A stretch of DNA of 64,000 bases from Candidatus Poribacteria bacterium (GCA_965242965.1 OZ251518.1:3616001-3680000); one strand, 5' to 3'; shown: positions 1-64,000, numbered from the stretch's first letter. Notes: a model not told the origin generated them from the sequence alone. Numbers and translations are program-made.

Positions 1-781
1 CCGGGTCTGCATCAGGCATCACGATGAGCGGTGAATTGGACCCGAGTTCCATCGTGACGCGCTTCAGGCCGGCGGTGTGACAGATACGTTCGCCGATGTC
101 GCGGCTGCCGGTGAAGGTTATCTTCCGGACGCGCCTATCTGCACAGAGTGTATCGCCGATTTCGCTGCCGGGGCCTGTTAAACACTGAATCGCTTCAGGC
201 GGTGTGCCTGCCTCTAAAAAGAGTTCTACCAATTTCAATGCCGAGAGCGGCGTATCGGTGGCAGGTTTGATAATAATCGCGTTTCCGCCTGCGATAGCCG
301 GTCCCGCCTTATGACAGACGAGGTGCAGCGGGAAGTTAAACGGGCTAATCCCGACGACGATGCCGCACGGCACTCGCACGGTGAAGCCGAGTCTGCCTTT
401 CACCCCGGGCGCGCCTTCCAGCGGAATCGTTTCGCCGGTGAGCCGTTTCGCTTCTTCGGCGGAGAGCGCGATAATCTCGGATGCGCGCGTCGCCTCGACT
501 GTCGCTTCTGCCAAAATCTTGCCTTCTTCGCGGGTGATGACTTCGGCGAGTTCAGCGGAACGTTCCACCATCAAATCGGCGACTTTGCGCAGGATTTCAT
601 ACCGTTCATAGCCGGTTAAACCTGCCATGATTTTCGCGCCGAGCTCGGCGGTTTGAAGTGCTTTCTCCACATCGCCTGCATCGCCGCGCGGAACGGTATC
701 AACAACCGCGCCGTCAAAGGGGCTCAGGACATCAATTTTGCTGGATTTGTCAATCCATTCTCCACCTACGTGCATTCGCAT
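1..781 (-). CDS. Aldehyde dehydrogenase family protein (GapN/sulfoacetaldehyde-DH-like), runs off window start
   Basis: Manual translation MRMHVGGEWID...EEGK...GISPFNFPL...IIKPATDTPLS...ITFTGS...VTMELGSN; GGAGG RBS upstream of the ATG at 781. Confidence 0.9.
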   Translation of the reverse strand, partial: MRMHVGGEWIDKSSKIDVLSPFDGAVVDTVPRGDAGDVEKALQTAELGAKIMAGLTGYERYEILRKVADLMVERSAELAEVITREEGKILAEATVEATRASEIIALSAEEAKRLTGETIPLEGAPGVKGRLGFTVRVPCGIVVGISPFNFPLHLVCHKAGPAIAGGNAIIIKPATDTPLSALKLVELFLEAGTPPEAIQCLTGPGSEIGDTLCADRRVRKITFTGSRDIGERICHTAGLKRVTMELGSNSPLIVMPDADP

Positions 782-824
782 AATGCGTTTTCCTCCGGTT
801 TTGGTGCGGACGGACACGTTCCCG

Positions 825-848
825 GTAGGCGCGGTTTGGAACCGCGCC
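825..848 (+). repeat. Single GTAG-headed palindrome (GTAG-GCGCGG-TTTGGAA-CCGCGCC)
   Basis: Stem preceded by GTAG; a related unit lies on the minus strand at about 43213-43240. Confidence 0.6.
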
Positions 849-878
849 TTGCGAGATGCCGTGTTCGTCCGGTTCATT

Positions 879-1646
879 TTAATTTCTTGTTTTCAACGTT
901 GCCCACGTTGTCGCCGCTTTTCCGTTGGCTGTAACAGCGGCGTAGCCTGCTAACCCGTTGTCCATGACATCGTTCACATCAGCCTCGGAGAGTGCCTCTG
1001 TGAAGAAGCCGACTTCGTCAAAGATGCCGGTGGCGGCGACATCGCCGGGGCGCGCGCCGAGCCAAATGGGGCTCTCACTCGTATCCAGCGTGCCACCGCT
1101 CGGTGCCTCACCGTCCAGTTCGCCGTCGATGAACATCTGCACATTCTTGCCATCGTAGACTTTGGCGATGTGATGCCACTCGCCATCGGCAACCGTTTTC
1201 TGGCCATCAATCCTACCGACTTTGCCTTTGACGTGCCACATAAAAACGGGATAGTCGGCATCGTGAATCCAGATATCGAGATGCCGCACGTTTTCGGGTT
1301 CCGGCCAAGCATCGCCGTTTCGCCAGACGATATACTGCCATGAGGCTGATTCTAGTTTCGTCCATGCGACGAAAGTGTAGGGGTCGGCGTTGAAAACGTC
1401 GTCGTGCTCGATGCGAACGTAACTATCGCCTTCTCCCGGAAATTCGAGCGCGCCGCCGAACTTACCGTCGCGCGCCCATTTCAGGCCCCCTTTGATTTCG
1501 CCATCGTTGCCGCTGACGATGTCACGGACAACCTTGCCGCCATTTTCTTCAAACAGCCATGCGCTAACTAAGCCGAGTTCCGCGGCATCAATCGGAATGC
1601 ATGCCCAGATGAAGAGAAGCGTTAAAATGGAGAGTCTTGTTTTCAT
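879..1646 (-). CDS. Secreted LamG/concanavalin-like domain protein
   Basis: Signal peptide; WLFEE, GKFGGALEF, DGEWHHIA, FIDG and FDEVGFF motifs; C-terminal KAATTWATLK. Confidence 0.85.
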   Translation of the reverse strand: MKTRLSILTLLFIWACIPIDAAELGLVSAWLFEENGGKVVRDIVSGNDGEIKGGLKWARDGKFGGALEFPGEGDSYVRIEHDDVFNADPYTFVAWTKLESASWQYIVWRNGDAWPEPENVRHLDIWIHDADYPVFMWHVKGKVGRIDGQKTVADGEWHHIAKVYDGKNVQMFIDGELDGEAPSGGTLDTSESPIWLGARPGDVAATGIFDEVGFFTEALSEADVNDVMDNGLAGYAAVTANGKAATTWATLKTRN

Positions 1647-1659
1647 CGGTTTCTCCTTA

Positions 1660-2142
1660 TTATTCGTCTCGGCGGATCCAACTGACTACGTCTTCTCCCT
1701 CGCCAGAACCGCCTTCGAGCCCGTCGCTGCCGAAGGAAACCAGATCATAGCCGTAAGCATCATGCACACCGGGACGGATGTAGACGTAGGGTTTCCCCCA
1801 CGGGTCTGCCGTAATCGGGATGTCAATGTAGGGCCCGGTCCAGTTGACAGGGAGTGGTGCTTCTTCCGGTGTCTCCCAGAGTGCCTTAAGCCCTTGTTCA
1901 GTTGAGGGATAATCGCCGTTATCTTTCGCGTATCGATCGAGTGCGATGCCGAGGATTTCGATTTCTTCGGCGGCTTGTGCTTGGAGGGCGCGTCCCGCTT
2001 GCCCGAGCAATCGAGGTGCCAACAGCACCGCCGCAATAATGCCGATGACGGCAACGACAACGATGATTTGGATAGATGTTAACCCTGCTTGACTTCGCAA
2101 CCTAGGCTTGCAAGTTGCGCCTTTAAAATTGATTTTTTTCAC
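1660..2142 (-). CDS. gspG: Type II secretion major pseudopilin GspG-like protein
   Basis: Hydrophobic pilin helix; YPSTEQGLKAL, W-GPY, DPWGKPYVY and S-G-DG-EGG-GE motifs of the T2SSG domain. Confidence 0.85.
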   Translation of the reverse strand: MKKINFKGATCKPRLRSQAGLTSIQIIVVVAVIGIIAAVLLAPRLLGQAGRALQAQAAEEIEILGIALDRYAKDNGDYPSTEQGLKALWETPEEAPLPVNWTGPYIDIPITADPWGKPYVYIRPGVHDAYGYDLVSFGSDGLEGGSGEGEDVVSWIRRDE

Positions 2143-2297
2143 GTCTGTGCCTCCGTTAATCTTTCTTGTCCCAAATCGTCTTGCTTCTGTAGAGGTGAAT
2201 TGGGGACAAGATCTGGCAGTTTCAAAAAATTATATCATATCTCTTGAATTGTATCAACGCAAAAATTTGAATACGTTGAAGGGGTGGCGTTTTTTTT

Positions 2298-2707
2298 CGT
2301 AGCGCGGGGGCCTGTCCCCCGCGATCGTTGCATGGCGAGGGACAGGCCCTCGCCCTACGTAAAGGGCGGCGTTTTTTTTCACCGTAGCGCGGGGGCCTGT
2401 CCCCCGCGATCTCTGTCTGGCGAGGGACAGGAAGGGGCCTGTTTTTTTCGTAGCGCGGGGGCCTGTCCCCCGCGATCGTTGCATGGCGAGGGACAGGCTG
2501 TTATCAAACTCGCGAATAACGAAAAACCTTTCCCGCGATCGCGGCATGGCGAGGGAAACCCTCTCGCATGCGCGTGTGGTATGCGAGGGCCCAAGCCCTA
2601 CGGTGAGGGGGCGTTTTTTTCCGTAGCGCGGGGGCCTGTCCCCCGCGATCGCTGCGGGGCGGCGTTTTTTTTTCACCGCGACGTTGAGCGATTTATGAAA
2701 CACCCTC
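2298..2707. repeat. REP/REPIN-like cluster ending in a solo MITE-type terminal repeat (TTATGAAACACCCTC)
   Basis: Multiple CGTAGCGCGGGGGCCTGTCCCCCGCG and GGCGAGGGACAGGCCCTCGCCCTACG units. Confidence 0.9.
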
Positions 2708-2716
2708 ATTTATTTC

Positions 2717-2745
2717 TTGACACAATTTGCCAGCGCAACTATAAT
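2717..2745 (+). promoter_or_regulatory. Consensus sigma70-type promoter
   Basis: TTGACA-17 nt-TATAAT about 40 nt upstream of the ATG at 2784. Confidence 0.8.
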
Positions 2746-2783
2746 AGATGGCATAATGTCAGAGAATTTATGGAGGGACCACG

Positions 2784-3995
2784 ATGGCGAAAACGGTGTG
2801 CATTGTCGGGACAATGGATACAAAAGGACTTGAATTTGCGTTTATCAAGGCGCAAATCGAAGCAAGCGGCGTGTCAACGTGCATTGTCAATACCGGGATT
2901 ATCGGCGAACCGCAGTTAGCACCGGATGTCTCTGCAGACGAAGTCGCGCGGCGAGCAGGTTCATCGCTGCAGGCACTACGCGACGAGGGAGACAGGGGGA
3001 ATAGCGTCGCTGTGATGGCACAGGGTGCATCGGCAATCGTTGCTGAAAAACAGGCGGCGGGCGAAATTGATGGCATCATCTCACTCGGCGGCTCCGCCGG
3101 AACGACTATCGGGACAACGGCGATGCAGGCGGTGCCGGTGGGCGTTCCGAAAATCATGGTATCAACGCTGGCATCCGGCGACACGAGCCCTTACGTGCAA
3201 TCCAAAGATATTTGTATGATGTATTCGGTAGTGGACATCGCCGGCATCAACCGTTTGTCACGGCAGATTCTGGCGAACGCCGCCGGGGCAATCGTCGGGA
3301 TGGTGAACGCCGAAGCTCCCGCCGCGATGGAGGCTGATAAACCGCTCATCGCCGCGACAATGTTCGGTGTGACAACGCCGTGCGTTACGAAAGCGCGCGA
3401 GATTCTCGAAGCCGCCGGCTATGAAGTCCTCGTTTTTCATGCAACAGGCACTGGCGGACAGGCGATGGAAGACCTGGTGAGGGGAGGCTTCCTCGCGGGC
3501 GTGCTAGACGTGACGACGACAGAACTCGCCGATGAACTCGTCGGCGGCATCCTCAGCGCAGGAGCGGATAGACTGGAAGCCGCGGGAGAAGCAGGATTAC
3601 CGCAAGTCATCGCCCCCGGCGCACTGGATATGGTGAATTTTGGGCCACCGGATACCGTGCCAGAGAAATTCCGCAACCGGCTGTTCTATCAGCACAACCC
3701 AACGGTGACGTTGATGCGGACGACCGCGGAAGAGATGGCTGAATTAGGGAGAATCATGGCGCGCAAACTGAGCGAAGCGCGGGGAACCACGACGGTTATC
3801 ATTCCGACGCAAGGCGTATCCGCTATTGACAAAACGGGGCAACCTTTCGATTCTCCCGAAGCGCGCGCGGCGTGGTGTGAAAACTTGAAGGCGAACATCG
3901 GTGGGAACGTCACCGTTATTGAAATGGACGCGCACATCAACGATGATGAATTCGCAACGAAATTGGCAGAAACGTTGTTGGAAACTTTGCGATAG
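2784..3995 (+). CDS. Tm-1-like ATP-binding domain protein (UPF0261)
   Basis: GTMDTKG, GGSAGT, PKIMVST, FHATGTGG, GALDMVNFG, HNPTVTLMRT and HIND motifs. Confidence 0.9.
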   Translation: MAKTVCIVGTMDTKGLEFAFIKAQIEASGVSTCIVNTGIIGEPQLAPDVSADEVARRAGSSLQALRDEGDRGNSVAVMAQGASAIVAEKQAAGEIDGIISLGGSAGTTIGTTAMQAVPVGVPKIMVSTLASGDTSPYVQSKDICMMYSVVDIAGINRLSRQILANAAGAIVGMVNAEAPAAMEADKPLIAATMFGVTTPCVTKAREILEAAGYEVLVFHATGTGGQAMEDLVRGGFLAGVLDVTTTELADELVGGILSAGADRLEAAGEAGLPQVIAPGALDMVNFGPPDTVPEKFRNRLFYQHNPTVTLMRTTAEEMAELGRIMARKLSEARGTTTVIIPTQGVSAIDKTGQPFDSPEARAAWCENLKANIGGNVTVIEMDAHINDDEFATKLAETLLETLR

Positions 3996-4036
3996 CGGGC
4001 GGCGATTGAGATAGGTGCAAAATCGGGAGGAAAACG

Positions 4037-4933
4037 GTGGAAAAAGTATTGACAGAAGCGGAGATTAACCATTTCATTGAGAAAGGACATATTATCCTGC
4101 GAGACTGCTTCCCGCGGGAATTGGCATCGGAATGGCGGGCGTTTGCCTATAAACGGCTCGGTTATTCACCGGACAGTTCTTTGCAAGACGCGCTGGCGAG
4201 TGGGCTGCTCCAACCGCGCATGCATCTGCCTTCCATGAATCGGGTGCCGATTAGGGAGGTTGCACCGCGGGCGTGGGGAGCTATTTGTGAATTGCTCGGC
4301 GGTGAAGAGCGTATCGGCACTTCGGAACCGTCGTGGGGTGATGGGTTTATCATCAACTTCGCGCTCGGCGCGGATTCGCCGTGGCAGCCGCCTTCGTCAG
4401 AAGTCGGCGGCTGGCATAAGGACGGCGATTTCTTCCGCCATTTTCTGGATAGCCCGGAACAGGGGCTCCTGACGATTATCGCCTGGTCAGATATTTATCC
4501 GAAGAGTGGTGGAACATTCGTGGCGTGCGATTCTGTCCAGCATGTCGCGCGGCGGCTCTATGAGCATCCGGAGGGATTGCTGCCAAGCGGTTTTGGCGGT
4601 TTAATTGATAAGTGCGAGGATTTCGTGGAAATTACGGGGAGAGCGGGGGATGTTGTCCTCTTGCATCCGTTTATCTTGCACGCTGCGTCGCAGAATCCAT
4701 CGGGACGCGCGCGCTTCATTACGAATCCGCCGGTGCATCTCAAAGAACCGATGAATTTCAACCGCGAGAATCCGGAAAATTTTTCGCCGGTGGAATTAGG
4801 TGTGTTGCACGGGCTGCGGAAGAAGCGTTTAGATTTCAGACCGGCGGCACCGCGCGAACGTTTGGTGCCTGAACGCCTCAAACGTCAGCAAAAAATGTTG
4901 GAAGAACAGAGGAAGCGGTTGGAGATGGGGTAA
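4037..4933 (+). CDS. Phytanoyl-CoA dioxygenase (PhyH)-like Fe(II)/2OG enzyme
   Basis: WHKDGD..HFLDSPEQGLL and GDVVLLHPFILH motifs (HxD...H triad). Confidence 0.75.
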   Translation: MEKVLTEAEINHFIEKGHIILRDCFPRELASEWRAFAYKRLGYSPDSSLQDALASGLLQPRMHLPSMNRVPIREVAPRAWGAICELLGGEERIGTSEPSWGDGFIINFALGADSPWQPPSSEVGGWHKDGDFFRHFLDSPEQGLLTIIAWSDIYPKSGGTFVACDSVQHVARRLYEHPEGLLPSGFGGLIDKCEDFVEITGRAGDVVLLHPFILHAASQNPSGRARFITNPPVHLKEPMNFNRENPENFSPVELGVLHGLRKKRLDFRPAAPRERLVPERLKRQQKMLEEQRKRLEMG

Positions 4934-4957
4934 GTTTTGTTTTAGTTTGTTGGGAGA

Positions 4958-5990
4958 TCGCGAGGGACAGGCCCTCGCGCTACGGTAAAAAACGCCATCC
5001 CTCACCGTAGGGCGAGGGCCTGTCCCTCGCCATGCATCGGATTACTAAACGATCGCGGGGGACAGGCCCCCGCGCTACGGTAACGGGACGGTTTTTTGGC
5101 AGCAGCACGGCCCCTTCACCGTAGGGCGAGGGCCTGTCCCTCGCCATGCTGCGCTCGCGGGGGACAGGCCCCCGCGCTACGGTAAAAAAACGCCGCCGCG
5201 GTTCGTAGGGCGAGGCTGCTTACGGTATTGCATCGAGACCGGGAGGTCTCTCCTACTGGCAGCGATCGCGGGGGACAGGCCCCTGCGCTACGGTAAAAAA
5301 CGGGCCCCTTCACCGTAGGGCGAGGGCCTGTCCCTCGCCATGCTGCGATCGCGAGGGGAACCCTCTCGGATGCGCGTGTGGCATCCGAGGGCCCCGCGCT
5401 ACGGGAAAAAACGATTTTTAGGTCCGTAGGACCTTAATGTCTATAGCACGTCAGGCTGCGAAGAACGCTAAGGTCCTTTAGGTCCTTAATAGTTTTTGCC
5501 ATGTCCGCGCGTTTTTTTTATTAAGGACCTAAAGGACCTTGAAAACGGCACGTCACGTATTTCTATAGACATTAAGGACCTAAAGGACCTAAAAACATAA
5601 CTTGACAATGGAGCTCTTGCGCCAGGCTCTGTAGGTCAGGATCGCCTGATCCTGACCTGTTTGTGATCAGGCGATCACAAACTACAGAGGTGGGCCCGAG
5701 GCGCGGCCCACCCTTCGCTTTTCTATCGGTATTCGCCCGTTACCCCAAGGGGGGATAAATACCGAAACGGAGTTATGAAACACCCTCACGTAAGGGGGGA
5801 GGCTGCTTGTGGTATTGCATCGAGACCGGGAGGTCTCTCCTACTGGCAGCGATCGCGGGGGACAGGCCCTCGCGCTACGGTTAAAAAAACGCCTCTGCGT
5901 CTCGTAGGGCGTGGGCCTGTCCCTCGCCATGCTGCGGTCTACCGGACGCTCGCGGGGGACAGGCCCCCGCGCTACGGTAACGGGACGGTT
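4958..5990. repeat. Large mosaic REP/REPIN cluster with a ~175-bp nested inverted repeat (5419-5591) and a solo terminal repeat (ends 5787)
   Basis: Families A/A', B, C, E and F all visible directly. Confidence 0.9.
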
Positions 5991-6002
5991 TTAAGGAATT
6001 CC

Positions 6003-9000
6003 ATGAATTTTGAAAACATCGCCAACACCTATTGGCGAAACATTCAGCAAACTCAAGGTGAAGTTGATGCCACCGCAGAACTCTCGCTGCATACGCATCT
6101 CAAGACGTTTTTGGAGCAAGCGGCGACGCACTTAGGTTACGCTGCCCATATCACGCACGAACCTCGTCAGATGGAAATAGGCAGGCCCGATTTCGTTGTG
6201 AAAGTGCAGAATGGCGGGGTTCTCGGATATATTGAAGCGGAAGCACCCGACAAAAATTTGGATGCCCTCACAGGCCACGCCCAAGCGCAAAACGCGCGGT
6301 TCATCAAAAACCTTGATAACTTCCTCCTCACCAATTTCGTTGATTTTCGGCTGTATACGGATGGCACCTTGCGCGCAACCGCAGAGGTAAGAAGCGCGAA
6401 CAGCATCGCAACTTTGCTCGACCGGTTTTTGGGCGCGCAGCCGATGCACATTGAGACACCGGCGGTGCTTGCGAAACACCTCGCGCGGCGCACACGCGAA
6501 CTCCAAACCCAAATTGCTGCCACCCTTAAAGACGAAGGCAGTGATGTCTATCGGATGTTCGACGCGTTCAAGGCAACCCTCCTCACAACGCTGTCCCCCG
6601 ATGATTTCGCCGATATGTATGCACAGACGCTGGCGTATGGCCTCTTCGCCGCCCGATGCACGCTTCCGAATGCCACACATTTCTCGCGGTTGACTGCCGC
6701 CAACGCGCTGCCGCGTTCCAACCCGTTTTTGCGGCAGCTCTTCCACCTCGTGGCATCCCCAACCCTTGCGGAGAACGTCACTTATGTTTTGGACGAAATC
6801 GCCGTGCTGCTTCAAAACGTTTCTACGGCAATGCTCCGCACAGCGTTTACGACGAAGACGCATAGCGAAGACCCGGTTATTCATTTCTATGAAACCTTTC
6901 TCGCAGCGTATGCACCACAGCGGCGCGTGGAACGCGGTGTCTATTACACGCCGCCGCAGGTTATCTCCTACATCGTCCGTTCCGTGGATACCCTTCTCAA
7001 GACGCAACTCAAAAAACGAGATGGGCTCGCCGATGACGATACCCTCATTCTGGACCCGGCCACTGGCACCGGTGGCTTTCTCGTGGCAGTATTGTCCCAC
7101 ATTCGTGAATACGTGACTGAGACATACGGTTCCGGTGAATGGACTCGGTATGTGAACGCGGAACTCGTCCGGCGACTTTTCGGGTTTGAACTGCTCGTCG
7201 CTCCGTATACCATCGCGCATCTGAAGATGAGTCTTTTCCTGCAAACGCAAGGCTGGCAGGCAGATGAACGGCTCCGCATTTATCTCACGAATACGCTGGA
7301 GGAACCGGTTGAGAAGGAGAGTTACGCCTTTGCGGGGTTCATCTCCGATGAATCGAACGCGGCGGTTTCAGTCAAGCGAGACGCGCCCATCCTCGCCATC
7401 GTCGGCAATCCGCCCTATACGGAGGCATCACCTAACCCAAGTCGTGTTGAGGGGGAGCTCACCTTTATCGGAAGGCTTATTGAAAATTACAAAAAAATTG
7501 ATGGCGAGCGTTTGAAGACAAAGGGCGCGCTTCAGGCGGATTACGTGAAGTTTATCCGCTGGGCGCAGTGGAAAATCAAACAAGCTGGTGAAGGTGTGAT
7601 GGGCTATGTCGTCAGCAACGGGTTTCTCAACGGCACCGACTTTCGCGGCATGCGGCAGAGTTTGATGAACAGTTTCAACGCGCTCTATCTTTTCAATCTG
7701 CACGGAAGTAGCATCATCAAGGAGGCTATTCCGGAAGGAAAGAAGAACGAGAATGTCTTTAACATCCAGCAGGGCGTAGCGATTCTGCTGTGTGTCAAGA
7801 CGCGCGATAACGCCGATGTGGCAAAAGTCTTTTATGCGGATTTGTGGGGGAGTCGCGCAGAAAAATACCAAACGCTGGAGGAGAGTGATGTCCAAAGCAC
7901 GCAGTGGACAGAACTTCAGCCAACCTCACCGGGCTATCTGTTTGTGCCGCAGGATACGGAACGACGCGCAGCATACGAGGAAGGATGGAAGGTTACCGAT
8001 ATTTTTCACGTGCATTCAGCCGGGATTATCACGGCTCGGGATAAATTCACGATTCATCGCACGCCGGAGGCGGTGCGCGATACCGTCACCGATTTTGTGT
8101 TACTCTCTGCGGAAGATGCACGGGCTAAATATCAATTGCGCCGCGATACCACATCTTGGCAAATCGCGGCTGCCCAAGCTGATCTACAGAACCACCCCGA
8201 TATTGATAACCACATTGTGTCTGTCCGCTACCGTCCGTTTGATACGCGGTTTACCTACTACACAGGAAAGGCACAGGGATTCCACAACACGCCATCGCGT
8301 AAGACGATGAGGCATCTGTTGATGGATAACCTTGCCCTTTGCGTCTGTTTTGGCGTGACGAGCCCGGCATGGAAGCATGTTTTCATCACCGATCGGATTA
8401 TCGTGAATGGCGGTCTCTCAAGTCGTAGTAGCGAAGGGGCACATGTGTTCCCGCTTTATCTCTATCCAACGCCAGAAACGTTGGAACTTACTTCGGAACG
8501 TTTACCCAACCTCAAGCCGGAGTTTCTTGACGCACTCTCCGAGAAACTGGGAACTGCGCAAATAACACCTGAGGACATCCTTGGCTATCTCTACGCCGTT
8601 TTGCATAGTCCCGCTTATCGCGAACGCTATTACGATTTCCTGAAATACGACTTTCCGCGCATCCCCTTGCCGAAGGATCTCGCGCACTTCCGAAAGATGG
8701 CGGATTTGGGACAAGCGTTAATCAACTGGCACCTCGGTAGAAGTGACATCCCGCCTCGCCATCGGTTTGAGGGGGAAGGTGAGGGAATCGTCTCCAAAAT
8801 CCGTTACGAAGATGGCAACATTTGGATTAATCAGACGCAGCATTTCACAGATGTCCCGATAGACGTGTGGGAGTTTGAGGTGGGCGCGTATCAGGTATGC
8901 GAGAAGTGGCTTAAGGATAGACGTGGTGAGACGTTGAGCCGCGCGGAGGTGCAACACTATCGGGGCATTTTAGTTGCAATCGCGGAGACGCTCGGTATTA

Positions 9001-9029
9001 TGTCTGAATTAGATGCGGGTGTTTCCTAA
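6003..9029 (+). CDS. Type ISP/IIG-like single-chain restriction-modification enzyme (N6-adenine MTase plus C-terminal specificity domain, no helicase)
   Basis: GVYYTP, LDPATGTGGF (motif I), GNPPY (motif IV), YRPFD and FPRIP; N-terminal PD...IEAE. Start taken at the ATG at 6003 because the upstream ORF extension is repeat-derived. Confidence 0.85.
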   Translation: MNFENIANTYWRNIQQTQGEVDATAELSLHTHLKTFLEQAATHLGYAAHITHEPRQMEIGRPDFVVKVQNGGVLGYIEAEAPDKNLDALTGHAQAQNARFIKNLDNFLLTNFVDFRLYTDGTLRATAEVRSANSIATLLDRFLGAQPMHIETPAVLAKHLARRTRELQTQIAATLKDEGSDVYRMFDAFKATLLTTLSPDDFADMYAQTLAYGLFAARCTLPNATHFSRLTAANALPRSNPFLRQLFHLVASPTLAENVTYVLDEIAVLLQNVSTAMLRTAFTTKTHSEDPVIHFYETFLAAYAPQRRVERGVYYTPPQVISYIVRSVDTLLKTQLKKRDGLADDDTLILDPATGTGGFLVAVLSHIREYVTETYGSGEWTRYVNAELVRRLFGFELLVAPYTIAHLKMSLFLQTQGWQADERLRIYLTNTLEEPVEKESYAFAGFISDESNAAVSVKRDAPILAIVGNPPYTEASPNPSRVEGELTFIGRLIENYKKIDGERLKTKGALQADYVKFIRWAQWKIKQAGEGVMGYVVSNGFLNGTDFRGMRQSLMNSFNALYLFNLHGSSIIKEAIPEGKKNENVFNIQQGVAILLCVKTRDNADVAKVFYADLWGSRAEKYQTLEESDVQSTQWTELQPTSPGYLFVPQDTERRAAYEEGWKVTDIFHVHSAGIITARDKFTIHRTPEAVRDTVTDFVLLSAEDARAKYQLRRDTTSWQIAAAQADLQNHPDIDNHIVSVRYRPFDTRFTYYTGKAQGFHNTPSRKTMRHLLMDNLALCVCFGVTSPAWKHVFITDRIIVNGGLSSRSSEGAHVFPLYLYPTPETLELTSERLPNLKPEFLDALSEKLGTAQITPEDILGYLYAVLHSPAYRERYYDFLKYDFPRIPLPKDLAHFRKMADLGQALINWHLGRSDIPPRHRFEGEGEGIVSKIRYEDGNIWINQTQHFTDVPIDVWEFEVGAYQVCEKWLKDRRGETLSRAEVQHYRGILVAIAETLGIMSELDAGVS

Positions 9030-9049
9030 CTCAAGAAACCGTCCGGTTA

Positions 9050-10270
9050 CCGTAGCGCGGGGGCCCTCGGATGCCACACGCGCATCCGAGCGGGTTTCCC
9101 CCGCGGTCGTCCCGTAGGCGAGACCTCCTGGTCTCGATGCAATCGGGCGGCGCGCCTCCCGGGGCCGCGGCGGCGGAAGGTCCCTTTCATCGTAGGGCGA
9201 GGGCCCTCGGATGCCACCCGCGCAGGCGAGCGGGTTTCCCTCGCCATGCCGTGATCGCGGGGGACAGGCCCCCGCGCTACGGTAAAAAAACGTCACTTCA
9301 CCGTAGGGCGAGGGCCTGTCCCTCGCCATCGTTCCCGCTACGAAAAACCGGTTCTTAGGTCCGTAGGACCTTAATGTCTATAGCATGCACGCCTGCGAAG
9401 AATCTTAAGGTCCTTTAGGTCCTTAATAGTTTTTACCATGCGGCGCGCGTTTTTTATTAAGGACCTAAAGGACCTTGACTTGGGTCGACACGTTTTTCTA
9501 TAGACATTAAGGACCTAAAGGACCTAAAACGCCACATCGTGACGATGACGCTCGCGGGGGAAACCCTCTCGGATGCGCGTATGGCATCCGAGGCCCCCGC
9601 GCTACGGGAAAAAACGGTACTTCACCGTAGGGCGAGGGCCTGTCCCTCGCCATCGTTCACGCTCCGGAAAAACCGTCTCTTGTTCTCTTAGGTCCGTAGG
9701 ACCTTAATGTCTATAGCACGCTCGCCTGCGAAGAATCTTAAGGTCCTTTAGGTCCTTAATAGTTTTCGACATGCCGCGCGTTTTTTATTAAGGTCCTACA
9801 GACCTTGCCTTGGGCTGACACGTTTTTCTATAGACATTCAGATCCTACGGACCTAAGACGCTGCGTAGGAAAAAACGGCATCCGGCCCCGTAGGGCGAGG
9901 GCCTGTCCCTCGCCATCGTCCGCGGCCTCCAACGATCGCGGGGGACAGGCCCCCGCGCTACGAAAAAACCGGTTCTTAGGTCCGTAGGACCTTAATGTCT
10001 ATAGCATGCTTGTCTGCGCAGAATCTTAAGGTCCTTTAGGTCCTTAATAGTTTTTACCATGCGGCGCGTTTTTTTTATTAAGGACCTAAAGGACCTTGAT
10101 AGAGGCCGGCACGTATTTCTATAGACATTAAGGACCTAAAGGACCTAAAAACATAACTTGACGATAGGCAACGCGGGGGACAGGCCCCCGCGCTACGCTA
10201 AAAATAACGCCTTCCTTTCCTCGTAGGCCCCCGCGCTACGGGAAAATTGAGGCCCGAGGTTTCGCCTACC
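9050..10270. repeat. REP cluster with three copies of the long E-type hairpin (9356-9526, 9689-9854, 9977-10147)
   Basis: TAGGTCCGTAGGACCTTAATGTCTATAG...CTATAGACATTAAGGACCTAAAGGACCTA repeated. Confidence 0.9.
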
Positions 10271-10682
10271 GATGTTCTTCGTCGTAAATGAGGAATTCGA
10301 TGATGGGTTCCGCAGTTTTCGGGGTTAAGCCAGAGCCCGGTTTCCGCATCATTTTATAGACATAGGTCCGCCATTCCGCCGGCTCAAAGTCCGAGTTAAT
10401 CGGGCGCGCCAGGGTATGACACCGGCTGCACTTACGTTCAAACCCCTTGTAGGCATCCTGCATTTGCTGCGGATAGGCGGAAACGTCAATGAAGTTGGTG
10501 CCTTTATCGGCGGGATAAGTTTTCTGCACGGCGCGCGGGGCACGCAGTGCGACAATCATGCCGATGCCTACCAGCACGATGACACCGAGGACGACTATCC
10601 AAACGATTGCGCGTTGCATCTGCATGGTGATTCTCGTTTGTCCGGGCGGCTGTCTCTCGCCACCCGGCGGGATGTCAGACAA
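10266..10682 (-). CDS. Membrane-anchored mono-heme cytochrome c (c-551-like)
   Basis: TM helix, CSRCH heme motif and a distal Met in YKMMRKPGSG. Confidence 0.8.
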   Translation of the reverse strand: MSDIPPGGERQPPGQTRITMQMQRAIVWIVVLGVIVLVGIGMIVALRAPRAVQKTYPADKGTNFIDVSAYPQQMQDAYKGFERKCSRCHTLARPINSDFEPAEWRTYVYKMMRKPGSGLTPKTAEPIIEFLIYDEEHR

Positions 10683-12513
10683 TTTCTTTCACCTTCTGCA
10701 CAATTGCGTTGGCACTGATTCCATGCCGTTCGAGGAGCTCCTCTGGTTTACCGGAACGTGGCATCCCAGTGACTGCGAGTTTGTGGACGCGAATGCCTTC
10801 CGTTGCGACAGCATCTAGCACTGCATCACCGAGTCCGCCTTCTGGATAATGGTCTTCGGCAGTGATGAGGGTTCCGTTCGTCTCTGCTGCTGCCGTGCGG
10901 AGTGCGGCTGCGTCAATCGGCTTGAGAGAATAAACATCTATCACGCGGATGTGAATCCCTTCCTCGCGTAGCGCGTCATGCGCTTTCAAGGCTTCGTGCA
11001 ATGTTACGCCTGCGGCGACGACGGTAACGCTGTCGTTCTCATTTTTGCGGACTACCTTGCTGCCGCCGATGGGGAACTGCTCCTCGTTTGCATAGACGAT
11101 TGGCGTTTGCGGGCGCGAGGTGCGGATGTAAACGATGCCTTCGTATGCGGCAGCTTCGGCGACGAGGCGTTCGGCGGCTACAGCGTCGCTGGGATACAGC
11201 ACCACAGCCCCCGGAATCGCGCGGAACATGGCGATGTCCTCTAACCCCATCTGCGAGGGGCCATCTTCGCCGATGGAGATGCCGCAGTGTGAACCGACGT
11301 ATTTAATGTTCGCCTGCGAGATAGCGGACATCCGCACCTGGTCATAGGCTCGTGACAGGAATGCAGCGAACGTTGAGACAAACGGAATTTTCCCGCGCTT
11401 CGCCAATCCGATGCCCGCGCCGACGAGATTCTGCTCGGCGATGAACATCTCGAAATACCGATTTGGATAGCGTTCCATGAACTGTTCAGCGTAGGTGGAG
11501 TTTTTGGTATCGCCATCTAGTGCGACAACGTTAGGGTTCGCCGCGCCGAGTTTAGCGAGTCCGGTGCCGTAGCCGCCGCGCGTCGCGACTTCTTCGTCGG
11601 GTTGATAGGCGGGTGCCTCAGCAGGCTTGGCAAGCGCGCGGACCGGGGCATCAAAAGCGGTTGGCGATGCAATCTGGGGTGTGTCGTCTGTGAGCGGCCC
11701 GAGTTCCGCCAACGCTTTGTCCAATTCTTCGCCTTTGGGGACAGCCTTCCCGTGCCAGTTGTCAGCGTTTTCAAGGGCTGAAACGCCTTTGCCCTTGAAC
11801 GTCTTGGCGACAATCATCGTCGGTTTATCGGTTGAAGCTTTTGCCTGGGCGAGCGCGGGCAAGATGTCGTCAAAATCGTGCCCATCGATGCCGATGGCGT
11901 TCCACCCGAACGCTTCAAACCGATGGCAGTAAGTCTCAATATCGAATCCGTACATCGTTCGCTGGCTTTGCCCGAGCGCGTTGACATCGACAATCCCGAT
12001 GAGATTGTTGAGGCTGTAATGCGATGCCAGTGCCGCCGCTTCCCAGACGCTCCCCTCCGCAATCTCACCATCGCCGAGGAGGACATAGACGCGGTAGTCA
12101 GATTTGTCAAGGTATTTGCCATTGAGTGCCATGCCGAGCCCGAGGGACAATCCTTGTCCGAGTGAACCTGTTGCGACTTCCGTCCAGTCAAACCTCGGTG
12201 TTGGATGTCCTTCAAGGATGCTGTCAATTTGGCGCAGCGTGAGCAACGCTTCGGTTTCGATGATGCCTGCTTCGGCATAGGCGGCGTAAAGCAGCGGCGC
12301 GGCGTGCCCTTTGGATAAGATGAACCTATCGTTGTTCGGATGCTTTGCGTCGTTCGGTTCATAGCGCATTGCATGAAAAAAGAGCGCGGAGACGATGTCC
12401 GCCGCGGAGAGGCACGTCGTCGGGTGCCCAGAGCCTGCCTCCGATGTGGAGACGAGCGAGTGGATGCGTAGATTATTCGCTTTCTGTGTCAAAAAATGTT
12501 TCAGGTTTTCCAC
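10675..12513 (-). CDS. tkt: Transketolase
   Basis: SGHP, DRFILSKGHAAP, TGSLGQG, LGDGE.AEG, IAEQN and GEDGPSQ motifs. Confidence 0.95.
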   Translation of the reverse strand: MENLKHFLTQKANNLRIHSLVSTSEAGSGHPTTCLSAADIVSALFFHAMRYEPNDAKHPNNDRFILSKGHAAPLLYAAYAEAGIIETEALLTLRQIDSILEGHPTPRFDWTEVATGSLGQGLSLGLGMALNGKYLDKSDYRVYVLLGDGEIAEGSVWEAAALASHYSLNNLIGIVDVNALGQSQRTMYGFDIETYCHRFEAFGWNAIGIDGHDFDDILPALAQAKASTDKPTMIVAKTFKGKGVSALENADNWHGKAVPKGEELDKALAELGPLTDDTPQIASPTAFDAPVRALAKPAEAPAYQPDEEVATRGGYGTGLAKLGAANPNVVALDGDTKNSTYAEQFMERYPNRYFEMFIAEQNLVGAGIGLAKRGKIPFVSTFAAFLSRAYDQVRMSAISQANIKYVGSHCGISIGEDGPSQMGLEDIAMFRAIPGAVVLYPSDAVAAERLVAEAAAYEGIVYIRTSRPQTPIVYANEEQFPIGGSKVVRKNENDSVTVVAAGVTLHEALKAHDALREEGIHIRVIDVYSLKPIDAAALRTAAAETNGTLITAEDHYPEGGLGDAVLDAVATEGIRVHKLAVTGMPRSGKPEELLERHGISANAIVQKVKEIV

Positions 12514-12602
12514 AAATGGTGTTCCTATGGCTGTGTCAGGCGGGCTGCGGCGCGGGCGCGTGTCACTGCGCCTGCGGTTCGCGCCGCGTCCCCCTAATCA
12601 AA

Positions 12603-13220
12603 TCAGAAGTTTCTCGCGTGTGATGCGCCTCGTGCTTTCAACGTTTCAAGTCGGCGTTGCGCGGCTACCACGAGGTAATGCCCGCGCCCGGCTTGTGCGA
12701 AGAGTTCGATGAGCGATTCAAGAACCGCTGAGGCATCCTCAAACGCCTCGGTCTTGACGTAGGATTCCGCCTGCCAATACATCGATTTTGCGATAGTTTC
12801 GTTCGGCCCATGTACCCCGCGTTCCCGTTCATTGACGATGGCATCTTGGAATTTCCCGATAGCCGATTCGTAATTTTTCTCATCGAAGTAAGCATCAACC
12901 GCCGCGGTGTAGGCGAGGTTCTTTTCTTCATACGGACGGAACTGCTCGATAACGGGGAGAGGTGGCTCGTCCTCTATGTCCTCAAAGTAGTCTTCGTCCT
13001 CGAATTCGTCCACGATTTCGTCGTCTTCGTATTCGTCGTCATCGTAGGGGTACTCGATTTCGTCCTCGTCCTCGTCCTCTTCGTCCTCGACATCCTCATC
13101 CAAGTCAATGGAAGGGTCAAAGATTAGTTCAAGAGGCACCGGTTTTTCCTCGTCGTCGGATTTGCGTGGTGCTTTGGCGTTCTTGGCGGATTTGATGAGT
13201 TCATCAAGGTTGAGTGCCAT
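12603..13220 (-). CDS. Hypothetical protein with a long acidic (D/E) tract and a C-terminal TPR-like region
   Basis: MALNLDEL start after a GGAG RBS; about 50-aa D/E-rich segment; YWQAESY helix pair. Confidence 0.7.
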   Translation of the reverse strand: MALNLDELIKSAKNAKAPRKSDDEEKPVPLELIFDPSIDLDEDVEDEEDEDEDEIEYPYDDDEYEDDEIVDEFEDEDYFEDIEDEPPLPVIEQFRPYEEKNLAYTAAVDAYFDEKNYESAIGKFQDAIVNERERGVHGPNETIAKSMYWQAESYVKTEAFEDASAVLESLIELFAQAGRGHYLVVAAQRRLETLKARGASHARNF

Positions 13221-13261
13221 GTGAGTTCTTTCTCCTTGGCGCGTTCTATCGCGCTCAGTTT

Positions 13262-14035
13262 GCGGGCGAGGGCCCTCGGATGCCATCCGCGCATGCGAGC
13301 GGGTTTCCCTCGCCGTGTGTTTTGCTGTCAGACTGCGTTACCTCTGTAGTTCAGGAGCGCCTGCTCCTGACCCGTTTGTGATCAGGCGATCACAAACTAC
13401 AGCGGTGGGCTCGATGCGCCGTCCCCTCACCGTAGGGCGAGGGCCTGTCCCTCGCCATGTGTTTTGCTGTCAGACTGCGTTACCTCTGTAGGTCAGGAGC
13501 ACCTGCTCCTGACCTGTTTGTGATCAGGCGATCACAAACTACAGAGGTGGGTCCGATGCGCCGTTCCCTCACCGTAGGGCGAGGGCCTGTCCCTCGCCAT
13601 GCGTTTTGCTGTCAGACTGCGTCACCTCTGTAGTTCAGGAGCGCCTGCTCCTGACCTGTTTGTGATCAGGCGATCACAAACTACAGAGGGGGCCGATGCG
13701 CCGTTCCCTCACCGTAGGGCGAGGGCCTGTCCCTCGCCATGCCTCGCTCGAGCGGGAAACGGCTTTGGCTGGCGTGCGTTTTTCGCGCAGATCGTGCGCT
13801 CGCGGGGGACAGGCCCCCGCGCTACGATAAAAAAACGTCTCTTAGGTCCGTAGGACTTAAAACGCTATCTCTTGCCGCTGGCGATCGCGGGGGACAGGCC
13901 CCCGCGCTACGGTAAACGAGGGCCTGTCCCTCGCCAAGCCGGGAGCAATGACATCGAGCCCCGAGGTCTCTCCTACCGGAACATTGAGCCCCGAGGTCTC
14001 GCCTACGGGGGTGCATCGCGATATGAAACACCCTC
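13262..14035. repeat. REP cluster with a ~141-bp unit in three tandem copies (about 13317-13740) and a solo terminal repeat at 14035
   Basis: Repeated TTTTGCTGTCAGACTGCG...GTAG C-doublet...A unit. Confidence 0.9.
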
Positions 14036-14038
14036 AAA

Positions 14039-14836
14039 TTAATACTTGACTTTCACGTCGGCCCAGGTGGTAGTCGTTTTGTCGGCAGGATCGACTGCCA
14101 ACACGGCGAAGTAGAGTCCATCATTCATGAGTTTCTGGATATCCTCTTCCGCCAAGGCGACATCGAAGATGGCGACTTCGTCGATAATCACTTCGCCAAA
14201 TCGTCCATCGCAGCAGGTATCTCTACCGATGAAAACGGGGCCATCATCCGCATCAATGGGATTCTTGGTGAGATCCATCGCGCTCTCCTCTTTCCCATCA
14301 ATATAGATAAACCACTCCCCAGTTTTGCTATCGTAGGTTGTGGTATACATGTGCCACTCGGTAATATCATCGGGGCCGACTTCGCCATCGCGCCAGCCGC
14401 CCGGTTTATTCCAGCACCCGCCGTTGCAAATCGGCCAGGAGACGTTTTTGGTGCCCTGGTTCGGATGGATAATATAGGCATCCCGTTTCTCCACGAGAAA
14501 GCCGTGCTGAGTCCAAGTGTCGGTGAGGCTCTTTGCCCAGATAGTGACGGTTATCGCATCCGTTGGGCTATCATGTTCTGGGATTTGAACGTAGGCACCT
14601 GAGCCATCGAGTTCAAGGCCTTCGCCGAATTTGCCTTGCACCCATTTCGGCTTGCCTTCAAACTCGCCATCGAGTCCGTTCCCGGACGCATCGCTCGCGA
14701 CTTTGCCGTTGCCTTCATCAAACAGCCAGAGGCCGACGACGGTATCCGGATCGATCGCGGCGGATACGTCAAAGCCTGCGCCTACAAAAAGGATACCGAT
14801 GCAGACGAGGACTACGCTTTTAACGCTGAAGTTCAT
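14039..14836 (-). CDS. Secreted LamG-like domain protein
   Basis: Signal peptide; WLFDEG, GKFGEGL, YIDG and IDEVAIF motifs; C-terminal KTTTTWADVK. Confidence 0.85.
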   Translation of the reverse strand: MNFSVKSVVLVCIGILFVGAGFDVSAAIDPDTVVGLWLFDEGNGKVASDASGNGLDGEFEGKPKWVQGKFGEGLELDGSGAYVQIPEHDSPTDAITVTIWAKSLTDTWTQHGFLVEKRDAYIIHPNQGTKNVSWPICNGGCWNKPGGWRDGEVGPDDITEWHMYTTTYDSKTGEWFIYIDGKEESAMDLTKNPIDADDGPVFIGRDTCCDGRFGEVIIDEVAIFDVALAEEDIQKLMNDGLYFAVLAVDPADKTTTTWADVKVKY

Positions 14837-14936
14837 ATTGATTTACCTCCTGTTTGCACTTACAAATAGAAACATGCCATGAAATATTCAATAACATTAT
14901 GATAACAAATTTATGAAAATATGTCAAGAAAAAAAG

Positions 14937-14965
14937 TTGACTGCAAATCGAATTTTGTCTATAAT
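14937..14965 (+). promoter_or_regulatory. Sigma70-type promoter
   Basis: TTGACT-17-TATAAT, directly followed by a MITE-like element. Confidence 0.7.
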
Positions 14966-14969
14966 GAAT

Positions 14970-15231
14970 GAGGGTGTTTCATAAATCGCCCAACGTCGCG
15001 GTGAAACCCGCTCGGATGCGCGTGTGGCATCCGAGGGCCCCGCGCTACGGTGAAAAAAACGCCGCCCCTTCACCGTAGGGCGAGGGCCTGTCCCTCGCCA
15101 GCGTTCACGCGCCAGGCCTGTAGGTCAAGATCGCCTGATCTTGACCCGTTCGGGATCGGGCGATCCCGAACTACAGAGGTGGGCCCGATGCGCCCTCCCC
15201 TCAAGGGTGGATAAATTTATGAAACACCCTG
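14970..15231. mobile_element. MITE-like element carrying REP modules
   Basis: TIRs GAGGGTGTTTCATAAAT / ATTTATGAAACACCCTG; flanks ATAATGAAT / ATAATAAAT (8 of 9 match). Confidence 0.8.
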
Positions 15232-15298
15232 ATAATAAATAGGAAAGACATGAAACGTTTGGAAAGGAGCAGATTTGCCCTACTTTTCAGGAAAGGCT

Positions 15299-16372
15299 AT
15301 GAAGCGAATAGGACTTATTTTTTTATTTTTGATGCTCTGGGGTAACACCGCAAGCGCGATGCTCATTGCGCAAGCCGTAACCGAACCAGCAGTGCAAACG
15401 CCGCCGACAGGGACAGAAGTCAGCCCGGCAACAGAGACAGAAAAACCGGAAGAACCGGAAGAACCCGCGATGGAGATGGCAGCACCAGATGAACCTGCCG
15501 CCATGCCGCTGGAGGTTGAAGAACCGTCGGCTGCAACAGCGTCACCCGCGACACCGCCGCCGTGGCAGGGAAAACGGCGGGTGCTAAAAATCGTTAACGA
15601 TTATCAGTTGACAGCGGACGAAGTGGTGACGACGCTTGTCATCATCGCAGGAGACGCGACGCTACACGGGACAGTCACCGGGAATGTCCTGGTGCTTGGC
15701 GGCGATGTGGCACTCACGCCGACAGCACAGATAGACGGGACGCTGCGCGTTATCGGCGGACAGGTGAGCGGCGGCACGGGAATGGAGCGGCATATCTACG
15801 TCCACAACGGCTGGCGCATGGTGCCGGCTGGCACGCGTATCCTGATGCAACCGCAAACTGTCTGGGGGATTAGCAAACGCGGGAACTTATGGTTAACCGG
15901 CACCAAGTTTGGGATTTCCTGCCTTACCTATCTGTTACTGGCACTCATTTTCTCCCGGCAGTTGCAACGGATGGTGACGCGGATGAGCGAACATCCTGTC
16001 GGAACAGTGCTGTGCGGCATCCTGATGCTGGTATTTATTCCGGTGCTGCTCGGCCTGTTAACGCTCTCCATTGTCGGCATCCCCTGCATGTTTCTGGTTT
16101 TAGGGGTGTTGTTCGGCATGGCGATTTACGGCAAGACAGCCTTTTTTCTGTTGATTGGCGGCACCCTGCTGTCTGGCCGTCTAAAACCGCTCGCCGTGAT
16201 TTTCGGATACATCCTCTATTTCATGGCGACCTCGGTGCCTTATATTGACTGGGTGACGTTTCTCGTTGTCAATTCCATTGCGGTGGGCATCTGCTTGCTG
16301 AGCGGTGCAGGGCAGCAATCAGCGCGGCTCGTCCGAAACGCTTACACACCGCGACCGGCGGTGCATTATTAG
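15299..16372 (+). CDS. Membrane protein with a bactofilin/polymer-forming-like beta-helix and C-terminal TM helices
   Basis: Signal peptide, P/E-rich linker, repeated G-V-GNVLVLGGDV motif, several TM helices. Confidence 0.6.
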   Translation: MKRIGLIFLFLMLWGNTASAMLIAQAVTEPAVQTPPTGTEVSPATETEKPEEPEEPAMEMAAPDEPAAMPLEVEEPSAATASPATPPPWQGKRRVLKIVNDYQLTADEVVTTLVIIAGDATLHGTVTGNVLVLGGDVALTPTAQIDGTLRVIGGQVSGGTGMERHIYVHNGWRMVPAGTRILMQPQTVWGISKRGNLWLTGTKFGISCLTYLLLALIFSRQLQRMVTRMSEHPVGTVLCGILMLVFIPVLLGLLTLSIVGIPCMFLVLGVLFGMAIYGKTAFFLLIGGTLLSGRLKPLAVIFGYILYFMATSVPYIDWVTFLVVNSIAVGICLLSGAGQQSARLVRNAYTPRPAVHY

Positions 16373-17374
16373 ATGCATTTCAAAACGCCTCTTTTTTTCA
16401 TTTTGCTCATCGTGTTGCCGTTATTAGGCGGCTATTGGTGGTGGATTCGCCGCGGGACGCGTGCCATCGTGCCGGTTCGCATGAACTTTTCGGACATCGG
16501 CGCGATGCAGCAACTGCCGAAAACGGCGGCGGTGAAAGCACTCCCGCTACTGAAGGTTCTCCGATTGTGCGTCATCGCACTCCTGATATGCGCGCTCGCG
16601 CAGCCGCAACTCTCGCAAAGCCGCGAGCAGAAGTTTTATGAGGGGATTGATATTTTGCTCGTGCTTGATATCTCGGAGAGTATGCGCGCCGAGGACTTTC
16701 AAGGCGCGAACAGAATCCAAGCAGCGAAAACCGTCATCACCGATTTCCTTGAAAACCGCAAAAATGACCGGATTGGACTGGTGGTTTTCTCCGGCGAGAG
16801 TTTCACGCTGTGTCCCCTCACGCTGGATTATCCGGTGTTAACGGAGCTCCTCCGCGAGGTGAAAATCGGGCAGTTAACGGACGGCACTGCCATCGGCGAT
16901 GCGATTCTGACTGCCACGCAGCGGCTGCGCGCCTCCGAAGCGAAGAGCAAGATTGTCATTTTGTTAACCGATGGCGAAAATAACGCCGGCACAATTCAGC
17001 CGAACGCCGCCGCGGAAATGGCGGCAGCTTTCGGCATCAAAGTTTACACCATCGGCATGGGCAAGGCGGGCGGCGCGTTGATTCCTTATGAAGATACCAC
17101 CTTCGGCAAACGCTACCGCGAAGTGTTGACGTATCTGGACGAGGACACCCTCAAACACATTGCGGACATGACACGCGGCCGCTATTTTCGGGCTACCGAT
17201 ATGCAGTCGTTGACGAATGTCTACGCGGAAATTGACAGGTTTGAAAAGACGAAGTTTGAAGTTGTTACATCGATTGACTACAAGGAGCTCGCGCCCTATT
17301 TCTTGATTCCGGCGGTGCTGCTGTTGGGACTGGAGATTTTGCTGAGCAACACCGTGCTGCGGAAAATTCCATAG
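16373..17374 (+). CDS. batA: VWA domain protein (BatA-like)
   Basis: MIDAS motif DISESM; DRIGLVVF, GTAIGDA, LLTDGENN and GRYFRA. Confidence 0.85.
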   Translation: MHFKTPLFFILLIVLPLLGGYWWWIRRGTRAIVPVRMNFSDIGAMQQLPKTAAVKALPLLKVLRLCVIALLICALAQPQLSQSREQKFYEGIDILLVLDISESMRAEDFQGANRIQAAKTVITDFLENRKNDRIGLVVFSGESFTLCPLTLDYPVLTELLREVKIGQLTDGTAIGDAILTATQRLRASEAKSKIVILLTDGENNAGTIQPNAAAEMAAAFGIKVYTIGMGKAGGALIPYEDTTFGKRYREVLTYLDEDTLKHIADMTRGRYFRATDMQSLTNVYAEIDRFEKTKFEVVTSIDYKELAPYFLIPAVLLLGLEILLSNTVLRKIP

Positions 17375-17384
17375 GAGAAAAAAT

Positions 17385-18146
17385 ATGAAAAACATCATTG
17401 CGTGCAATTTAGGAAGTTATAGACAGTTTCGCGAGGCGGCTTATCCGCACTTGGCGGCAATCGGGCTCACCAATGTCGAAATCGGCGTGCCTTCCGAGGA
17501 TTCGGTAGTTGCCGTCCAATCTGCCTTAGACGCGCATGGGCTGACTGCCACGAGTCTTCTCGGCCGCTGCGATGTCCAATCCGAAACGGTTGTCTCGGAT
17601 TTTCAGGCGACGCTAGAAACCGCCGATAAGATGGACGTGAAGATTATCTTCGTGAGCGTCCATGCCGGTGATACCGAACGGGGTGTTGTCTATGAACGCC
17701 TCCGCGCCATCGGTGAGAACGCCGCGCCATCGGGTATTAAGGTGTGTTTGGAAACGCATCCAGATCTGGCGCACAACGGTGACATCGCGCTGGAGACGAT
17801 AACGGCTGTCAATCACCCGAACATCTGCGTCAATTTTGATACCGGGAACGTCTATTATTACAACCACAACGTGACAGCGACAGCGGAGGTTCAGAAGGTG
17901 CTGCCGCATGTCGGCGCGGTGCATCTGAAGGATACGAACGGCGGCTATCGGACGTGGCATTTCCCAACGCTCGGCGAAGGCGTTGTCGATTTCAAAGCGG
18001 TGTTCCAAACGCTAAACGATGCCGATTTCTACGGGCCCTTCACCATGGAATTGGAAGGCATTGAGGGTGAGACTCTTGACGAAGCGGGTGTGAAGGCGCG
18101 CGTCGCAGATTCGTTGCAACATCTGAAAGATATTGGAGTTATCTAA
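17385..18146 (+). CDS. Sugar phosphate isomerase/epimerase (AP endonuclease 2 TIM barrel)
   Basis: LETH, NFDTGN, VHLKD, GEGVVDF and MELE motifs. Confidence 0.85.
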   Translation: MKNIIACNLGSYRQFREAAYPHLAAIGLTNVEIGVPSEDSVVAVQSALDAHGLTATSLLGRCDVQSETVVSDFQATLETADKMDVKIIFVSVHAGDTERGVVYERLRAIGENAAPSGIKVCLETHPDLAHNGDIALETITAVNHPNICVNFDTGNVYYYNHNVTATAEVQKVLPHVGAVHLKDTNGGYRTWHFPTLGEGVVDFKAVFQTLNDADFYGPFTMELEGIEGETLDEAGVKARVADSLQHLKDIGVI

Positions 18147-18505
18147 TGGACATCAACGCTTGTGTCATCAACATCGCGCAGGGGGAACGCGTCGGCGAGG
18201 CACTCGGCGAGTGCTTGGATACACCCGATATGACGACGATGGGGGCTTTCAGCGTTTCCAAGGAAAACCCCACTGAACTCCACTATCACGACTACGATGA
18301 GTATTGGTATTTTACCGAGGGGACGACAACGGTGACGCTCCGCGCAGCAGATGGACAGCGCGCGTCTTACCGCGTGGGTGCGGGAGAGTTGGTTGTCACA
18401 CCTAAGGGGATTGAGCATGCGCATGTTCCCGATGATGTCGTGAAAGGCGTGCAGTGGGTGAGCATAATTCATCCTGAGGCGCGTCGCGGGCATTTATACC
18501 GATAG
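18146..18505 (+). CDS. Cupin domain protein
   Basis: HYHDYDEYW...PKGIEH. Confidence 0.8.
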   Translation: MDINACVINIAQGERVGEALGECLDTPDMTTMGAFSVSKENPTELHYHDYDEYWYFTEGTTTVTLRAADGQRASYRVGAGELVVTPKGIEHAHVPDDVVKGVQWVSIIHPEARRGHLYR

Positions 18506-18521
18506 GCGTGAGGAGATAAAA

Positions 18522-19406
18522 ATGTCAACACAGACAACTGACATGCCGATGCGGCGGTTAGGACGGACAGACTTGAAGGTAACGTGTCTCGGCATGGGCG
18601 GTGCCGGCATCGGCAGAGGCGGTGTCACCGATGACGAAGCGGTTGCTGCCGTGCGCCGCGCGATAGAGCTCGGCATCAACTACCTTGACACTGCCCCGCT
18701 CTACGGTGAAAGTGAACGGCGCGTCGGGCTCGCACTGGCAGATGGATGGCGCGAGAAGATTTTTCTCGCCACTAAAACAGGGACGCACCCCGAATGGCGA
18801 GGCGACTACAGCGGCTCCGGCACCCGCCGAAGTGTCGAAAATAGCCTGCGACTCTTAGGCACCGATTATCTTGATGTCTGCCTCGTGCATGATCCTGAGG
18901 ATATGGAGCCTGTCGTGGCGAAAGGCGGCGCGTTTGATGAACTGCAACGGATGCGCGAGGAAGGCATCGTCAAGTTCATCGGGCTCGGCGTGCGGGAACA
19001 CGAATTCCATCAAATCGCCATCGAGACAGGAGTAGTCGACGTGATTTTGACGTATCTCGATTACACGCTGCTCAGCCAGACTGCCGATGAGTGGCTGCTG
19101 CCACTTGCCGTGGAAAACGACATCGGCGTTATCAACGGCAGTCCCATCGCGATGGGACTGCTTTCCGGCGAGGAGCCCGATATCTCAGTCAGGCCGCCGG
19201 AGGGGAGAAAGGCGCATCGGCTGTGGCGTTGGACGATTGAAAATGAGGTGAATCTGCTGAACCTCGCCATCCAATTCTGTTTTCGGCAACCGCGCATCGC
19301 TATGAATCTGACGGGTGCCAAGAATGTGACAGAGGTGGAGCAGTGTGTCGCCGCGGCGACAACACCGGTGCCTTCGGAAGTATGGGAGCAGTTCCCGCTC
19401 CCGTAG
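18522..19406 (+). CDS. Aldo/keto reductase
   Basis: LGRT, DTAPLYG, ATK and SLRLLGTDYLD motifs; the stop TAG is supplied by the GTAG of a REP. Confidence 0.9.
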   Translation: MSTQTTDMPMRRLGRTDLKVTCLGMGGAGIGRGGVTDDEAVAAVRRAIELGINYLDTAPLYGESERRVGLALADGWREKIFLATKTGTHPEWRGDYSGSGTRRSVENSLRLLGTDYLDVCLVHDPEDMEPVVAKGGAFDELQRMREEGIVKFIGLGVREHEFHQIAIETGVVDVILTYLDYTLLSQTADEWLLPLAVENDIGVINGSPIAMGLLSGEEPDISVRPPEGRKAHRLWRWTIENEVNLLNLAIQFCFRQPRIAMNLTGAKNVTEVEQCVAAATTPVPSEVWEQFPLP

Positions 19407-19680
19407 GGCGAGGGCCTGTCCCTCGCCATGCCACGATCGCGGGGGACAGGCCCCCGCGCTACGTTTTGGGTGGCGTTTCCCGTTACCGTAGGGCGAGGGC
19501 CTGTCCCTCGCCACGCGACGATCGCGGGGGCCTGTCCCCCGCGCTACGGTGAAAAAACGTGCCGCATACCGTAGGGCGAGGGCCTGTCCCTCGCCATGCC
19601 ACGATCGCGGGGGACAGGCCCCCGCGCTACGTTTTGGGTGGCGTTTTGAAGTTTGCGGGGGACAGGCCCCCACACTACGT
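19402..19680. repeat. Tandem A/A' REPIN doublets
   Basis: Three inverted A-A' pairs. Confidence 0.9.
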
Positions 19681-19728
19681 TTCAATGGACGTGCTATAGA
19701 GGACGGGCTTTCCAGCCCGTGAAATCTG

Positions 19729-20478
19729 ATGAAATTTGAAGGAAGAATTGCATTGATAACCGGCGCGAGCCGCGGCATTGGAGAAGCAACCGCGCTGAAA
19801 CTCGCCAGCGAAGGCGCGAATGTCGCCGTGCATTACGCGAAATCAGCCGACAAGGCAGAAACGGTGTGCGAACAAATCCGAGCCCTCGGCAGAAACACTA
19901 TATCAGTGCAGGCAGATGTCGCCGACAGAGACGCTGTCAACCGCATGGTTACGCAGGTTACGGAAAAACTTGGCCCAATTGAGTTGCTCGTCAATAACGC
20001 TGGCGATGTCGGCTCCGTAGCGTTTTCGGAGCTCACCCCCGAACACTGGGATAGAATTATCGCCGTGAACCTGACGGGGCCTTTCAACGTGCTATGGGCA
20101 GTGAAGCCGGGGATGATTGCGCGGCGGTTTGGGCGCGTCGTCAATGTCTCGTCTATCGCCGCGTTGGCAGTACGCCCAGATCAGCTGCCGTATGCGGCGG
20201 CGAAAGCCGGGGTAATCTCACTGACGAAGTCGTGTTGCGGTCCGCTCGCGCAGCACAATATCCGCGTCAATTCGGTTGCACCCGGTGCCATCGCGACGGA
20301 TATGCTAGGTGAAATTACACCGGCATTCGCCGAGCACCTCCGTGAAACGACACCCCTTGGCAGGCTGGGTGAGCCGGCAGAGATGGCGAATGTCATCGCA
20401 TTCTTGCTGAGCGAGGAATCGAGTTATATGACGGGCGCGACGGTGATTGCTAGTGGGGGCCGGATTCTGATTCCGTAG
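19729..20478 (+). CDS. SDR family oxidoreductase (FabG-like)
   Basis: TGASRGIG, NNAG, YAAAK and VNSVAPG motifs. Confidence 0.9.
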   Translation: MKFEGRIALITGASRGIGEATALKLASEGANVAVHYAKSADKAETVCEQIRALGRNTISVQADVADRDAVNRMVTQVTEKLGPIELLVNNAGDVGSVAFSELTPEHWDRIIAVNLTGPFNVLWAVKPGMIARRFGRVVNVSSIAALAVRPDQLPYAAAKAGVISLTKSCCGPLAQHNIRVNSVAPGAIATDMLGEITPAFAEHLRETTPLGRLGEPAEMANVIAFLLSEESSYMTGATVIASGGRILIP

Positions 20479-20538
20479 ATGGGGGCTATAGAAATCCTTC
20501 CTTGCAGGGTTGATCGGGATGTTAGACCTCCTCACCCC

Positions 20539-21187
20539 TGTAGGTCAGGATCGCCAGATCCTGACCCGTTCGGGAGCGGGCGCTCCCGAACTACAGATGT
20601 GGGCACAATCTCTTCCGGTAGGAGAGACCTCCTGGTCTCGATGCAATAGGGCGGCAGAAAACCTCCTTTCATCGTAGGGCTTGGGCCCTCGGATGCCAGA
20701 CGCGCATGCGAGCGGGTTTCCCTCGCCATCGTTCGTGCACGTGCACTCCAACGCTCGCGGGGGACAGGCCCCCGCGCTACGGTCGGAGAAAGCCGCCCCT
20801 TCACCGTAGGGCGAGGGCCTGTCCCTCGCCATCGTTCGGGCTAGGGAAAACCGTCTCTTGTTCTCTTCAGGGCCGTAGGACCTAAAACGCCACCTCTTGA
20901 CGATGGAGATCGCGGGGGACAGCCCCCCGCGCTACGTGCGGAGAAAAGTCCCCTTTCATCGTAGGGCGAGGGGCCTGTCCCTCGCCATCGTTCGGGCTAG
21001 GGAAAACCGTCTCTTGTTCTCTTCAGGGCCGTAGGATCTAAAACGCCACCTCTTGACGATGGAGATCGCGGGGGACAGGCCCCCGCGCTACGGGCGGCGA
21101 AAATCCCTCTTTTACCGTAGGGCGGGGGCCTGTCCCTCGCCATCGTTCGCGCTACGGGAAAATTGAAACCCGAGGTCTCTCCTACGG
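20539..21187. repeat. Mosaic REP cluster with a ~160-bp tandem duplication
   Basis: C, B, F and A/A' modules; duplicated GGGCTAGGGAAAACCGTCTCTTG block. Confidence 0.9.
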
Positions 21188-21197
21188 CAGCGAGATA

Positions 21198-23964
21198 TTA
21201 CACTTCATAAACTTTCAGCACCTCATCACCGTAATGGTTAATAACCTTCACGGCGATTTTGCCGGCCGCGGGACACGCAAACGGCAGACTTTCTGTGCGA
21301 TAGAGACTCTCCCACGCAGACTCGTCTATCTCTGCCTGCAACGCTTGTTTGAGTTTCTTGTAGGGCTCGTCTGCGCCGGTGAAATAGGCGTGCCGCACGA
21401 AGAATGCCTCTTCATCGTAGTCGGTATCAATGAACCAACAGGCGATTTCGCCCGGGTCATTTGAACGGACTAACCCTTGCCGCGCATCGAACACATCTAC
21501 GCCGAGCAGCCTCACAACCAGCGTGTCGTCAGGTTGACGATGGATTTCAACGTCGGGTTCACCGAAGTTCATGAAAAGATTGCCCGCGCCGGTGTTCTTG
21601 AGTTCGTCTATCATCAACTCCGGGCTCATCTTCACCGGGAGAATCGGGAGGCTCCCGATGCGGGTGCGTTCATCCGCCGTGTATCCCTCAAAGGTGAAAC
21701 CGAGGACGATGAGGAGATCGAACTTCGGAATGCGACGCACTGCCTCTTTGATAGCACCACCCATCCACTGCCTCCCCACTGTCTCATACCGCGGCCCGAT
21801 GCTAATCGCCACGCTCTGCGACACGCCGTTCTCGTCGGTGTAGGCACCCTCCGCGTGGAGATACTCGCCGGGGAATGGCGCAAGCCAGTCAAACGTCAGG
21901 CGTTGTGATTTGACGCGGTTCTGAACACCGGCGGTTTTTAGATGCTCTACGATGTGCGTGTGGAAGTTTTGGGAAGAGTCAAGAACGGAGGAGTCGAGCC
22001 CCGAGGTCTCTTCTACGGGACCATCGCCTGCATCGAGCCCGGAGGTCTCTCCTACTGGGGATTCGTGGCCCGAGGTCTCTCCTACGGATTTTTGCACGCG
22101 GTGCGGCGATAAACTCTCCACCGTAAAAGGACCGGCTACGCGCGTCCGACTTCTGTCAATATGCGGTCCGTCATAAAGCACCTCGCTGGTGGCACGACGC
22201 GCCGTGGAGGCATCCATCTCCGCTTGCCGCTCGCGCTTGAGAGAAAGCCACCGTTCGTGCAGCCGCCGCGTTTCCGCACCCCACGAAGGATCGGGTTCTT
22301 GAGGAACTTCCCATTCTTCCCAAGTCGACCCCCCCCCCCTTCTCTAAACGCGAGTTTAGTAATTTACGAATCTCGTCCAATTTCGGTGCATACTCGGCAT
22401 GGATGTCGTCAATCTCAAGATTGTTCGCCATATCCGAGAGACTGATATAGGGCGCGGTTTTGTAAGCAAACCCCTGCTTGATGTCCGCGGCATCTTCCAA
22501 CTGATAGTAGGGATAGACAGCGGACATGAGCCGCGTGCGCGCCAAAGCGAGGGCAACGCGGGAGGTGTCGATCGTAATCCACCGTCTGCCCCACTGTTCT
22601 GCAACGTAAGCGGTGGTGCCGCTGCCGCAAGTGGGATCGAGAACGAGATCGCCCGGGTCGCTTGTCATCAGGATGCACCGTTGGATGACTTTAGGGTTCG
22701 TTTCCACGACGTAGGTTTTTCCAGCCCCGCCACGTCCGGTATCTGTCCAGAGGTTTGTAATCTCTCTCCCTGGAAAATCGCCCGCGTAACGGATATAGTT
22801 CAGCGTAATTTCTCTCGCAACAAGCCGACTCTGTTTCGCCAGTCGATCAAATCCTTCATGACTTGTTGCCCAACCTCTACCTCGTGAAGGAGTAAAAGTC
22901 CTTCCCTCAAAATCGTATTTATCAGTAGCACCGCCGGGACTCTGCGATGATGCCAAGATAATCTGAAACCTCCGGCTGTTTTCAGGTAAGAGCGCGGGGT
23001 TTTTCTTCTCGGCACTTGTCATTCCGCGGCGTGTTCCATCCGGCAATTCGACTTGGGTGTAGGAATTCAGGAGCGGATCTGGCGCGCGCTCATCCCATTG
23101 CATATAGAGTTGCCGATATTTCATCTGCTCCTTATCCTTTGCGTACCACAATAGATAATCGGAGATTGTGGCGAGCCCAGATGAGGAAGTCATTCCGCCA
23201 CGTGTCCATGTAATGGTGGAGACAAAATTCTCATCACCGAACACTTCATCCAACACGCATCGGACGCGGTGGACATTTTCGTCGCTGATTTGGACGAAGA
23301 TGCTTCCGCTATCGGTGAGGAGTTCGCGCGCAACGGTGAGCCGGTCGCGCAGATACGCCAAATAGGAATGGATGCCGAGTTCCCACGTATCTCGGAACGC
23401 GCGAATCTGTTCGGGTTGGAGCGTCACGTCTTTCGTTTTCGTATCGCCGACGGTGCGCTTTCGGGTGCTGACTTGCCAGTTACTCCCGAATTTGATGCCG
23501 TAAGGCGGATCGAAGTATATCGTTTGCACTCGGCTTTTGAGTCCCTCTTTCTCGGCGAGGGAGTTCATGACGAGGAGTGAATCGCCTAAAATGAAGCGAT
23601 TATTCCAGTTCTGTTCGTGCTGATAGAACTCGACGCGTTCCTCAAGTTCAAGGGCACTGAATCCCTCAAAGAGCAACTCGGTCTGGCCGTTTTCCTCTTT
23701 CGCCCTTTTTCGGAGCATCTGAATTATGGCTTCGGGTTGGATGTGTTCTTGCGCGTAAATCGGCACGGCGTGAACGCCGAGAGCGTTGGCATCCTGTTCC
23801 TCTTTGCCTTTCCAGACAAGCTGCGGATCCAACGAGGTATCGCGCGGGTAGAGGGTAGTTTCGGGGTGCGTCTCTGCCTCTTCCGCTAACCCGCTGAGTT
23901 CCTGCGTTGGGATGTTGGCGCGTTTATCGGGGTATTGATAATGATCGATTGGTTTTTTTGGCAT
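21198..23964 (-). pseudogene. mod: Site-specific adenine DNA methyltransferase (Type III Mod-like, beta class) split by a frameshift at a G11 tract; candidate phase-variable gene
   Basis: DPPYG and LDPTCGSGTT in ORF 22171-23964. The C-terminal part (WEEWEVP...LYDGP...GPFTVESLSPH...KIAVKVINHYGDE) is in another frame and rejoins if the tract at 22329-22339 is G10. Confidence 0.85.
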
Positions 23965-23980
23965 AGTGTGTTTCCTTATT

Positions 23981-24420
23981 GTAGGTTAAGATCGCTGAGT
24001 CTTGACCCGATGGAGATCTGGCGATCTCCATCTACAGAAATTACAAATTTTCTTTAATGTCCGTTTTCACCGTAGCGCGGGGGCCTGTCCCCCGCGATCG
24101 TTCGGTAATCCGCGGCATGGCGAGGGACAGGCCCTCGCCCTACGGTAAAGGGGACGTTTTTTTTCGTAGCGCGGGGGCCTGTCCCCCGCGATCGTTGCCT
24201 GGCGAGGGACAGGCCCTCGCCCTACGGTAAGGGGGACGTTTTTTTCATCGTAGCGCGTGGGCCTGTCCCCCGCGATCGTTCCTGTGCGCGATAGCATGGC
24301 GAGGGACAGGCCCTCGCCCTACGGTAAGGGGGACGTTTTTTTCATCGTAGCGCGTGGGCCTGTCCCCCGCGATCGTTCGGTAGACCGCGGCATGGCGAGG
24401 GACAGGCCCTCGCCCTACGG
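23981..24420. repeat. REP cluster (C doublet plus four A'/A doublets)
   Basis: Direct reading. Confidence 0.9.
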
Positions 24421-25179
24421 TTACGCGGGCGATGTTTGTTCCGCGATGCAGCGTCTCATCGCAGGCACATCGTCCACCCACAAACCCTCAATGTGTGCGG
24501 AAAGGGCCCAATTCACATCCTCCGGTGTCAAGATGAACCCTGCTTCAACGGTGATGCCGTTGGCTTTGAGTTGCGCCACCTTTCGCCGAACGGCACCCGT
24601 GAAAGGTTTAAAGTGATTAACCCCCATCCATCCCAAGACGGCGTTATCTACGTCAATCGCCGTTGCTGCCTTGACGAAGTCTGCCATTGGATTAATAAAA
24701 ATCGCGCTCGTCTGCAGTTTCGGTTCTAGCCTTTTGGCGTTGATAAGCAGTTGCTTCCGAAAGTAGAAGGTGAGGATGCCGACCAGGTCGACCACTTCAA
24801 ACCGTCGGATACGTTCGACGACGATAGTGAGCAGCTCTTCCGAATCGGATTTCGGTTCAATGAAGCACGGGAATTGATGTTCGCGTGTGATTCGGAGTGC
24901 GTCGTCGAGGTGTGCAACAGGTTCGTCCGAGTTCTCCGCTGTCAGCTGTTGCACCTCTTTCCAGTTCAGCGCGCTGAGCGGTGTTGTGCATCCGGTGGCT
25001 TTCTGGATGTTATCTCGGTTGAAATCGACGTGAATGAGGACGGGTTGCTTATCTTTCGTGAGGCAGACATCGCATTCGTATGCATCCGCGCCATCAGCGA
25101 GTGCTTGTTTAAAGGCGGCGCGGGTATTTTCGGGTGCGCGTCCCATGCCGCCGCGATGAGCTAAGAGTTGAATCTTCAT
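24421..25179 (-). CDS. Glycerophosphodiester phosphodiesterase family protein
   Basis: AHRGG..APENT and ECDVCLTKD..PVLIH motifs. Confidence 0.85.
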   Translation of the reverse strand: MKIQLLAHRGGMGRAPENTRAAFKQALADGADAYECDVCLTKDKQPVLIHVDFNRDNIQKATGCTTPLSALNWKEVQQLTAENSDEPVAHLDDALRITREHQFPCFIEPKSDSEELLTIVVERIRRFEVVDLVGILTFYFRKQLLINAKRLEPKLQTSAIFINPMADFVKAATAIDVDNAVLGWMGVNHFKPFTGAVRRKVAQLKANGITVEAGFILTPEDVNWALSAHIEGLWVDDVPAMRRCIAEQTSPA

Positions 25180-25183
25180 GGGT

Positions 25184-25909
25184 TCATGTTTGCTTCTGCC
25201 ACATCCGCTCAAAATTGTCCTGAGGGGTGAACCCTAGGACGCGCTTCGTTTTGAGATTGGAGAACTGCTGATGCGGTAAGTCGGCGAAGATATTGAAGAT
25301 TTCGCAGCGTGAGGGTAACTCCGCCAAATCAATCTCCAACCCTAACCGAAACGCTTCCCCGGCATCGCGCCAGCTGACAGAGAACGGGTTGAGATCGGTG
25401 CCTTCCGCCGCGTCGTCATGTTCACGGAAGCTGAGGAAGAGGTAGCAAAGCACATAAATATCGTAATGTTCGGTGAAGACTTTGCAGATTTCCTGTCCGA
25501 GCCCCTTCGTCAACGGGTAGAGCCCGGTGCTGGTGTGCGGCGGGACATCCGGGTTGATTTCGTAATCGTAGGTGGTATAGTCATCCCCCTGAATCGTGAA
25601 GTGGGGGCCGGTGTTAATAACGCGGCGGATACCGTGCGCGACGGCGGCGCGCATCGTGTTATAGCAACCGCGCGTGCTGACATCAAACGCCAACTGCCTG
25701 TCTTGCCGGAGAACGGAGCAGTTTAGGATTGCGTCCATTCCCTCCGCGGCGCGCATCACATCGTCTAATGAACCGACATCAATGTGCATCGATTCGTGCG
25801 GGGTGTCGATTTCGTTGATGTCCGTGACGCGTAAAGTGTAATAAGGCTCTAACGCCTTGACAACATGCGGTCCGAGGTAGCCGTTGCCGCCTAAAATAAG
25901 AACTTTCAT
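25184..25909 (-). CDS. NAD-dependent epimerase/dehydratase (uronate dehydrogenase-like)
   Basis: GGNGYLG, YPLTK and LGFTPQD motifs. Confidence 0.8.
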   Translation of the reverse strand: MKVLILGGNGYLGPHVVKALEPYYTLRVTDINEIDTPHESMHIDVGSLDDVMRAAEGMDAILNCSVLRQDRQLAFDVSTRGCYNTMRAAVAHGIRRVINTGPHFTIQGDDYTTYDYEINPDVPPHTSTGLYPLTKGLGQEICKVFTEHYDIYVLCYLFLSFREHDDAAEGTDLNPFSVSWRDAGEAFRLGLEIDLAELPSRCEIFNIFADLPHQQFSNLKTKRVLGFTPQDNFERMWQKQT

Positions 25910-26022
25910 CGTTTTCTCCTCCTATGAGATTGGCCTCCTATGAGAAAGGGCGCGTCTGTTATGACGGCACGAATTGCGTGGCAAGAAATCGAGACCGGGA
26001 GGTCTCGCCTACCGCCGTGCGT

Positions 26023-26736
26023 TTATGATGCCGGCACGAATTGCGGATTGAACTTGAGATGCCCCTTCGCCTTGGCAATTGAGAACCGGGCACCGGGGAA
26101 CTCCGACTGGATGTGGAAGATGCCCCATCGCGAAGGCGATGCCAGCGCGCCTTGAAAAGCGGCGACAGCGTCGTTCATCTCCAGCCACATGGCATCAAAA
26201 CCGTTGGACGCTTCCGCTGCGGTGACGAGATTGCCGAGGCGGAGGCAAGTGACATTGAGTTTCCGTTCCCGCGCGAATTCTCTGCAGGTGAATTCACCGA
26301 GGTGTTTGGAAAGCACAAAACTATTGACAGATGGCCGCGGTCTCCAGCTTTCCGTGACGGTCCAGTCCTCTCCATGTTGTTCAAAAAGGCGGAGGGTGCT
26401 GGCGTAAATGACATGCTTCACGCCTTCTTCTGCCGCCGCCATGAGGAGGTTATAGGTTCGGCGCGTCTGATAGTCGATGGCGTAGTTCTCCGGCTGTTCA
26501 GCTTTCGCCAAGAGTTGCGCGGGGGTTTCGGCGATGTGGACGATGGCATCCATGCCGTGCACTAATGCGTTCGTGGATTCATCGTGTCCGAGTTCGCTTT
26601 CCACAAACTCACAACCCGGTGGAAAGGCTGTCTCAACCGGGTGCAATTCGGTTAACCGGAGCGTGTTTGATTCGGCAAGGGATGCTGCCAAGCGGCGCGC
26701 GAGTTCAGTCCCTGCCGAGGTAATCAATATGTTCAT
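26023..26736 (-). CDS. NAD-dependent epimerase/dehydratase paralogue with degenerate motifs
   Basis: NILITSAG (no GxxGxxG), YAST, FVLSK (Y to F) and CLRLG. Confidence 0.7.
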   Translation of the reverse strand: MNILITSAGTELARRLAASLAESNTLRLTELHPVETAFPPGCEFVESELGHDESTNALVHGMDAIVHIAETPAQLLAKAEQPENYAIDYQTRRTYNLLMAAAEEGVKHVIYASTLRLFEQHGEDWTVTESWRPRPSVNSFVLSKHLGEFTCREFARERKLNVTCLRLGNLVTAAEASNGFDAMWLEMNDAVAAFQGALASPSRWGIFHIQSEFPGARFSIAKAKGHLKFNPQFVPAS

Positions 26737-26740
26737 TGTT

Positions 26741-27157
26741 TCACAGTGCCTCCTGTGCCTCTTGAATTTTCGCCGCGATGTTCCCGATTGCTTCCAAATC
26801 GCCTTCACTGGGCTGCCATGGGAGCCGCAGCGGGTCTGCCGTCCAGCGCGGGATGAGGTGGAGATGGAAATGGAAAACAGTCTGAAACGCGGCGGGTTCG
26901 TTTGACTGAAAGAGGTTCAGCCCGTCCGGGTTCAGTGCCTTCCGAATTGCTGCGGCGAGTTGAACCGCGACCTCCATGATTTTTCCGCCGACTTCGGGCG
27001 GCATATCAAAGATGTTTCGGTAATGTTGTTTCGGGATGACGAGGGTATGTCCTGGGTTTGCTGGCGCGATGTCCATAAACGCCAGAACGTGTTCGTCTTC
27101 ATAGACTTTCGCCGCGGGAATCTTCCCCGCGACAATTGCACAAAAGATACAATCCAT
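26741..27157 (-). CDS. HIT family hydrolase
   Basis: CIFC, GHTLVIPK and HFHLH motifs. Confidence 0.95.
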   Translation of the reverse strand: MDCIFCAIVAGKIPAAKVYEDEHVLAFMDIAPANPGHTLVIPKQHYRNIFDMPPEVGGKIMEVAVQLAAAIRKALNPDGLNLFQSNEPAAFQTVFHFHLHLIPRWTADPLRLPWQPSEGDLEAIGNIAAKIQEAQEAL

Positions 27158-27279
27158 CGGTTGATTTCCTGCTGTAAACGTTCTTAACGATGCATTTTAG
27201 CAAATTTAGGAGAGAAAATCAATAGTTAAAAAGATTTGTTTTTTCATAGGTTTTATGATAGACTGTATTTCGCGCTTAA

Positions 27280-27700
27280 GTAGGAGAGCCCTCTGGTCTC
27301 GATGCAATACCGTAGGAGAGCCCTCTGGTCTCGATTTTCGCGTAGCGCGGTTGCCTGTCCCCCGCGATGGTTTGAGAACCGTTTTTTCAGCGTAGCGCGG
27401 GGGCCTGTCCCCCGCGATGTTTCAAGAACCGTTTTTTTTTTCGTAGCGCGGGGGCCTGTCCCCCGCGAGCGTTGGATTGCGCGGACGCTGGCGAGGGAAA
27501 CCCTCTCGCATGCGCGTGTGGCATGCGAGGGCCCAAGCCCTACGGTACCGCACGTCGTTTTTATTGCATCGAGACTGGGAGGTCTCTCCTACCGGCAGAA
27601 ATCGTGACAGGTAGGAGGGACATCCTTGTCCCGATACGCACAGCAACAAAACGCATTGAGACCAGGAGGTCTCTCCTACACAGATTTATGAAGCACCCTG
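27280..27700. repeat. REP cluster ending in a solo terminal repeat (TTATGAAGCACCCTG)
   Basis: B, A', F and D modules. Confidence 0.85.
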
Positions 27701-27724
27701 ATATTAACGATGGAGGGACTAACA

Positions 27725-27932
27725 ATGGACGATGTGAGACAGGAACTCTTGGAACGGATAGAAACGCTGACACCCGGTCAGCAGAAACAGGTTCTGAATT
27801 ATACGCGGCAACTTTTGGGCGAACGCCCCAAGGGGACTCCTGGCCGGGAAATGCTGAAGTTCGTCGGGCTGTTTCCGCCGGAAGACCTCGAGGACATGAA
27901 GCGGGCGATCGAAGAAGAGTGGGGGCCGGTCC

Positions 27933-27949
<17 letters not shown>
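27725..27949 (+). CDS. Putative antitoxin (VapB-like)
   Basis: Small ORF with an acidic tail overlapping the start of a PIN toxin gene. Confidence 0.7.
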
Positions 27950-29514
<1,565 letters not shown>

Positions 29515-29520
29515 TTATTC

Positions 29521-29982
29521 GAGGGTGTTTCATAACTCCGTTTCGGTATTTATTCCCCCTTGGGGAGCGGGCGACTCCCGCGTCCTCTTGGTAGGAGAGA
29601 CCTCCTGGTCTCGATGCAATAGGCGGCAGAAAGCCCCCTTTCATCGTAGGGCGAGGGCCTGTCCCTCGCCAGCGTCCGCGCGCTCCAACGTTCGCGGGGG
29701 ACAGGCCCCCGCGCTACGATAAAAAAACGTCTCTTAGGTCCGTAGGACCTTAATGTCTATAGCACGCGCAGACGCGAAGAATCCTAAGGTCTTTTAGGTC
29801 CTTAATAGATTTTGCCAGGGGCGCGTGTTTTCTATTAAGGACCTAAAGGCCCTTGAAAACGGAATGACATGTGGTGCTATAGACATGTAAGTCCTAACGG
29901 ACAAACACCCTTCTTGACGCTGGCGCTCGCGGGGGACAGGCCCCCGCGCTACGGGCACATCGAGACCAGAGGTCTCTCCTAC
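29521..29982. repeat. REP cluster beginning with a solo terminal repeat (type-1 end)
   Basis: GAGGGTGTTTCATAACTCCGTTTCGGTATTTAT followed by B, A/A' and E modules. Confidence 0.85.
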
Positions 29983-29989
29983 CAAAGAA

Positions 29990-30919
29990 TCACCCCACCA
30001 AATACTGAAACACCGCCGACAAATTATCATCAGGCGAATAGAGTTGCGATACCTCCAAGTCGTTTTCGATGAGCAACTGCGGCAGACGCGCATAAAACGC
30101 ATCCGGCTTCGCGGTTTCAAGGATGACATCGCCATCGGTACCGCCGAAGGTGACGCTCAGAATATCCTCAAAAGGGAGGCAGACTGCCGCCAAACGACGC
30201 GGTTCAGCGGCGTTCAGATAGACTTTGTGCGGATGCTCGTCGATGAGTTCGCGGATGTCGGAGATGGTGCCCTCCGCCAAAATACGGCCCTGATGGATAA
30301 GCAGGATAGTCTCTGTTATCGCCTCGATTTCGTAAAGGATATGGCTTGAGACTACCATGCTGATGCCTTGTTCCGCGAGTTTGGCGAGGAGATTGAGGAT
30401 ATGCCGCCTGCCAATCGGATCCAACCCAGTCAGCGGTTCGTCCAAAAAGAGGAGTTCGGGTTCATGCAGGAGTGCCTGCGCGAGCTTGATACGCTGCCGC
30501 ATCCCCTTGCTGTATGAACCAACCGGTCTGTCCTTCGCAGCAAGCATATCCACAGTTTCAAGGGCGCGCAGACTTCGTTCAGTCCCTTCCGTTTTGTCAT
30601 AACCACTCAGTGTGGCGAAAAAGGTGATGAACTCAAAACCGCTCATGAACGGATACGCCACTTCTATATCAGGACAGTAGCCGACGCGCCGCGTGAGGGT
30701 TGGGTTATTCCAGACGGGTTGCTCTAGCACGGTGACGGTGCCCTGGTTCGGTTTGAGTTGCCCTGTCATCACTTTCATAAGGCTTGTTTTGCCGGCACCG
30801 TTCGGACCGAGGAGACCGGTAATTCCCGGATGCATCGTCAACGTCACATCGTTGACACCCATTACCTCGCCGTACCACTTGGATAGGTTTTCTGTTCGGA
30901 CAATTGCGTCTTTATTCAT
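29990..30919 (-). CDS. ABC transporter ATP-binding protein
   Basis: GPNGAGKT, YSKGMRQR, LDEP and SSH motifs. Confidence 0.95.
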   Translation of the reverse strand: MNKDAIVRTENLSKWYGEVMGVNDVTLTMHPGITGLLGPNGAGKTSLMKVMTGQLKPNQGTVTVLEQPVWNNPTLTRRVGYCPDIEVAYPFMSGFEFITFFATLSGYDKTEGTERSLRALETVDMLAAKDRPVGSYSKGMRQRIKLAQALLHEPELLFLDEPLTGLDPIGRRHILNLLAKLAEQGISMVVSSHILYEIEAITETILLIHQGRILAEGTISDIRELIDEHPHKVYLNAAEPRRLAAVCLPFEDILSVTFGGTDGDVILETAKPDAFYARLPQLLIENDLEVSQLYSPDDNLSAVFQYLVG

Positions 30920-31175
30920 TAAACGGCTTCCAATTTTACGTAGGGCGAGGGCCTGTCCCTCGCAATATTAAACGGCTTCCCACCTTACGTAGGGCGAGGG
31001 CCTGTCCCTCGCCATTCTGTTCGGACAATTGCTTCCCACCTTACGTAGGGCGAGGGCCTGTCCCTCGCAATATTAAACGGCTTCCCACCTTACGTAGGGC
31101 GAGGGCCTGTCCCTCGCCATTCTGTTCGGACAATTGCTTCCCACCTTACGTAGGGCGAGGGCCTGTCCCTCGCCA
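30920..31175. repeat. Five direct copies of REP A with two alternating spacers
   Basis: TTACGTAGGGCGAGGGCCTGTCCCTCGC x5. Confidence 0.9.
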
Positions 31176-32237
31176 TTCGTTTTTGATTTTCAACGTCTCT
31201 TCCAGATTTTGAATGCCGGCTGTCGTTCCGATGGCGGTAACGCAGGCTGCACCGGTTGCCGATGCAAGTTCCGCTGTCGCCTTCAAATCCCAACCCATCA
31301 CCGTGCCGGCGAGAAAACCTGCGACGTAGGCATCGCCGGCACCTGTCGTATCAACGACGTTGACAGGATAGGCAGGCACAAAAATTTCTTCAGCAGGATA
31401 TCGTCCGCTTACCGGCCCCCTGCAGACATAGCTGCCTTGTGTCCCCATTTTAATCGCGACGGTGTGGATACCGTAATCTCTGAAAAATTGCGCGATTTCC
31501 TGCAACGACGGCGATTTGGAAGTTACCAAGTGCTGCGCTTCCTCCAAACTGGGAAGAAAAATGTCAACGTAAGGGAGGCACGGTTCCAAAGTTTCTAACC
31601 ACTTTCCGGTTGCGTCCCAGGCTGTATCAAGTGAGGTAGTTATGCCGAGTGCCTTCGCTTTTCGGAGGACGTTCGCCATCGGTTCACCGTCAAATTTTGG
31701 CATGACGAGGGCACCGCCGATGTGCAGAATCTTGGCGGTTTTGATGATGTCCCAATTGAGTTCTGCCTCGGTGAATTCGCCGTTTGCGCCGAGGTAATGG
31801 CAAAAACTGCGTTCGCCATCGGAAGCAACGGCGACGAAGGTGAAGGAGGTTCCAACGGTGCCCTGGTTCCCGCGCGACGTTGCACGGTGCCCTGTCATAC
31901 CGTAGCGCGGGGGCCTGTCCCCCGCGATCGTGTTCCCTCGCGACGTTGCACGGGGGCCTGTCCCCTGCGGGTTTTCCACTGTCACCATCCCGGTGGTGTC
32001 CACGCCGTTTTCCGTGAGCGTTTGCAAGATGAGGTTTCCGAATGCATCGTTGCCAATTTTCCCCATCGCGCCGACAGAGATGCCCAACCGCGCCAGCGCG
32101 ATGGCGGTGTTATTTGCACAGCCGCCGCTGTGGATTTCCAGTTCGTCAAAAAGTGCGAGTTTGCCCTTGTCCGGAAACCTGTCTATCGGCCGGCCAAGCA
32201 CGTCAACGACAAAAATTCCGAGTGATAGCACATCCAT
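31146..32237 (-). CDS. PfkB-family carbohydrate kinase with an in-frame REP insertion
   Basis: GGCANNTA, GNDAFG and DTTGAGDAY motifs; extra ~35 aa GTGPRAT...IAGDRPPRYG. Confidence 0.9.
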   Translation of the reverse strand: MDVLSLGIFVVDVLGRPIDRFPDKGKLALFDELEIHSGGCANNTAIALARLGISVGAMGKIGNDAFGNLILQTLTENGVDTTGMVTVENPQGTGPRATSRGNTIAGDRPPRYGMTGHRATSRGNQGTVGTSFTFVAVASDGERSFCHYLGANGEFTEAELNWDIIKTAKILHIGGALVMPKFDGEPMANVLRKAKALGITTSLDTAWDATGKWLETLEPCLPYVDIFLPSLEEAQHLVTSKSPSLQEIAQFFRDYGIHTVAIKMGTQGSYVCRGPVSGRYPAEEIFVPAYPVNVVDTTGAGDAYVAGFLAGTVMGWDLKATAELASATGAACVTAIGTTAGIQNLEETLKIKNEWRGTGPRPT

Positions 32238-32259
32238 TTGTTTTCCTCTGCGATGAACA

Positions 32260-32613
32260 CTGGCGAGGGGAACCCGCTCGCATGCGCGTGTGGCATGCGA
32301 GGGCCCTCGCCCTACGGGACTGTGAAACGGTTTGCCTTGAGCATCGAGTGCCCGAGGTTTCTCCTTCCCGAAAACATTGAGACAGGTAGGAGGGACATCC
32401 TTGTCCCGATACGCGCAGCAACAAAACGCATCGAGACCAGGAGGTCTCTCCTACTCGAAGCCATTGAGTCAGGTAGGCGGGACATCCTTGTCCCGATAGG
32501 CACAGCAACAAAACGCATCGAGTGCCCGAGGTTTCGCCTACCGGGAGGTTGCATCGAGACCAGGAGGTCTCGCCTACCGGGATGCTGGCGAGGGACGAGC
32601 CTTCGCCCTACGG
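32260..32613. repeat. REP cluster (F, B and D modules)
   Basis: Duplicated GTAGG(A/C)GGGACATCCTTGTCCCGATA. Confidence 0.85.
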
Positions 32614-34431
32614 GACTGTGGGCCGTTTTGATGCAAACATTATCACTAACGTTTCGTCAGTAACTTGCTGAAAATCTGTCAAGCGAGTTATCGGTTGCGA
32701 TGTCCACCCTATTTGCGTAGCGTTTTCTGAATCTAAAAGATATTGTAGCACGCCTTCGCGCTGTAAGGTTTGCGCGAACGTTTTTCGGGTGCCGTTGAGC
32801 CCTTCATCGGGTGGCACTTTTTTTAACGTTCTATCAACGGTAACTTGTTCACCATCAAACTGCCACGTTTTATCCCACGAGAAAAATATCTCTTCTACGT
32901 ATGTTCTCGGCTGCCACGGTTCCACGACTGCCGAACGCATTTGGAAATGGGGTGCCTGCATTGCGGTTCCTAACGCGTTCCCGGCATTGCGTTCTATCGG
33001 TTCTAACGGACGAATAAAGGATTCTTGCGGCATGCGAAACGATGTTTCTTCACGCGCCGTTGCGCGAAGTGCGACGTAACGCTGCAAATGCGCACGCTGG
33101 CGTTCGGGATAAATGGATAAAATGCCAATCCGGTCTGCGGCGACGCTGTTAGGCAAAACCGTTCTCGCAATGCTGAGCGCGATGAAAGAGACAAGGACAA
33201 GTAACGCGCCGCCTATCCAATAATTGGATGGCGAGGGAGAGGCTCTCGCTATACGGGGACGCGTCGCGCGCCTCTTAAAGATGAAGAGCACCGCGCCGAA
33301 ACTGCACAGATACCCCGGTAACGCAATCGCGAGGAGTTTAATGAGCGGCACCTGTGTCGGCATTTTTTTCAGGAATTGCGCGTCAATTTTCTCCTCGTGG
33401 CGGCGGTGCGGTGCATACCGGTTGGCGAGGTGCCGAGGCGATTTGCCGTGTGTCTCAAGCAACGCGCGCCAGAAGGTTTCACCTGTTCCTTTTACAAACA
33501 AAACATTATAGTCAAAAGCGAGACAGAGCATCTGTCCTTCCCCAAAATGCCGTTTCGCTATGGCGATGTCTTCGTCAGTGCCAAGCACGACGTGGCAGTT
33601 GGCTTTCGGTTTCAAGATGATGCGTTCGTGTTTGCCCGGAGGCATCGCGGCGAGGAGGGCACTCCTACCGATTTGGAATGTTTCAACCGTTTCCACACCG
33701 ATTAACTGGACAGGGAGGAACGGTTCAATGAAACTCCCTCGCAGATAGCGAAAACTGCTGCCACCGGAGACGATGAGTGTGCCGCCGCGCTGCACCCAAT
33801 CTAATAACGCAGTCTGTTGTGCTTTAGTGACGTTTCTTTCGGTGAGTGCAACCTCCCGAATGACGAGGATATCGACAGCATCGTATCCTATCCACTGCGT
33901 GGGTAGCGCGCGTGCATTTGGAAGATACCTGACGTGTGCCTGCGCGTCAGCACCAATCTCTCTTTTATCCAGAAATTGCTTTAACTTATCACCACTCGGT
34001 GCCAACGCTAGCACGAAATAGTCCTTGAGAGCTATCGGTGTCGGCGGTGATATTTCTGTTAGCGCGCGGGAGGCAGTGGCTTGCCCGCGTGGGATAGGGA
34101 CAGCCAGAATTACCAATTTTGTAGCGATTTTTGGGCAGTAGACATAGAACCTTCTTGATTGCCGTTCGGTTGCGCCGAGTTTCAGCGGGGTGGCATACCG
34201 CTGGATGCGCGCGTCGGAAAAAAAGTTGCGCACCTCAATTACCAATTCGCCGATAAAAGGTTCGTTCTGGCTCCGGACGGTGATGTCTACTGGGGCCCAC
34301 GTCCCTGTTTTGTAACCGTCGTTGAATCCGAACGTGACATTTTCGACATCTACAGTCCCGAAGGCGAGTGCGGATGCCTGGATGAGAACGAATAGGCTCA
34401 TCAAAAAATAAGCCGTGCGGGATTGATACAT
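32608..34431 (-). CDS. Exported/membrane hypothetical protein with a glutamine-amidotransferase-like middle domain
   Basis: Signal peptide, YDAVD, LLDWVQRGGTLIVSGG and two C-terminal TM helices. Confidence 0.6.
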   Translation of the reverse strand: MYQSRTAYFLMSLFVLIQASALAFGTVDVENVTFGFNDGYKTGTWAPVDITVRSQNEPFIGELVIEVRNFFSDARIQRYATPLKLGATERQSRRFYVYCPKIATKLVILAVPIPRGQATASRALTEISPPTPIALKDYFVLALAPSGDKLKQFLDKREIGADAQAHVRYLPNARALPTQWIGYDAVDILVIREVALTERNVTKAQQTALLDWVQRGGTLIVSGGSSFRYLRGSFIEPFLPVQLIGVETVETFQIGRSALLAAMPPGKHERIILKPKANCHVVLGTDEDIAIAKRHFGEGQMLCLAFDYNVLFVKGTGETFWRALLETHGKSPRHLANRYAPHRRHEEKIDAQFLKKMPTQVPLIKLLAIALPGYLCSFGAVLFIFKRRATRPRIARASPSPSNYWIGGALLVLVSFIALSIARTVLPNSVAADRIGILSIYPERQRAHLQRYVALRATAREETSFRMPQESFIRPLEPIERNAGNALGTAMQAPHFQMRSAVVEPWQPRTYVEEIFFSWDKTWQFDGEQVTVDRTLKKVPPDEGLNGTRKTFAQTLQREGVLQYLLDSENATQIGWTSQPITRLTDFQQVTDETLVIMFASKRPTVP

Positions 34432-35282
34432 AACTGCGTCTCCACTGCGCCGTCAAAGGCGTGCGTGCTAAAAACGCCGTTGCCTAACATAATCATCGAT
34501 GCGATGCCGCCGGCGGCTTCAATCTGCGCGATAGTCTTGATGACGCGCGCATCGCTGAGCAGGCCGCTCTGCACGGAGAACTGCTTGGATACCTCAAAAC
34601 AGGCGGTGAGGAGTTCGGGACTTGTTTCGGCGCGAGTGTGCGTTCTCAGGACAGCCAATGCCGCGTCGGCAGCTTGATTGATGCGCGTTACCTGTTCAGG
34701 ATTGCCTAGCACCTCGCTCGTCTGAATTGGGCCGAAGTAGCGATAAAAGATAGGCTGCTCGGAGATGGGCAATCTCTCGGCGACGAGCGGCGCGCCTTCC
34801 TGCAATTTGACGAGAAAACCGCCGTGATACTGCGAGCAGACATCCCCCAACCCGGTGCGATTCTCCACTTCTGCCACGTGCGCTATCATCGCGAGTTCCT
34901 CGGAAGTTTTGTCGAGTCCGAGTTGTTCGTTGAGCGTATACGCCGTTGCGAGTGCCGCTGCACCGCTTAACCCGAAGCCGCACCCTAACGGCAGCGGTGA
35001 GTGAATGGAGACTTTGACTCGCGCGTGCCAGTTCTTCGCTCTACTGTCCGCGTGTCCATCCGTGGCCCCCGCGAGTTTATCCACAACGGCTTGCACTGTC
35101 GGAAAATCGATTGCCTTGCCATTAAAGCAGAGTTCTGTCACATGATGCGCGGAGACGTTGACAGTGACACCTTCTTTCACGGTAAACCCCATGCCGAGGG
35201 AGTGCATCCGGGTTGCATCGGCGTGTGGAATAATTTTGAAGATACAAGAAATGTTGCCGGGGGCAAATGCGTTTTTTGTCAT
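34401..35282 (-). CDS. GHMP kinase, pantoate kinase (PoK)-like
   Basis: AFAPGNISCIF, PLGCGFGLSGA, AHVAEVENRTGLGDV and SMIMLGNGVF resemble archaeal PoK. Confidence 0.75.
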   Translation of the reverse strand: MTKNAFAPGNISCIFKIIPHADATRMHSLGMGFTVKEGVTVNVSAHHVTELCFNGKAIDFPTVQAVVDKLAGATDGHADSRAKNWHARVKVSIHSPLPLGCGFGLSGAAALATAYTLNEQLGLDKTSEELAMIAHVAEVENRTGLGDVCSQYHGGFLVKLQEGAPLVAERLPISEQPIFYRYFGPIQTSEVLGNPEQVTRINQAADAALAVLRTHTRAETSPELLTACFEVSKQFSVQSGLLSDARVIKTIAQIEAAGGIASMIMLGNGVFSTHAFDGAVETQLCINPARLIF

Positions 35283-35319
35283 TATGGTTTCGTGAGACCT
35301 TGAACGATTCCGTTTCCTC

Positions 35320-35645
35320 GGTAGGAGAGACCTCCTGGTCTCGCTGCGAGCGATGTTCGCGGTAGGAGAGACCTCCCGGTCTCGATTTCTTCCTCCCGGT
35401 CTTGATGTGGTGCGTATCGGGACAGGGATGTCCCTCCTACCGGGAAAACATCAAGATGCCCATTGTCATTTGCAAGTGCCTGAGCACAAAGCTTCAGGCG
35501 CACCTGAGTCCTGTAGTTCGGGTGCGCCTGCACCCGATCGGGTTAGGCAGCATCGAGACCAGGAGGTCTCTCCTACTGCACACTCCGGCCGTCAAAGCCG
35601 AAGTCGTTGGCAATTTTTAGGCGAGGGACAGGCCCTCGCCCTACG
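35320..35645. repeat. REP cluster (B, D, C and A modules)
   Basis: Direct reading. Confidence 0.85.
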
Positions 35646-35656
35646 CGGCATTTGGG

Positions 35657-37060
35657 CTATACATTCCGCCGGGGCGGCGCGTATCTTGGATGGAAAGCCC
35701 CTTCACCGCATTGTCCATCTTCAATCTTCTCTGCCTGCCCGCCGCCGGTGACAGAACATCTAGCACCGTCTAATTCGGGAAGGACATACCGATTGAACCA
35801 CGCGCCCATCTCTTGGCGCATGTGGGTGATGCGTGCCTGCTGCGACTTCTCATCGATGAGGTTTTTACGTTCACCCGGGTCTTTCGCCAAATCGTAAAGT
35901 TCGTGTGGGCCGTAAGGGTAGCGGTGAACATATTTCCACTCCCGCGTCCGAATCATGCGGACAGGGCCGTATTCGTCAAAGATGACGATTTCGTCTTTCG
36001 CGTCGTTTGTTTCACCGGTAAGCGCGGGGACGAAACTGCTGCCAGGGCTCATATCGTCATCTGGGGTTGGGAGGCCGAGGTAGTCCAGCAGCGTCGGCAT
36101 GAAATCGTATTGGCTTACCATCGCCTCGCTGGTGCGTCCTTCGGGGATACGCCCTGGCTGGCTGACGATGAACGGCACTTTCACCGAGTTTTCATACATA
36201 TTCAGCGGGAAGGTGCCATTGCCTTTGTGCCAAAAGCCGTGATGCCCGCACGAGTAGCCGTTGTCGCTGCTGAAAACGATGAGCGTGTTCTCGCGGATGC
36301 CGAGCTGCGCGAGCCGTTCTAATATTCTGCCGACGTTTAAATCGAGTGCCGTTATCGCCGCAAAATAGCCTTTCAGCGATTCGCGATTGCCCATGTGGGC
36401 AGCGGCACCCTGCACCGCCCACGGATGCAACGCCTCCTGTGGACACGTCTTGAACGCGCAGTCGTCGTAGGAATCAACGATGTCCTGCGGATGTCCGGTA
36501 AACGGCGTATGCGGCGCGTTGTAGTTGACGCTCAGATAGAAGGGCCCTTCTTTGTTCTCGGATATGAAATCCAGCGCGTCATCGGTGATAACATCGGTGA
36601 GGTAGCCGGGTTGCATCTCTACCTGTCCATCACGAATCATGTCCGCGTCGTTGTATTTGCTGCCGCCGGTTAGCAAGGCAAACCAGTGACTGAAGCCGTG
36701 CTGCGGTGTCAAACTATCGCCGAGGTGCCACTTGCCGCTGAGCCCCACAGTGTAGTTATTGTCGGCGAGGACATCGGTGTAACAGGTGAGGCCGTCTAAA
36801 TACCGCGCAGGATTCGGCGGCATGTTGCCATCGCGAATCCAGTCATGCACGCCGTGTGCTGATGGAATGCGGCCTGTCATGAGACTGGCGCGTGCAGGGG
36901 AGCAGACCGGGCTCGTGCAGAAGAAATTCGGGAAGCGTGTGCCTTCTGAAGCGAGCCTATCAAGGTAGGGGGTGCGCACTTCATCGTTGCCGCAACAGCC
37001 GGCTGCCCACGGGCCCTGGTCATCGGTGAGAATGAAAATGACGTTAGGTTGGGTTTGCAT
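35657..37060 (-). CDS. Sulfatase (Cys-type)
   Basis: DDQG, CSPARASLMTG, GKWHLG, PH and SDNG motifs. Confidence 0.95.
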   Translation of the reverse strand: MQTQPNVIFILTDDQGPWAAGCCGNDEVRTPYLDRLASEGTRFPNFFCTSPVCSPARASLMTGRIPSAHGVHDWIRDGNMPPNPARYLDGLTCYTDVLADNNYTVGLSGKWHLGDSLTPQHGFSHWFALLTGGSKYNDADMIRDGQVEMQPGYLTDVITDDALDFISENKEGPFYLSVNYNAPHTPFTGHPQDIVDSYDDCAFKTCPQEALHPWAVQGAAAHMGNRESLKGYFAAITALDLNVGRILERLAQLGIRENTLIVFSSDNGYSCGHHGFWHKGNGTFPLNMYENSVKVPFIVSQPGRIPEGRTSEAMVSQYDFMPTLLDYLGLPTPDDDMSPGSSFVPALTGETNDAKDEIVIFDEYGPVRMIRTREWKYVHRYPYGPHELYDLAKDPGERKNLIDEKSQQARITHMRQEMGAWFNRYVLPELDGARCSVTGGGQAEKIEDGQCGEGAFHPRYAPPRRNV

Positions 37061-37094
37061 AGTGAAATCCTCTCTTCATGTACTGGGGCCGTGG

Positions 37095-37811
37095 CGGCAG
37101 AAAGCCCCTTTCATCGTAGGGCGAGGGCCCTCGCCTGCCACACGCGCATGCGAGCGGGTTCCCCTCGCCATCATTCTACGAAAAAAACGCCCCTTTCATC
37201 GTAGGGCGAGGGCCTGTCCCTCGCCATCGTTCGCGCGATTCAACGCTCGCGGGTGACAGGCCCCCGCGCTACGATAAAAAAACGCCACCCCTCACCGTAG
37301 GGCGAGGGCCTGTCCCTCGCCATCATTCGCGCGATTCAACGCTCGCGGGTGACAGGCCCCCGCGCTACGATAAAAAAACGCCCCTTTCATCGTAGGGCGA
37401 GGGCCTGTCCCTCGCCATCGTTCGCACTACGGAAAATACGTCTCTTGTTCTCTTCAGGTCCATAGAACCTAAAAACATAACTTGCCGATGGCGATCGCGG
37501 GGGAAACCCTCTCGGATGCGCGTGTGGCATCCGAGGGCCCCGCGCTACGATAAAAAAAACGGTTCTTGAGCCATCGCGGGGGAAACCCTCTCGGATGCGC
37601 GTGTGGCATCCGAGCCCCCCCGCGCTACGGGAACATCGAGACCCGAGGTCTCTCCTACCGGAAGGTCTCGGGCCCACCTCTGTAGTTCGGGATCGCCTGA
37701 TCCCGAACGGGTCAGGATCAGGCGATCCTGACCTACAGAGCTAACGCGGTCTGACAGGAAAACGCATGGCGAGGGAAACCCGCGACATTGAACCATTTAT
37801 GAACCACCCTC
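37095..37811. repeat. REP cluster ending in a solo terminal repeat (TTATGAACCACCCTC)
   Basis: Tandem A/A' doublets plus F, B and C modules. Confidence 0.9.
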
Positions 37812-37838
37812 AATTAAGTCCTATTGAGATTATAGCAC

Positions 37839-38699
37839 TTACGCCACTGGAAATCCATCGCCGACGAGCGGTTCGCCATCTGCCACCTCAATAAGGGGGA
37901 CGAGGACGTGTCCTGGGGATTGCGCTTGGTTATAACAGACACCTTGCGCCATGAAAATCATCACGAACGCGCGCCGTTGCCGTTCAGTAACATTCGGCGG
38001 GGTGCCGTGGAAATTCAAGCAGTGGTGGAACATGCACTCGCCTGCCTTCAATTCCACCGGAATGCCGTGACTGATGTCCATTTTCTGTCGTTCTGCCCAC
38101 TGATTCGGTGGTGGTTCGCGGCCTTCTTCTCGCGCTTTAGCGGCGGCCGCGTTTGCCTCAGTTCTCGCGGCGATGGAGAACCGTTCATCTTTATGGCTTT
38201 TCGGCATGACATGCATGCAGCCGCTGTCCACTGTTGCATCGTCTAGCGCGAGCCAGCAGCTGACGATGTTCGGTGGGCTGAGGGGCCAGAAGAAGAAATC
38301 GTGGTGGAAGCCGAAATGCCCGTTATCGTGTGGCGGCTTGGAAATCACCTGGTCATGCCATAAACGCACTGTCGGCGTATCCAAGAGAGCCCGCGCTGTC
38401 CCGGCGATAAGCGGATGGTGGATGGCGCGTTCATAGAAGACATCGCGCTTCCACATATTAATGTATTGGTGAATGGCGCGCGGATGGCCGGCACCGCGCT
38501 TGAGCCGATGCTCACCCCGGTCGTGTCCATATTTGAATTCAGGGGATGCATCAGATGCATCGTCACCTTCGCTGAGTTCCAGTTCAATGACGGCATCCAA
38601 TCCGGCGCGCATTGCTTCCACTTCAGTGCTGTCTAAAACATTGCCGAATTTGAGATAGCCGTTTTCCTGAAAGAAATCGAGCTGTTGTTGGGTTACCAT
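37839..38699 (-). CDS. Phytanoyl-CoA dioxygenase family protein
   Basis: KPP..FHHD, WLALDD, GCMHV and HHCLNFHG motifs. Confidence 0.9.
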   Translation of the reverse strand: MVTQQQLDFFQENGYLKFGNVLDSTEVEAMRAGLDAVIELELSEGDDASDASPEFKYGHDRGEHRLKRGAGHPRAIHQYINMWKRDVFYERAIHHPLIAGTARALLDTPTVRLWHDQVISKPPHDNGHFGFHHDFFFWPLSPPNIVSCWLALDDATVDSGCMHVMPKSHKDERFSIAARTEANAAAAKAREEGREPPPNQWAERQKMDISHGIPVELKAGECMFHHCLNFHGTPPNVTERQRRAFVMIFMAQGVCYNQAQSPGHVLVPLIEVADGEPLVGDGFPVA

Positions 38700-38736
38700 G
38701 TCTTCTTAAACCTCATTCTGTAGGAACAACAAAAAC

Positions 38737-39495
38737 CTAGATGGGAAATTGATGGTTTCCGGCTGTTAATCCGCCGTCAATAACGAGAACGGTGCCGGTG
38801 GCGAAATTGGCTTCATCGGAGGCGAGGAAAAGCGCGGCGTTGGCGATGTCTCTCGGTTGCCCGAGGCGTCCGAGGGGATACCACTGCGTGATGTCCTCCA
38901 AAATCTTCGGGTTGCGTTCAAGCATCGGTTCCCACACCTCGGTCTGGATGGTGCCGGGGCAGATGCAATTAACGCGGATGTTATCCTTGCCGTGTGCGAT
39001 GGCCATGGAGCGGGTTAACGCAATCACGCCGCCTTTCGCGGCGGAATAGGCGTGAATCCCTTGCAATCCGATGAGCCCGTTAACAGAAGCGATATTGACG
39101 ATGCTCCCGCCGCCGACTTTTTGCATGGCGGGAATGACTGCTTCAGTGCAATGGCTCGTGCCTCGGAGCGCGACGGCTAGGTTTGCCTCCCAGTTATTGT
39201 TTAAAACGTCCGCCGTTGAACAGATGGCGTTGTTTACCAATATGTCAACTTTTCCGTAGGCCGCAAGTGTCGCCGCAATGAGGCGTTTCGCCGCGTCTGC
39301 ATTGGCGACATCGGCATTGATGAACGTTGCCGAGCCGCCTGCCTCCGTGATGGCGGCAACTGTCGCTGTTCCGAGCGTGTCGTTTACATCGTCAACGATG
39401 ACAGTTGCGCCTTCTTGTGCGAAGCGGATGGCGATGGCTTTGCCGATGCCGCGTCCGGCTCCTGTGACGATGGCTGTTTTGTTTTTGAGACGCAT
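38737..39495 (-). CDS. SDR family oxidoreductase
   Basis: TGAGRGIG, NNA, YSAAK and VNCICPG motifs. Confidence 0.9.
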   Translation of the reverse strand: MRLKNKTAIVTGAGRGIGKAIAIRFAQEGATVIVDDVNDTLGTATVAAITEAGGSATFINADVANADAAKRLIAATLAAYGKVDILVNNAICSTADVLNNNWEANLAVALRGTSHCTEAVIPAMQKVGGGSIVNIASVNGLIGLQGIHAYSAAKGGVIALTRSMAIAHGKDNIRVNCICPGTIQTEVWEPMLERNPKILEDITQWYPLGRLGQPRDIANAALFLASDEANFATGTVLVIDGGLTAGNHQFPI

Positions 39496-39517
39496 GAGGG
39501 TTTTGTCTCCGATTGTT

Positions 39518-40654
39518 TTACTGTGGTGCCAGGAGCGCGGCGATATCTTCGGGCAATTCAAGACTTTCGTCTAACTCTATTGCTTTGCGAAAGTCTGCGA
39601 TGGCTTTGTCCACCTCGTTTTTGAATAGGTAAATCTTGCCGCGGTTATAGTAGGCGAGCGCAAAATCTGGTGCGAGTTTTATCGCCGTGTCATAGTCTTG
39701 AAGAGCATTGTCAACGTCGCCTTCGTCAAAATAAGTGGTCCCGCGATTGTTATAAGGCACCGCATCCTCTGCATCCGATTCTATCGCGGTGTTGTAGTCT
39801 TGAATAGCCCTGTCAATGTCGTCCATGTCGCGATAGGCACAGCCACGGTTATTATAGGCTTCTGGCAGATCTGGTTTCATTTCCAGAGCTTGTGTATAAG
39901 ACGCAACCGCTTTTTCATACGCCGCCTGTTTTTCCGCATGAGCGTCTGACTCTTCACCTTTCAATTGATAGGTAAGTCCGCGATGAAACGCCGTATACGC
40001 GCTCTCATGGATGCTCTGATTTCGGATAAAGCCGTAGAGATCGTTGTAAATCGTCTCCGTTGAGAGTCCATGGTATTTTCGGAGATATGTCAACACCGGT
40101 TGTTTGAGGGCGGCCGGAATTGTGATGATAGTGACATCTCCGGCGGAAAGAAAACCCTGGGGGTGCCGGACAAACACACTCTTCTGCGCGATAACGCGAT
40201 GCCGGGGATTCCGCGGCCGGTGAATCATATCTTGGAGTTCCTCAGTTTTCCGCAAGAGAATCACCCGCCCATCTTTTCCTGATGAACCTGAACCGTCGCA
40301 GGCGAAAAAGAGGGCGACGAGAAAGTCTGTCGTAAAGTCAATGAGGTTTGTTTTCCCACCGTGATGTTGGAGACGCGTTAGGATTTCAACGGTATCGTCT
40401 GTTTCATGGTGATACGGCGCAGCATCCGCTAGAATCTCTTCTTGGACAAATTCTATATCAAATGCCTCTGTTTCAATACCGGCGTATTGACGATAAAGGT
40501 TTGAAGAGATTTTGCCAAAAAAGGGTGATTCGCTATAGTGTTCCGGTTCACCGCGGTAGAGATAATCCGCGTTTGCGGCGCAGTCTTCGATTTCGCGGAG
40601 GATATCCCTGACGTTGCGTAAGGTGTCCCCCGAGATATGATGTTGATTGCGCAT
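39518..40654 (-). CDS. FRG domain protein with C-terminal TPRs
   Basis: YRGE, QHHGGKTNLIDFT..ALFFAC, R..AQKSVF; AYNNRG-type TPR repeats. Confidence 0.85.
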   Translation of the reverse strand: MRNQHHISGDTLRNVRDILREIEDCAANADYLYRGEPEHYSESPFFGKISSNLYRQYAGIETEAFDIEFVQEEILADAAPYHHETDDTVEILTRLQHHGGKTNLIDFTTDFLVALFFACDGSGSSGKDGRVILLRKTEELQDMIHRPRNPRHRVIAQKSVFVRHPQGFLSAGDVTIITIPAALKQPVLTYLRKYHGLSTETIYNDLYGFIRNQSIHESAYTAFHRGLTYQLKGEESDAHAEKQAAYEKAVASYTQALEMKPDLPEAYNNRGCAYRDMDDIDRAIQDYNTAIESDAEDAVPYNNRGTTYFDEGDVDNALQDYDTAIKLAPDFALAYYNRGKIYLFKNEVDKAIADFRKAIELDESLELPEDIAALLAPQ

Positions 40655-40746
40655 GTTTATTGTCCTCTGGCAGGCTAAGGTTCCCGGGACTTACGGTTAA
40701 GCCCCGAGAACCTTCCTACCACTTTTCAGGTCCACAGCGAAGTTGC

Positions 40747-40875
40747 CTATTTAGCTTTTCGCTTAATTTCAACGATTACGGTGCCTTTGCGGCGTTGCTC
40801 GCCCTTGGCCGGGATGAATCTGCCCGTTTTCGGATCGCGGACGAGCTGAATCATCGTCGCTCTTTTGCGTGCCAT
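40747..40875 (-). CDS. Small basic protein of 42 aa (RDPKTGRF motif), absent from the ORF track
   Basis: AAGGAGGTG RBS; MARKRATMIQLVRDPKTGRFIPAKGEQRRKGTVIVEIKRKAK. Confidence 0.7.
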   Translation of the reverse strand: MARKRATMIQLVRDPKTGRFIPAKGEQRRKGTVIVEIKRKAK

Positions 40876-40925
40876 TTTGATTCACCTCCTTTTTACGTGA
40901 ACGAACTGAAGATGCTTGTCACAAC

Positions 40926-40954
40926 ATAATAACATATCCAATGAAAAATGTCAA
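40926..40954 (-). promoter_or_regulatory. Sigma70-type promoter for the small ORF and FRG gene
   Basis: TTGACA-17-TATTAT with a TG extension. Confidence 0.65.
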
Positions 40955-41054
40955 CCGAATTTTGAACCATTTGACGCGGGTTGAATTAACGTGAACGGTG
41001 GACTGTAGGATTCACTTCTCTGGTGAAGACAACTGTGAAACCCTCGCCCACAGA

Positions 41055-41255
41055 AAATTGAGACCGGGAGGTCTCTCCTAACGAGGCACATCAAGAGCGA
41101 GGAGGTCTCTCCTACGGGGATGCATTGAGAACGAGGAGGGCTCTCCTACCGAACGCATCGAGACCGGGAGGTCTCTCCTACCGGCGATTCCCCATTTTTT
41201 TACCGTAGCGCGGAATTCTGTCACCGCGACGTTGAGCGATTTATGAAACCCCCTC
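41055..41255. repeat. Four B-type REPs plus a solo terminal repeat
   Basis: GAGGTCTCTCCTAC units; GACGTTGAGCGATTTATGAAACCCCCTC. Confidence 0.85.
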
Positions 41256-41419
41256 AGAATAATGTGGTTTTCTACGAATTGGACTTATTCTTGTAGCGTT
41301 CGGGCAACTTGTCCATCGCGATTTTTCACTGCAAACAAAAAACGTCCGAGGCCCGAAGGCCAAGGACGTTTTGTTATCCATCATGGATTCTCTGATGCTC
41401 AAAGAAGGCATCAATGTTT

Positions 41420-41815
41420 TCATGCACGAAACGGGACAGCGCGGCAGGCATTCTTCACCCACTGAACAAATTCCTCTCGCGAGAGGTGTCCAGCGGCGAG
41501 TGCCAATATCGTTCGTTCCGCATCATCAACGGAAGCGTTGAATTCCCAACCGTTGATATTTAAGAAGGTTTCCATTGCGGCGAACCCAATTCGTTTATTG
41601 CCATCCACAAAAGGATGGTTCCTAACGAGAGAAAAGCAGAGTGCTGCAGCTTTTTCCGGAATCGTCGGATAGAGTTCCACTCCACCGAATGTCATGCGCG
41701 GTTGAGCCAGCGCAGATTCAAGGGCCCCTAAATCCCGAAGTCCTGCGCTTCCACCCGATTGCTCAAGCGCGTGTTCATGTAATCTGAAAAGTTCAGGCAG
41801 CGATGGGTAACGCAT
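41420..41815 (-). CDS. doc: Doc/Fic family toxin (death-on-curing)
   Basis: GLRD..LESAL and HPFVDGNKR motifs. Confidence 0.9.
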   Translation of the reverse strand: MRYPSLPELFRLHEHALEQSGGSAGLRDLGALESALAQPRMTFGGVELYPTIPEKAAALCFSLVRNHPFVDGNKRIGFAAMETFLNINGWEFNASVDDAERTILALAAGHLSREEFVQWVKNACRAVPFRA

Positions 41816-42009
41816 CAGCTGAGACGCGTGAAGAGTTCTTCGTTTTTCCGAAAAACATGTCGGGCGACACGACGGAAATCTTCATCGGGATCCGAGATAA
41901 GATCGTTAATCGCAGCGCGCACCAATTCTTGTGGCTGAACCGATAAACGCTTTGCCACTTTGCCTAATTGTTTGGCCTGGTCTTTGCTCAACGTAATTGT
42001 CATTTCCAT
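41815..42009 (-). CDS. Putative RHH-type antitoxin
   Basis: 64-aa ORF coupled to doc (TGATG overlap); KNEELFTRL tail. Confidence 0.75.
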   Translation of the reverse strand: MEMTITLSKDQAKQLGKVAKRLSVQPQELVRAAINDLISDPDEDFRRVARHVFRKNEELFTRLS

Positions 42010-42079
42010 AGTAGTATTCTCCTCTGTTATGTTGTAACTAATTATACCACATTGCACGCCGAAATTCAAATCTTTTTTG

Positions 42080-43198
42080 TTATGATAGTTTTTGCAACCG
42101 TTCCGGCCGATACGGCGCGAACAAATCCACTCGCGCGCCCTCGGCAATCTCTAACGCCGCCATCTCTCCCACCAAAGGTGCTAACGTCACGCCGCTGTGC
42201 ATCAAGGTAATATACAAATTCGGCACCGCTGACGTAAATCCAAGCACTGGAAACCCATCTAGCGGCATTGGACGATAGCCAACCGGGGTAGCGATTGCTG
42301 TCGCATCCCCTATTTCGGGCAAATAGGTTTTGGCGCGAGCGAGGAGCGCGTCAGCATGCCGTTGCGAAGCGTCGCGATTTATTCCCTCTTGTGTGCCCTG
42401 CCCAATCCTGAGACTGCCATCGGCGAGTTGCCGTAGATGGAGATGCTGATGCACATCATCGTTCGGAGGTGCGTGAATAACGGCGACGTTGTGGAGAACC
42501 TCGGCGCAAGGCGTTGTCTTAATCACAATCCCCGGACTCCGTTGCTGTGGAATAGAGACATCTACAAGCGATGCCAATTCAGTAGTTTGAACGCCACTGG
42601 CTAAAACGGCGACATCGCATGGGAATTCAGCGTCTGCTGCTTTCACGGCAGTGATGCATCCGTTGCGTTTGACAAAGCCGGTGACTGTCGTGTGCGGATG
42701 CACAACTACGTGCCGAAGGCAGGCATCAATGAATATGTCTGTCTCTACGTGCAGTTCAGCCTCGGAAAGGGAGGCGGCTAGCACGGGGCCGGGGGAGAGA
42801 TGCGGTTCCAGTGCCTGCATCTCCTCACGCGAGATAAGTCGGCACGGATACCCCCAATTTTGGAGTTGTCGGATGCGTTGCTTCAGACGTTCGGCATGCC
42901 CAGGTAGGTTTTCCCACCGCATCTCGCCGCCGGGACGCAAGCCGATATCGGTATTGAGTTGATGCGCGAGCCGGTACCACATATCCAGCGAACGCCGATT
43001 GAGCGAGTGGTAATGCCCCGGGTCCTTCCCGAAAGCGTTCACCCAGGCGAAAGAGTGTTCGGATGCGCCCCTGCCCGGCACGTCGCGTTCCAGCACTGTC
43101 ACGGAAATATGTGCGCGCCGTGATAGATGATAGGCAAGCGAGGCACCGATGATGCCCGCGCCAATGATGATAACGCGGAGAGATGGATTTGAGGCCAT
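42080..43198 (-). CDS. FAD-dependent oxidoreductase (DAO/glycine oxidase family)
   Basis: IIGAGIIG, ASEHSFAW, RPMPLDG and HSGVTLAP motifs. Confidence 0.9.
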   Translation of the reverse strand: MASNPSLRVIIIGAGIIGASLAYHLSRRAHISVTVLERDVPGRGASEHSFAWVNAFGKDPGHYHSLNRRSLDMWYRLAHQLNTDIGLRPGGEMRWENLPGHAERLKQRIRQLQNWGYPCRLISREEMQALEPHLSPGPVLAASLSEAELHVETDIFIDACLRHVVVHPHTTVTGFVKRNGCITAVKAADAEFPCDVAVLASGVQTTELASLVDVSIPQQRSPGIVIKTTPCAEVLHNVAVIHAPPNDDVHQHLHLRQLADGSLRIGQGTQEGINRDASQRHADALLARAKTYLPEIGDATAIATPVGYRPMPLDGFPVLGFTSAVPNLYITLMHSGVTLAPLVGEMAALEIAEGARVDLFAPYRPERLQKLS

Positions 43199-43253
43199 AG
43201 CAGCATAACTTGGCAGGCGCGCTTTCACATCGCGCCTACCGGAAAGATTGGCA

Positions 43254-43883
43254 CTAGCGGTGTGCAACGACAATAAACCCAGTTAATCCGGCAAGCAACA
43301 GATGGAAGCCGGTTTGATAAAACAGCATCAGAAACGGTTGACACAGGGAGACGAGGCCGAGCGCGATGAGTCCGATGGAGATGCGTTCACACACCGTCGG
43401 CCGCGCAGCGACAATTGAGAAGAGGGTTATCCCCGGCAGTAGCAAATGGAGCGCGGTACCGTTGAGACTCGGAACGAAGCGTTGATAGAGAAACGCAATG
43501 CCGATAACGGTGCAGAGTGCGGCAGTGACGGTAGTCCATCGCTTCGCCGAAGTTGTCATGCCAAACGCGATTGCCCCGGCAAAAAGGAGATGAAACGCTG
43601 AACCGCGCAGGGATGCCAATCCAGGAAGATAGAGGAACGCCAGTCCAATGAGCAAGCAGAGTCCTGCGCCGATTTCAACCCGCCGTTTGTTCGCGAAAGC
43701 GATGCCGCCGAGAATTGCGGCGATGCTCAGCAGCACCAGTGCTATGCCTTTCAGCAGCGTTCCTCCGCGATAGAGGAAGACAAGTCCGAGTCCAAGAAAT
43801 CCGATTGCGAGGAGTTGATTTCGTTTCGTTTTTGCCATCTGTGTCAACTGTGTTAACTGTGTCAACTGAGTCATCTGAATCAT
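43254..43883 (-). CDS. Integral membrane hypothetical protein; start may be 43838
   Basis: Multiple TM helices; 9-bp tandem repeat at the 5' end. Confidence 0.65.
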   Translation of the reverse strand: MIQMTQLTQLTQLTQMAKTKRNQLLAIGFLGLGLVFLYRGGTLLKGIALVLLSIAAILGGIAFANKRRVEIGAGLCLLIGLAFLYLPGLASLRGSAFHLLFAGAIAFGMTTSAKRWTTVTAALCTVIGIAFLYQRFVPSLNGTALHLLLPGITLFSIVAARPTVCERISIGLIALGLVSLCQPFLMLFYQTGFHLLLAGLTGFIVVAHR

Positions 43884-43907
43884 CGCGATGTCTCAAAACC
43901 GGGCGCG

Positions 43908-44396
43908 CTAATTACGCCCTGGGAACAGACGTTTCACCCACGTCGTCTCTTTCTCCTTTAGCTGGAGTGTCAAGTCTTCAACCTGTGCGTAGAGGTTTTG
44001 GTTTTCCTTAACCTTCGCGATGAGCTCGTCGTTCTCTGCGTCCAGCGCATCGACTGTCTCCCGGAGGTGCTGATTTTCGCCGCGCAACGCCTGATTTTCC
44101 TCTTCCAAGTGCGCGTTTATATCGGTGATATGCGTGAGATGCACCACCTGACAGATGAGATTCTCGATGATGTCATCTGTCGGCATGTTGTAAGAGAGTT
44201 TCTTAATCAACGGCGCGAGTCCATCGATGCGGAGTTGCAGTTGTGGCAGTGTCGTGCCGTTTGCCTCGGCGCGCACGGAGACGACACGCAGATACGGTTC
44301 AATATCCGCGTCCCGACGTTCCAGTGTGTTTTTGATGATTTCTTCCTCAACGCCTATGGTTTCGGAGACGTTGGAGAGCGGCATGTAAAATTCCAT
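43908..44396 (-). CDS. Coiled-coil hypothetical protein
   Basis: Heptad pattern LEEENQALRGENQHLRE; contiguous in operon. Confidence 0.7.
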   Translation of the reverse strand: MEFYMPLSNVSETIGVEEEIIKNTLERRDADIEPYLRVVSVRAEANGTTLPQLQLRIDGLAPLIKKLSYNMPTDDIIENLICQVVHLTHITDINAHLEEENQALRGENQHLRETVDALDAENDELIAKVKENQNLYAQVEDLTLQLKEKETTWVKRLFPGRN

Positions 44397-44407
44397 TCCA
44401 GATTTTC

Positions 44408-45025
44408 CTAGGTTTGCCGCCGAGCGGCTTTTAATTCGCGGAACATGTGCCGTGCGTAACTCACCGTCGAGATAACGACAAACACTAGCGCGACGCAGAG
44501 ACTATAGAATTCAACCTTCGCCGGCAGCTGCGGCAAGATGGGCCGGAGAAGATAGAACATCAGCGCAATAGAGAGCGCGAAACTGGTGCATTTTCCCCAG
44601 AGGTTTGAGCGGGTAATCATCTTCGCCTTGTATGCCAGCACCCCGTTGCCGAGCACAATGGCGACATCACGGACGACAATGACGACGAACGCCCAATTCG
44701 GGAAATTCGTGCTTGATAAAACGAGCGCGAACAACGCCGCGCCGATAGCCAGTTTGTCTGCAACCGGATCCAAGATGTAGCCGAGTTCCGTGTGTTGATT
44801 AAAACGCCGGGCAAAAAACCCATCCAAAAGATCGGAGATGACAGCAACCGCACCACACGCAGACGCAAACTTCCATTGCGAGCGATAAATAAAATAGAAG
44901 AGAAAAGGTGTCAGCAACAGCCGGAAAGCAGATAGCAGATTGCTGACATAGAAAAAATCCCGCCGTGAAATGCGAATCGCCCGGGTTTCAGTAAATTGGT
45001 GAACAGGAGCCTTGAGGGTTGCCAT
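44408..45025 (-). CDS. CDP-alcohol phosphatidyltransferase (PgsA-like)
   Basis: DLLDGFFAR...G..LDPVADK motif. Confidence 0.9.
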   Translation of the reverse strand: MATLKAPVHQFTETRAIRISRRDFFYVSNLLSAFRLLLTPFLFYFIYRSQWKFASACGAVAVISDLLDGFFARRFNQHTELGYILDPVADKLAIGAALFALVLSSTNFPNWAFVVIVVRDVAIVLGNGVLAYKAKMITRSNLWGKCTSFALSIALMFYLLRPILPQLPAKVEFYSLCVALVFVVISTVSYARHMFRELKAARRQT

Positions 45026-45029
45026 ACGA

Positions 45030-45686
45030 TTAATTATTGCGTGCCATTAACCGGAAGGATAGCCGCCGGTTCTCGTCTTTGAGAATGGCGATTTCGCGCG
45101 TGAGGAGCTCCTCTAATCGGACAGTCTCCAACAACACTTGTCTTTCCTCAAGCGAGATGCGGAGCCGCGTCCCGATTTGATAGGCGAGTTCCAAGGGATG
45201 TTCTGGGTTTTCCTCTGTCGGCTGCCATGCAAACATCAGGCGGCTGGATAAGTGCTCATAAGTTTGATAGAGCACCGCGATTTCTTCCGCGAGGGATTCT
45301 ACCTCCGGTTCAACTTCCAACGCGAATTCATCGTCTAACAGCCGCACCTGCGCGACGAGATAGGGGAGCTCATCCTGAACGTCAAGAATTTCAAAGCGAT
45401 ATTCCCCTGCCGTCACGATGTTCATGCGGCCGTCGGGCAAATGCTGGACATCCAGTATCCGCGTGGCGGTGCCGACGCGATAGGACTTCACCGGTTCACC
45501 CGTCTCTGCACCCCCGTTTATCAAAACAACCCCGAACTCGGAGTCGGTGTCCAAACAGTGTGTCACCATCTCGCGATACCGCGGTTCAAAGATATGAAGA
45601 GGTAACACGCCACCGGGAAACAGGACTACCTGCAGCGGGAACAGCGGAATCTCTCGTTCATAAGGTGTCAATGAATCTGTCTGCAT
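45030..45686 (-). CDS. LON peptidase substrate-binding domain protein
   Basis: PLFPL..VLFPG..LPLHIFEPRY motif. Confidence 0.9.
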   Translation of the reverse strand: MQTDSLTPYEREIPLFPLQVVLFPGGVLPLHIFEPRYREMVTHCLDTDSEFGVVLINGGAETGEPVKSYRVGTATRILDVQHLPDGRMNIVTAGEYRFEILDVQDELPYLVAQVRLLDDEFALEVEPEVESLAEEIAVLYQTYEHLSSRLMFAWQPTEENPEHPLELAYQIGTRLRISLEERQVLLETVRLEELLTREIAILKDENRRLSFRLMARNN

Positions 45687-45802
45687 GTGAAACGCTACTT
45701 CCTCATCATGGCTAATAGCTCGCTAACTTTTCTGTGATTTCTCACAAGTTTTTAATTATTTTGACATAAAACCTTAAATTTGTCAAGTTTTTTTAATTAT
45801 TT

Positions 45803-46531
45803 GAGGGTGTTTCATAATTCCGTTTCGGTATTTATCCTGCCTTGGCGGGCAGGCGAATACCGGCAGGCATTGGGCCCACCTCTGTAGTTCGGGAGCGCCT
45901 GCTCCCGAACGGGTCAAGATCAGGCGATCTTGACCTACAGGAGTGAGGCGGTCTGCCACCAAAACGCATGGCGAGGGACAGGCCCTCGCCCTACGGTGAA
46001 AAGGAGGGTTCTCCGCCCGTAGCGCGGGGGCCTGTCCCCCGCGTTGGTCATCGTCAAGTTATGTTTTAGGTCCTTTAGGTCCTTAATGTCTATAGCAGCA
46101 CGTGTCGTACCGTTTTCAAGGTCCTTTAGGTCCTTAATAAAAACACGCGCGGCCCTGGCAAAATCTATTAAGGACCTAAAGGACCTTAGCGTTCTTCATG
46201 GATGCGCGGGCTATAGACATTAAGGTCCTACGGACCTAAGAGAACAAGAGACATTTTTTTTTGCGTAGCGCGAGGCATGGCGAGGGGAACCCTCTCGCAT
46301 GCGCGTGTGGCATCCGAGGGCCCTCGCCCTACGGTGAAGTGCCGTTTTTCCCCGTAGCGCGGGGGCCTGTCCCCCGCGATTGTTGGAGTGCGCGGACGAT
46401 GGCGAGGGAAACCCGCTCGGATGCGCGTGTGGCATCCGAGGGCCCCCGCCCTACGTGAAGGGGGGGGCGTTTTTTCATCGTAGCGCGGGGGACAGGCCCC
46501 CGCGCCGTTGAGCGATTTATGAAACACCCTC
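45803..46531. mobile_element. MITE-like element (type-1 end plus type-2 end) with C, A, E and F REP cargo
   Basis: TIRs at both ends; no clean TSD seen. Confidence 0.75.
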
Positions 46532-46652
46532 AAGTAAGTCTACCTTATTTTCTGAAAAAAAGCAAATTGAATCGTGCTGATTTTTCTCTTGATTTTCTTC
46601 GCGAAACATGCGATACTATCTGTCAAGACGCTATAAACGGAGGAGAAAACCC

Positions 46653-47129
46653 GTGAATGCAATCAACCTAGGAAACGCGTTAGCAAAATCGAAGGACATC
46701 GCGCTTGAATTGCTTACCAGTGCCCTCTCCCGAACGCGGGTGGAACCGATAGGAACCACAGGCGTGAAAGCACACTGGACAGGCGAACCCGGCGCAAACC
46801 GCGTCGCGGTAAGCGGCCGCGCCGGCAACGTTGATATTGAACTAGATGGCCCCCACGCGCCCACCGTCGAATATGTTGAACAGGGAGAAAAACGCATCGT
46901 CGCCTTCAAGAATCTGAAGGATATCTCCTGCGAACTTGACCCGGGGACGCTGGACAAGATTGCCACACCGAAAGGCGCGGCAATTGCGGCATGCGCAGGC
47001 GCAGCTGTCGGATTATTCGGATGGTTCCTCATCTCGGTGCTGCGTTCAGTTTCCATAGCTGCGACAGACACAGACGATGCTGCGGCACCTGCCATCGCCT
47101 CAGAAGCAGAAAGCACCGACGAACCTTAA
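46653..47129 (+). CDS. Hypothetical protein with a C-terminal TM helix
   Basis: GGAGG RBS before a GTG start. Confidence 0.6.
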   Translation: MNAINLGNALAKSKDIALELLTSALSRTRVEPIGTTGVKAHWTGEPGANRVAVSGRAGNVDIELDGPHAPTVEYVEQGEKRIVAFKNLKDISCELDPGTLDKIATPKGAAIAACAGAAVGLFGWFLISVLRSVSIAATDTDDAAAPAIASEAESTDEP

Positions 47130-47137
47130 CGAAAACG

Positions 47138-48334
47138 ATGAAAATTATCGCCATTGATGCGTTCTATTTGCGGATGCCTGACATCACGGATGCCGCGGAT
47201 GGAACGCAAGATACGCTGCTTATCCGCGTCCGCACCGATGCCGGTTTGGAAGGCTGGGGTGAATGTGATGCGTCGCCGCTTGTCTCCATTGCCGTTTATT
47301 GTTGCCCGATGTCGCACGGGAATATCATCAACATCCGCGAATCGCTGATAGGCGAAACGTTGGAGAGTCCTGACGATGTGCTTCGGCTTCACGAAAAGGT
47401 GATGCGGAACGCGTTGGACATCCAACACATCCAACACGCCTATAGCGGCGCGGACATCGCCTTGTGGGATATCATCGGACAGAAAGTAGGCAAACCTATC
47501 TACCGTTTGCTCGCCGAGATGTCCGGCACTTCCGACACCGCGCACGCCAAAATTCCTTATGCATCAGTGCTTTTTGGCGATACACCGGAGGATACCTATC
47601 GTATCGCCGGAGGATTACGCGAACAGGGATATCGCGCAGCGAAATTCGGATGGGGGCCGATGGGGAAATTCGGCGAGGCAAACGACATCGCACTGGTGCG
47701 CGCAGCGCGCGAAGGAATGGGAGAAACGGCGCAAGTCATGCTTGACGCGGGAGTCGCCTGGGGACACGATGACGCGACTGCCTATGCACGCGCCGAAGCG
47801 TTCGCGCAATTTAATCCGACGTGGTTAGAGGAACCCCTCGCACCGGATGCGATTGCAGCGTATGGCGCGCTCGCGCAACGAAAACCGCCTGTCCCGATTG
47901 CCGCAGGCGAAGGCTCAAGCACATACCGAATGGCGGAAGACCTGGTTGTGCATGGCGGGGTTCAATTCGTGCAGATTGATGTCGGGCGTATCGGCGGCAT
48001 TACAACCGCTTTTCGCGTCCGGCAACTCGCGGAAAAAGAGGGGATTCAGTATGTCAACCACACGTTCAAAAGCCACTTGAGTCTCGCCGCATCTTTGCAT
48101 GTTTTCGCGACGAACGCCGATTTTGCGCTGCTAGAATATCCGGCGGCCGGTTCGGCATTATCCCAGCAGTTAACGACAGAACCGTTGCGCATTGCGTCTG
48201 ATAAGTTGGTGCGCGTGAAAGATGCCCCAGGGCTCGGCATGCGCGTGAACCTTGAAACGCTGCGTAGGTATGCCGCACCAGTGCGAATTCAGGTGGGAGA
48301 GGCGACGGTTTTTGAGTCATCATCTTTGGCGTAA
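47138..48334 (+). CDS. Mandelate racemase/muconate lactonizing enzyme family protein
   Basis: GWGE, DIALWD, MLDAG, WLEEP and AAGE motifs. Confidence 0.9.
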   Translation: MKIIAIDAFYLRMPDITDAADGTQDTLLIRVRTDAGLEGWGECDASPLVSIAVYCCPMSHGNIINIRESLIGETLESPDDVLRLHEKVMRNALDIQHIQHAYSGADIALWDIIGQKVGKPIYRLLAEMSGTSDTAHAKIPYASVLFGDTPEDTYRIAGGLREQGYRAAKFGWGPMGKFGEANDIALVRAAREGMGETAQVMLDAGVAWGHDDATAYARAEAFAQFNPTWLEEPLAPDAIAAYGALAQRKPPVPIAAGEGSSTYRMAEDLVVHGGVQFVQIDVGRIGGITTAFRVRQLAEKEGIQYVNHTFKSHLSLAASLHVFATNADFALLEYPAAGSALSQQLTTEPLRIASDKLVRVKDAPGLGMRVNLETLRRYAAPVRIQVGEATVFESSSLA

Positions 48335-48463
48335 AGGTGTCGCGATTTTTACGCTCCGCCGGTGATTCACTCTAACCGTTTCCAAAATGGCTTCTTTGTC
48401 GTAAACGCAATTGCCTAATGCACATTTCACTGAGGCATTCTGGCTTGTTAGGCACATTTATTT

Positions 48464-48720
48464 GAGGATGTTTCATAAATTGCTCAACGTCGCGGGGGAC
48501 AGGCCCCCGCGCTACGATGAAAAAAACGCTTTCCCTTCACGTAGGGCGAGGGCCTGTCCCTCGCCGTGCGTCTGGCTGTCAGACCGCATCCCTCCCTGTA
48601 GTTCAGGATCGCCTGATCCTGATCCGTTCGGGAGCGGGCGCTCCCGAACTACAGAGGTAGGCCCAATGCCTGCCGGTAGGAGATGCCCATTGGGAAGGCA
48701 TTGATATATGAAACACCCTC
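48464..48720. mobile_element. MITE-like element with REP cargo
   Basis: GAGGATGTTTCATA / TATGAAACACCCTC; ATTTATTT on both flanks. Confidence 0.8.
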
Positions 48721-48737
48721 ATTTATTTAACAAGTCT

Positions 48738-50192
48738 CTAGTCCCCAAATGCACCCGCCACCAAGACAAGATCTCGGATGTTTACCACGCCATCGCCATT
48801 CACGTCAGCACTATTTTTGCCAGTCTTTCCGAACTGAGCGGAAACCAACACCAAATCCTGAATGTTGATAACCCCATCGCCGTTTATATCTTCCGCGCGT
48901 CTCGCTGGCTGCGCGGTAGCCGTAAAACGCAGCGGCTGTGGAATACCATCGACAGTTACGAGGACTTCATTGAGCCCCGGATTCGTCCCTAGCGTCAAGA
49001 TGACTTCGGCGCGCCCTTTTGCATCGGTTATGGCAGTTGTGGCACTCAGGCTGCCGCCGCCGCTAGCAACGGCAAACCGCAAAGGCACACCTTCAAACGC
49101 CTGCGCTGGGGTGTCGCCATCTTTTATCTCCACGACAAGTGCATGCGGCAGCGTCGCGCCGGAGATTGCTTGCTGGTTATCCCCCGCGACTTTCAGCAAC
49201 TTCGTTGGTATGCGAGGGGTAAACGTTAACTTCGCAACGCCCCTGGCTTGGAGGACAGGAATGTGCGTGTAAATGGAGCGGTAATTCAGGGGATTATTGG
49301 CCAATAAAACCTCATCTCCTGCACCCACGCCGGTATTTTCTACAAGCGGCGAGATGTCGACAATAGCGTTGCCATCAAGTTCTAGCCTTGACAACTCCGT
49401 TAGTCCTGACACCGCTGAGATGTCAGTGATAGCGTTGCCATCAAGTTCTAACCATGACAAGGCTGTGAGTTCCGCTAGCGCAGAGATGTCTGAGATGCGA
49501 TTCTCCCATAACAGCAGGGTTGTCAAGTTTGTGAGTGCTGCTAGCGCGGAGATATTTTCTATCGCGTTGCGATAAAGATACAACCCTGTCAGGTTTGTGA
49601 GTGCTGCCAGCGCGGAGATGTCTTCTATCGCGTTATCGGCAAGATGGAGCACTTCCAATTTGGTTAATTGAGACACCGCGGAGATGTCAACGATGGCATT
49701 ATCTCCGAGCCCGAGTGCTGTCAGGTTTGTGAGTGTTGCCAGCGCGGAGATGTCCGCAACCGCGTTTGACTCAAGCACCAGCACCCTCAGATTCTGCAGT
49801 CCCGCCAGAGGCGAGATATCCACGATTCTGTTTTTGGTAAGCCGGAGTTCCGTTAGTTTCGTGAGTGCTGCCAGCGCGGAGATATCCGCAACCGCGTTTG
49901 ACTCAAGCACCAACCTCTCCAGATTCGTCGCCTTCTCCAAGCCGGTGAGGCTGTGAATGTTCCTACCTGACAAGTTGAGGTTATTTATCCATATCATCTC
50001 CGCCTCGGTTATCTGTTCGCCGGCGTTTTTGCCGAGTGCTTCCTCAATTGCGGCGCGGAGATTCCGGTCTGGGATATTCACTGCCTTTCCCTGAGCGAAA
50101 GTTAAAGCCGCAACACAGAGGGTAAGACTAGCGATTAAGCATAAGACAAAAAACTTCGTCATGAAATTATCAAGTCCTTTGGTTTCCATCAT
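48738..50192 (-). CDS. Secreted leucine-rich-repeat protein with an Ig-like domain and a C-terminal dockerin-type repeat
   Basis: Internalin-like 22-aa LRRs, GDNQ...TD..GRA, and DINGDGVINIQDLVLV x2. Confidence 0.9.
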   Translation of the reverse strand: MMETKGLDNFMTKFFVLCLIASLTLCVAALTFAQGKAVNIPDRNLRAAIEEALGKNAGEQITEAEMIWINNLNLSGRNIHSLTGLEKATNLERLVLESNAVADISALAALTKLTELRLTKNRIVDISPLAGLQNLRVLVLESNAVADISALATLTNLTALGLGDNAIVDISAVSQLTKLEVLHLADNAIEDISALAALTNLTGLYLYRNAIENISALAALTNLTTLLLWENRISDISALAELTALSWLELDGNAITDISAVSGLTELSRLELDGNAIVDISPLVENTGVGAGDEVLLANNPLNYRSIYTHIPVLQARGVAKLTFTPRIPTKLLKVAGDNQQAISGATLPHALVVEIKDGDTPAQAFEGVPLRFAVASGGGSLSATTAITDAKGRAEVILTLGTNPGLNEVLVTVDGIPQPLRFTATAQPARRAEDINGDGVINIQDLVLVSAQFGKTGKNSADVNGDGVVNIRDLVLVAGAFGD

Positions 50193-50230
50193 TCTCCTCC
50201 CTAAAAAATCAATAGATAACTCTTTAAATT

Positions 50231-50731
50231 GAGGGTGTTTCACAAATCGCTCAACGTCGCGGGGACAGGCCCCGCGCTGCGGTGAAAAAACGCCGCCCCT
50301 TCACGTAGGGCTTGGGCCCTCGCATGCCACACGCGCATGCGAGAGGTTCCCTTCGCCATGCCTCGGTCGCAGAAACGGCCTTGGCCGGCGGGTGGTTTTC
50401 GCGCGGGTTGACGATCGCGGGGGACAGGCCCCCGCGCTACGGTTAAGACTGATGCCTTCTACCGTAGGGCGAGGGCCTGTCCCTCGCCATGCGTTTTGCT
50501 GTCAGACCGCATCCCCTTGTAGATCAAGATCGCCTGATCCTGATCCGTTCGGGAGCGGGCGCTCCCGAACTACGGAGGTGGGCCCGATGCCTTCCGGTAG
50601 GAGATGCCCAACACTCTAGTTTGTGAGCACCTAACGTCTGGCAGCATCAAGACGAGGAGGGCTCTCCTACCGAAAAGAAATCGAGACCAGGAGGTCTCTC
50701 CTACGGGGAAGCCATCGAGTTATGAAACCTC
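50231..50731. mobile_element. MITE-like element with REP cargo and a perfect 9-bp TSD
   Basis: CTTTAAATT at 50222-50230 and 50732-50740; right TIR has a 3-bp deletion. Confidence 0.85.
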
Positions 50732-50902
50732 CTTTAAATTCAGTTAACGCGGATGCGGATTTTCGATGCCGATGCTTTTGCCTCAATCGGGCCACGGCGA
50801 GGGACAGGCCCTCGCCCTACGGAACACAGGCAAGCGCGCGCGCGCCGAATGCGCCGAAAACAGGCACTCGCCCGACAGAACACAGGCAATCTTCAGGAAT
50901 AC

Positions 50903-51967
50903 CTAAAACTCCCCAGAAACAGAAATCCGCTGTGAACCGCCGAGGGTGTGCGTATTGAACGCATAATCAACGAAGAACGCCATCGTATTCACCTTCACGC
51001 GCAATCCCGCGCCGACAGAAAGTCCCTTCCCATTCCAACCGCCGCGCAAGGCAAGCGTGTTAAAAAACCAATACTCCGCACCCGCACGAAGAAGCATCCC
51101 ACCTGCGGAGGTCGCGCCTTCCCCCAGGTCTGCCTGCCCAGTCTCGACATCCGCGCCGATACTCCCTCTGCCGAGACGCGGCACGCTAAAGTGATACGCC
51201 GCGCCGAATCGGAGCCGCCGCCCGCGGGTAAATGTCGGTTCGTCTGGCGTATCCCACGTGACTTGTGTGCCTGTCGCATCCAGCAGCAGCGCACCGAGGC
51301 GAAGTCCCTCATAAGGTTCAACGATGACACCGATATCCACACCGAACCCGCGCCCGGTATTCTCAAAAATTGCCTGATTGAGCAGTTTTAAGTTCCCACC
51401 GATAGCCGCTATCCGATGAAGCTGGCGCGCATAGGAGATGAGGATGGCAGTATCGGTGTTGCTGAAATACTCGGCGACTTCGGGCCGGTCGATGTAAGGT
51501 TCGCCATCTTCCTTGATGCCGTTGCCGTTTTTGTCCTGAAAATCGCCCAAGATGCCGTTGTTGTTGGTATCCAAGAACGTCGTGCGCGGAATATCGTCAA
51601 CGCCGAGGCGCAGCCAACTCACACCGACGCTGCCGATATCTTCGATTTGGTAGACATAGTTCACGAAATTGTAGTTCACCAAGCCGCGGCTCAGCCAACT
51701 CCCCTCTCCCGAACTAAACGTATCGGCATACATCGCCGAAAAACTGTGTGTTTTGACTTGCGTCAACCCGGCAGGATTCCAATAGGTAGCGGTGGCATCA
51801 TCAGCGATAGCGACGAACGCGCTCCCCATGCCTAAGGCGCGCGCGCCGACTCCGTGACTGAGGAATTCGGCGGCGTGGCTGCCTTCATCAGCGGCGACAA
51901 GTGGCACGAGAAGAACGAGGAGAAGGACGGTTTGTGCGAAAAAGTAGGTTTTTGTTAATGTCAGCAT
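50903..51967 (-). CDS. PorV/PorQ-like outer-membrane beta-barrel protein
   Basis: GARALGMGSAFVA.ADDATATYWNPAGL; terminal Phe. Confidence 0.8.
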   Translation of the reverse strand: MLTLTKTYFFAQTVLLLVLLVPLVAADEGSHAAEFLSHGVGARALGMGSAFVAIADDATATYWNPAGLTQVKTHSFSAMYADTFSSGEGSWLSRGLVNYNFVNYVYQIEDIGSVGVSWLRLGVDDIPRTTFLDTNNNGILGDFQDKNGNGIKEDGEPYIDRPEVAEYFSNTDTAILISYARQLHRIAAIGGNLKLLNQAIFENTGRGFGVDIGVIVEPYEGLRLGALLLDATGTQVTWDTPDEPTFTRGRRLRFGAAYHFSVPRLGRGSIGADVETGQADLGEGATSAGGMLLRAGAEYWFFNTLALRGGWNGKGLSVGAGLRVKVNTMAFFVDYAFNTHTLGGSQRISVSGEF

Positions 51968-52129
51968 CGTTTTTGTATCGTAACGTGAGTTTTTTGTTTA
52001 TCCAAGCATGGCGAGGGACAGGCCCTCGCCCTACGAATAAAATATGAATAAAATAAATTGCAGAAAACCGCGTCGGTGTTTGAGCATTTTACTCGTTTTA
52101 CGAATAAAATACGGATAAAATGGGGTAGT

Positions 52130-54082
52130 CTAACCCGGCGCGAAATCGTAGATGGGCGCGCGGATAATGACGCTGAGGACGCTCCAAAACGCACCGACGC
52201 AGTATTCACCCAAGATAACACCGAAAAAGAAGAATACCATCCGCCGATAAGTGCCAGGGCCCCCGAATCGGAGTGCCAGCCACTTGAGGAAGGAACTAAT
52301 CACGAGGCAACTCCAAAAATAGCCGACACCGAACGTCATTGAGATAGGATACCCTGCAGGATGGAGCGGCCACCAGATAAAGCGCATCCGCATGAACATC
52401 AGGAAAAAAGTGAACCCCATGCCGCCTGCCATGAAACTCATCGCTGGAATATCCGGGTCCCGAGGAAAAGCCAGCAGTCCCGCAAGCCAGCCAAACTGCC
52501 CGATGTGTCCAACGGAAGGACCGATGCCGCCGCCTGCCCCAGTAATCGCACCGCCTAGCCGATAAAGTTCGCTAAGCGTTGCCCAAAATGATGCAAGCGA
52601 ACCGAAAACAACGGCGATAACCATGGCGAGCACCAGACGTTTTGTATTCATTCGGGCACGCTCTGCCATCTTGAACGCCTCAAGTTGATGCGGCATAATG
52701 TGTTCGCGATACCCGCGCCCACTGAAGAACCAGAAATAGGGAAAAACGGTCAGGTTATTCGGCCCGATAGCGCGTGTGCCGAGGATATTGATGAGGAACT
52801 GCTGCGCGTTGCACATGCCTGCCATCTCGTGTGCAGGCGGACCGAGTTCGGCGCGGACGCGCGTGATGGCCAGCGAAATGGCGAAGAAAAATGCGAAGAA
52901 CGGCAAGATAATCGGCAGCGTCATCCCTGCCTTCAGGCAGAACCAGATAATATAGAGGCTCGCGATGAGTATCAGCAGCAGTGCCGTGCGGTAGCGGATA
53001 GGCTCCTGAGAATCGTCAATGCCGCCGCGGAGTCCGACAACGGTGCGCGCGACGTTGGCGAGATGTTTGCGCGTCACAAGCAGCGCGATGACAAAAACCG
53101 CCATCCAGCCGCCGATGGATTGTTCGCTGTTGTAGGGGAAAGGTGCCGGAATACCGACGGCACTACCGAAGACTCGCTGTGCCTTCTCAAATAGGAAGAA
53201 AAACCACATCGAAAAGGAAAGATCGAGCGGCAGCAGGAATCCTAATCCGATAACGAACGGATAGAACGGCACGGGGATATTACCAACGGCGTTCCACGGT
53301 TTCTCGGTGAAGAAACGTCCCCAATTGCGCGCATTATGCCGGACGCTGAAATCGGGGAGCACGGGGAAGAAATGCGCTAAGCCGTGCCAGATGTTCAACG
53401 CCGCGGCGATGATAAACCCGTACCACAGAATCCGATTTTGGAAGAGTTTGGCGGCACCGCCGCCTTCCGTAATTGCCATCGGCAGCTGGATGATGGGATA
53501 GGCGAGTTTCTCGTGCTCTGTCCACTGCTTCCGAATAAGCACATTCAGGCATATCATGATGGTGCCGAGCGCGAGGACGAGCGATGTCCACCACAGCGTC
53601 GGTTTTATCCACGCGCCGCCGATTTTGGCATTGTAAAACGGCGTATCGCCTTCATAAAAGCCGCGGATAATCTCCTTATCTGCGACGACGAGATGCTTCG
53701 GGACATAACTGTGGAACATGTCAGCCCAATCGTTTTCCAGCGTCGCGAACCAGAAGGCGTGCGGCAGTGCCGGGATAGTGAGTGCCAGCGTATCATGCCC
53801 AGCCAAACCGGAGGCGATGGAGAGCATCGCGTAGATGGTAATCATCTCGCCTTGCGTCAATGCCGATTTCGGCGCGACCCGCTTGATAAACAGGTTTATC
53901 AAGATAAGGAAAAAGATGTTGAGGACGACGTTCCAGAAGAGGGAGATAGTCGTGGGATGCCCGGAATGCCAGACACACTCAACTTCGATGACCCAAAATA
54001 CATTGGGGGGTATGAGGAATAAGGCGATGAGGATAGCTCGCCATGTTACGCCCATATCGCGGCGTTTTTCTACGTTTTGCAT
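52130..54082 (-). CDS. Polytopic membrane protein, putative OPT-like peptide transporter
   Basis: Many TM helices; RKQW..HEKL.YPI and WWPLHPAGY motifs. Confidence 0.65.
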   Translation of the reverse strand: MQNVEKRRDMGVTWRAILIALFLIPPNVFWVIEVECVWHSGHPTTISLFWNVVLNIFFLILINLFIKRVAPKSALTQGEMITIYAMLSIASGLAGHDTLALTIPALPHAFWFATLENDWADMFHSYVPKHLVVADKEIIRGFYEGDTPFYNAKIGGAWIKPTLWWTSLVLALGTIMICLNVLIRKQWTEHEKLAYPIIQLPMAITEGGGAAKLFQNRILWYGFIIAAALNIWHGLAHFFPVLPDFSVRHNARNWGRFFTEKPWNAVGNIPVPFYPFVIGLGFLLPLDLSFSMWFFFLFEKAQRVFGSAVGIPAPFPYNSEQSIGGWMAVFVIALLVTRKHLANVARTVVGLRGGIDDSQEPIRYRTALLLILIASLYIIWFCLKAGMTLPIILPFFAFFFAISLAITRVRAELGPPAHEMAGMCNAQQFLINILGTRAIGPNNLTVFPYFWFFSGRGYREHIMPHQLEAFKMAERARMNTKRLVLAMVIAVVFGSLASFWATLSELYRLGGAITGAGGGIGPSVGHIGQFGWLAGLLAFPRDPDIPAMSFMAGGMGFTFFLMFMRMRFIWWPLHPAGYPISMTFGVGYFWSCLVISSFLKWLALRFGGPGTYRRMVFFFFGVILGEYCVGAFWSVLSVIIRAPIYDFAPG

Positions 54083-54160
54083 TCGTTATTTTTTTTTGCG
54101 TCACTTTCGCTTGACATACTCCCTCCGCCTAAAGACGGGGGATTCTGAAGTCTCGCCGCG

Positions 54161-55336
54161 CTAGGCGCAACTGCAGCAGGTGCAGGCGATAGCCTGTCTG
54201 ACACTGCCTAATTCATGGGTAGATGCCCCTACCCGAACAATGTTTATCGCGGCGTTCATATCACGTTCATGATGACGCTGACACCGCGGGCATGTCCACG
54301 TTCTGTCGCGCAGCGTGATAGCGTCATTGACATAGCCGCAGCCGTGACACGTCTTCGTGCTTGGATACCACCTATCGATGCAAGCAACGTTTTTACCACA
54401 CTTGCGCGCCACCTGTCGGATGATAGAAAGGAACTTACTGAAAGCCAAGTCTGAAACCTTCCGTCCCCAGAGTTTTTTCATGGCGGCGATGTTCAGATCT
54501 TCAAAGAAATTCCAATCAAACTGCTCTACAAGATAACGCGCCAGTTTCCAAAAATAGTCTTCACGCTGCCGTGCTATCTTTCGGTGTGTCCGTGCTAATT
54601 CTATCCGCCGTTGATGCCGATGATTACTGCCAACTTCAGAACGGGAGAACCGTCGATTTGCACGTGCAATTGCATTGAGTGAACGTCGAAAGAATTCGGG
54701 GGCTTGTTCTCTCGTTCCATTGCTGGATGTCAGGAATGTTTTGAGTCCAAAGTCATGCCCTGCCGCATTACCAGTCTTGGGCATGAACTCGGTGTATTCC
54801 GCATCTGTGAGAATGGAAATGAACCAGTCACCGACTTTATCTTGTTTCACCGTGACACGTTGCACCTCGCCGACTACCGGGCGAGACAGCCAGAACTTAT
54901 ACCAGCGACCGTTAATACGGATTTTCGCAACGGGACAGCCACCGGGCTTCTTCTTTTCGTAGTCTTCTATCTTGCACTGTCCCGATGAAAATGTCATGGA
55001 CTGCATCTGATAGCGTTTCTTGAACCGCGACGGACGTTTCGCCACTTTCTTGAAGAACCGTTGATACGCCTTGTGAATTCTGTCTATAGACTCCTGGAGC
55101 GTCCAGGAGAAGGGCTGCCGCCACCTGGCGTATTTCGGGAGCCGTTTGAGTTTCGTGAGGTGCTTGCATAACCGATTTCGGCTCGGATGTCTGTAGTCCT
55201 CGCGTTGTCCATACATCCGATAGTGCCGCCGAATCAAGGCGACAAAATGGTTATGCACATGGCAGAGGATATCCAAGTCGCTGCGCAAACGCCACAGCTG
55301 CTTCGGTTGTTGCAATTTATATTTCAGTGTATACAT
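54161..55336 (-). CDS. tnpB: RNA-guided endonuclease TnpB
   Basis: RuvC D (GHDFG), E (FEDLN) and D (RDMNAAINI); zinc finger CHGC...CPRC. Confidence 0.93.
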   Translation of the reverse strand: MYTLKYKLQQPKQLWRLRSDLDILCHVHNHFVALIRRHYRMYGQREDYRHPSRNRLCKHLTKLKRLPKYARWRQPFSWTLQESIDRIHKAYQRFFKKVAKRPSRFKKRYQMQSMTFSSGQCKIEDYEKKKPGGCPVAKIRINGRWYKFWLSRPVVGEVQRVTVKQDKVGDWFISILTDAEYTEFMPKTGNAAGHDFGLKTFLTSSNGTREQAPEFFRRSLNAIARANRRFSRSEVGSNHRHQRRIELARTHRKIARQREDYFWKLARYLVEQFDWNFFEDLNIAAMKKLWGRKVSDLAFSKFLSIIRQVARKCGKNVACIDRWYPSTKTCHGCGYVNDAITLRDRTWTCPRCQRHHERDMNAAINIVRVGASTHELGSVRQAIACTCCSCA

Positions 55337-55436
55337 CGTGGTTACCGTATACCGTGCGTTGCCTCGTTTCAAAAGGTGGCGGGTGACGCAGACAGGTTGC
55401 CTGTGTTGAAACACACCCGCCCACACGGTAACACAC

Positions 55437-55465
55437 ATGATATGATATTCCACCTAAAAAGTCAA
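55437..55465 (-). promoter_or_regulatory. Promoter for tnpB inside the IS left end
   Basis: TTGACT-17-TATCAT. Confidence 0.6.
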
Positions 55466-55579
55466 GGTATTAACCCCCAAAGGGGACAAATACCTGAACT
55501 CTTTTTTTGAATTCCCGGCCCCATGAACGTTTTCTACATCCCGCATGCTAAAGCATGGGATTTGAAAACGGGACGTTCG

Positions 55580-57130
55580 TTAAAAATGTTCAATCGGTGC
55601 GCTTTCCTTGAGTTCCCAGACGTAGTGTCCGAATTCAGCGGCACCGTCCGGAGTGCCGTGGAAGATTTCTGCGTCCAATCCCCAAGCCAATTTGTAGGCG
55701 GCGTGGAGTTGTGTCAACGATTTCGTCACCATGCCGTAGCAGAGGAGTGCGACGGTGCCGCCGCCCCCGCCGCCGGTAATTTTGGCACCGTAGATGCCGC
55801 CTTCTTCGCCGATTTTTTGCGCGATGCTGACGAGTCCGTCCACTTCCGGCGAACCGAGTCCTGCTAAATCGCGATAACTCGCGTTGGATTCATACATGAG
55901 CGCGCCCGCCTCTCGGAGGTAGGCACGGATGCATTCGGGATGCTTGTCCGCGTTTTTCAGTGCGGCGATGAACCGCTTGACACGATGGTTTTCATAAATC
56001 GGATGTTGCACTCGCCGCCTGATGGGATACATTTTCTCCGCATCCACCTGCGTGACAGTATCCACGGTTGCGCCGTATTTTTCAAGGAACTCCTCGCCGG
56101 GCATCTGCTCGGGCAACAGCGGTTCGCACTGTTCGTGGAATTCCTCAACGGAGAGGTTGCACAGATAGTTCGTCTCTAATTTTAACGCGCGCTGCAAGAT
56201 TGTCAAGCCCATAAATGCAGCGGTGCGCGCGTCAATGTAATCGGTGCTTGTCGTGCTGCGCGGTGCTTTCGTATTCACACCGACAAACTTGGCATAGAAC
56301 GGCTTTGACACTCTTTCCAGAATTTCATAAGGTGCCTCGGATGTTGAGGACGTAGGCGGTTGACACCGAATCGAGAGCATCTTTCCCATTTTCCCCGAAA
56401 CCGAAGTCACCTGAGCCATGATACCGCACGGCGCGCCGACAATCCGATTTTCGACGATTTGCGCCACCTGGGCGATGTCCCGTTCGCTTAACTGCAGCTC
56501 ATAAAGTTTGTCAATCGCCATCAACGCCGCGACTTCAATCGCCGCCGATGAAGCAATCCCGGCATCTATCGGAATAGTGCTTTTGAGGACAATCGCGGCA
56601 CCGTGCGGAAAACGTTCGATTTTGCCTTCTTTCAGCAGGGCATAGAACCCGCCGAGGATGTAGCCGCTCCATGCGATTTGCGCGTCCTTATTGAAAAGTT
56701 CACGAACTTGTGCGTAGGTTTTGAGTTCGCCTTCGGCATAGAAATCGTCAAGCGAGAGTTGAACGCCCTGTTTCACCCGCTTGTCTCCAAGCAACACGGT
56801 GTTGCCCGTATCGTTTTCAGGTTTAGTCGTCTGATAGAGATACTGGTTTCCGACACCGAGTGTGACTGCGCGGAGGTGTCTATCTTCGCGCGCTTGACAG
56901 GCGGCGATGGCGATGCGTTCCAGCGTCATTTCAAAGACATTTGCACCGCAGTAATCGGCAATGCCGCCCATGATGTCAAGCCGTGCCGGTGCGCGCGTGA
57001 CGATAACCTTCCCACCCTTCTGCAACCCGAATGGCCCGAAGATGTCGGCGGAGTCTTCTTGGATAAGACGTTCCAAGTCGGAAATTTGGAACGGTTTTAC
57101 GTTGGGACCGCGCAGTTGTTCAACTTTCAT
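55580..57130 (-). CDS. GHMP kinase (galactokinase/arabinokinase-like)
   Basis: APARLDIMGGIADY, GIASSAA, GAPCGIM and GAKITGGGGGG motifs. Confidence 0.85.
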   Translation of the reverse strand: MKVEQLRGPNVKPFQISDLERLIQEDSADIFGPFGLQKGGKVIVTRAPARLDIMGGIADYCGANVFEMTLERIAIAACQAREDRHLRAVTLGVGNQYLYQTTKPENDTGNTVLLGDKRVKQGVQLSLDDFYAEGELKTYAQVRELFNKDAQIAWSGYILGGFYALLKEGKIERFPHGAAIVLKSTIPIDAGIASSAAIEVAALMAIDKLYELQLSERDIAQVAQIVENRIVGAPCGIMAQVTSVSGKMGKMLSIRCQPPTSSTSEAPYEILERVSKPFYAKFVGVNTKAPRSTTSTDYIDARTAAFMGLTILQRALKLETNYLCNLSVEEFHEQCEPLLPEQMPGEEFLEKYGATVDTVTQVDAEKMYPIRRRVQHPIYENHRVKRFIAALKNADKHPECIRAYLREAGALMYESNASYRDLAGLGSPEVDGLVSIAQKIGEEGGIYGAKITGGGGGGTVALLCYGMVTKSLTQLHAAYKLAWGLDAEIFHGTPDGAAEFGHYVWELKESAPIEHF

Positions 57131-58436
57131 CAGTTTTTTTCACGTCGCCGAGGATGCCTTTCTCAAATTGCGAAAGGTTAATCCTTTTAAATTCGCTTCG
57201 CCCGATGTTTTCATAAAATTGCCAGCTCTCAGCATGCTCGCTATCGGCAAATATGCCAAAACGGGTATCAGTTGCCGAGAGGTAGGACTTTAACTGCTCA
57301 TCTCCACTTTGCTCGTATGCCACTTTGCACTCTGCAATAGCGGCGAGTTTGCCTTCTGCGGTAAGAAGCACAACGTCTGCTCTACCGTCTCTGGAACCGA
57401 TGCGAATCTCGCGTTCAAGTTCTATAGAAAAACGCTGATACGCGGGCGTCTTGAAATAACCGACAACTGCTGTCACCACGCGTGCTTCATCACGCGGTTC
57501 AACGAGAAAGAGCTGCGGTGAATCAGGTACCTGCGCAGGCTTTCGTCGTGGCCGGTAAGACGTAAAGAGTTTCAGCAGGGGTTCGGTTTCAGAGACGAAC
57601 TCTGCCTGTCTGCTGCTAATCAGTTCTTGTGTGCCTAGCCCTACTCCAGATAAAGAACGTGAGGATAGCGCGAAGACTTCTCGTTGTTGTTCGCGGGCAT
57701 GCCTTGCTGTTATGAGCGCGCCGCTTCCCCTCGGTGCCTCGCCGATTACGGTGCCTCGCGTTAAACCGCTTATGATACGGTTGCGTTGCGGGAAATTTTT
57801 CCGTCTCACTTCCATGGCCATAGGAAATTCAGAGAGCAGCGCGCCGGATTTCACAATTTGCGCTGCAAGGTCCCGGTTTTCCGGTGGATAAACATCACAC
57901 AGGCCTCTGCCGATTACAGCGAGAGTCCTGCCGCCCGCTTCCAGTGCGCCGCGGTGCGCGCTTTCATCGATGCCACGTGCCAAACCACTCACCACCGTTA
58001 CGTCATGTTTCGCCAGCGCGTAACTGAGTTCATGACTGAGTTGCAGCCCTTCCTCTGTTGACTGACGCGAACCTACCAGGGCAATGCTTTTGTTATCATC
58101 GGCATGGAGTTCGCCTTTTACATAGAGCAAAATCGGCGGATTATTAATCTCCTTCAGCAAAGGTGGATACATTTCGTCATAAAGCGTGATGATGCCGCAT
58201 CCATGGCGTTCAATCAATTCAAGTTCGCGCTGCAAAGGATAGTAAAGCAACTGGTGAACTAAACCCGCAGGCGCGGCACTCCCGGATTCCCACAACTTGC
58301 TTTGCAGTGTCTCGGATGTCGCCTGCAGTGCCGCTTCAGCACTACCGAATGCCTCAACCAACAGTTGAATGGTTTTAGAACCAACCCCCTGCATCAGGTT
58401 GAGATGAATCAGGCTCTTCGTTTCATCGGATAACAT
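57120..58436 (-). CDS. dprA: DNA-processing protein DprA with a C-terminal HsdR-N-like PD-(D/E)XK domain
   Basis: VGSR, VSGLARGID and FPQRNRIISGL; tail RADVV...AECK...QLKSY. Confidence 0.85.
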   Translation of the reverse strand: MLSDETKSLIHLNLMQGVGSKTIQLLVEAFGSAEAALQATSETLQSKLWESGSAAPAGLVHQLLYYPLQRELELIERHGCGIITLYDEMYPPLLKEINNPPILLYVKGELHADDNKSIALVGSRQSTEEGLQLSHELSYALAKHDVTVVSGLARGIDESAHRGALEAGGRTLAVIGRGLCDVYPPENRDLAAQIVKSGALLSEFPMAMEVRRKNFPQRNRIISGLTRGTVIGEAPRGSGALITARHAREQQREVFALSSRSLSGVGLGTQELISSRQAEFVSETEPLLKLFTSYRPRRKPAQVPDSPQLFLVEPRDEARVVTAVVGYFKTPAYQRFSIELEREIRIGSRDGRADVVLLTAEGKLAAIAECKVAYEQSGDEQLKSYLSATDTRFGIFADSEHAESWQFYENIGRSEFKRINLSQFEKGILGDVKKTDES

Positions 58437-58507
58437 CGTTTTGCCTCTGTTCGGGTGAAACTTCCGCGTCTCCCCTCAGCAAACAGCCAGTATTCAAATG
58501 TTATCCT

Positions 58508-58536
58508 ATGTTACACGAATTCTATAAATTTGTCAA
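58508..58536 (-). promoter_or_regulatory. Sigma70-type promoter for dprA
   Basis: TTGACA-17-TAACAT. Confidence 0.6.
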
Positions 58537-58613
58537 GAGTTTTTTTCAGCATTGAACGCGGCACGGTGTCATGCTAATTCTTCTTCCACTTTTTGCGCGC
58601 GTATCTCCATCGC

Positions 58614-60218
58614 CTACTGATTGACGACTGCGACGCTTTCTCCCGATTTCAGCGAATGTTGTCCGGCGATGACAACCGCTGTGCCTTCAGCAATTCCGCT
58701 GAGCACCTCGACCTGGCCTTCACGTAAGAGCCCAATCTGCACACTGCGTCGTTGACTCACGCCGTTTTCAACGATGAATACCTCTTGTTGCTCCGTCGCG
58801 GCATCCTCAAGGAGCGCGGCACGCGGGATAAGAATCGCGTCTGCATGCACCTCAATCGGCACGGTGACGTTGGCGAACATACCGGGCTTCAATGTCCCAT
58901 CGGCATTGTCAATGTGAAACTCAACGGTTGCGGTGCGCCGTGCCGCTTGTAAGGTGGGACTAATGAACGCCACCGTGCCGGTGAGCACCGCGGCTATCCC
59001 ATCAATCTCCACAGATGCCAGCTGATTCATGGACAATTGGTTCAACTGCGATTCGATTACGTCAACGGTGGCTTTGACGGTGTCAATGTTGACAATCTCA
59101 AACAGCGGTGCGGCGGGGGTTGCCATGCCGCCAAAATCGAGGGTGCGTTGCGAGATAATCCCAGAAATCGGTGCGTAAATTGTGGCATCCTTCAGCCGTT
59201 TCTTCGCGAGTTTCAGCGCGACCTGGGCTTGCGTGCGCGCCGTTTTCGACGCGGTAATCTCTGCTTCCCAACTCTTGGCGTTCTCTAACGCCTTCGCGGA
59301 GATGAGCGCGGCTCGCGCTGTTTCAACTTGCGATTGCGCCAGCGCGATGTCCTTCTCCCAGGAACGCGTTTCGGCTTGCGCCCGCGCCAACCGCAAGGAT
59401 GCGGCAGCTTGTTCTACCTGCGCCTCCATCGCTTGGATGTCCTCCACGCGCGCGCCATTGTCGATGAGTTGACGTTGTTCTTTAGCAATGTTATACTGCG
59501 CGCTGGCAACGTCTAGCTGCGTCTTCGCGCTCTCAAGAGACTGCTCGCTAATCGCACCATTTTGGAAGAGCTGCGCCATACGCGCATGGTTGCTTTCGGC
59601 GTTGCCAAGATTGGCTTTTGCTTGATTGTAGGAGGCTTCCGCTTGCCGCCTGTCTTCGGCACGAGCACCGTTTCTGATTTTTTCCAGATTGGCGACAAGG
59701 GACTGTAATCCTGCCTCCGCCTGTTCAATTTGTGTCACCGAACGGAGTTCAGCCAGGTCTGCCACCTGTGCTAGCGAGATGGACGCGGCGTTGAGTTGCG
59801 CCTCGGCTTGCGCGATTTGCGAACGGACGCGCACCTCGGCGAGTTGCTGCGTCTGCGAATACGCCGTCTCGGCAGACTCTAATGTTGCTTCGGCTTGTTG
59901 AACGGCGAGTGCTAATTCTTCATGTTCCACAGTGGCAAGGACATCTCCCTTTTGGACGCTGTCGCCTTCATCAACCGGAAGTGCGCTCAGGCGGCCCGCA
60001 ATGTCCGGGAAGACGTTCACTCGTGACTGCGCTTCAATTGTGCCAGAGAGTTGAAGTTCGGCGCGGATTTCGCCGCGTATCGCGTTGCTAATTTCCACCG
60101 GTTTCAGCACGGCGGCTTCGGCTTGTTCTTCTGTCGGGTTTTCGGTTTTCAAGAATCTTGGGACGGTAAGAACCGCTATGACTAAGACAATGATAACCCC
60201 GAGCCATATTCTTTTCAA
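58614..60218 (-). CDS. Efflux RND transporter periplasmic adaptor with a long alpha-hairpin
   Basis: GDSVQKGD lipoyl-like motif, APISG and LKPGMFA. Confidence 0.9.
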   Translation of the reverse strand: MKRIWLGVIIVLVIAVLTVPRFLKTENPTEEQAEAAVLKPVEISNAIRGEIRAELQLSGTIEAQSRVNVFPDIAGRLSALPVDEGDSVQKGDVLATVEHEELALAVQQAEATLESAETAYSQTQQLAEVRVRSQIAQAEAQLNAASISLAQVADLAELRSVTQIEQAEAGLQSLVANLEKIRNGARAEDRRQAEASYNQAKANLGNAESNHARMAQLFQNGAISEQSLESAKTQLDVASAQYNIAKEQRQLIDNGARVEDIQAMEAQVEQAAASLRLARAQAETRSWEKDIALAQSQVETARAALISAKALENAKSWEAEITASKTARTQAQVALKLAKKRLKDATIYAPISGIISQRTLDFGGMATPAAPLFEIVNIDTVKATVDVIESQLNQLSMNQLASVEIDGIAAVLTGTVAFISPTLQAARRTATVEFHIDNADGTLKPGMFANVTVPIEVHADAILIPRAALLEDAATEQQEVFIVENGVSQRRSVQIGLLREGQVEVLSGIAEGTAVVIAGQHSLKSGESVAVVNQ

Positions 60219-60248
60219 TTTGGTTTCTCCCCATTTTCTGTTTGGTGT

Positions 60249-61664
60249 CTATTGTAATTGTTGTCCGATTGCTTTTTCCAACCGTGCTAAGCCGACGACA
60301 TAGTCATGATGCGCCTGAAGCCGGTTGACTTCCGCCTGCGCCAGCGCGAGTTGCGTGTCGGTTAACGCCACGGTGGTAATGATGCCGTTTTCAAATTGGA
60401 TATTCGCGATGCGCACACTCTCGCGTGCTTGCGCCACGGTTTCACGCTGCACCTCCATCAACGTTCGCGCCTCCAAGAGGTTCAGATAGGCGGAACGCAC
60501 CTCAAATTCGACAGCGGATGTCAACCGCGCACTCCCTAATTCTGTCTGTTTGAGGACAGACTCGTTCTGTTGCACCGCTGCCTGCGTCGCAAACCCATCA
60601 AAAATCGGGATGTTAATCCGGAGTCCAAGGCTCCAGATGCGGTTCATCTCCGTGAGTCTTTCATTTTGTGATATTTGGTAATTGCTGAAAAAACTGAAGT
60701 CTGGGAGACGGCGCGTTTTCGCGACATCCACCTGTTTGCGAGCGGCGCGCTCGTTCAATTGCGAACGGCTCATCTCCGGACGATTTTTCAGAGCCTGTTG
60801 TATTAACCCCTCAAGACTGCCAGCCGCTAACGGATGTTCGCCGACGGTTTCCAAAGAACCTTGCACCGAGATAGCCTCGGAGAGCGGGATGTTCAGGAGC
60901 GTCTTATAGCCGTTTTTGGCGATGCGAACCCCGTTCTCGGCGCGGATAAGCTGCGATTGCGCGTTTGCCAGCTGCACCTTCGCGCGCAGCACGTCGAAAT
61001 TCGTCGCCGCCCCTGCTTCAAACGATGCCTCAGCGATGCCGAGTTGCTTCTCAACGAGCGCGACGCTTTGCTGTGCAACACGGACGAACTCTTGCGCTAC
61101 TAAAACGCCGTAAAACGCTTCAGAGACATCTAAACGGAGTTGATGATAGGCAGCGGCGACTTCGCGTTCTACCGCCTGATAACTCAGTTTCGCCGCCTGA
61201 TAGCCGTAGTAGTAGCGTCCCCATGCGAAGACAGGTTGCGTGAGGCTCACCGTGCCTTGCAAATTGTGATGCGCGCCGAATTCCAATTCGATGAGCTCTG
61301 CCTCGTTATCGCCTGTCGGTGTCGGCATCGGTTGCATCTCGTCTCCGTCGCCTGTCCCACCGGGCGGTAGGAAACCGAACCCACCGTCTGCCTGAATTAC
61401 AGACTTTTGGACATCTCTAAAATAGGTATAGTCGCCGTTCGCTGTGATTCGCGGTAAGAGGCCCGCGCGCGCCGCGCGCACCTGCGCCGCCGCCGTTTTC
61501 AGATTCTGTTCCGCTGTCTGAACAGTCAGGTTGCTCTCTTTAGCAATCTCCAAACTTTCATCGAGCGTCAAAACCCGCTGTTCTTGCGCATTGACGGCGA
61601 AGGCGAGCAAACATATCAGAAAGGCTCCGCTCCATGCAATGTCGCGAAACCGGAATAAATTCAT
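60249..61664 (-). CDS. TolC family outer-membrane efflux protein
   Basis: LTQPVF, IPIFDGF and two OEP repeats. Confidence 0.9.
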   Translation of the reverse strand: MNLFRFRDIAWSGAFLICLLAFAVNAQEQRVLTLDESLEIAKESNLTVQTAEQNLKTAAAQVRAARAGLLPRITANGDYTYFRDVQKSVIQADGGFGFLPPGGTGDGDEMQPMPTPTGDNEAELIELEFGAHHNLQGTVSLTQPVFAWGRYYYGYQAAKLSYQAVEREVAAAYHQLRLDVSEAFYGVLVAQEFVRVAQQSVALVEKQLGIAEASFEAGAATNFDVLRAKVQLANAQSQLIRAENGVRIAKNGYKTLLNIPLSEAISVQGSLETVGEHPLAAGSLEGLIQQALKNRPEMSRSQLNERAARKQVDVAKTRRLPDFSFFSNYQISQNERLTEMNRIWSLGLRINIPIFDGFATQAAVQQNESVLKQTELGSARLTSAVEFEVRSAYLNLLEARTLMEVQRETVAQARESVRIANIQFENGIITTVALTDTQLALAQAEVNRLQAHHDYVVGLARLEKAIGQQLQ

Positions 61665-61767
61665 CGGAGTGCGTCCTCCTATGTTATGGACGGCCACGGC
61701 TTTTCACATCCATGGCCGCCTGTGGATAATGTGGATGGATAGACATCCACCCTGACAACCCAAAAAC

Positions 61768-63660
61768 CTAATAACGGATAATCGTCGTTGAATCGCCGAC
61801 AGCCCACAGCTGCCCACTCGGCGTTTTCACAATATCGTGCAGGTGGTTCATCGTGGGAGATTCCTGCATCAACCACGTCACGCCGCCATCGGCAGTCTGC
61901 AGAATAGTGCCGGCATCACCGACAGCCCATCCCTCATTTTCGTTGAGGAAAAGGATGGCGTTGAGGTTTGCATCCGTCGGCACCGTTTGCTCTGTCCACT
62001 CCATGCCGCCGTCCGTGGAAGCCATGATGGTGCCTTGTTCACCAACTACCCATACCTTCTGTTTGTTCAGTCCGAAGGCATCTTTTAACGCGGCACCCTG
62101 CAGCATCGGCATCCATGTGAGCCCGCCATCGGTTGTCTTGATAATCGTGCCGGCATCGCCGACTACCCAGCCGACTTTATCGTCAATGAAATGAACACCG
62201 TATAGGTTGTTAAAGCCGGCACCTGTCATGCCCGGGTCGCACTCTTGTCCGAGCCAGGTTTGCCCACCATCGCTGGTATGCATCACTCTGCCAGTTTCGC
62301 CGACTGCCCAGGCGTGCGTTGCGGAACCGAAACTCAGTGCATAAGAGCCCATCGCGCTGCGCCAGCTCATCGGGCCTTCAAACTTAATACGCTGTGCCGT
62401 GCCGTGGCCTTCATCACCCGGGTCGCTGAGGTCTGCCCAGGTAGCACCCCCATCAAGCGTTTCAGCTAGTGCTGCATTGCTCCCGACGATATAGCCTTTC
62501 GTTTCACTCACAAACCCGACACCGAACAATTCAAAGACGTTTCCGCTGTTTTGGGGCATCCACGTCTTGCCGCCATCGTTTGTATGCATTAGCGCGCCCG
62601 CTAAGCCGACTGCCCAACCGAGCCGGTTATCGTAAAAATCGACTGCGCGTAGGTTGCTCAAATTAGAGACAACCTCCCAGGTTTGTCCACCATCCGAACT
62701 GTGCAGGATAGTAGCGGCATCGCCGACTATCCACGCCTCATTCTGGTTCACCATGTGCACGCCTTGGAGTCGCGCGGCGACAGGACGCGGTGCCAAGGGT
62801 GCCCAGGTTGTACCGCCATCGGTTGTGCGTAAGATGACACCGAACTCCGCCGCGGCGATGCCTACATTTTCATCGGCGAAGTGGACATCCCAAATCGGTT
62901 CGGGCATTCCGTTAGAGTGCGGGACACGACTCTCCTGAGCGGCCCACTCTGCGCCGTTCATGGTAGCCACGACGGCACCGCCGGAACCTACTGCCCAGCC
63001 GGTGCTACCGTTCAACATGAAAAGGGCATCGAGTGTTTGCACCGTGGCACTCGTCTGGAACTGCCAATTCTGTCCACCGTCAGTCGTATGGAGAAGAGTG
63101 CCGCCGCCGCCGGCCGCCCAGCCTGTGTTGGCATCAACGAAGGAGATACCTTCCAGGACGTTATTCGTGCCGACCTCCTGCTTTGTCCATGTCGTGCCGC
63201 CATTTGCGGTGCTGATGATGAGCCCACTATCACCACTGGCCCAGCCGTGCTGTTCGTCCACAAAAGAGACGGCTAACAGCGCGGTGTAGGTGTCGGTATT
63301 CTTTTTCATCCACGTCACACCGCCATCGGTTGTCTTGAGCACCGTGCCGTTGTCGCCCACAACCCATCCCAACTTCGGGCTAACAAACCGAACCTTCTTC
63401 AACTCAATATCAAAAGGTAGAGGTTGACTCGGCTGATTCTCCCACGACATGCCGCCATCGGCGGTATGCAGGATGGTAGAATTGCTCCCTACAATCCACC
63501 CATGCTGTTCATCGACAAAAAAGACATCGGAAAAGGTGGCGTTCCACTGCGACTCGCTCATCTTCTCCCACATTTTCTGTGCCTGCGCGAACGGAGCGGC
63601 GCAAAGCATCAGCACCGCCACCGTCACCGTCGCCGTTAACATTTTAATTCTGAATTTCAT
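61768..63660 (-). CDS. YCF48-like beta-propeller (BNR/Asp-box repeats) secreted protein
   Basis: Repeated GW.VG..G.IL.T.DGG.TW motif. Confidence 0.9.
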   Translation of the reverse strand: MKFRIKMLTATVTVAVLMLCAAPFAQAQKMWEKMSESQWNATFSDVFFVDEQHGWIVGSNSTILHTADGGMSWENQPSQPLPFDIELKKVRFVSPKLGWVVGDNGTVLKTTDGGVTWMKKNTDTYTALLAVSFVDEQHGWASGDSGLIISTANGGTTWTKQEVGTNNVLEGISFVDANTGWAAGGGGTLLHTTDGGQNWQFQTSATVQTLDALFMLNGSTGWAVGSGGAVVATMNGAEWAAQESRVPHSNGMPEPIWDVHFADENVGIAAAEFGVILRTTDGGTTWAPLAPRPVAARLQGVHMVNQNEAWIVGDAATILHSSDGGQTWEVVSNLSNLRAVDFYDNRLGWAVGLAGALMHTNDGGKTWMPQNSGNVFELFGVGFVSETKGYIVGSNAALAETLDGGATWADLSDPGDEGHGTAQRIKFEGPMSWRSAMGSYALSFGSATHAWAVGETGRVMHTSDGGQTWLGQECDPGMTGAGFNNLYGVHFIDDKVGWVVGDAGTIIKTTDGGLTWMPMLQGAALKDAFGLNKQKVWVVGEQGTIMASTDGGMEWTEQTVPTDANLNAILFLNENEGWAVGDAGTILQTADGGVTWLMQESPTMNHLHDIVKTPSGQLWAVGDSTTIIRY

Positions 63661-63721
63661 CGTTGCCTCCTGAAAAGTTCATTGATGGTGCAAATCCACA
63701 CCAAAGATGCTAGTAAAATAT

Positions 63722-63751
63722 AGTATACACTATTTCCGAGTTCCTTGTCAA
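63722..63751 (-). promoter_or_regulatory. Sigma70-type promoter
   Basis: TTGACA-18-TATACT. Confidence 0.6.
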
Positions 63752-63763
63752 GAGAAATTATTT

Positions 63764-64000
63764 GAGGGTGTTTCATAAATCGCCCAACGTCGCGGTGACA
63801 GGGCCCCGCTACGGTGAAAAAACGGGGAATTGCCGGTAGGAGAGCCCTCCCGGTCTCGATGTTCCCGTAGCGCGGGGGCCCTCGGAGGTTTCCATCCGCG
63901 CATCCGAGCGGGTTTCCCCCGCGAGCTCCATCGTCAAGATGTTTTCCCCTGTCTGTAGTTTGTGATCGCCTGATCACAAACGGGTCAGGATCTGGCGATC
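63764..64000. mobile_element. MITE-like element start with REP cargo, truncated by the window end
   Basis: GAGGGTGTTTCATAAATCGCCCAACGTCGCGG. Confidence 0.75.

Follow-up and report, generated by a model that had tools for sequence, protein, structure and literature searches.

Mobile insertion cassettes, such as the Bacillus cereus MIC231, and transporter IS have IS ends round passenger genes and are moved in trans. The IS982 family of insertion sequences generates target duplications in the range of 3-9 bp and has ends that start with AC. We know of no REP or BIME that has inverted ends or target duplications. REP/REPIN-RAYT systems were reportedly treated by Bertels and Rainey in 2011. REP/REPIN-RAYT systems and BIMEs, as well as IS-derived bacterial MITEs (e.g. 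Correia/NEMIS, RUP, Nezha and MITEAba12), are covered in the portions of Di Nocera et al. 2013 (PMC3733652) on which we draw. The same portions place the GTAG-15 dimers of Anabaena variabilis inside long palindromic sequences, say that this shell was not found without the REP, and give no duplication, parent IS or variable cargo for it.

The window analysed here, a stretch of 64,000 nucleotides (64 kb), belongs to the genome of a Candidatus Poribacteria bacterium, which is a sponge symbiont. It contains elements that, like bacterial MITEs, have short inverted ends and target duplications, lack a transposase gene, occur in hundreds of copies between genes and share their ends with a parent IS. 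Unlike bacterial MITEs, they have a constant part of only about 17 nt per tip and enclose a variable mosaic that belongs to another repeat system, and about 40% of the ends are one-ended remnants. With REP/REPIN-RAYT systems and BIMEs they share GTAG-headed GC-rich hairpins, inverted doublets, mosaic clusters and one RAYT flanked by REPs, but many of the REPs here are enclosed by DDE-type ends and the RAYT adjoins the R4 family only. As in A. variabilis GTAG-15, so far as the cited portions describe it, a REP doublet regularly lies inside an inverted-repeat shell. A 2902-bp ankyrin-dockerin unit resembles mobile insertion cassettes and transporter IS in having IS ends round non-transposase cargo and a target duplication, although non-coding repeats make up most of the cargo here and the parent IS is of a different family. 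The reading we favour, with a probability of roughly 0.8, is that the elements are MITEs that arose as non-autonomous deletion derivatives of a 1.1-kb Poribacteria IS, that the REPs are independent of them and were passively carried, that the interiors changed in place, and that the same ends also moved a protein gene.

A scan of the window with the 14-mer end gave 17 matches at ≤2 mismatches against 0.36 expected, and none of 100 shuffles reached 17. The four complete elements and eight solo ends that a sequence-only reading of this DNA had listed were all recovered at their positions. The first complete element (14970-15231, 262 bp) has an A-type left end and an F-type right end, holds one REP with a loop insert of about 30 bp, one R2 REP and one R4 REPIN, and lies between ATAATGAAT and ATAATAAAT, a flanking repeat that matches at 8 of 9 positions (ATAAT[G/A]AAT). 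The second (45803-46531, 729 bp) has a B-type left end and an A-type right end with 12 modules detected between them; its flanks were read directly and no target duplication was found. It is missing at the orthologous sites of two sister species, G001 and G002, and the first base of its left end is where homology breaks. The third (48464-48720, 257 bp) is bounded by a perfect 8-bp duplication, ATTTATTT (8/8), and the fourth (50231-50731, 501 bp) by a perfect 9-bp duplication, CTTTAAATT (9/9), so that direct repeats do flank three of the four, as had been proposed. Every interior was said to be a different string, and this holds for the three elements whose module strings were computed, all three being distinct; the fourth was left unpaired by the script because its right end, which carries a 3-nt deletion, is degenerate. 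Between the third and fourth elements lies a gene for an LRR and dockerin protein (48738-50189, minus strand). In place of the segment 48316-50904, G002 has 247 bp and G001 a different sequence of about 2.5 kb. Over 44500-52500, the contigs from four public runs break at the element boundaries with none bridging an element, and are uninformative on insertion polymorphism.

Solo ends identified in the 14-mer scan lie on the minus strand at 2694-2707 (A type), 5774-5787 (B type), 14022-14035 (with R3-type REPs directly adjoining), 27687-27700 (D type, 2 mismatches), 37798-37811 (A-like, 1 mismatch) and 41242-41255 (A type, 1 mismatch), and on the plus strand at 29521-29534 (B type) and 63764-63777 (A type). 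One further real end, additional to the earlier list, was observed at 9015-9028 (plus strand, 2 mismatches), and its subterminal sequence is common to about 16 other ends genome-wide. No recognisable partner was found within 1200 bp of the solo ends of the window. The match at 33727-33740, without subterminal similarity and without REPs, looks like a chance match.

Scanning the whole genome for the end GAGGGTGTTTCATA, as had been suggested, revealed 1026 copies at ≤2 mismatches, 530 of them exact, which form 300 inward-facing pairs, 100-1200 bp in length, with 425 one-ended remnants left over. Consecutive neighbours in plus/minus order lay within 1 kb in 298 of 363 cases and those in minus/plus order in 25 of 363, the arrangement of inward-facing terminal inverted repeats that characterises MITEs. 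Of the 300 pairs, 64 had a perfect 8-bp duplication, where partner shuffling gave 0.5 on average and 3 at most, and 100 had one at ≤1 mismatch (control 4.5). Perfect 9-bp duplications were observed in 27/300 pairs (control 0.1) and perfect 7-bp ones in just 4/300, which is the fixed-length target duplication of a MITE, and the consensus of the outer flank is A.TTAA.T. It is thus confirmed that this non-autonomous mobile element family is real and extends genome-wide. Both of the subterminal end types named earlier were confirmed (A, 309 ends; B, 146), but more than two exist (C 230, D 97, E 42, F 19, other 182). Partners at 3 mismatches in excess of an outward control were seen for only about 11 of the 425 solo ends. 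Sequence identity among the copies is only 86-88% and the burst is therefore old; the 91/300 (30%) perfect duplications agree with the fraction of 0.29-0.37 expected from that identity. The species has about 1000 ends, and in each of 60 relatives the 13-nt core of the end is matched 0-15 times; at ≤1 mismatch there are 900 ends in this genome, 8 in G001 and 1 in G002.

An autonomous IS with these ends was found in related genomes. At L061, in a related Candidatus Poribacteria genome, a 1122-bp IS has the same 17-nt ends, GAGGGTGTTTCATAAAT, and identical ends surround a DDE reading frame at L160, L161 and L162 in other genomes of the family. The 285-aa reading frame of L061, a copy whose N-terminal 46 codons sit in another frame, matches PF13612 (1.3e-8; 35.4 bits, cut-off 27), PF01609 (4e-5) and the NCBIfam IS982 model (3.8e-13), and so has a DDE_Tnp_1_3 / DDE_Tnp_1 domain. 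At L169, PF01609 scores 38.2 bits (cut-off 23) and PF13612 24.5 bits, which is under its cut-off. Perfect 8-bp duplications flank the relatives' IS at L165 (AATTATAT) and L169 (AATTAACT). Among 81 genomes of the order, 33 had homologues, the weak remnant in this genome counted, with at most 30 matches per genome and open frames of 338-346 aa. In a scan of genome contigs for the 14-mer, most of the matches listed are single chance matches. Judged by these profile matches, the transposase is a predicted DDE enzyme, distantly IS982-like. The parent IS resembles the IS982 family in its length of about 1.1 kb, its single DDE reading frame, a best NCBIfam match spanning model positions 2-223 of 243 and a duplication inside the 3-9 bp range, but its ends begin GAGGG and not AC, and since its scores of 47-50 bits (49.6 and 47.3) do not reach the NF033520 equivalog cut-off of 130, the predicted family assignment is loose.

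The earlier attribution of the inverted repeats and target duplications to DDE transposition is borne out by these relatives. Di Nocera et al. 2013 (PMC3733652) describe families of TIRs associated with RAYT-like genes, and a tyrosine-transposase (TIRYT-like) origin of the inverted ends would fit that pattern. We consider such an origin scarcely credible, given target duplications of 8-9 bp, the existence of an IS that encodes a DDE enzyme between identical ends, and a sole RAYT that is flanked by REPs rather than by these ends.

The genome itself keeps only remnants of the IS. A tblastn search with the transposase returned a single 47-aa remnant, and seven loci retain the 5' end of the IS together with the initial transposase codons, followed by REPs. 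A profile search of the genome with nine DDE Pfam families (PF01609, PF01610, PF00872, PF12762, PF00665, PF03050, PF13610, PF13358 and PF13612) gave no match. Self-megablast revealed no multi-copy IS among the matches listed, and four high-identity repeats inspected as the possible parent IS were a sigma factor, two DNA methylases and a tyrosinase. MITE interiors of 100-1200 bp held REP modules without a transposase gene; among 36 longer pairs listed, reading frames were inspected in two and a transposase was present in neither. As no functional transposase for these ends was found here, mobility in this genome is deduced solely from past events; with an assembly completeness of 94.7%, the unassembled DNA could contain a copy. 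With the transposase missing and the copies only 86-88% alike, the system looks extinct in this genome, contrary to the idea of a working mobile system.

Orthologous loci in the sister species supplied both comparisons that the sequence-only reading had called for. Empty sites with one target copy are present, as is required of MITEs; two of the five compared sites were not clean because the intergenic DNA has diverged. Same-site elements with different interiors were also found, the same flank in G001 and in this genome adjoining a different interior, and cargo therefore also changes in place. In principle, such elements could also go back to separate insertions at one site and not to a single inherited one.

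The GTAG head with a GC-rich palindrome gave 6410 matches over both strands, as compared to 462 per strand in the reversed sequence. One RAYT gene, a PF01797 match with a 154-aa core, has R4 REPs on either side and is the sole copy found in the genome by tblastn; no RAYT for the R1/2, R3, P or T families was found in the genome. A second PF01797 match, L003, is an IS605-like pair (broken TnpA and TnpB) and not a RAYT. The hairpins had been taken for a separate REP/RAYT system, a view that agrees with this one RAYT, whose flanking REP family also occurs inside the shells. The RAYT may move the REPs; we know of no experiment that has demonstrated this for any RAYT. There are 4157 R1/2 REPs in this genome, 937 in G001, 536 in G002 and 0-2 in each of 28 other relatives. 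As many as 3595 of 5619 R1/2 and R4 REPs (64%) have no end nearby, and no end lies within 120 bp of 1251 of the 1759 REP arrays (71%). As part of the favoured reading, the REPs probably constitute a repeat system of their own, independent of the shells, spread across the genus and linked to one RAYT (HUH/Y1) gene.

The association of the terminal repeats with REPs extends beyond the window, since 298 of the 300 shells contain at least one REP. Their module strings are diverse, 270 being different among the 300 copies. Multi-copy families with REPs comprise 25, 13, 6, 4 and 4 copies, with distinct content, distinct duplications and different flanks. Multi-copy families hold only 69 of the 300 paired elements (a threshold-dependent figure), and in the 231 unique ones pre-jump cargo is indistinguishable from later change. 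Several IS remnants have one junction in common, from the IS 5' end to a REP. As several cargo versions were each amplified, the REPs hitch-hiked, and in the favoured reading they probably rode passively inside shells cut and pasted by the transposase. Had REPs instead invaded any non-coding DNA, dead shells included, with all differences arising post-insertion and none carried by a jump, one would expect the differing interiors of same-site elements, the about equal frequency of perfect duplications in unique elements (69/231) and family members (22/69), and a REP density in shells that by rough estimate is similar to that of other intergenic DNA. Such wholly passive nesting is nevertheless highly improbable, because within the families one full-length REP-containing architecture recurs at different loci with different duplications, segmental duplication is contradicted by the differing flanks, and the same IS 5' end/REP junction is found in several IS remnants.

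The sequence-only reading had proposed a DDE shell that acts as collector and principal vehicle, spreading REP modules made by the RAYT. The near-universal presence of REPs in shells and the amplification of at least five cargo versions are in keeping with this, and so are the 4- to 8-fold excess of R1/2 REPs over the congeners in the only genome with a shell burst and the location of about 60% of REPIN-2 copies in shells or ≤500 bp inward of a solo end. We nonetheless think this role unlikely, as no end lies near most REPs or REP arrays, the congeners have hundreds of REPs almost without shells, the cargo at one site differs between species, and the transposase is now missing while the copies are old. 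What remains of the proposal is that shells differing in REP content each gave rise to copies at several loci; the shell does not serve the REPs as their main vehicle, and much of the cargo diversity ascribed to collecting arises in place post-insertion.

We infer the order of events and the route of REP entry into the shells to be as follows. The parent IS, with its 17-nt ends and DDE transposase, targets AT-rich, roughly palindromic A.TTAA.T sites and duplicates 8 bp or occasionally 9. The element has lost its transposase gene in this genome, and the space between the ends would have been filled by GC-rich GTAG-headed REP and REPIN hairpins, which occupy non-coding DNA in general, including the shells. 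REP-bearing shells would still have been cut and pasted by the transposase, with several cargo versions being amplified. After insertion the interiors continued to change, probably by REP gain or loss and by recombination or conversion between repeats, and such in-place change probably also gave the roughly 425 one-ended remnants. At least one protein-coding passenger was moved by the same ends.

This passenger is an ankyrin and dockerin gene carried by the 2902-bp unit at C1:54311-57212, which has the same ends and the duplication ATTTAAGT. The site holds a single target copy in G001 and in G002 (a clean empty site), so that the unit has the ends round a passenger, the duplication and the empty site elsewhere that define a mobile insertion cassette or transporter IS. 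The cargo is thus REPs, as had been claimed, but not REPs only. As a class, long end-bounded units of 1.2-12 kb are not enriched in near-perfect duplications (13/573 against a control mean of 8.6), and our claims are confined to individual cases. A more tentative and rather doubtful extension would make the orphaned IS ends a general cargo vehicle for REP arrays and for genes of eukaryote-like repeat proteins (ankyrin or leucine-rich repeats with dockerin), with the MITE burst helping to expand and reshuffle host-interaction genes and re-wire promoters, and the REP hairpins of the shells driving cargo-capturing recombination.

Our literature search found no publication joining Poribacteria with miniature inverted-repeat elements. 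The present findings link two classes of small bacterial mobile DNA usually considered separately, the DDE-driven MITEs and the HUH-associated REPs, and the parent element, the empty sites and the amplified variants together show that one class can ride inside the other. The burst is datable and lineage-specific, and offers a natural system for REP array turnover. Ankyrin-repeat proteins are thought to mediate the interaction between sponge and symbiont, and the ankyrin-repeat gene moved by the same ends suggests a concrete route for the spread of such gene families within a genome.

Matching of the 14-mer tip GAGGGTGTTTCATA to the window at up to 2 mismatches returned 17 matches where 0.36 were expected, and none of 100 shuffles reached this number. 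The four complete elements (14970-15231, 45803-46531, 48464-48720 and 50231-50731) and the eight solo ends of the sequence-only reading were reproduced at their positions, and a ninth solo end was observed at 9015-9028; a match at 33727-33740 was discounted as chance. Three of the elements carry flanking direct repeats as that reading had described, namely CTTTAAATT (9/9 identical), ATAAT[G/A]AAT (8/9) and ATTTATTT (8/8), and element 45803-46531 is without one when its flanks are read directly. Sponge-metagenome run contigs from several studies cover this stretch, and they break at element boundaries.

The same ends were observed throughout this genome (G000; 5.70 Mb, two contigs, 54% G+C; the window is C1:3616001-3680000), where 1026 were found at up to 2 mismatches, including 530 exact copies, all except one on contig C1. 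Inward-facing (+/-) consecutive ends numbered 363, and 298 of these pairs were at most 1 kb apart; among 363 -/+ neighbours only 25 were that close, and among 298 neighbours on the same strand only 26. Defining a complete element as a +/- pair within 1200 bp gave 300 elements, and the other 425 ends were counted as solo; about 11 solo ends above the outward control had a 3-mismatch partner within that distance. Direct repeats of 8 bp flank 64 pairs perfectly and 100 at up to 1 mismatch, against 0.5 and 4.5 in a partner-shuffled control, so the pairing of tips with target duplications described in the window extends to the whole genome. Repeat length peaks sharply at 8 bp; a second class, of 9 bp, has 27 perfect repeats against a control of 0.1, and only 4 repeats of 7 bp are perfect. 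The flank consensus beyond the tip is a palindromic A.TTAA.T. Copies within the three largest element families are 86-88% identical, which predicts that 29-37% of 8-bp duplications would remain intact. Since 91 of the 300 pairs have a perfect 8- or 9-bp duplication, nearly every paired copy may originally have carried one. Taken together, copy identity and duplication decay indicate that the MITE burst is old. At one left junction (G000:C1:3012257-3012290), the outer 12 nt are swapped for a copy of the sequence beyond the opposite-side target, leaving a 20-bp direct repeat around the truncated element.

Genome self-comparison returned no multi-copy IS in G000 among the matches listed, and nine DDE Pfam families had no match there. 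A scan for the 14-mer in one genome per species gave, among the matches listed, mostly single chance occurrences. In one record titled Candidatus Poribacteria (locus L061), two inward-facing ends 1122 bp apart enclose a 285-aa reading frame matching PF13612 (1.3e-8), PF01609 (4e-5) and the NCBIfam model 'IS982 family transposase' (3.8e-13; at 49.6 bits, far under the 130-bit cut-off); about 46 N-terminal codons lie out of frame behind a T run. A full-length relative of 334 aa (locus L169) gives the same domain and family picture. Of 81 genomes sampled within the order, 33 have homologues of this transposase (G000 is among them through its weak remnant), with up to 30 matches per genome and open frames of 338-346 aa. 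The 17-nt ends of loci L160, L161 and L162 are identical to MITE ends, with an intact open transposase frame in L162, and L165 and L169 have related ends with perfect 8-bp duplications, AATTATAT and AATTAACT respectively, which agree with the MITE target consensus. An autonomous IS with the same ends is therefore present in related genomes (L061, L160-L162), and G000 retains remnants only: tblastn of the transposase detected a single 47-aa remnant (E = 3e-4), and at seven loci the 5' portion of the IS survives, comprising the tip, about 70 nt and the opening codons of the transposase, before REPs take over, several of the loci sharing one junction. In 61 genomes from the family, G000 has 472 copies of the 13-nt end core and each of the others has 0-15, mostly as 1.1-kb pairs, so within the set searched the burst is confined to this species.

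The tip itself is also found in another phylum. A Bacteroidales record (L038 2501-3396) holds an 896-bp IS5-family IS with exactly the same 14-nt tips, whose 264-aa product has DUF4096 and DDE_Tnp_1 domains, and several Bacteroidales contigs terminate exactly at the tip motif; across phyla the tips are shared or converged.

A de novo search for GTAG heads followed by a hairpin gave 6410 matches on both strands of G000 (reversed-sequence control, 462 per strand). The two main REP families are R1/2 (4069 copies) and R4 (1550), and motif counts gave 1783 R3, 588 P and 824 T modules. At least one REP was present in 298 of the 300 shells, as the end-bounded elements are termed here. Different module strings numbered 270 among the 300, a figure inflated by detection thresholds. 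Clustering over the full length (coverage of 90% and identity of 85% or more) gave element families of 25, 13, 6, 4 and 4 copies, with several of 2-3 and 231 singletons; members of one family occupy different loci with different duplications. The commonest form, of 266 bp, consists of an A-type end, an R1/R2 inverted doublet, a spacer, an R4 inverted doublet and the B-type end hairpin with its tip. Families 2 and 3 are separated from it by an extra palindrome of about 30 bp in the loop of one REP, which is thus a repeat nested inside a repeat. Such a module has 588 copies in R1/R2 hairpin loops across the genome, for example at window 46280-46320 and 50300-50345.

REPs had been ascribed to a separate HUH/Y1 RAYT enzyme, and a single RAYT (C1:3147502-3147963; PF01797 match, 154-aa core) was indeed found in G000, with R4-type REP arrays on either side. 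The second PF01797 match is not a RAYT; it belongs to an IS605-like TnpA/TnpB pair (G000:C1:3123891-3127127) in which the Y1 TnpA is interrupted by two TGA codons and the adjoining TnpB is intact (408 aa).

A sliding 18-mer census showed that the outermost stretch (A side, about 27 nt; B side, about 70 nt) is nearly exclusive to shells, and that REP modules occur from hundreds to about 1900 times outside them. Paired shells, which make up 2.2% of the genome, contain 935 of the 5619 R1/2 and R4 REPs; another 1089 are found up to 500 bp inward from a solo end, and the remaining 3595 in other places. No end was found inside 120 bp for 1251 of 1759 REP arrays. R1/2 REPs number 4157 in G000, 937 and 536 in its congeners G001 and G002, and 0-2 in 28 other relatives, and ends at up to 1 mismatch number 900, 8 and 1 in the three genomes respectively. 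REPs do not depend on shells. An unusual REP footprint was seen in G001 (L130 2180-2290, contig C48), where a lone R4-type REP sits between 30-bp direct duplications of neighbouring sequence; three further G001 loci (L176, L173 and L181) have arrays of another GTAG REP type where G000 holds MITEs or other REPs.

Across genes, G000 shows good synteny with both G001 and G002, at 84-93% identity, and intergenic DNA is strongly diverged; the comparison of orthologous sites covers only about ten. Empty sites were observed. The G000 elements at C1:1555160 (AGTTAAAT) and C1:1561425 (AGGTTAAT) are missing from G002 and G001, which have a single related target copy, and the counterpart in G000 of a G001 element with the duplication AGAT[G/A]AGACT is a single target copy. 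Window element 45803-46531 is missing in both congeners; homology breaks off with the first nucleotide of the end, and the right side is not clean. Same-site elements with different cargo were observed in two cases. A 263-bp G001 element shares its right flank with a 440-bp stretch of REPs in G000 that has one end only, and the two are unlike in interior and in subterminal type. An 863-bp G001 element (duplication AGTTAATT) stands opposite a 480-bp G000 element whose left tip is degenerate and whose interior is largely different. These differences suggest that cargo also changes in place, and that ends are lost in place.

Some units bounded by these ends contain genes. The 2902-bp unit at C1:54311-57212 (L001 112-3012) comprises an end, REPs, a 588-aa ankyrin and dockerin gene, REPs and an end, flanked by a perfect 8-bp duplication (ATTTAAGT). 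Its site in G001 and G002 is cleanly empty, with contiguous flanks and a single copy of ATTTAAAT or ATCTAAAT, and the insertion point separates the start codon of the next gene from a TTGACA/TATCAT pair that resembles a promoter. A 5454-bp unit (G000:C1:1404312-1409765, L002) encodes a 1392-aa leucine-rich-repeat, dockerin and secretion-tail protein; its flanks match at 8/9, and it is missing from both congeners, a less clean comparison as the left flank is not conserved. Between two complete elements of the window lies a leucine-rich-repeat/dockerin gene (48738-50189), in a segment missing from G002. This locus is variable: the stretch with the two MITEs and the gene (48316-50904) is replaced by 247 bp in G002 and, in G001, by unrelated sequence of about 2.5 kb. 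As long end-bounded units show no enrichment as a class (near-perfect duplications at 13 of 573 versus 8.6 in the control), gene carriage is claimed for individual units alone. In G046, another genome, an intact member of the parent IS family (L169 2439-3635) directly adjoins a 398-aa ankyrin-repeat gene. A seven-copy family of segments of about 3.3 kb, 85-90% identical (G000:C1:188873-192792 and six paralogous loci), codes for a protein of about 1035 aa with an NPPY methyltransferase-like motif, and one copy is flanked by MITE ends and a perfect 8-bp repeat, AATAAATT.

Among the papers searched, none mentions Poribacteria together with miniature inverted-repeat elements, and six combine REPIN, RAYT and MITE. 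The nearest precedent for REP-filled shells is in Anabaena variabilis, whose GTAG-15 dimers sit in long palindromes (Di Nocera et al. 2013, PMC3733652); unlike for the shells described here, the account of these palindromes in that paper reports neither a duplication nor a parent IS. The text of Delihas 2011 (PMC3184786) does not describe elements as chimeric, hybrid or modular.

The shell is a MITE derived from an IS982-like Poribacteria IS and now orphaned; the REPs make up a distinct system that is older and spans the genus. The sequence-only reading, in which a DDE-mobilised shell collects and spreads REP modules, stands in its parts, that is, a DDE shell, separate REPs and REPs carried in jumps. 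As a two-tier system it was overstated, since 3595 of 5619 REPs lie off the ends and the shells are inert at present. REPs within shells were copied along with shell jumps, as hitch-hikers, and REPs spread and turn over independently of shells as well.
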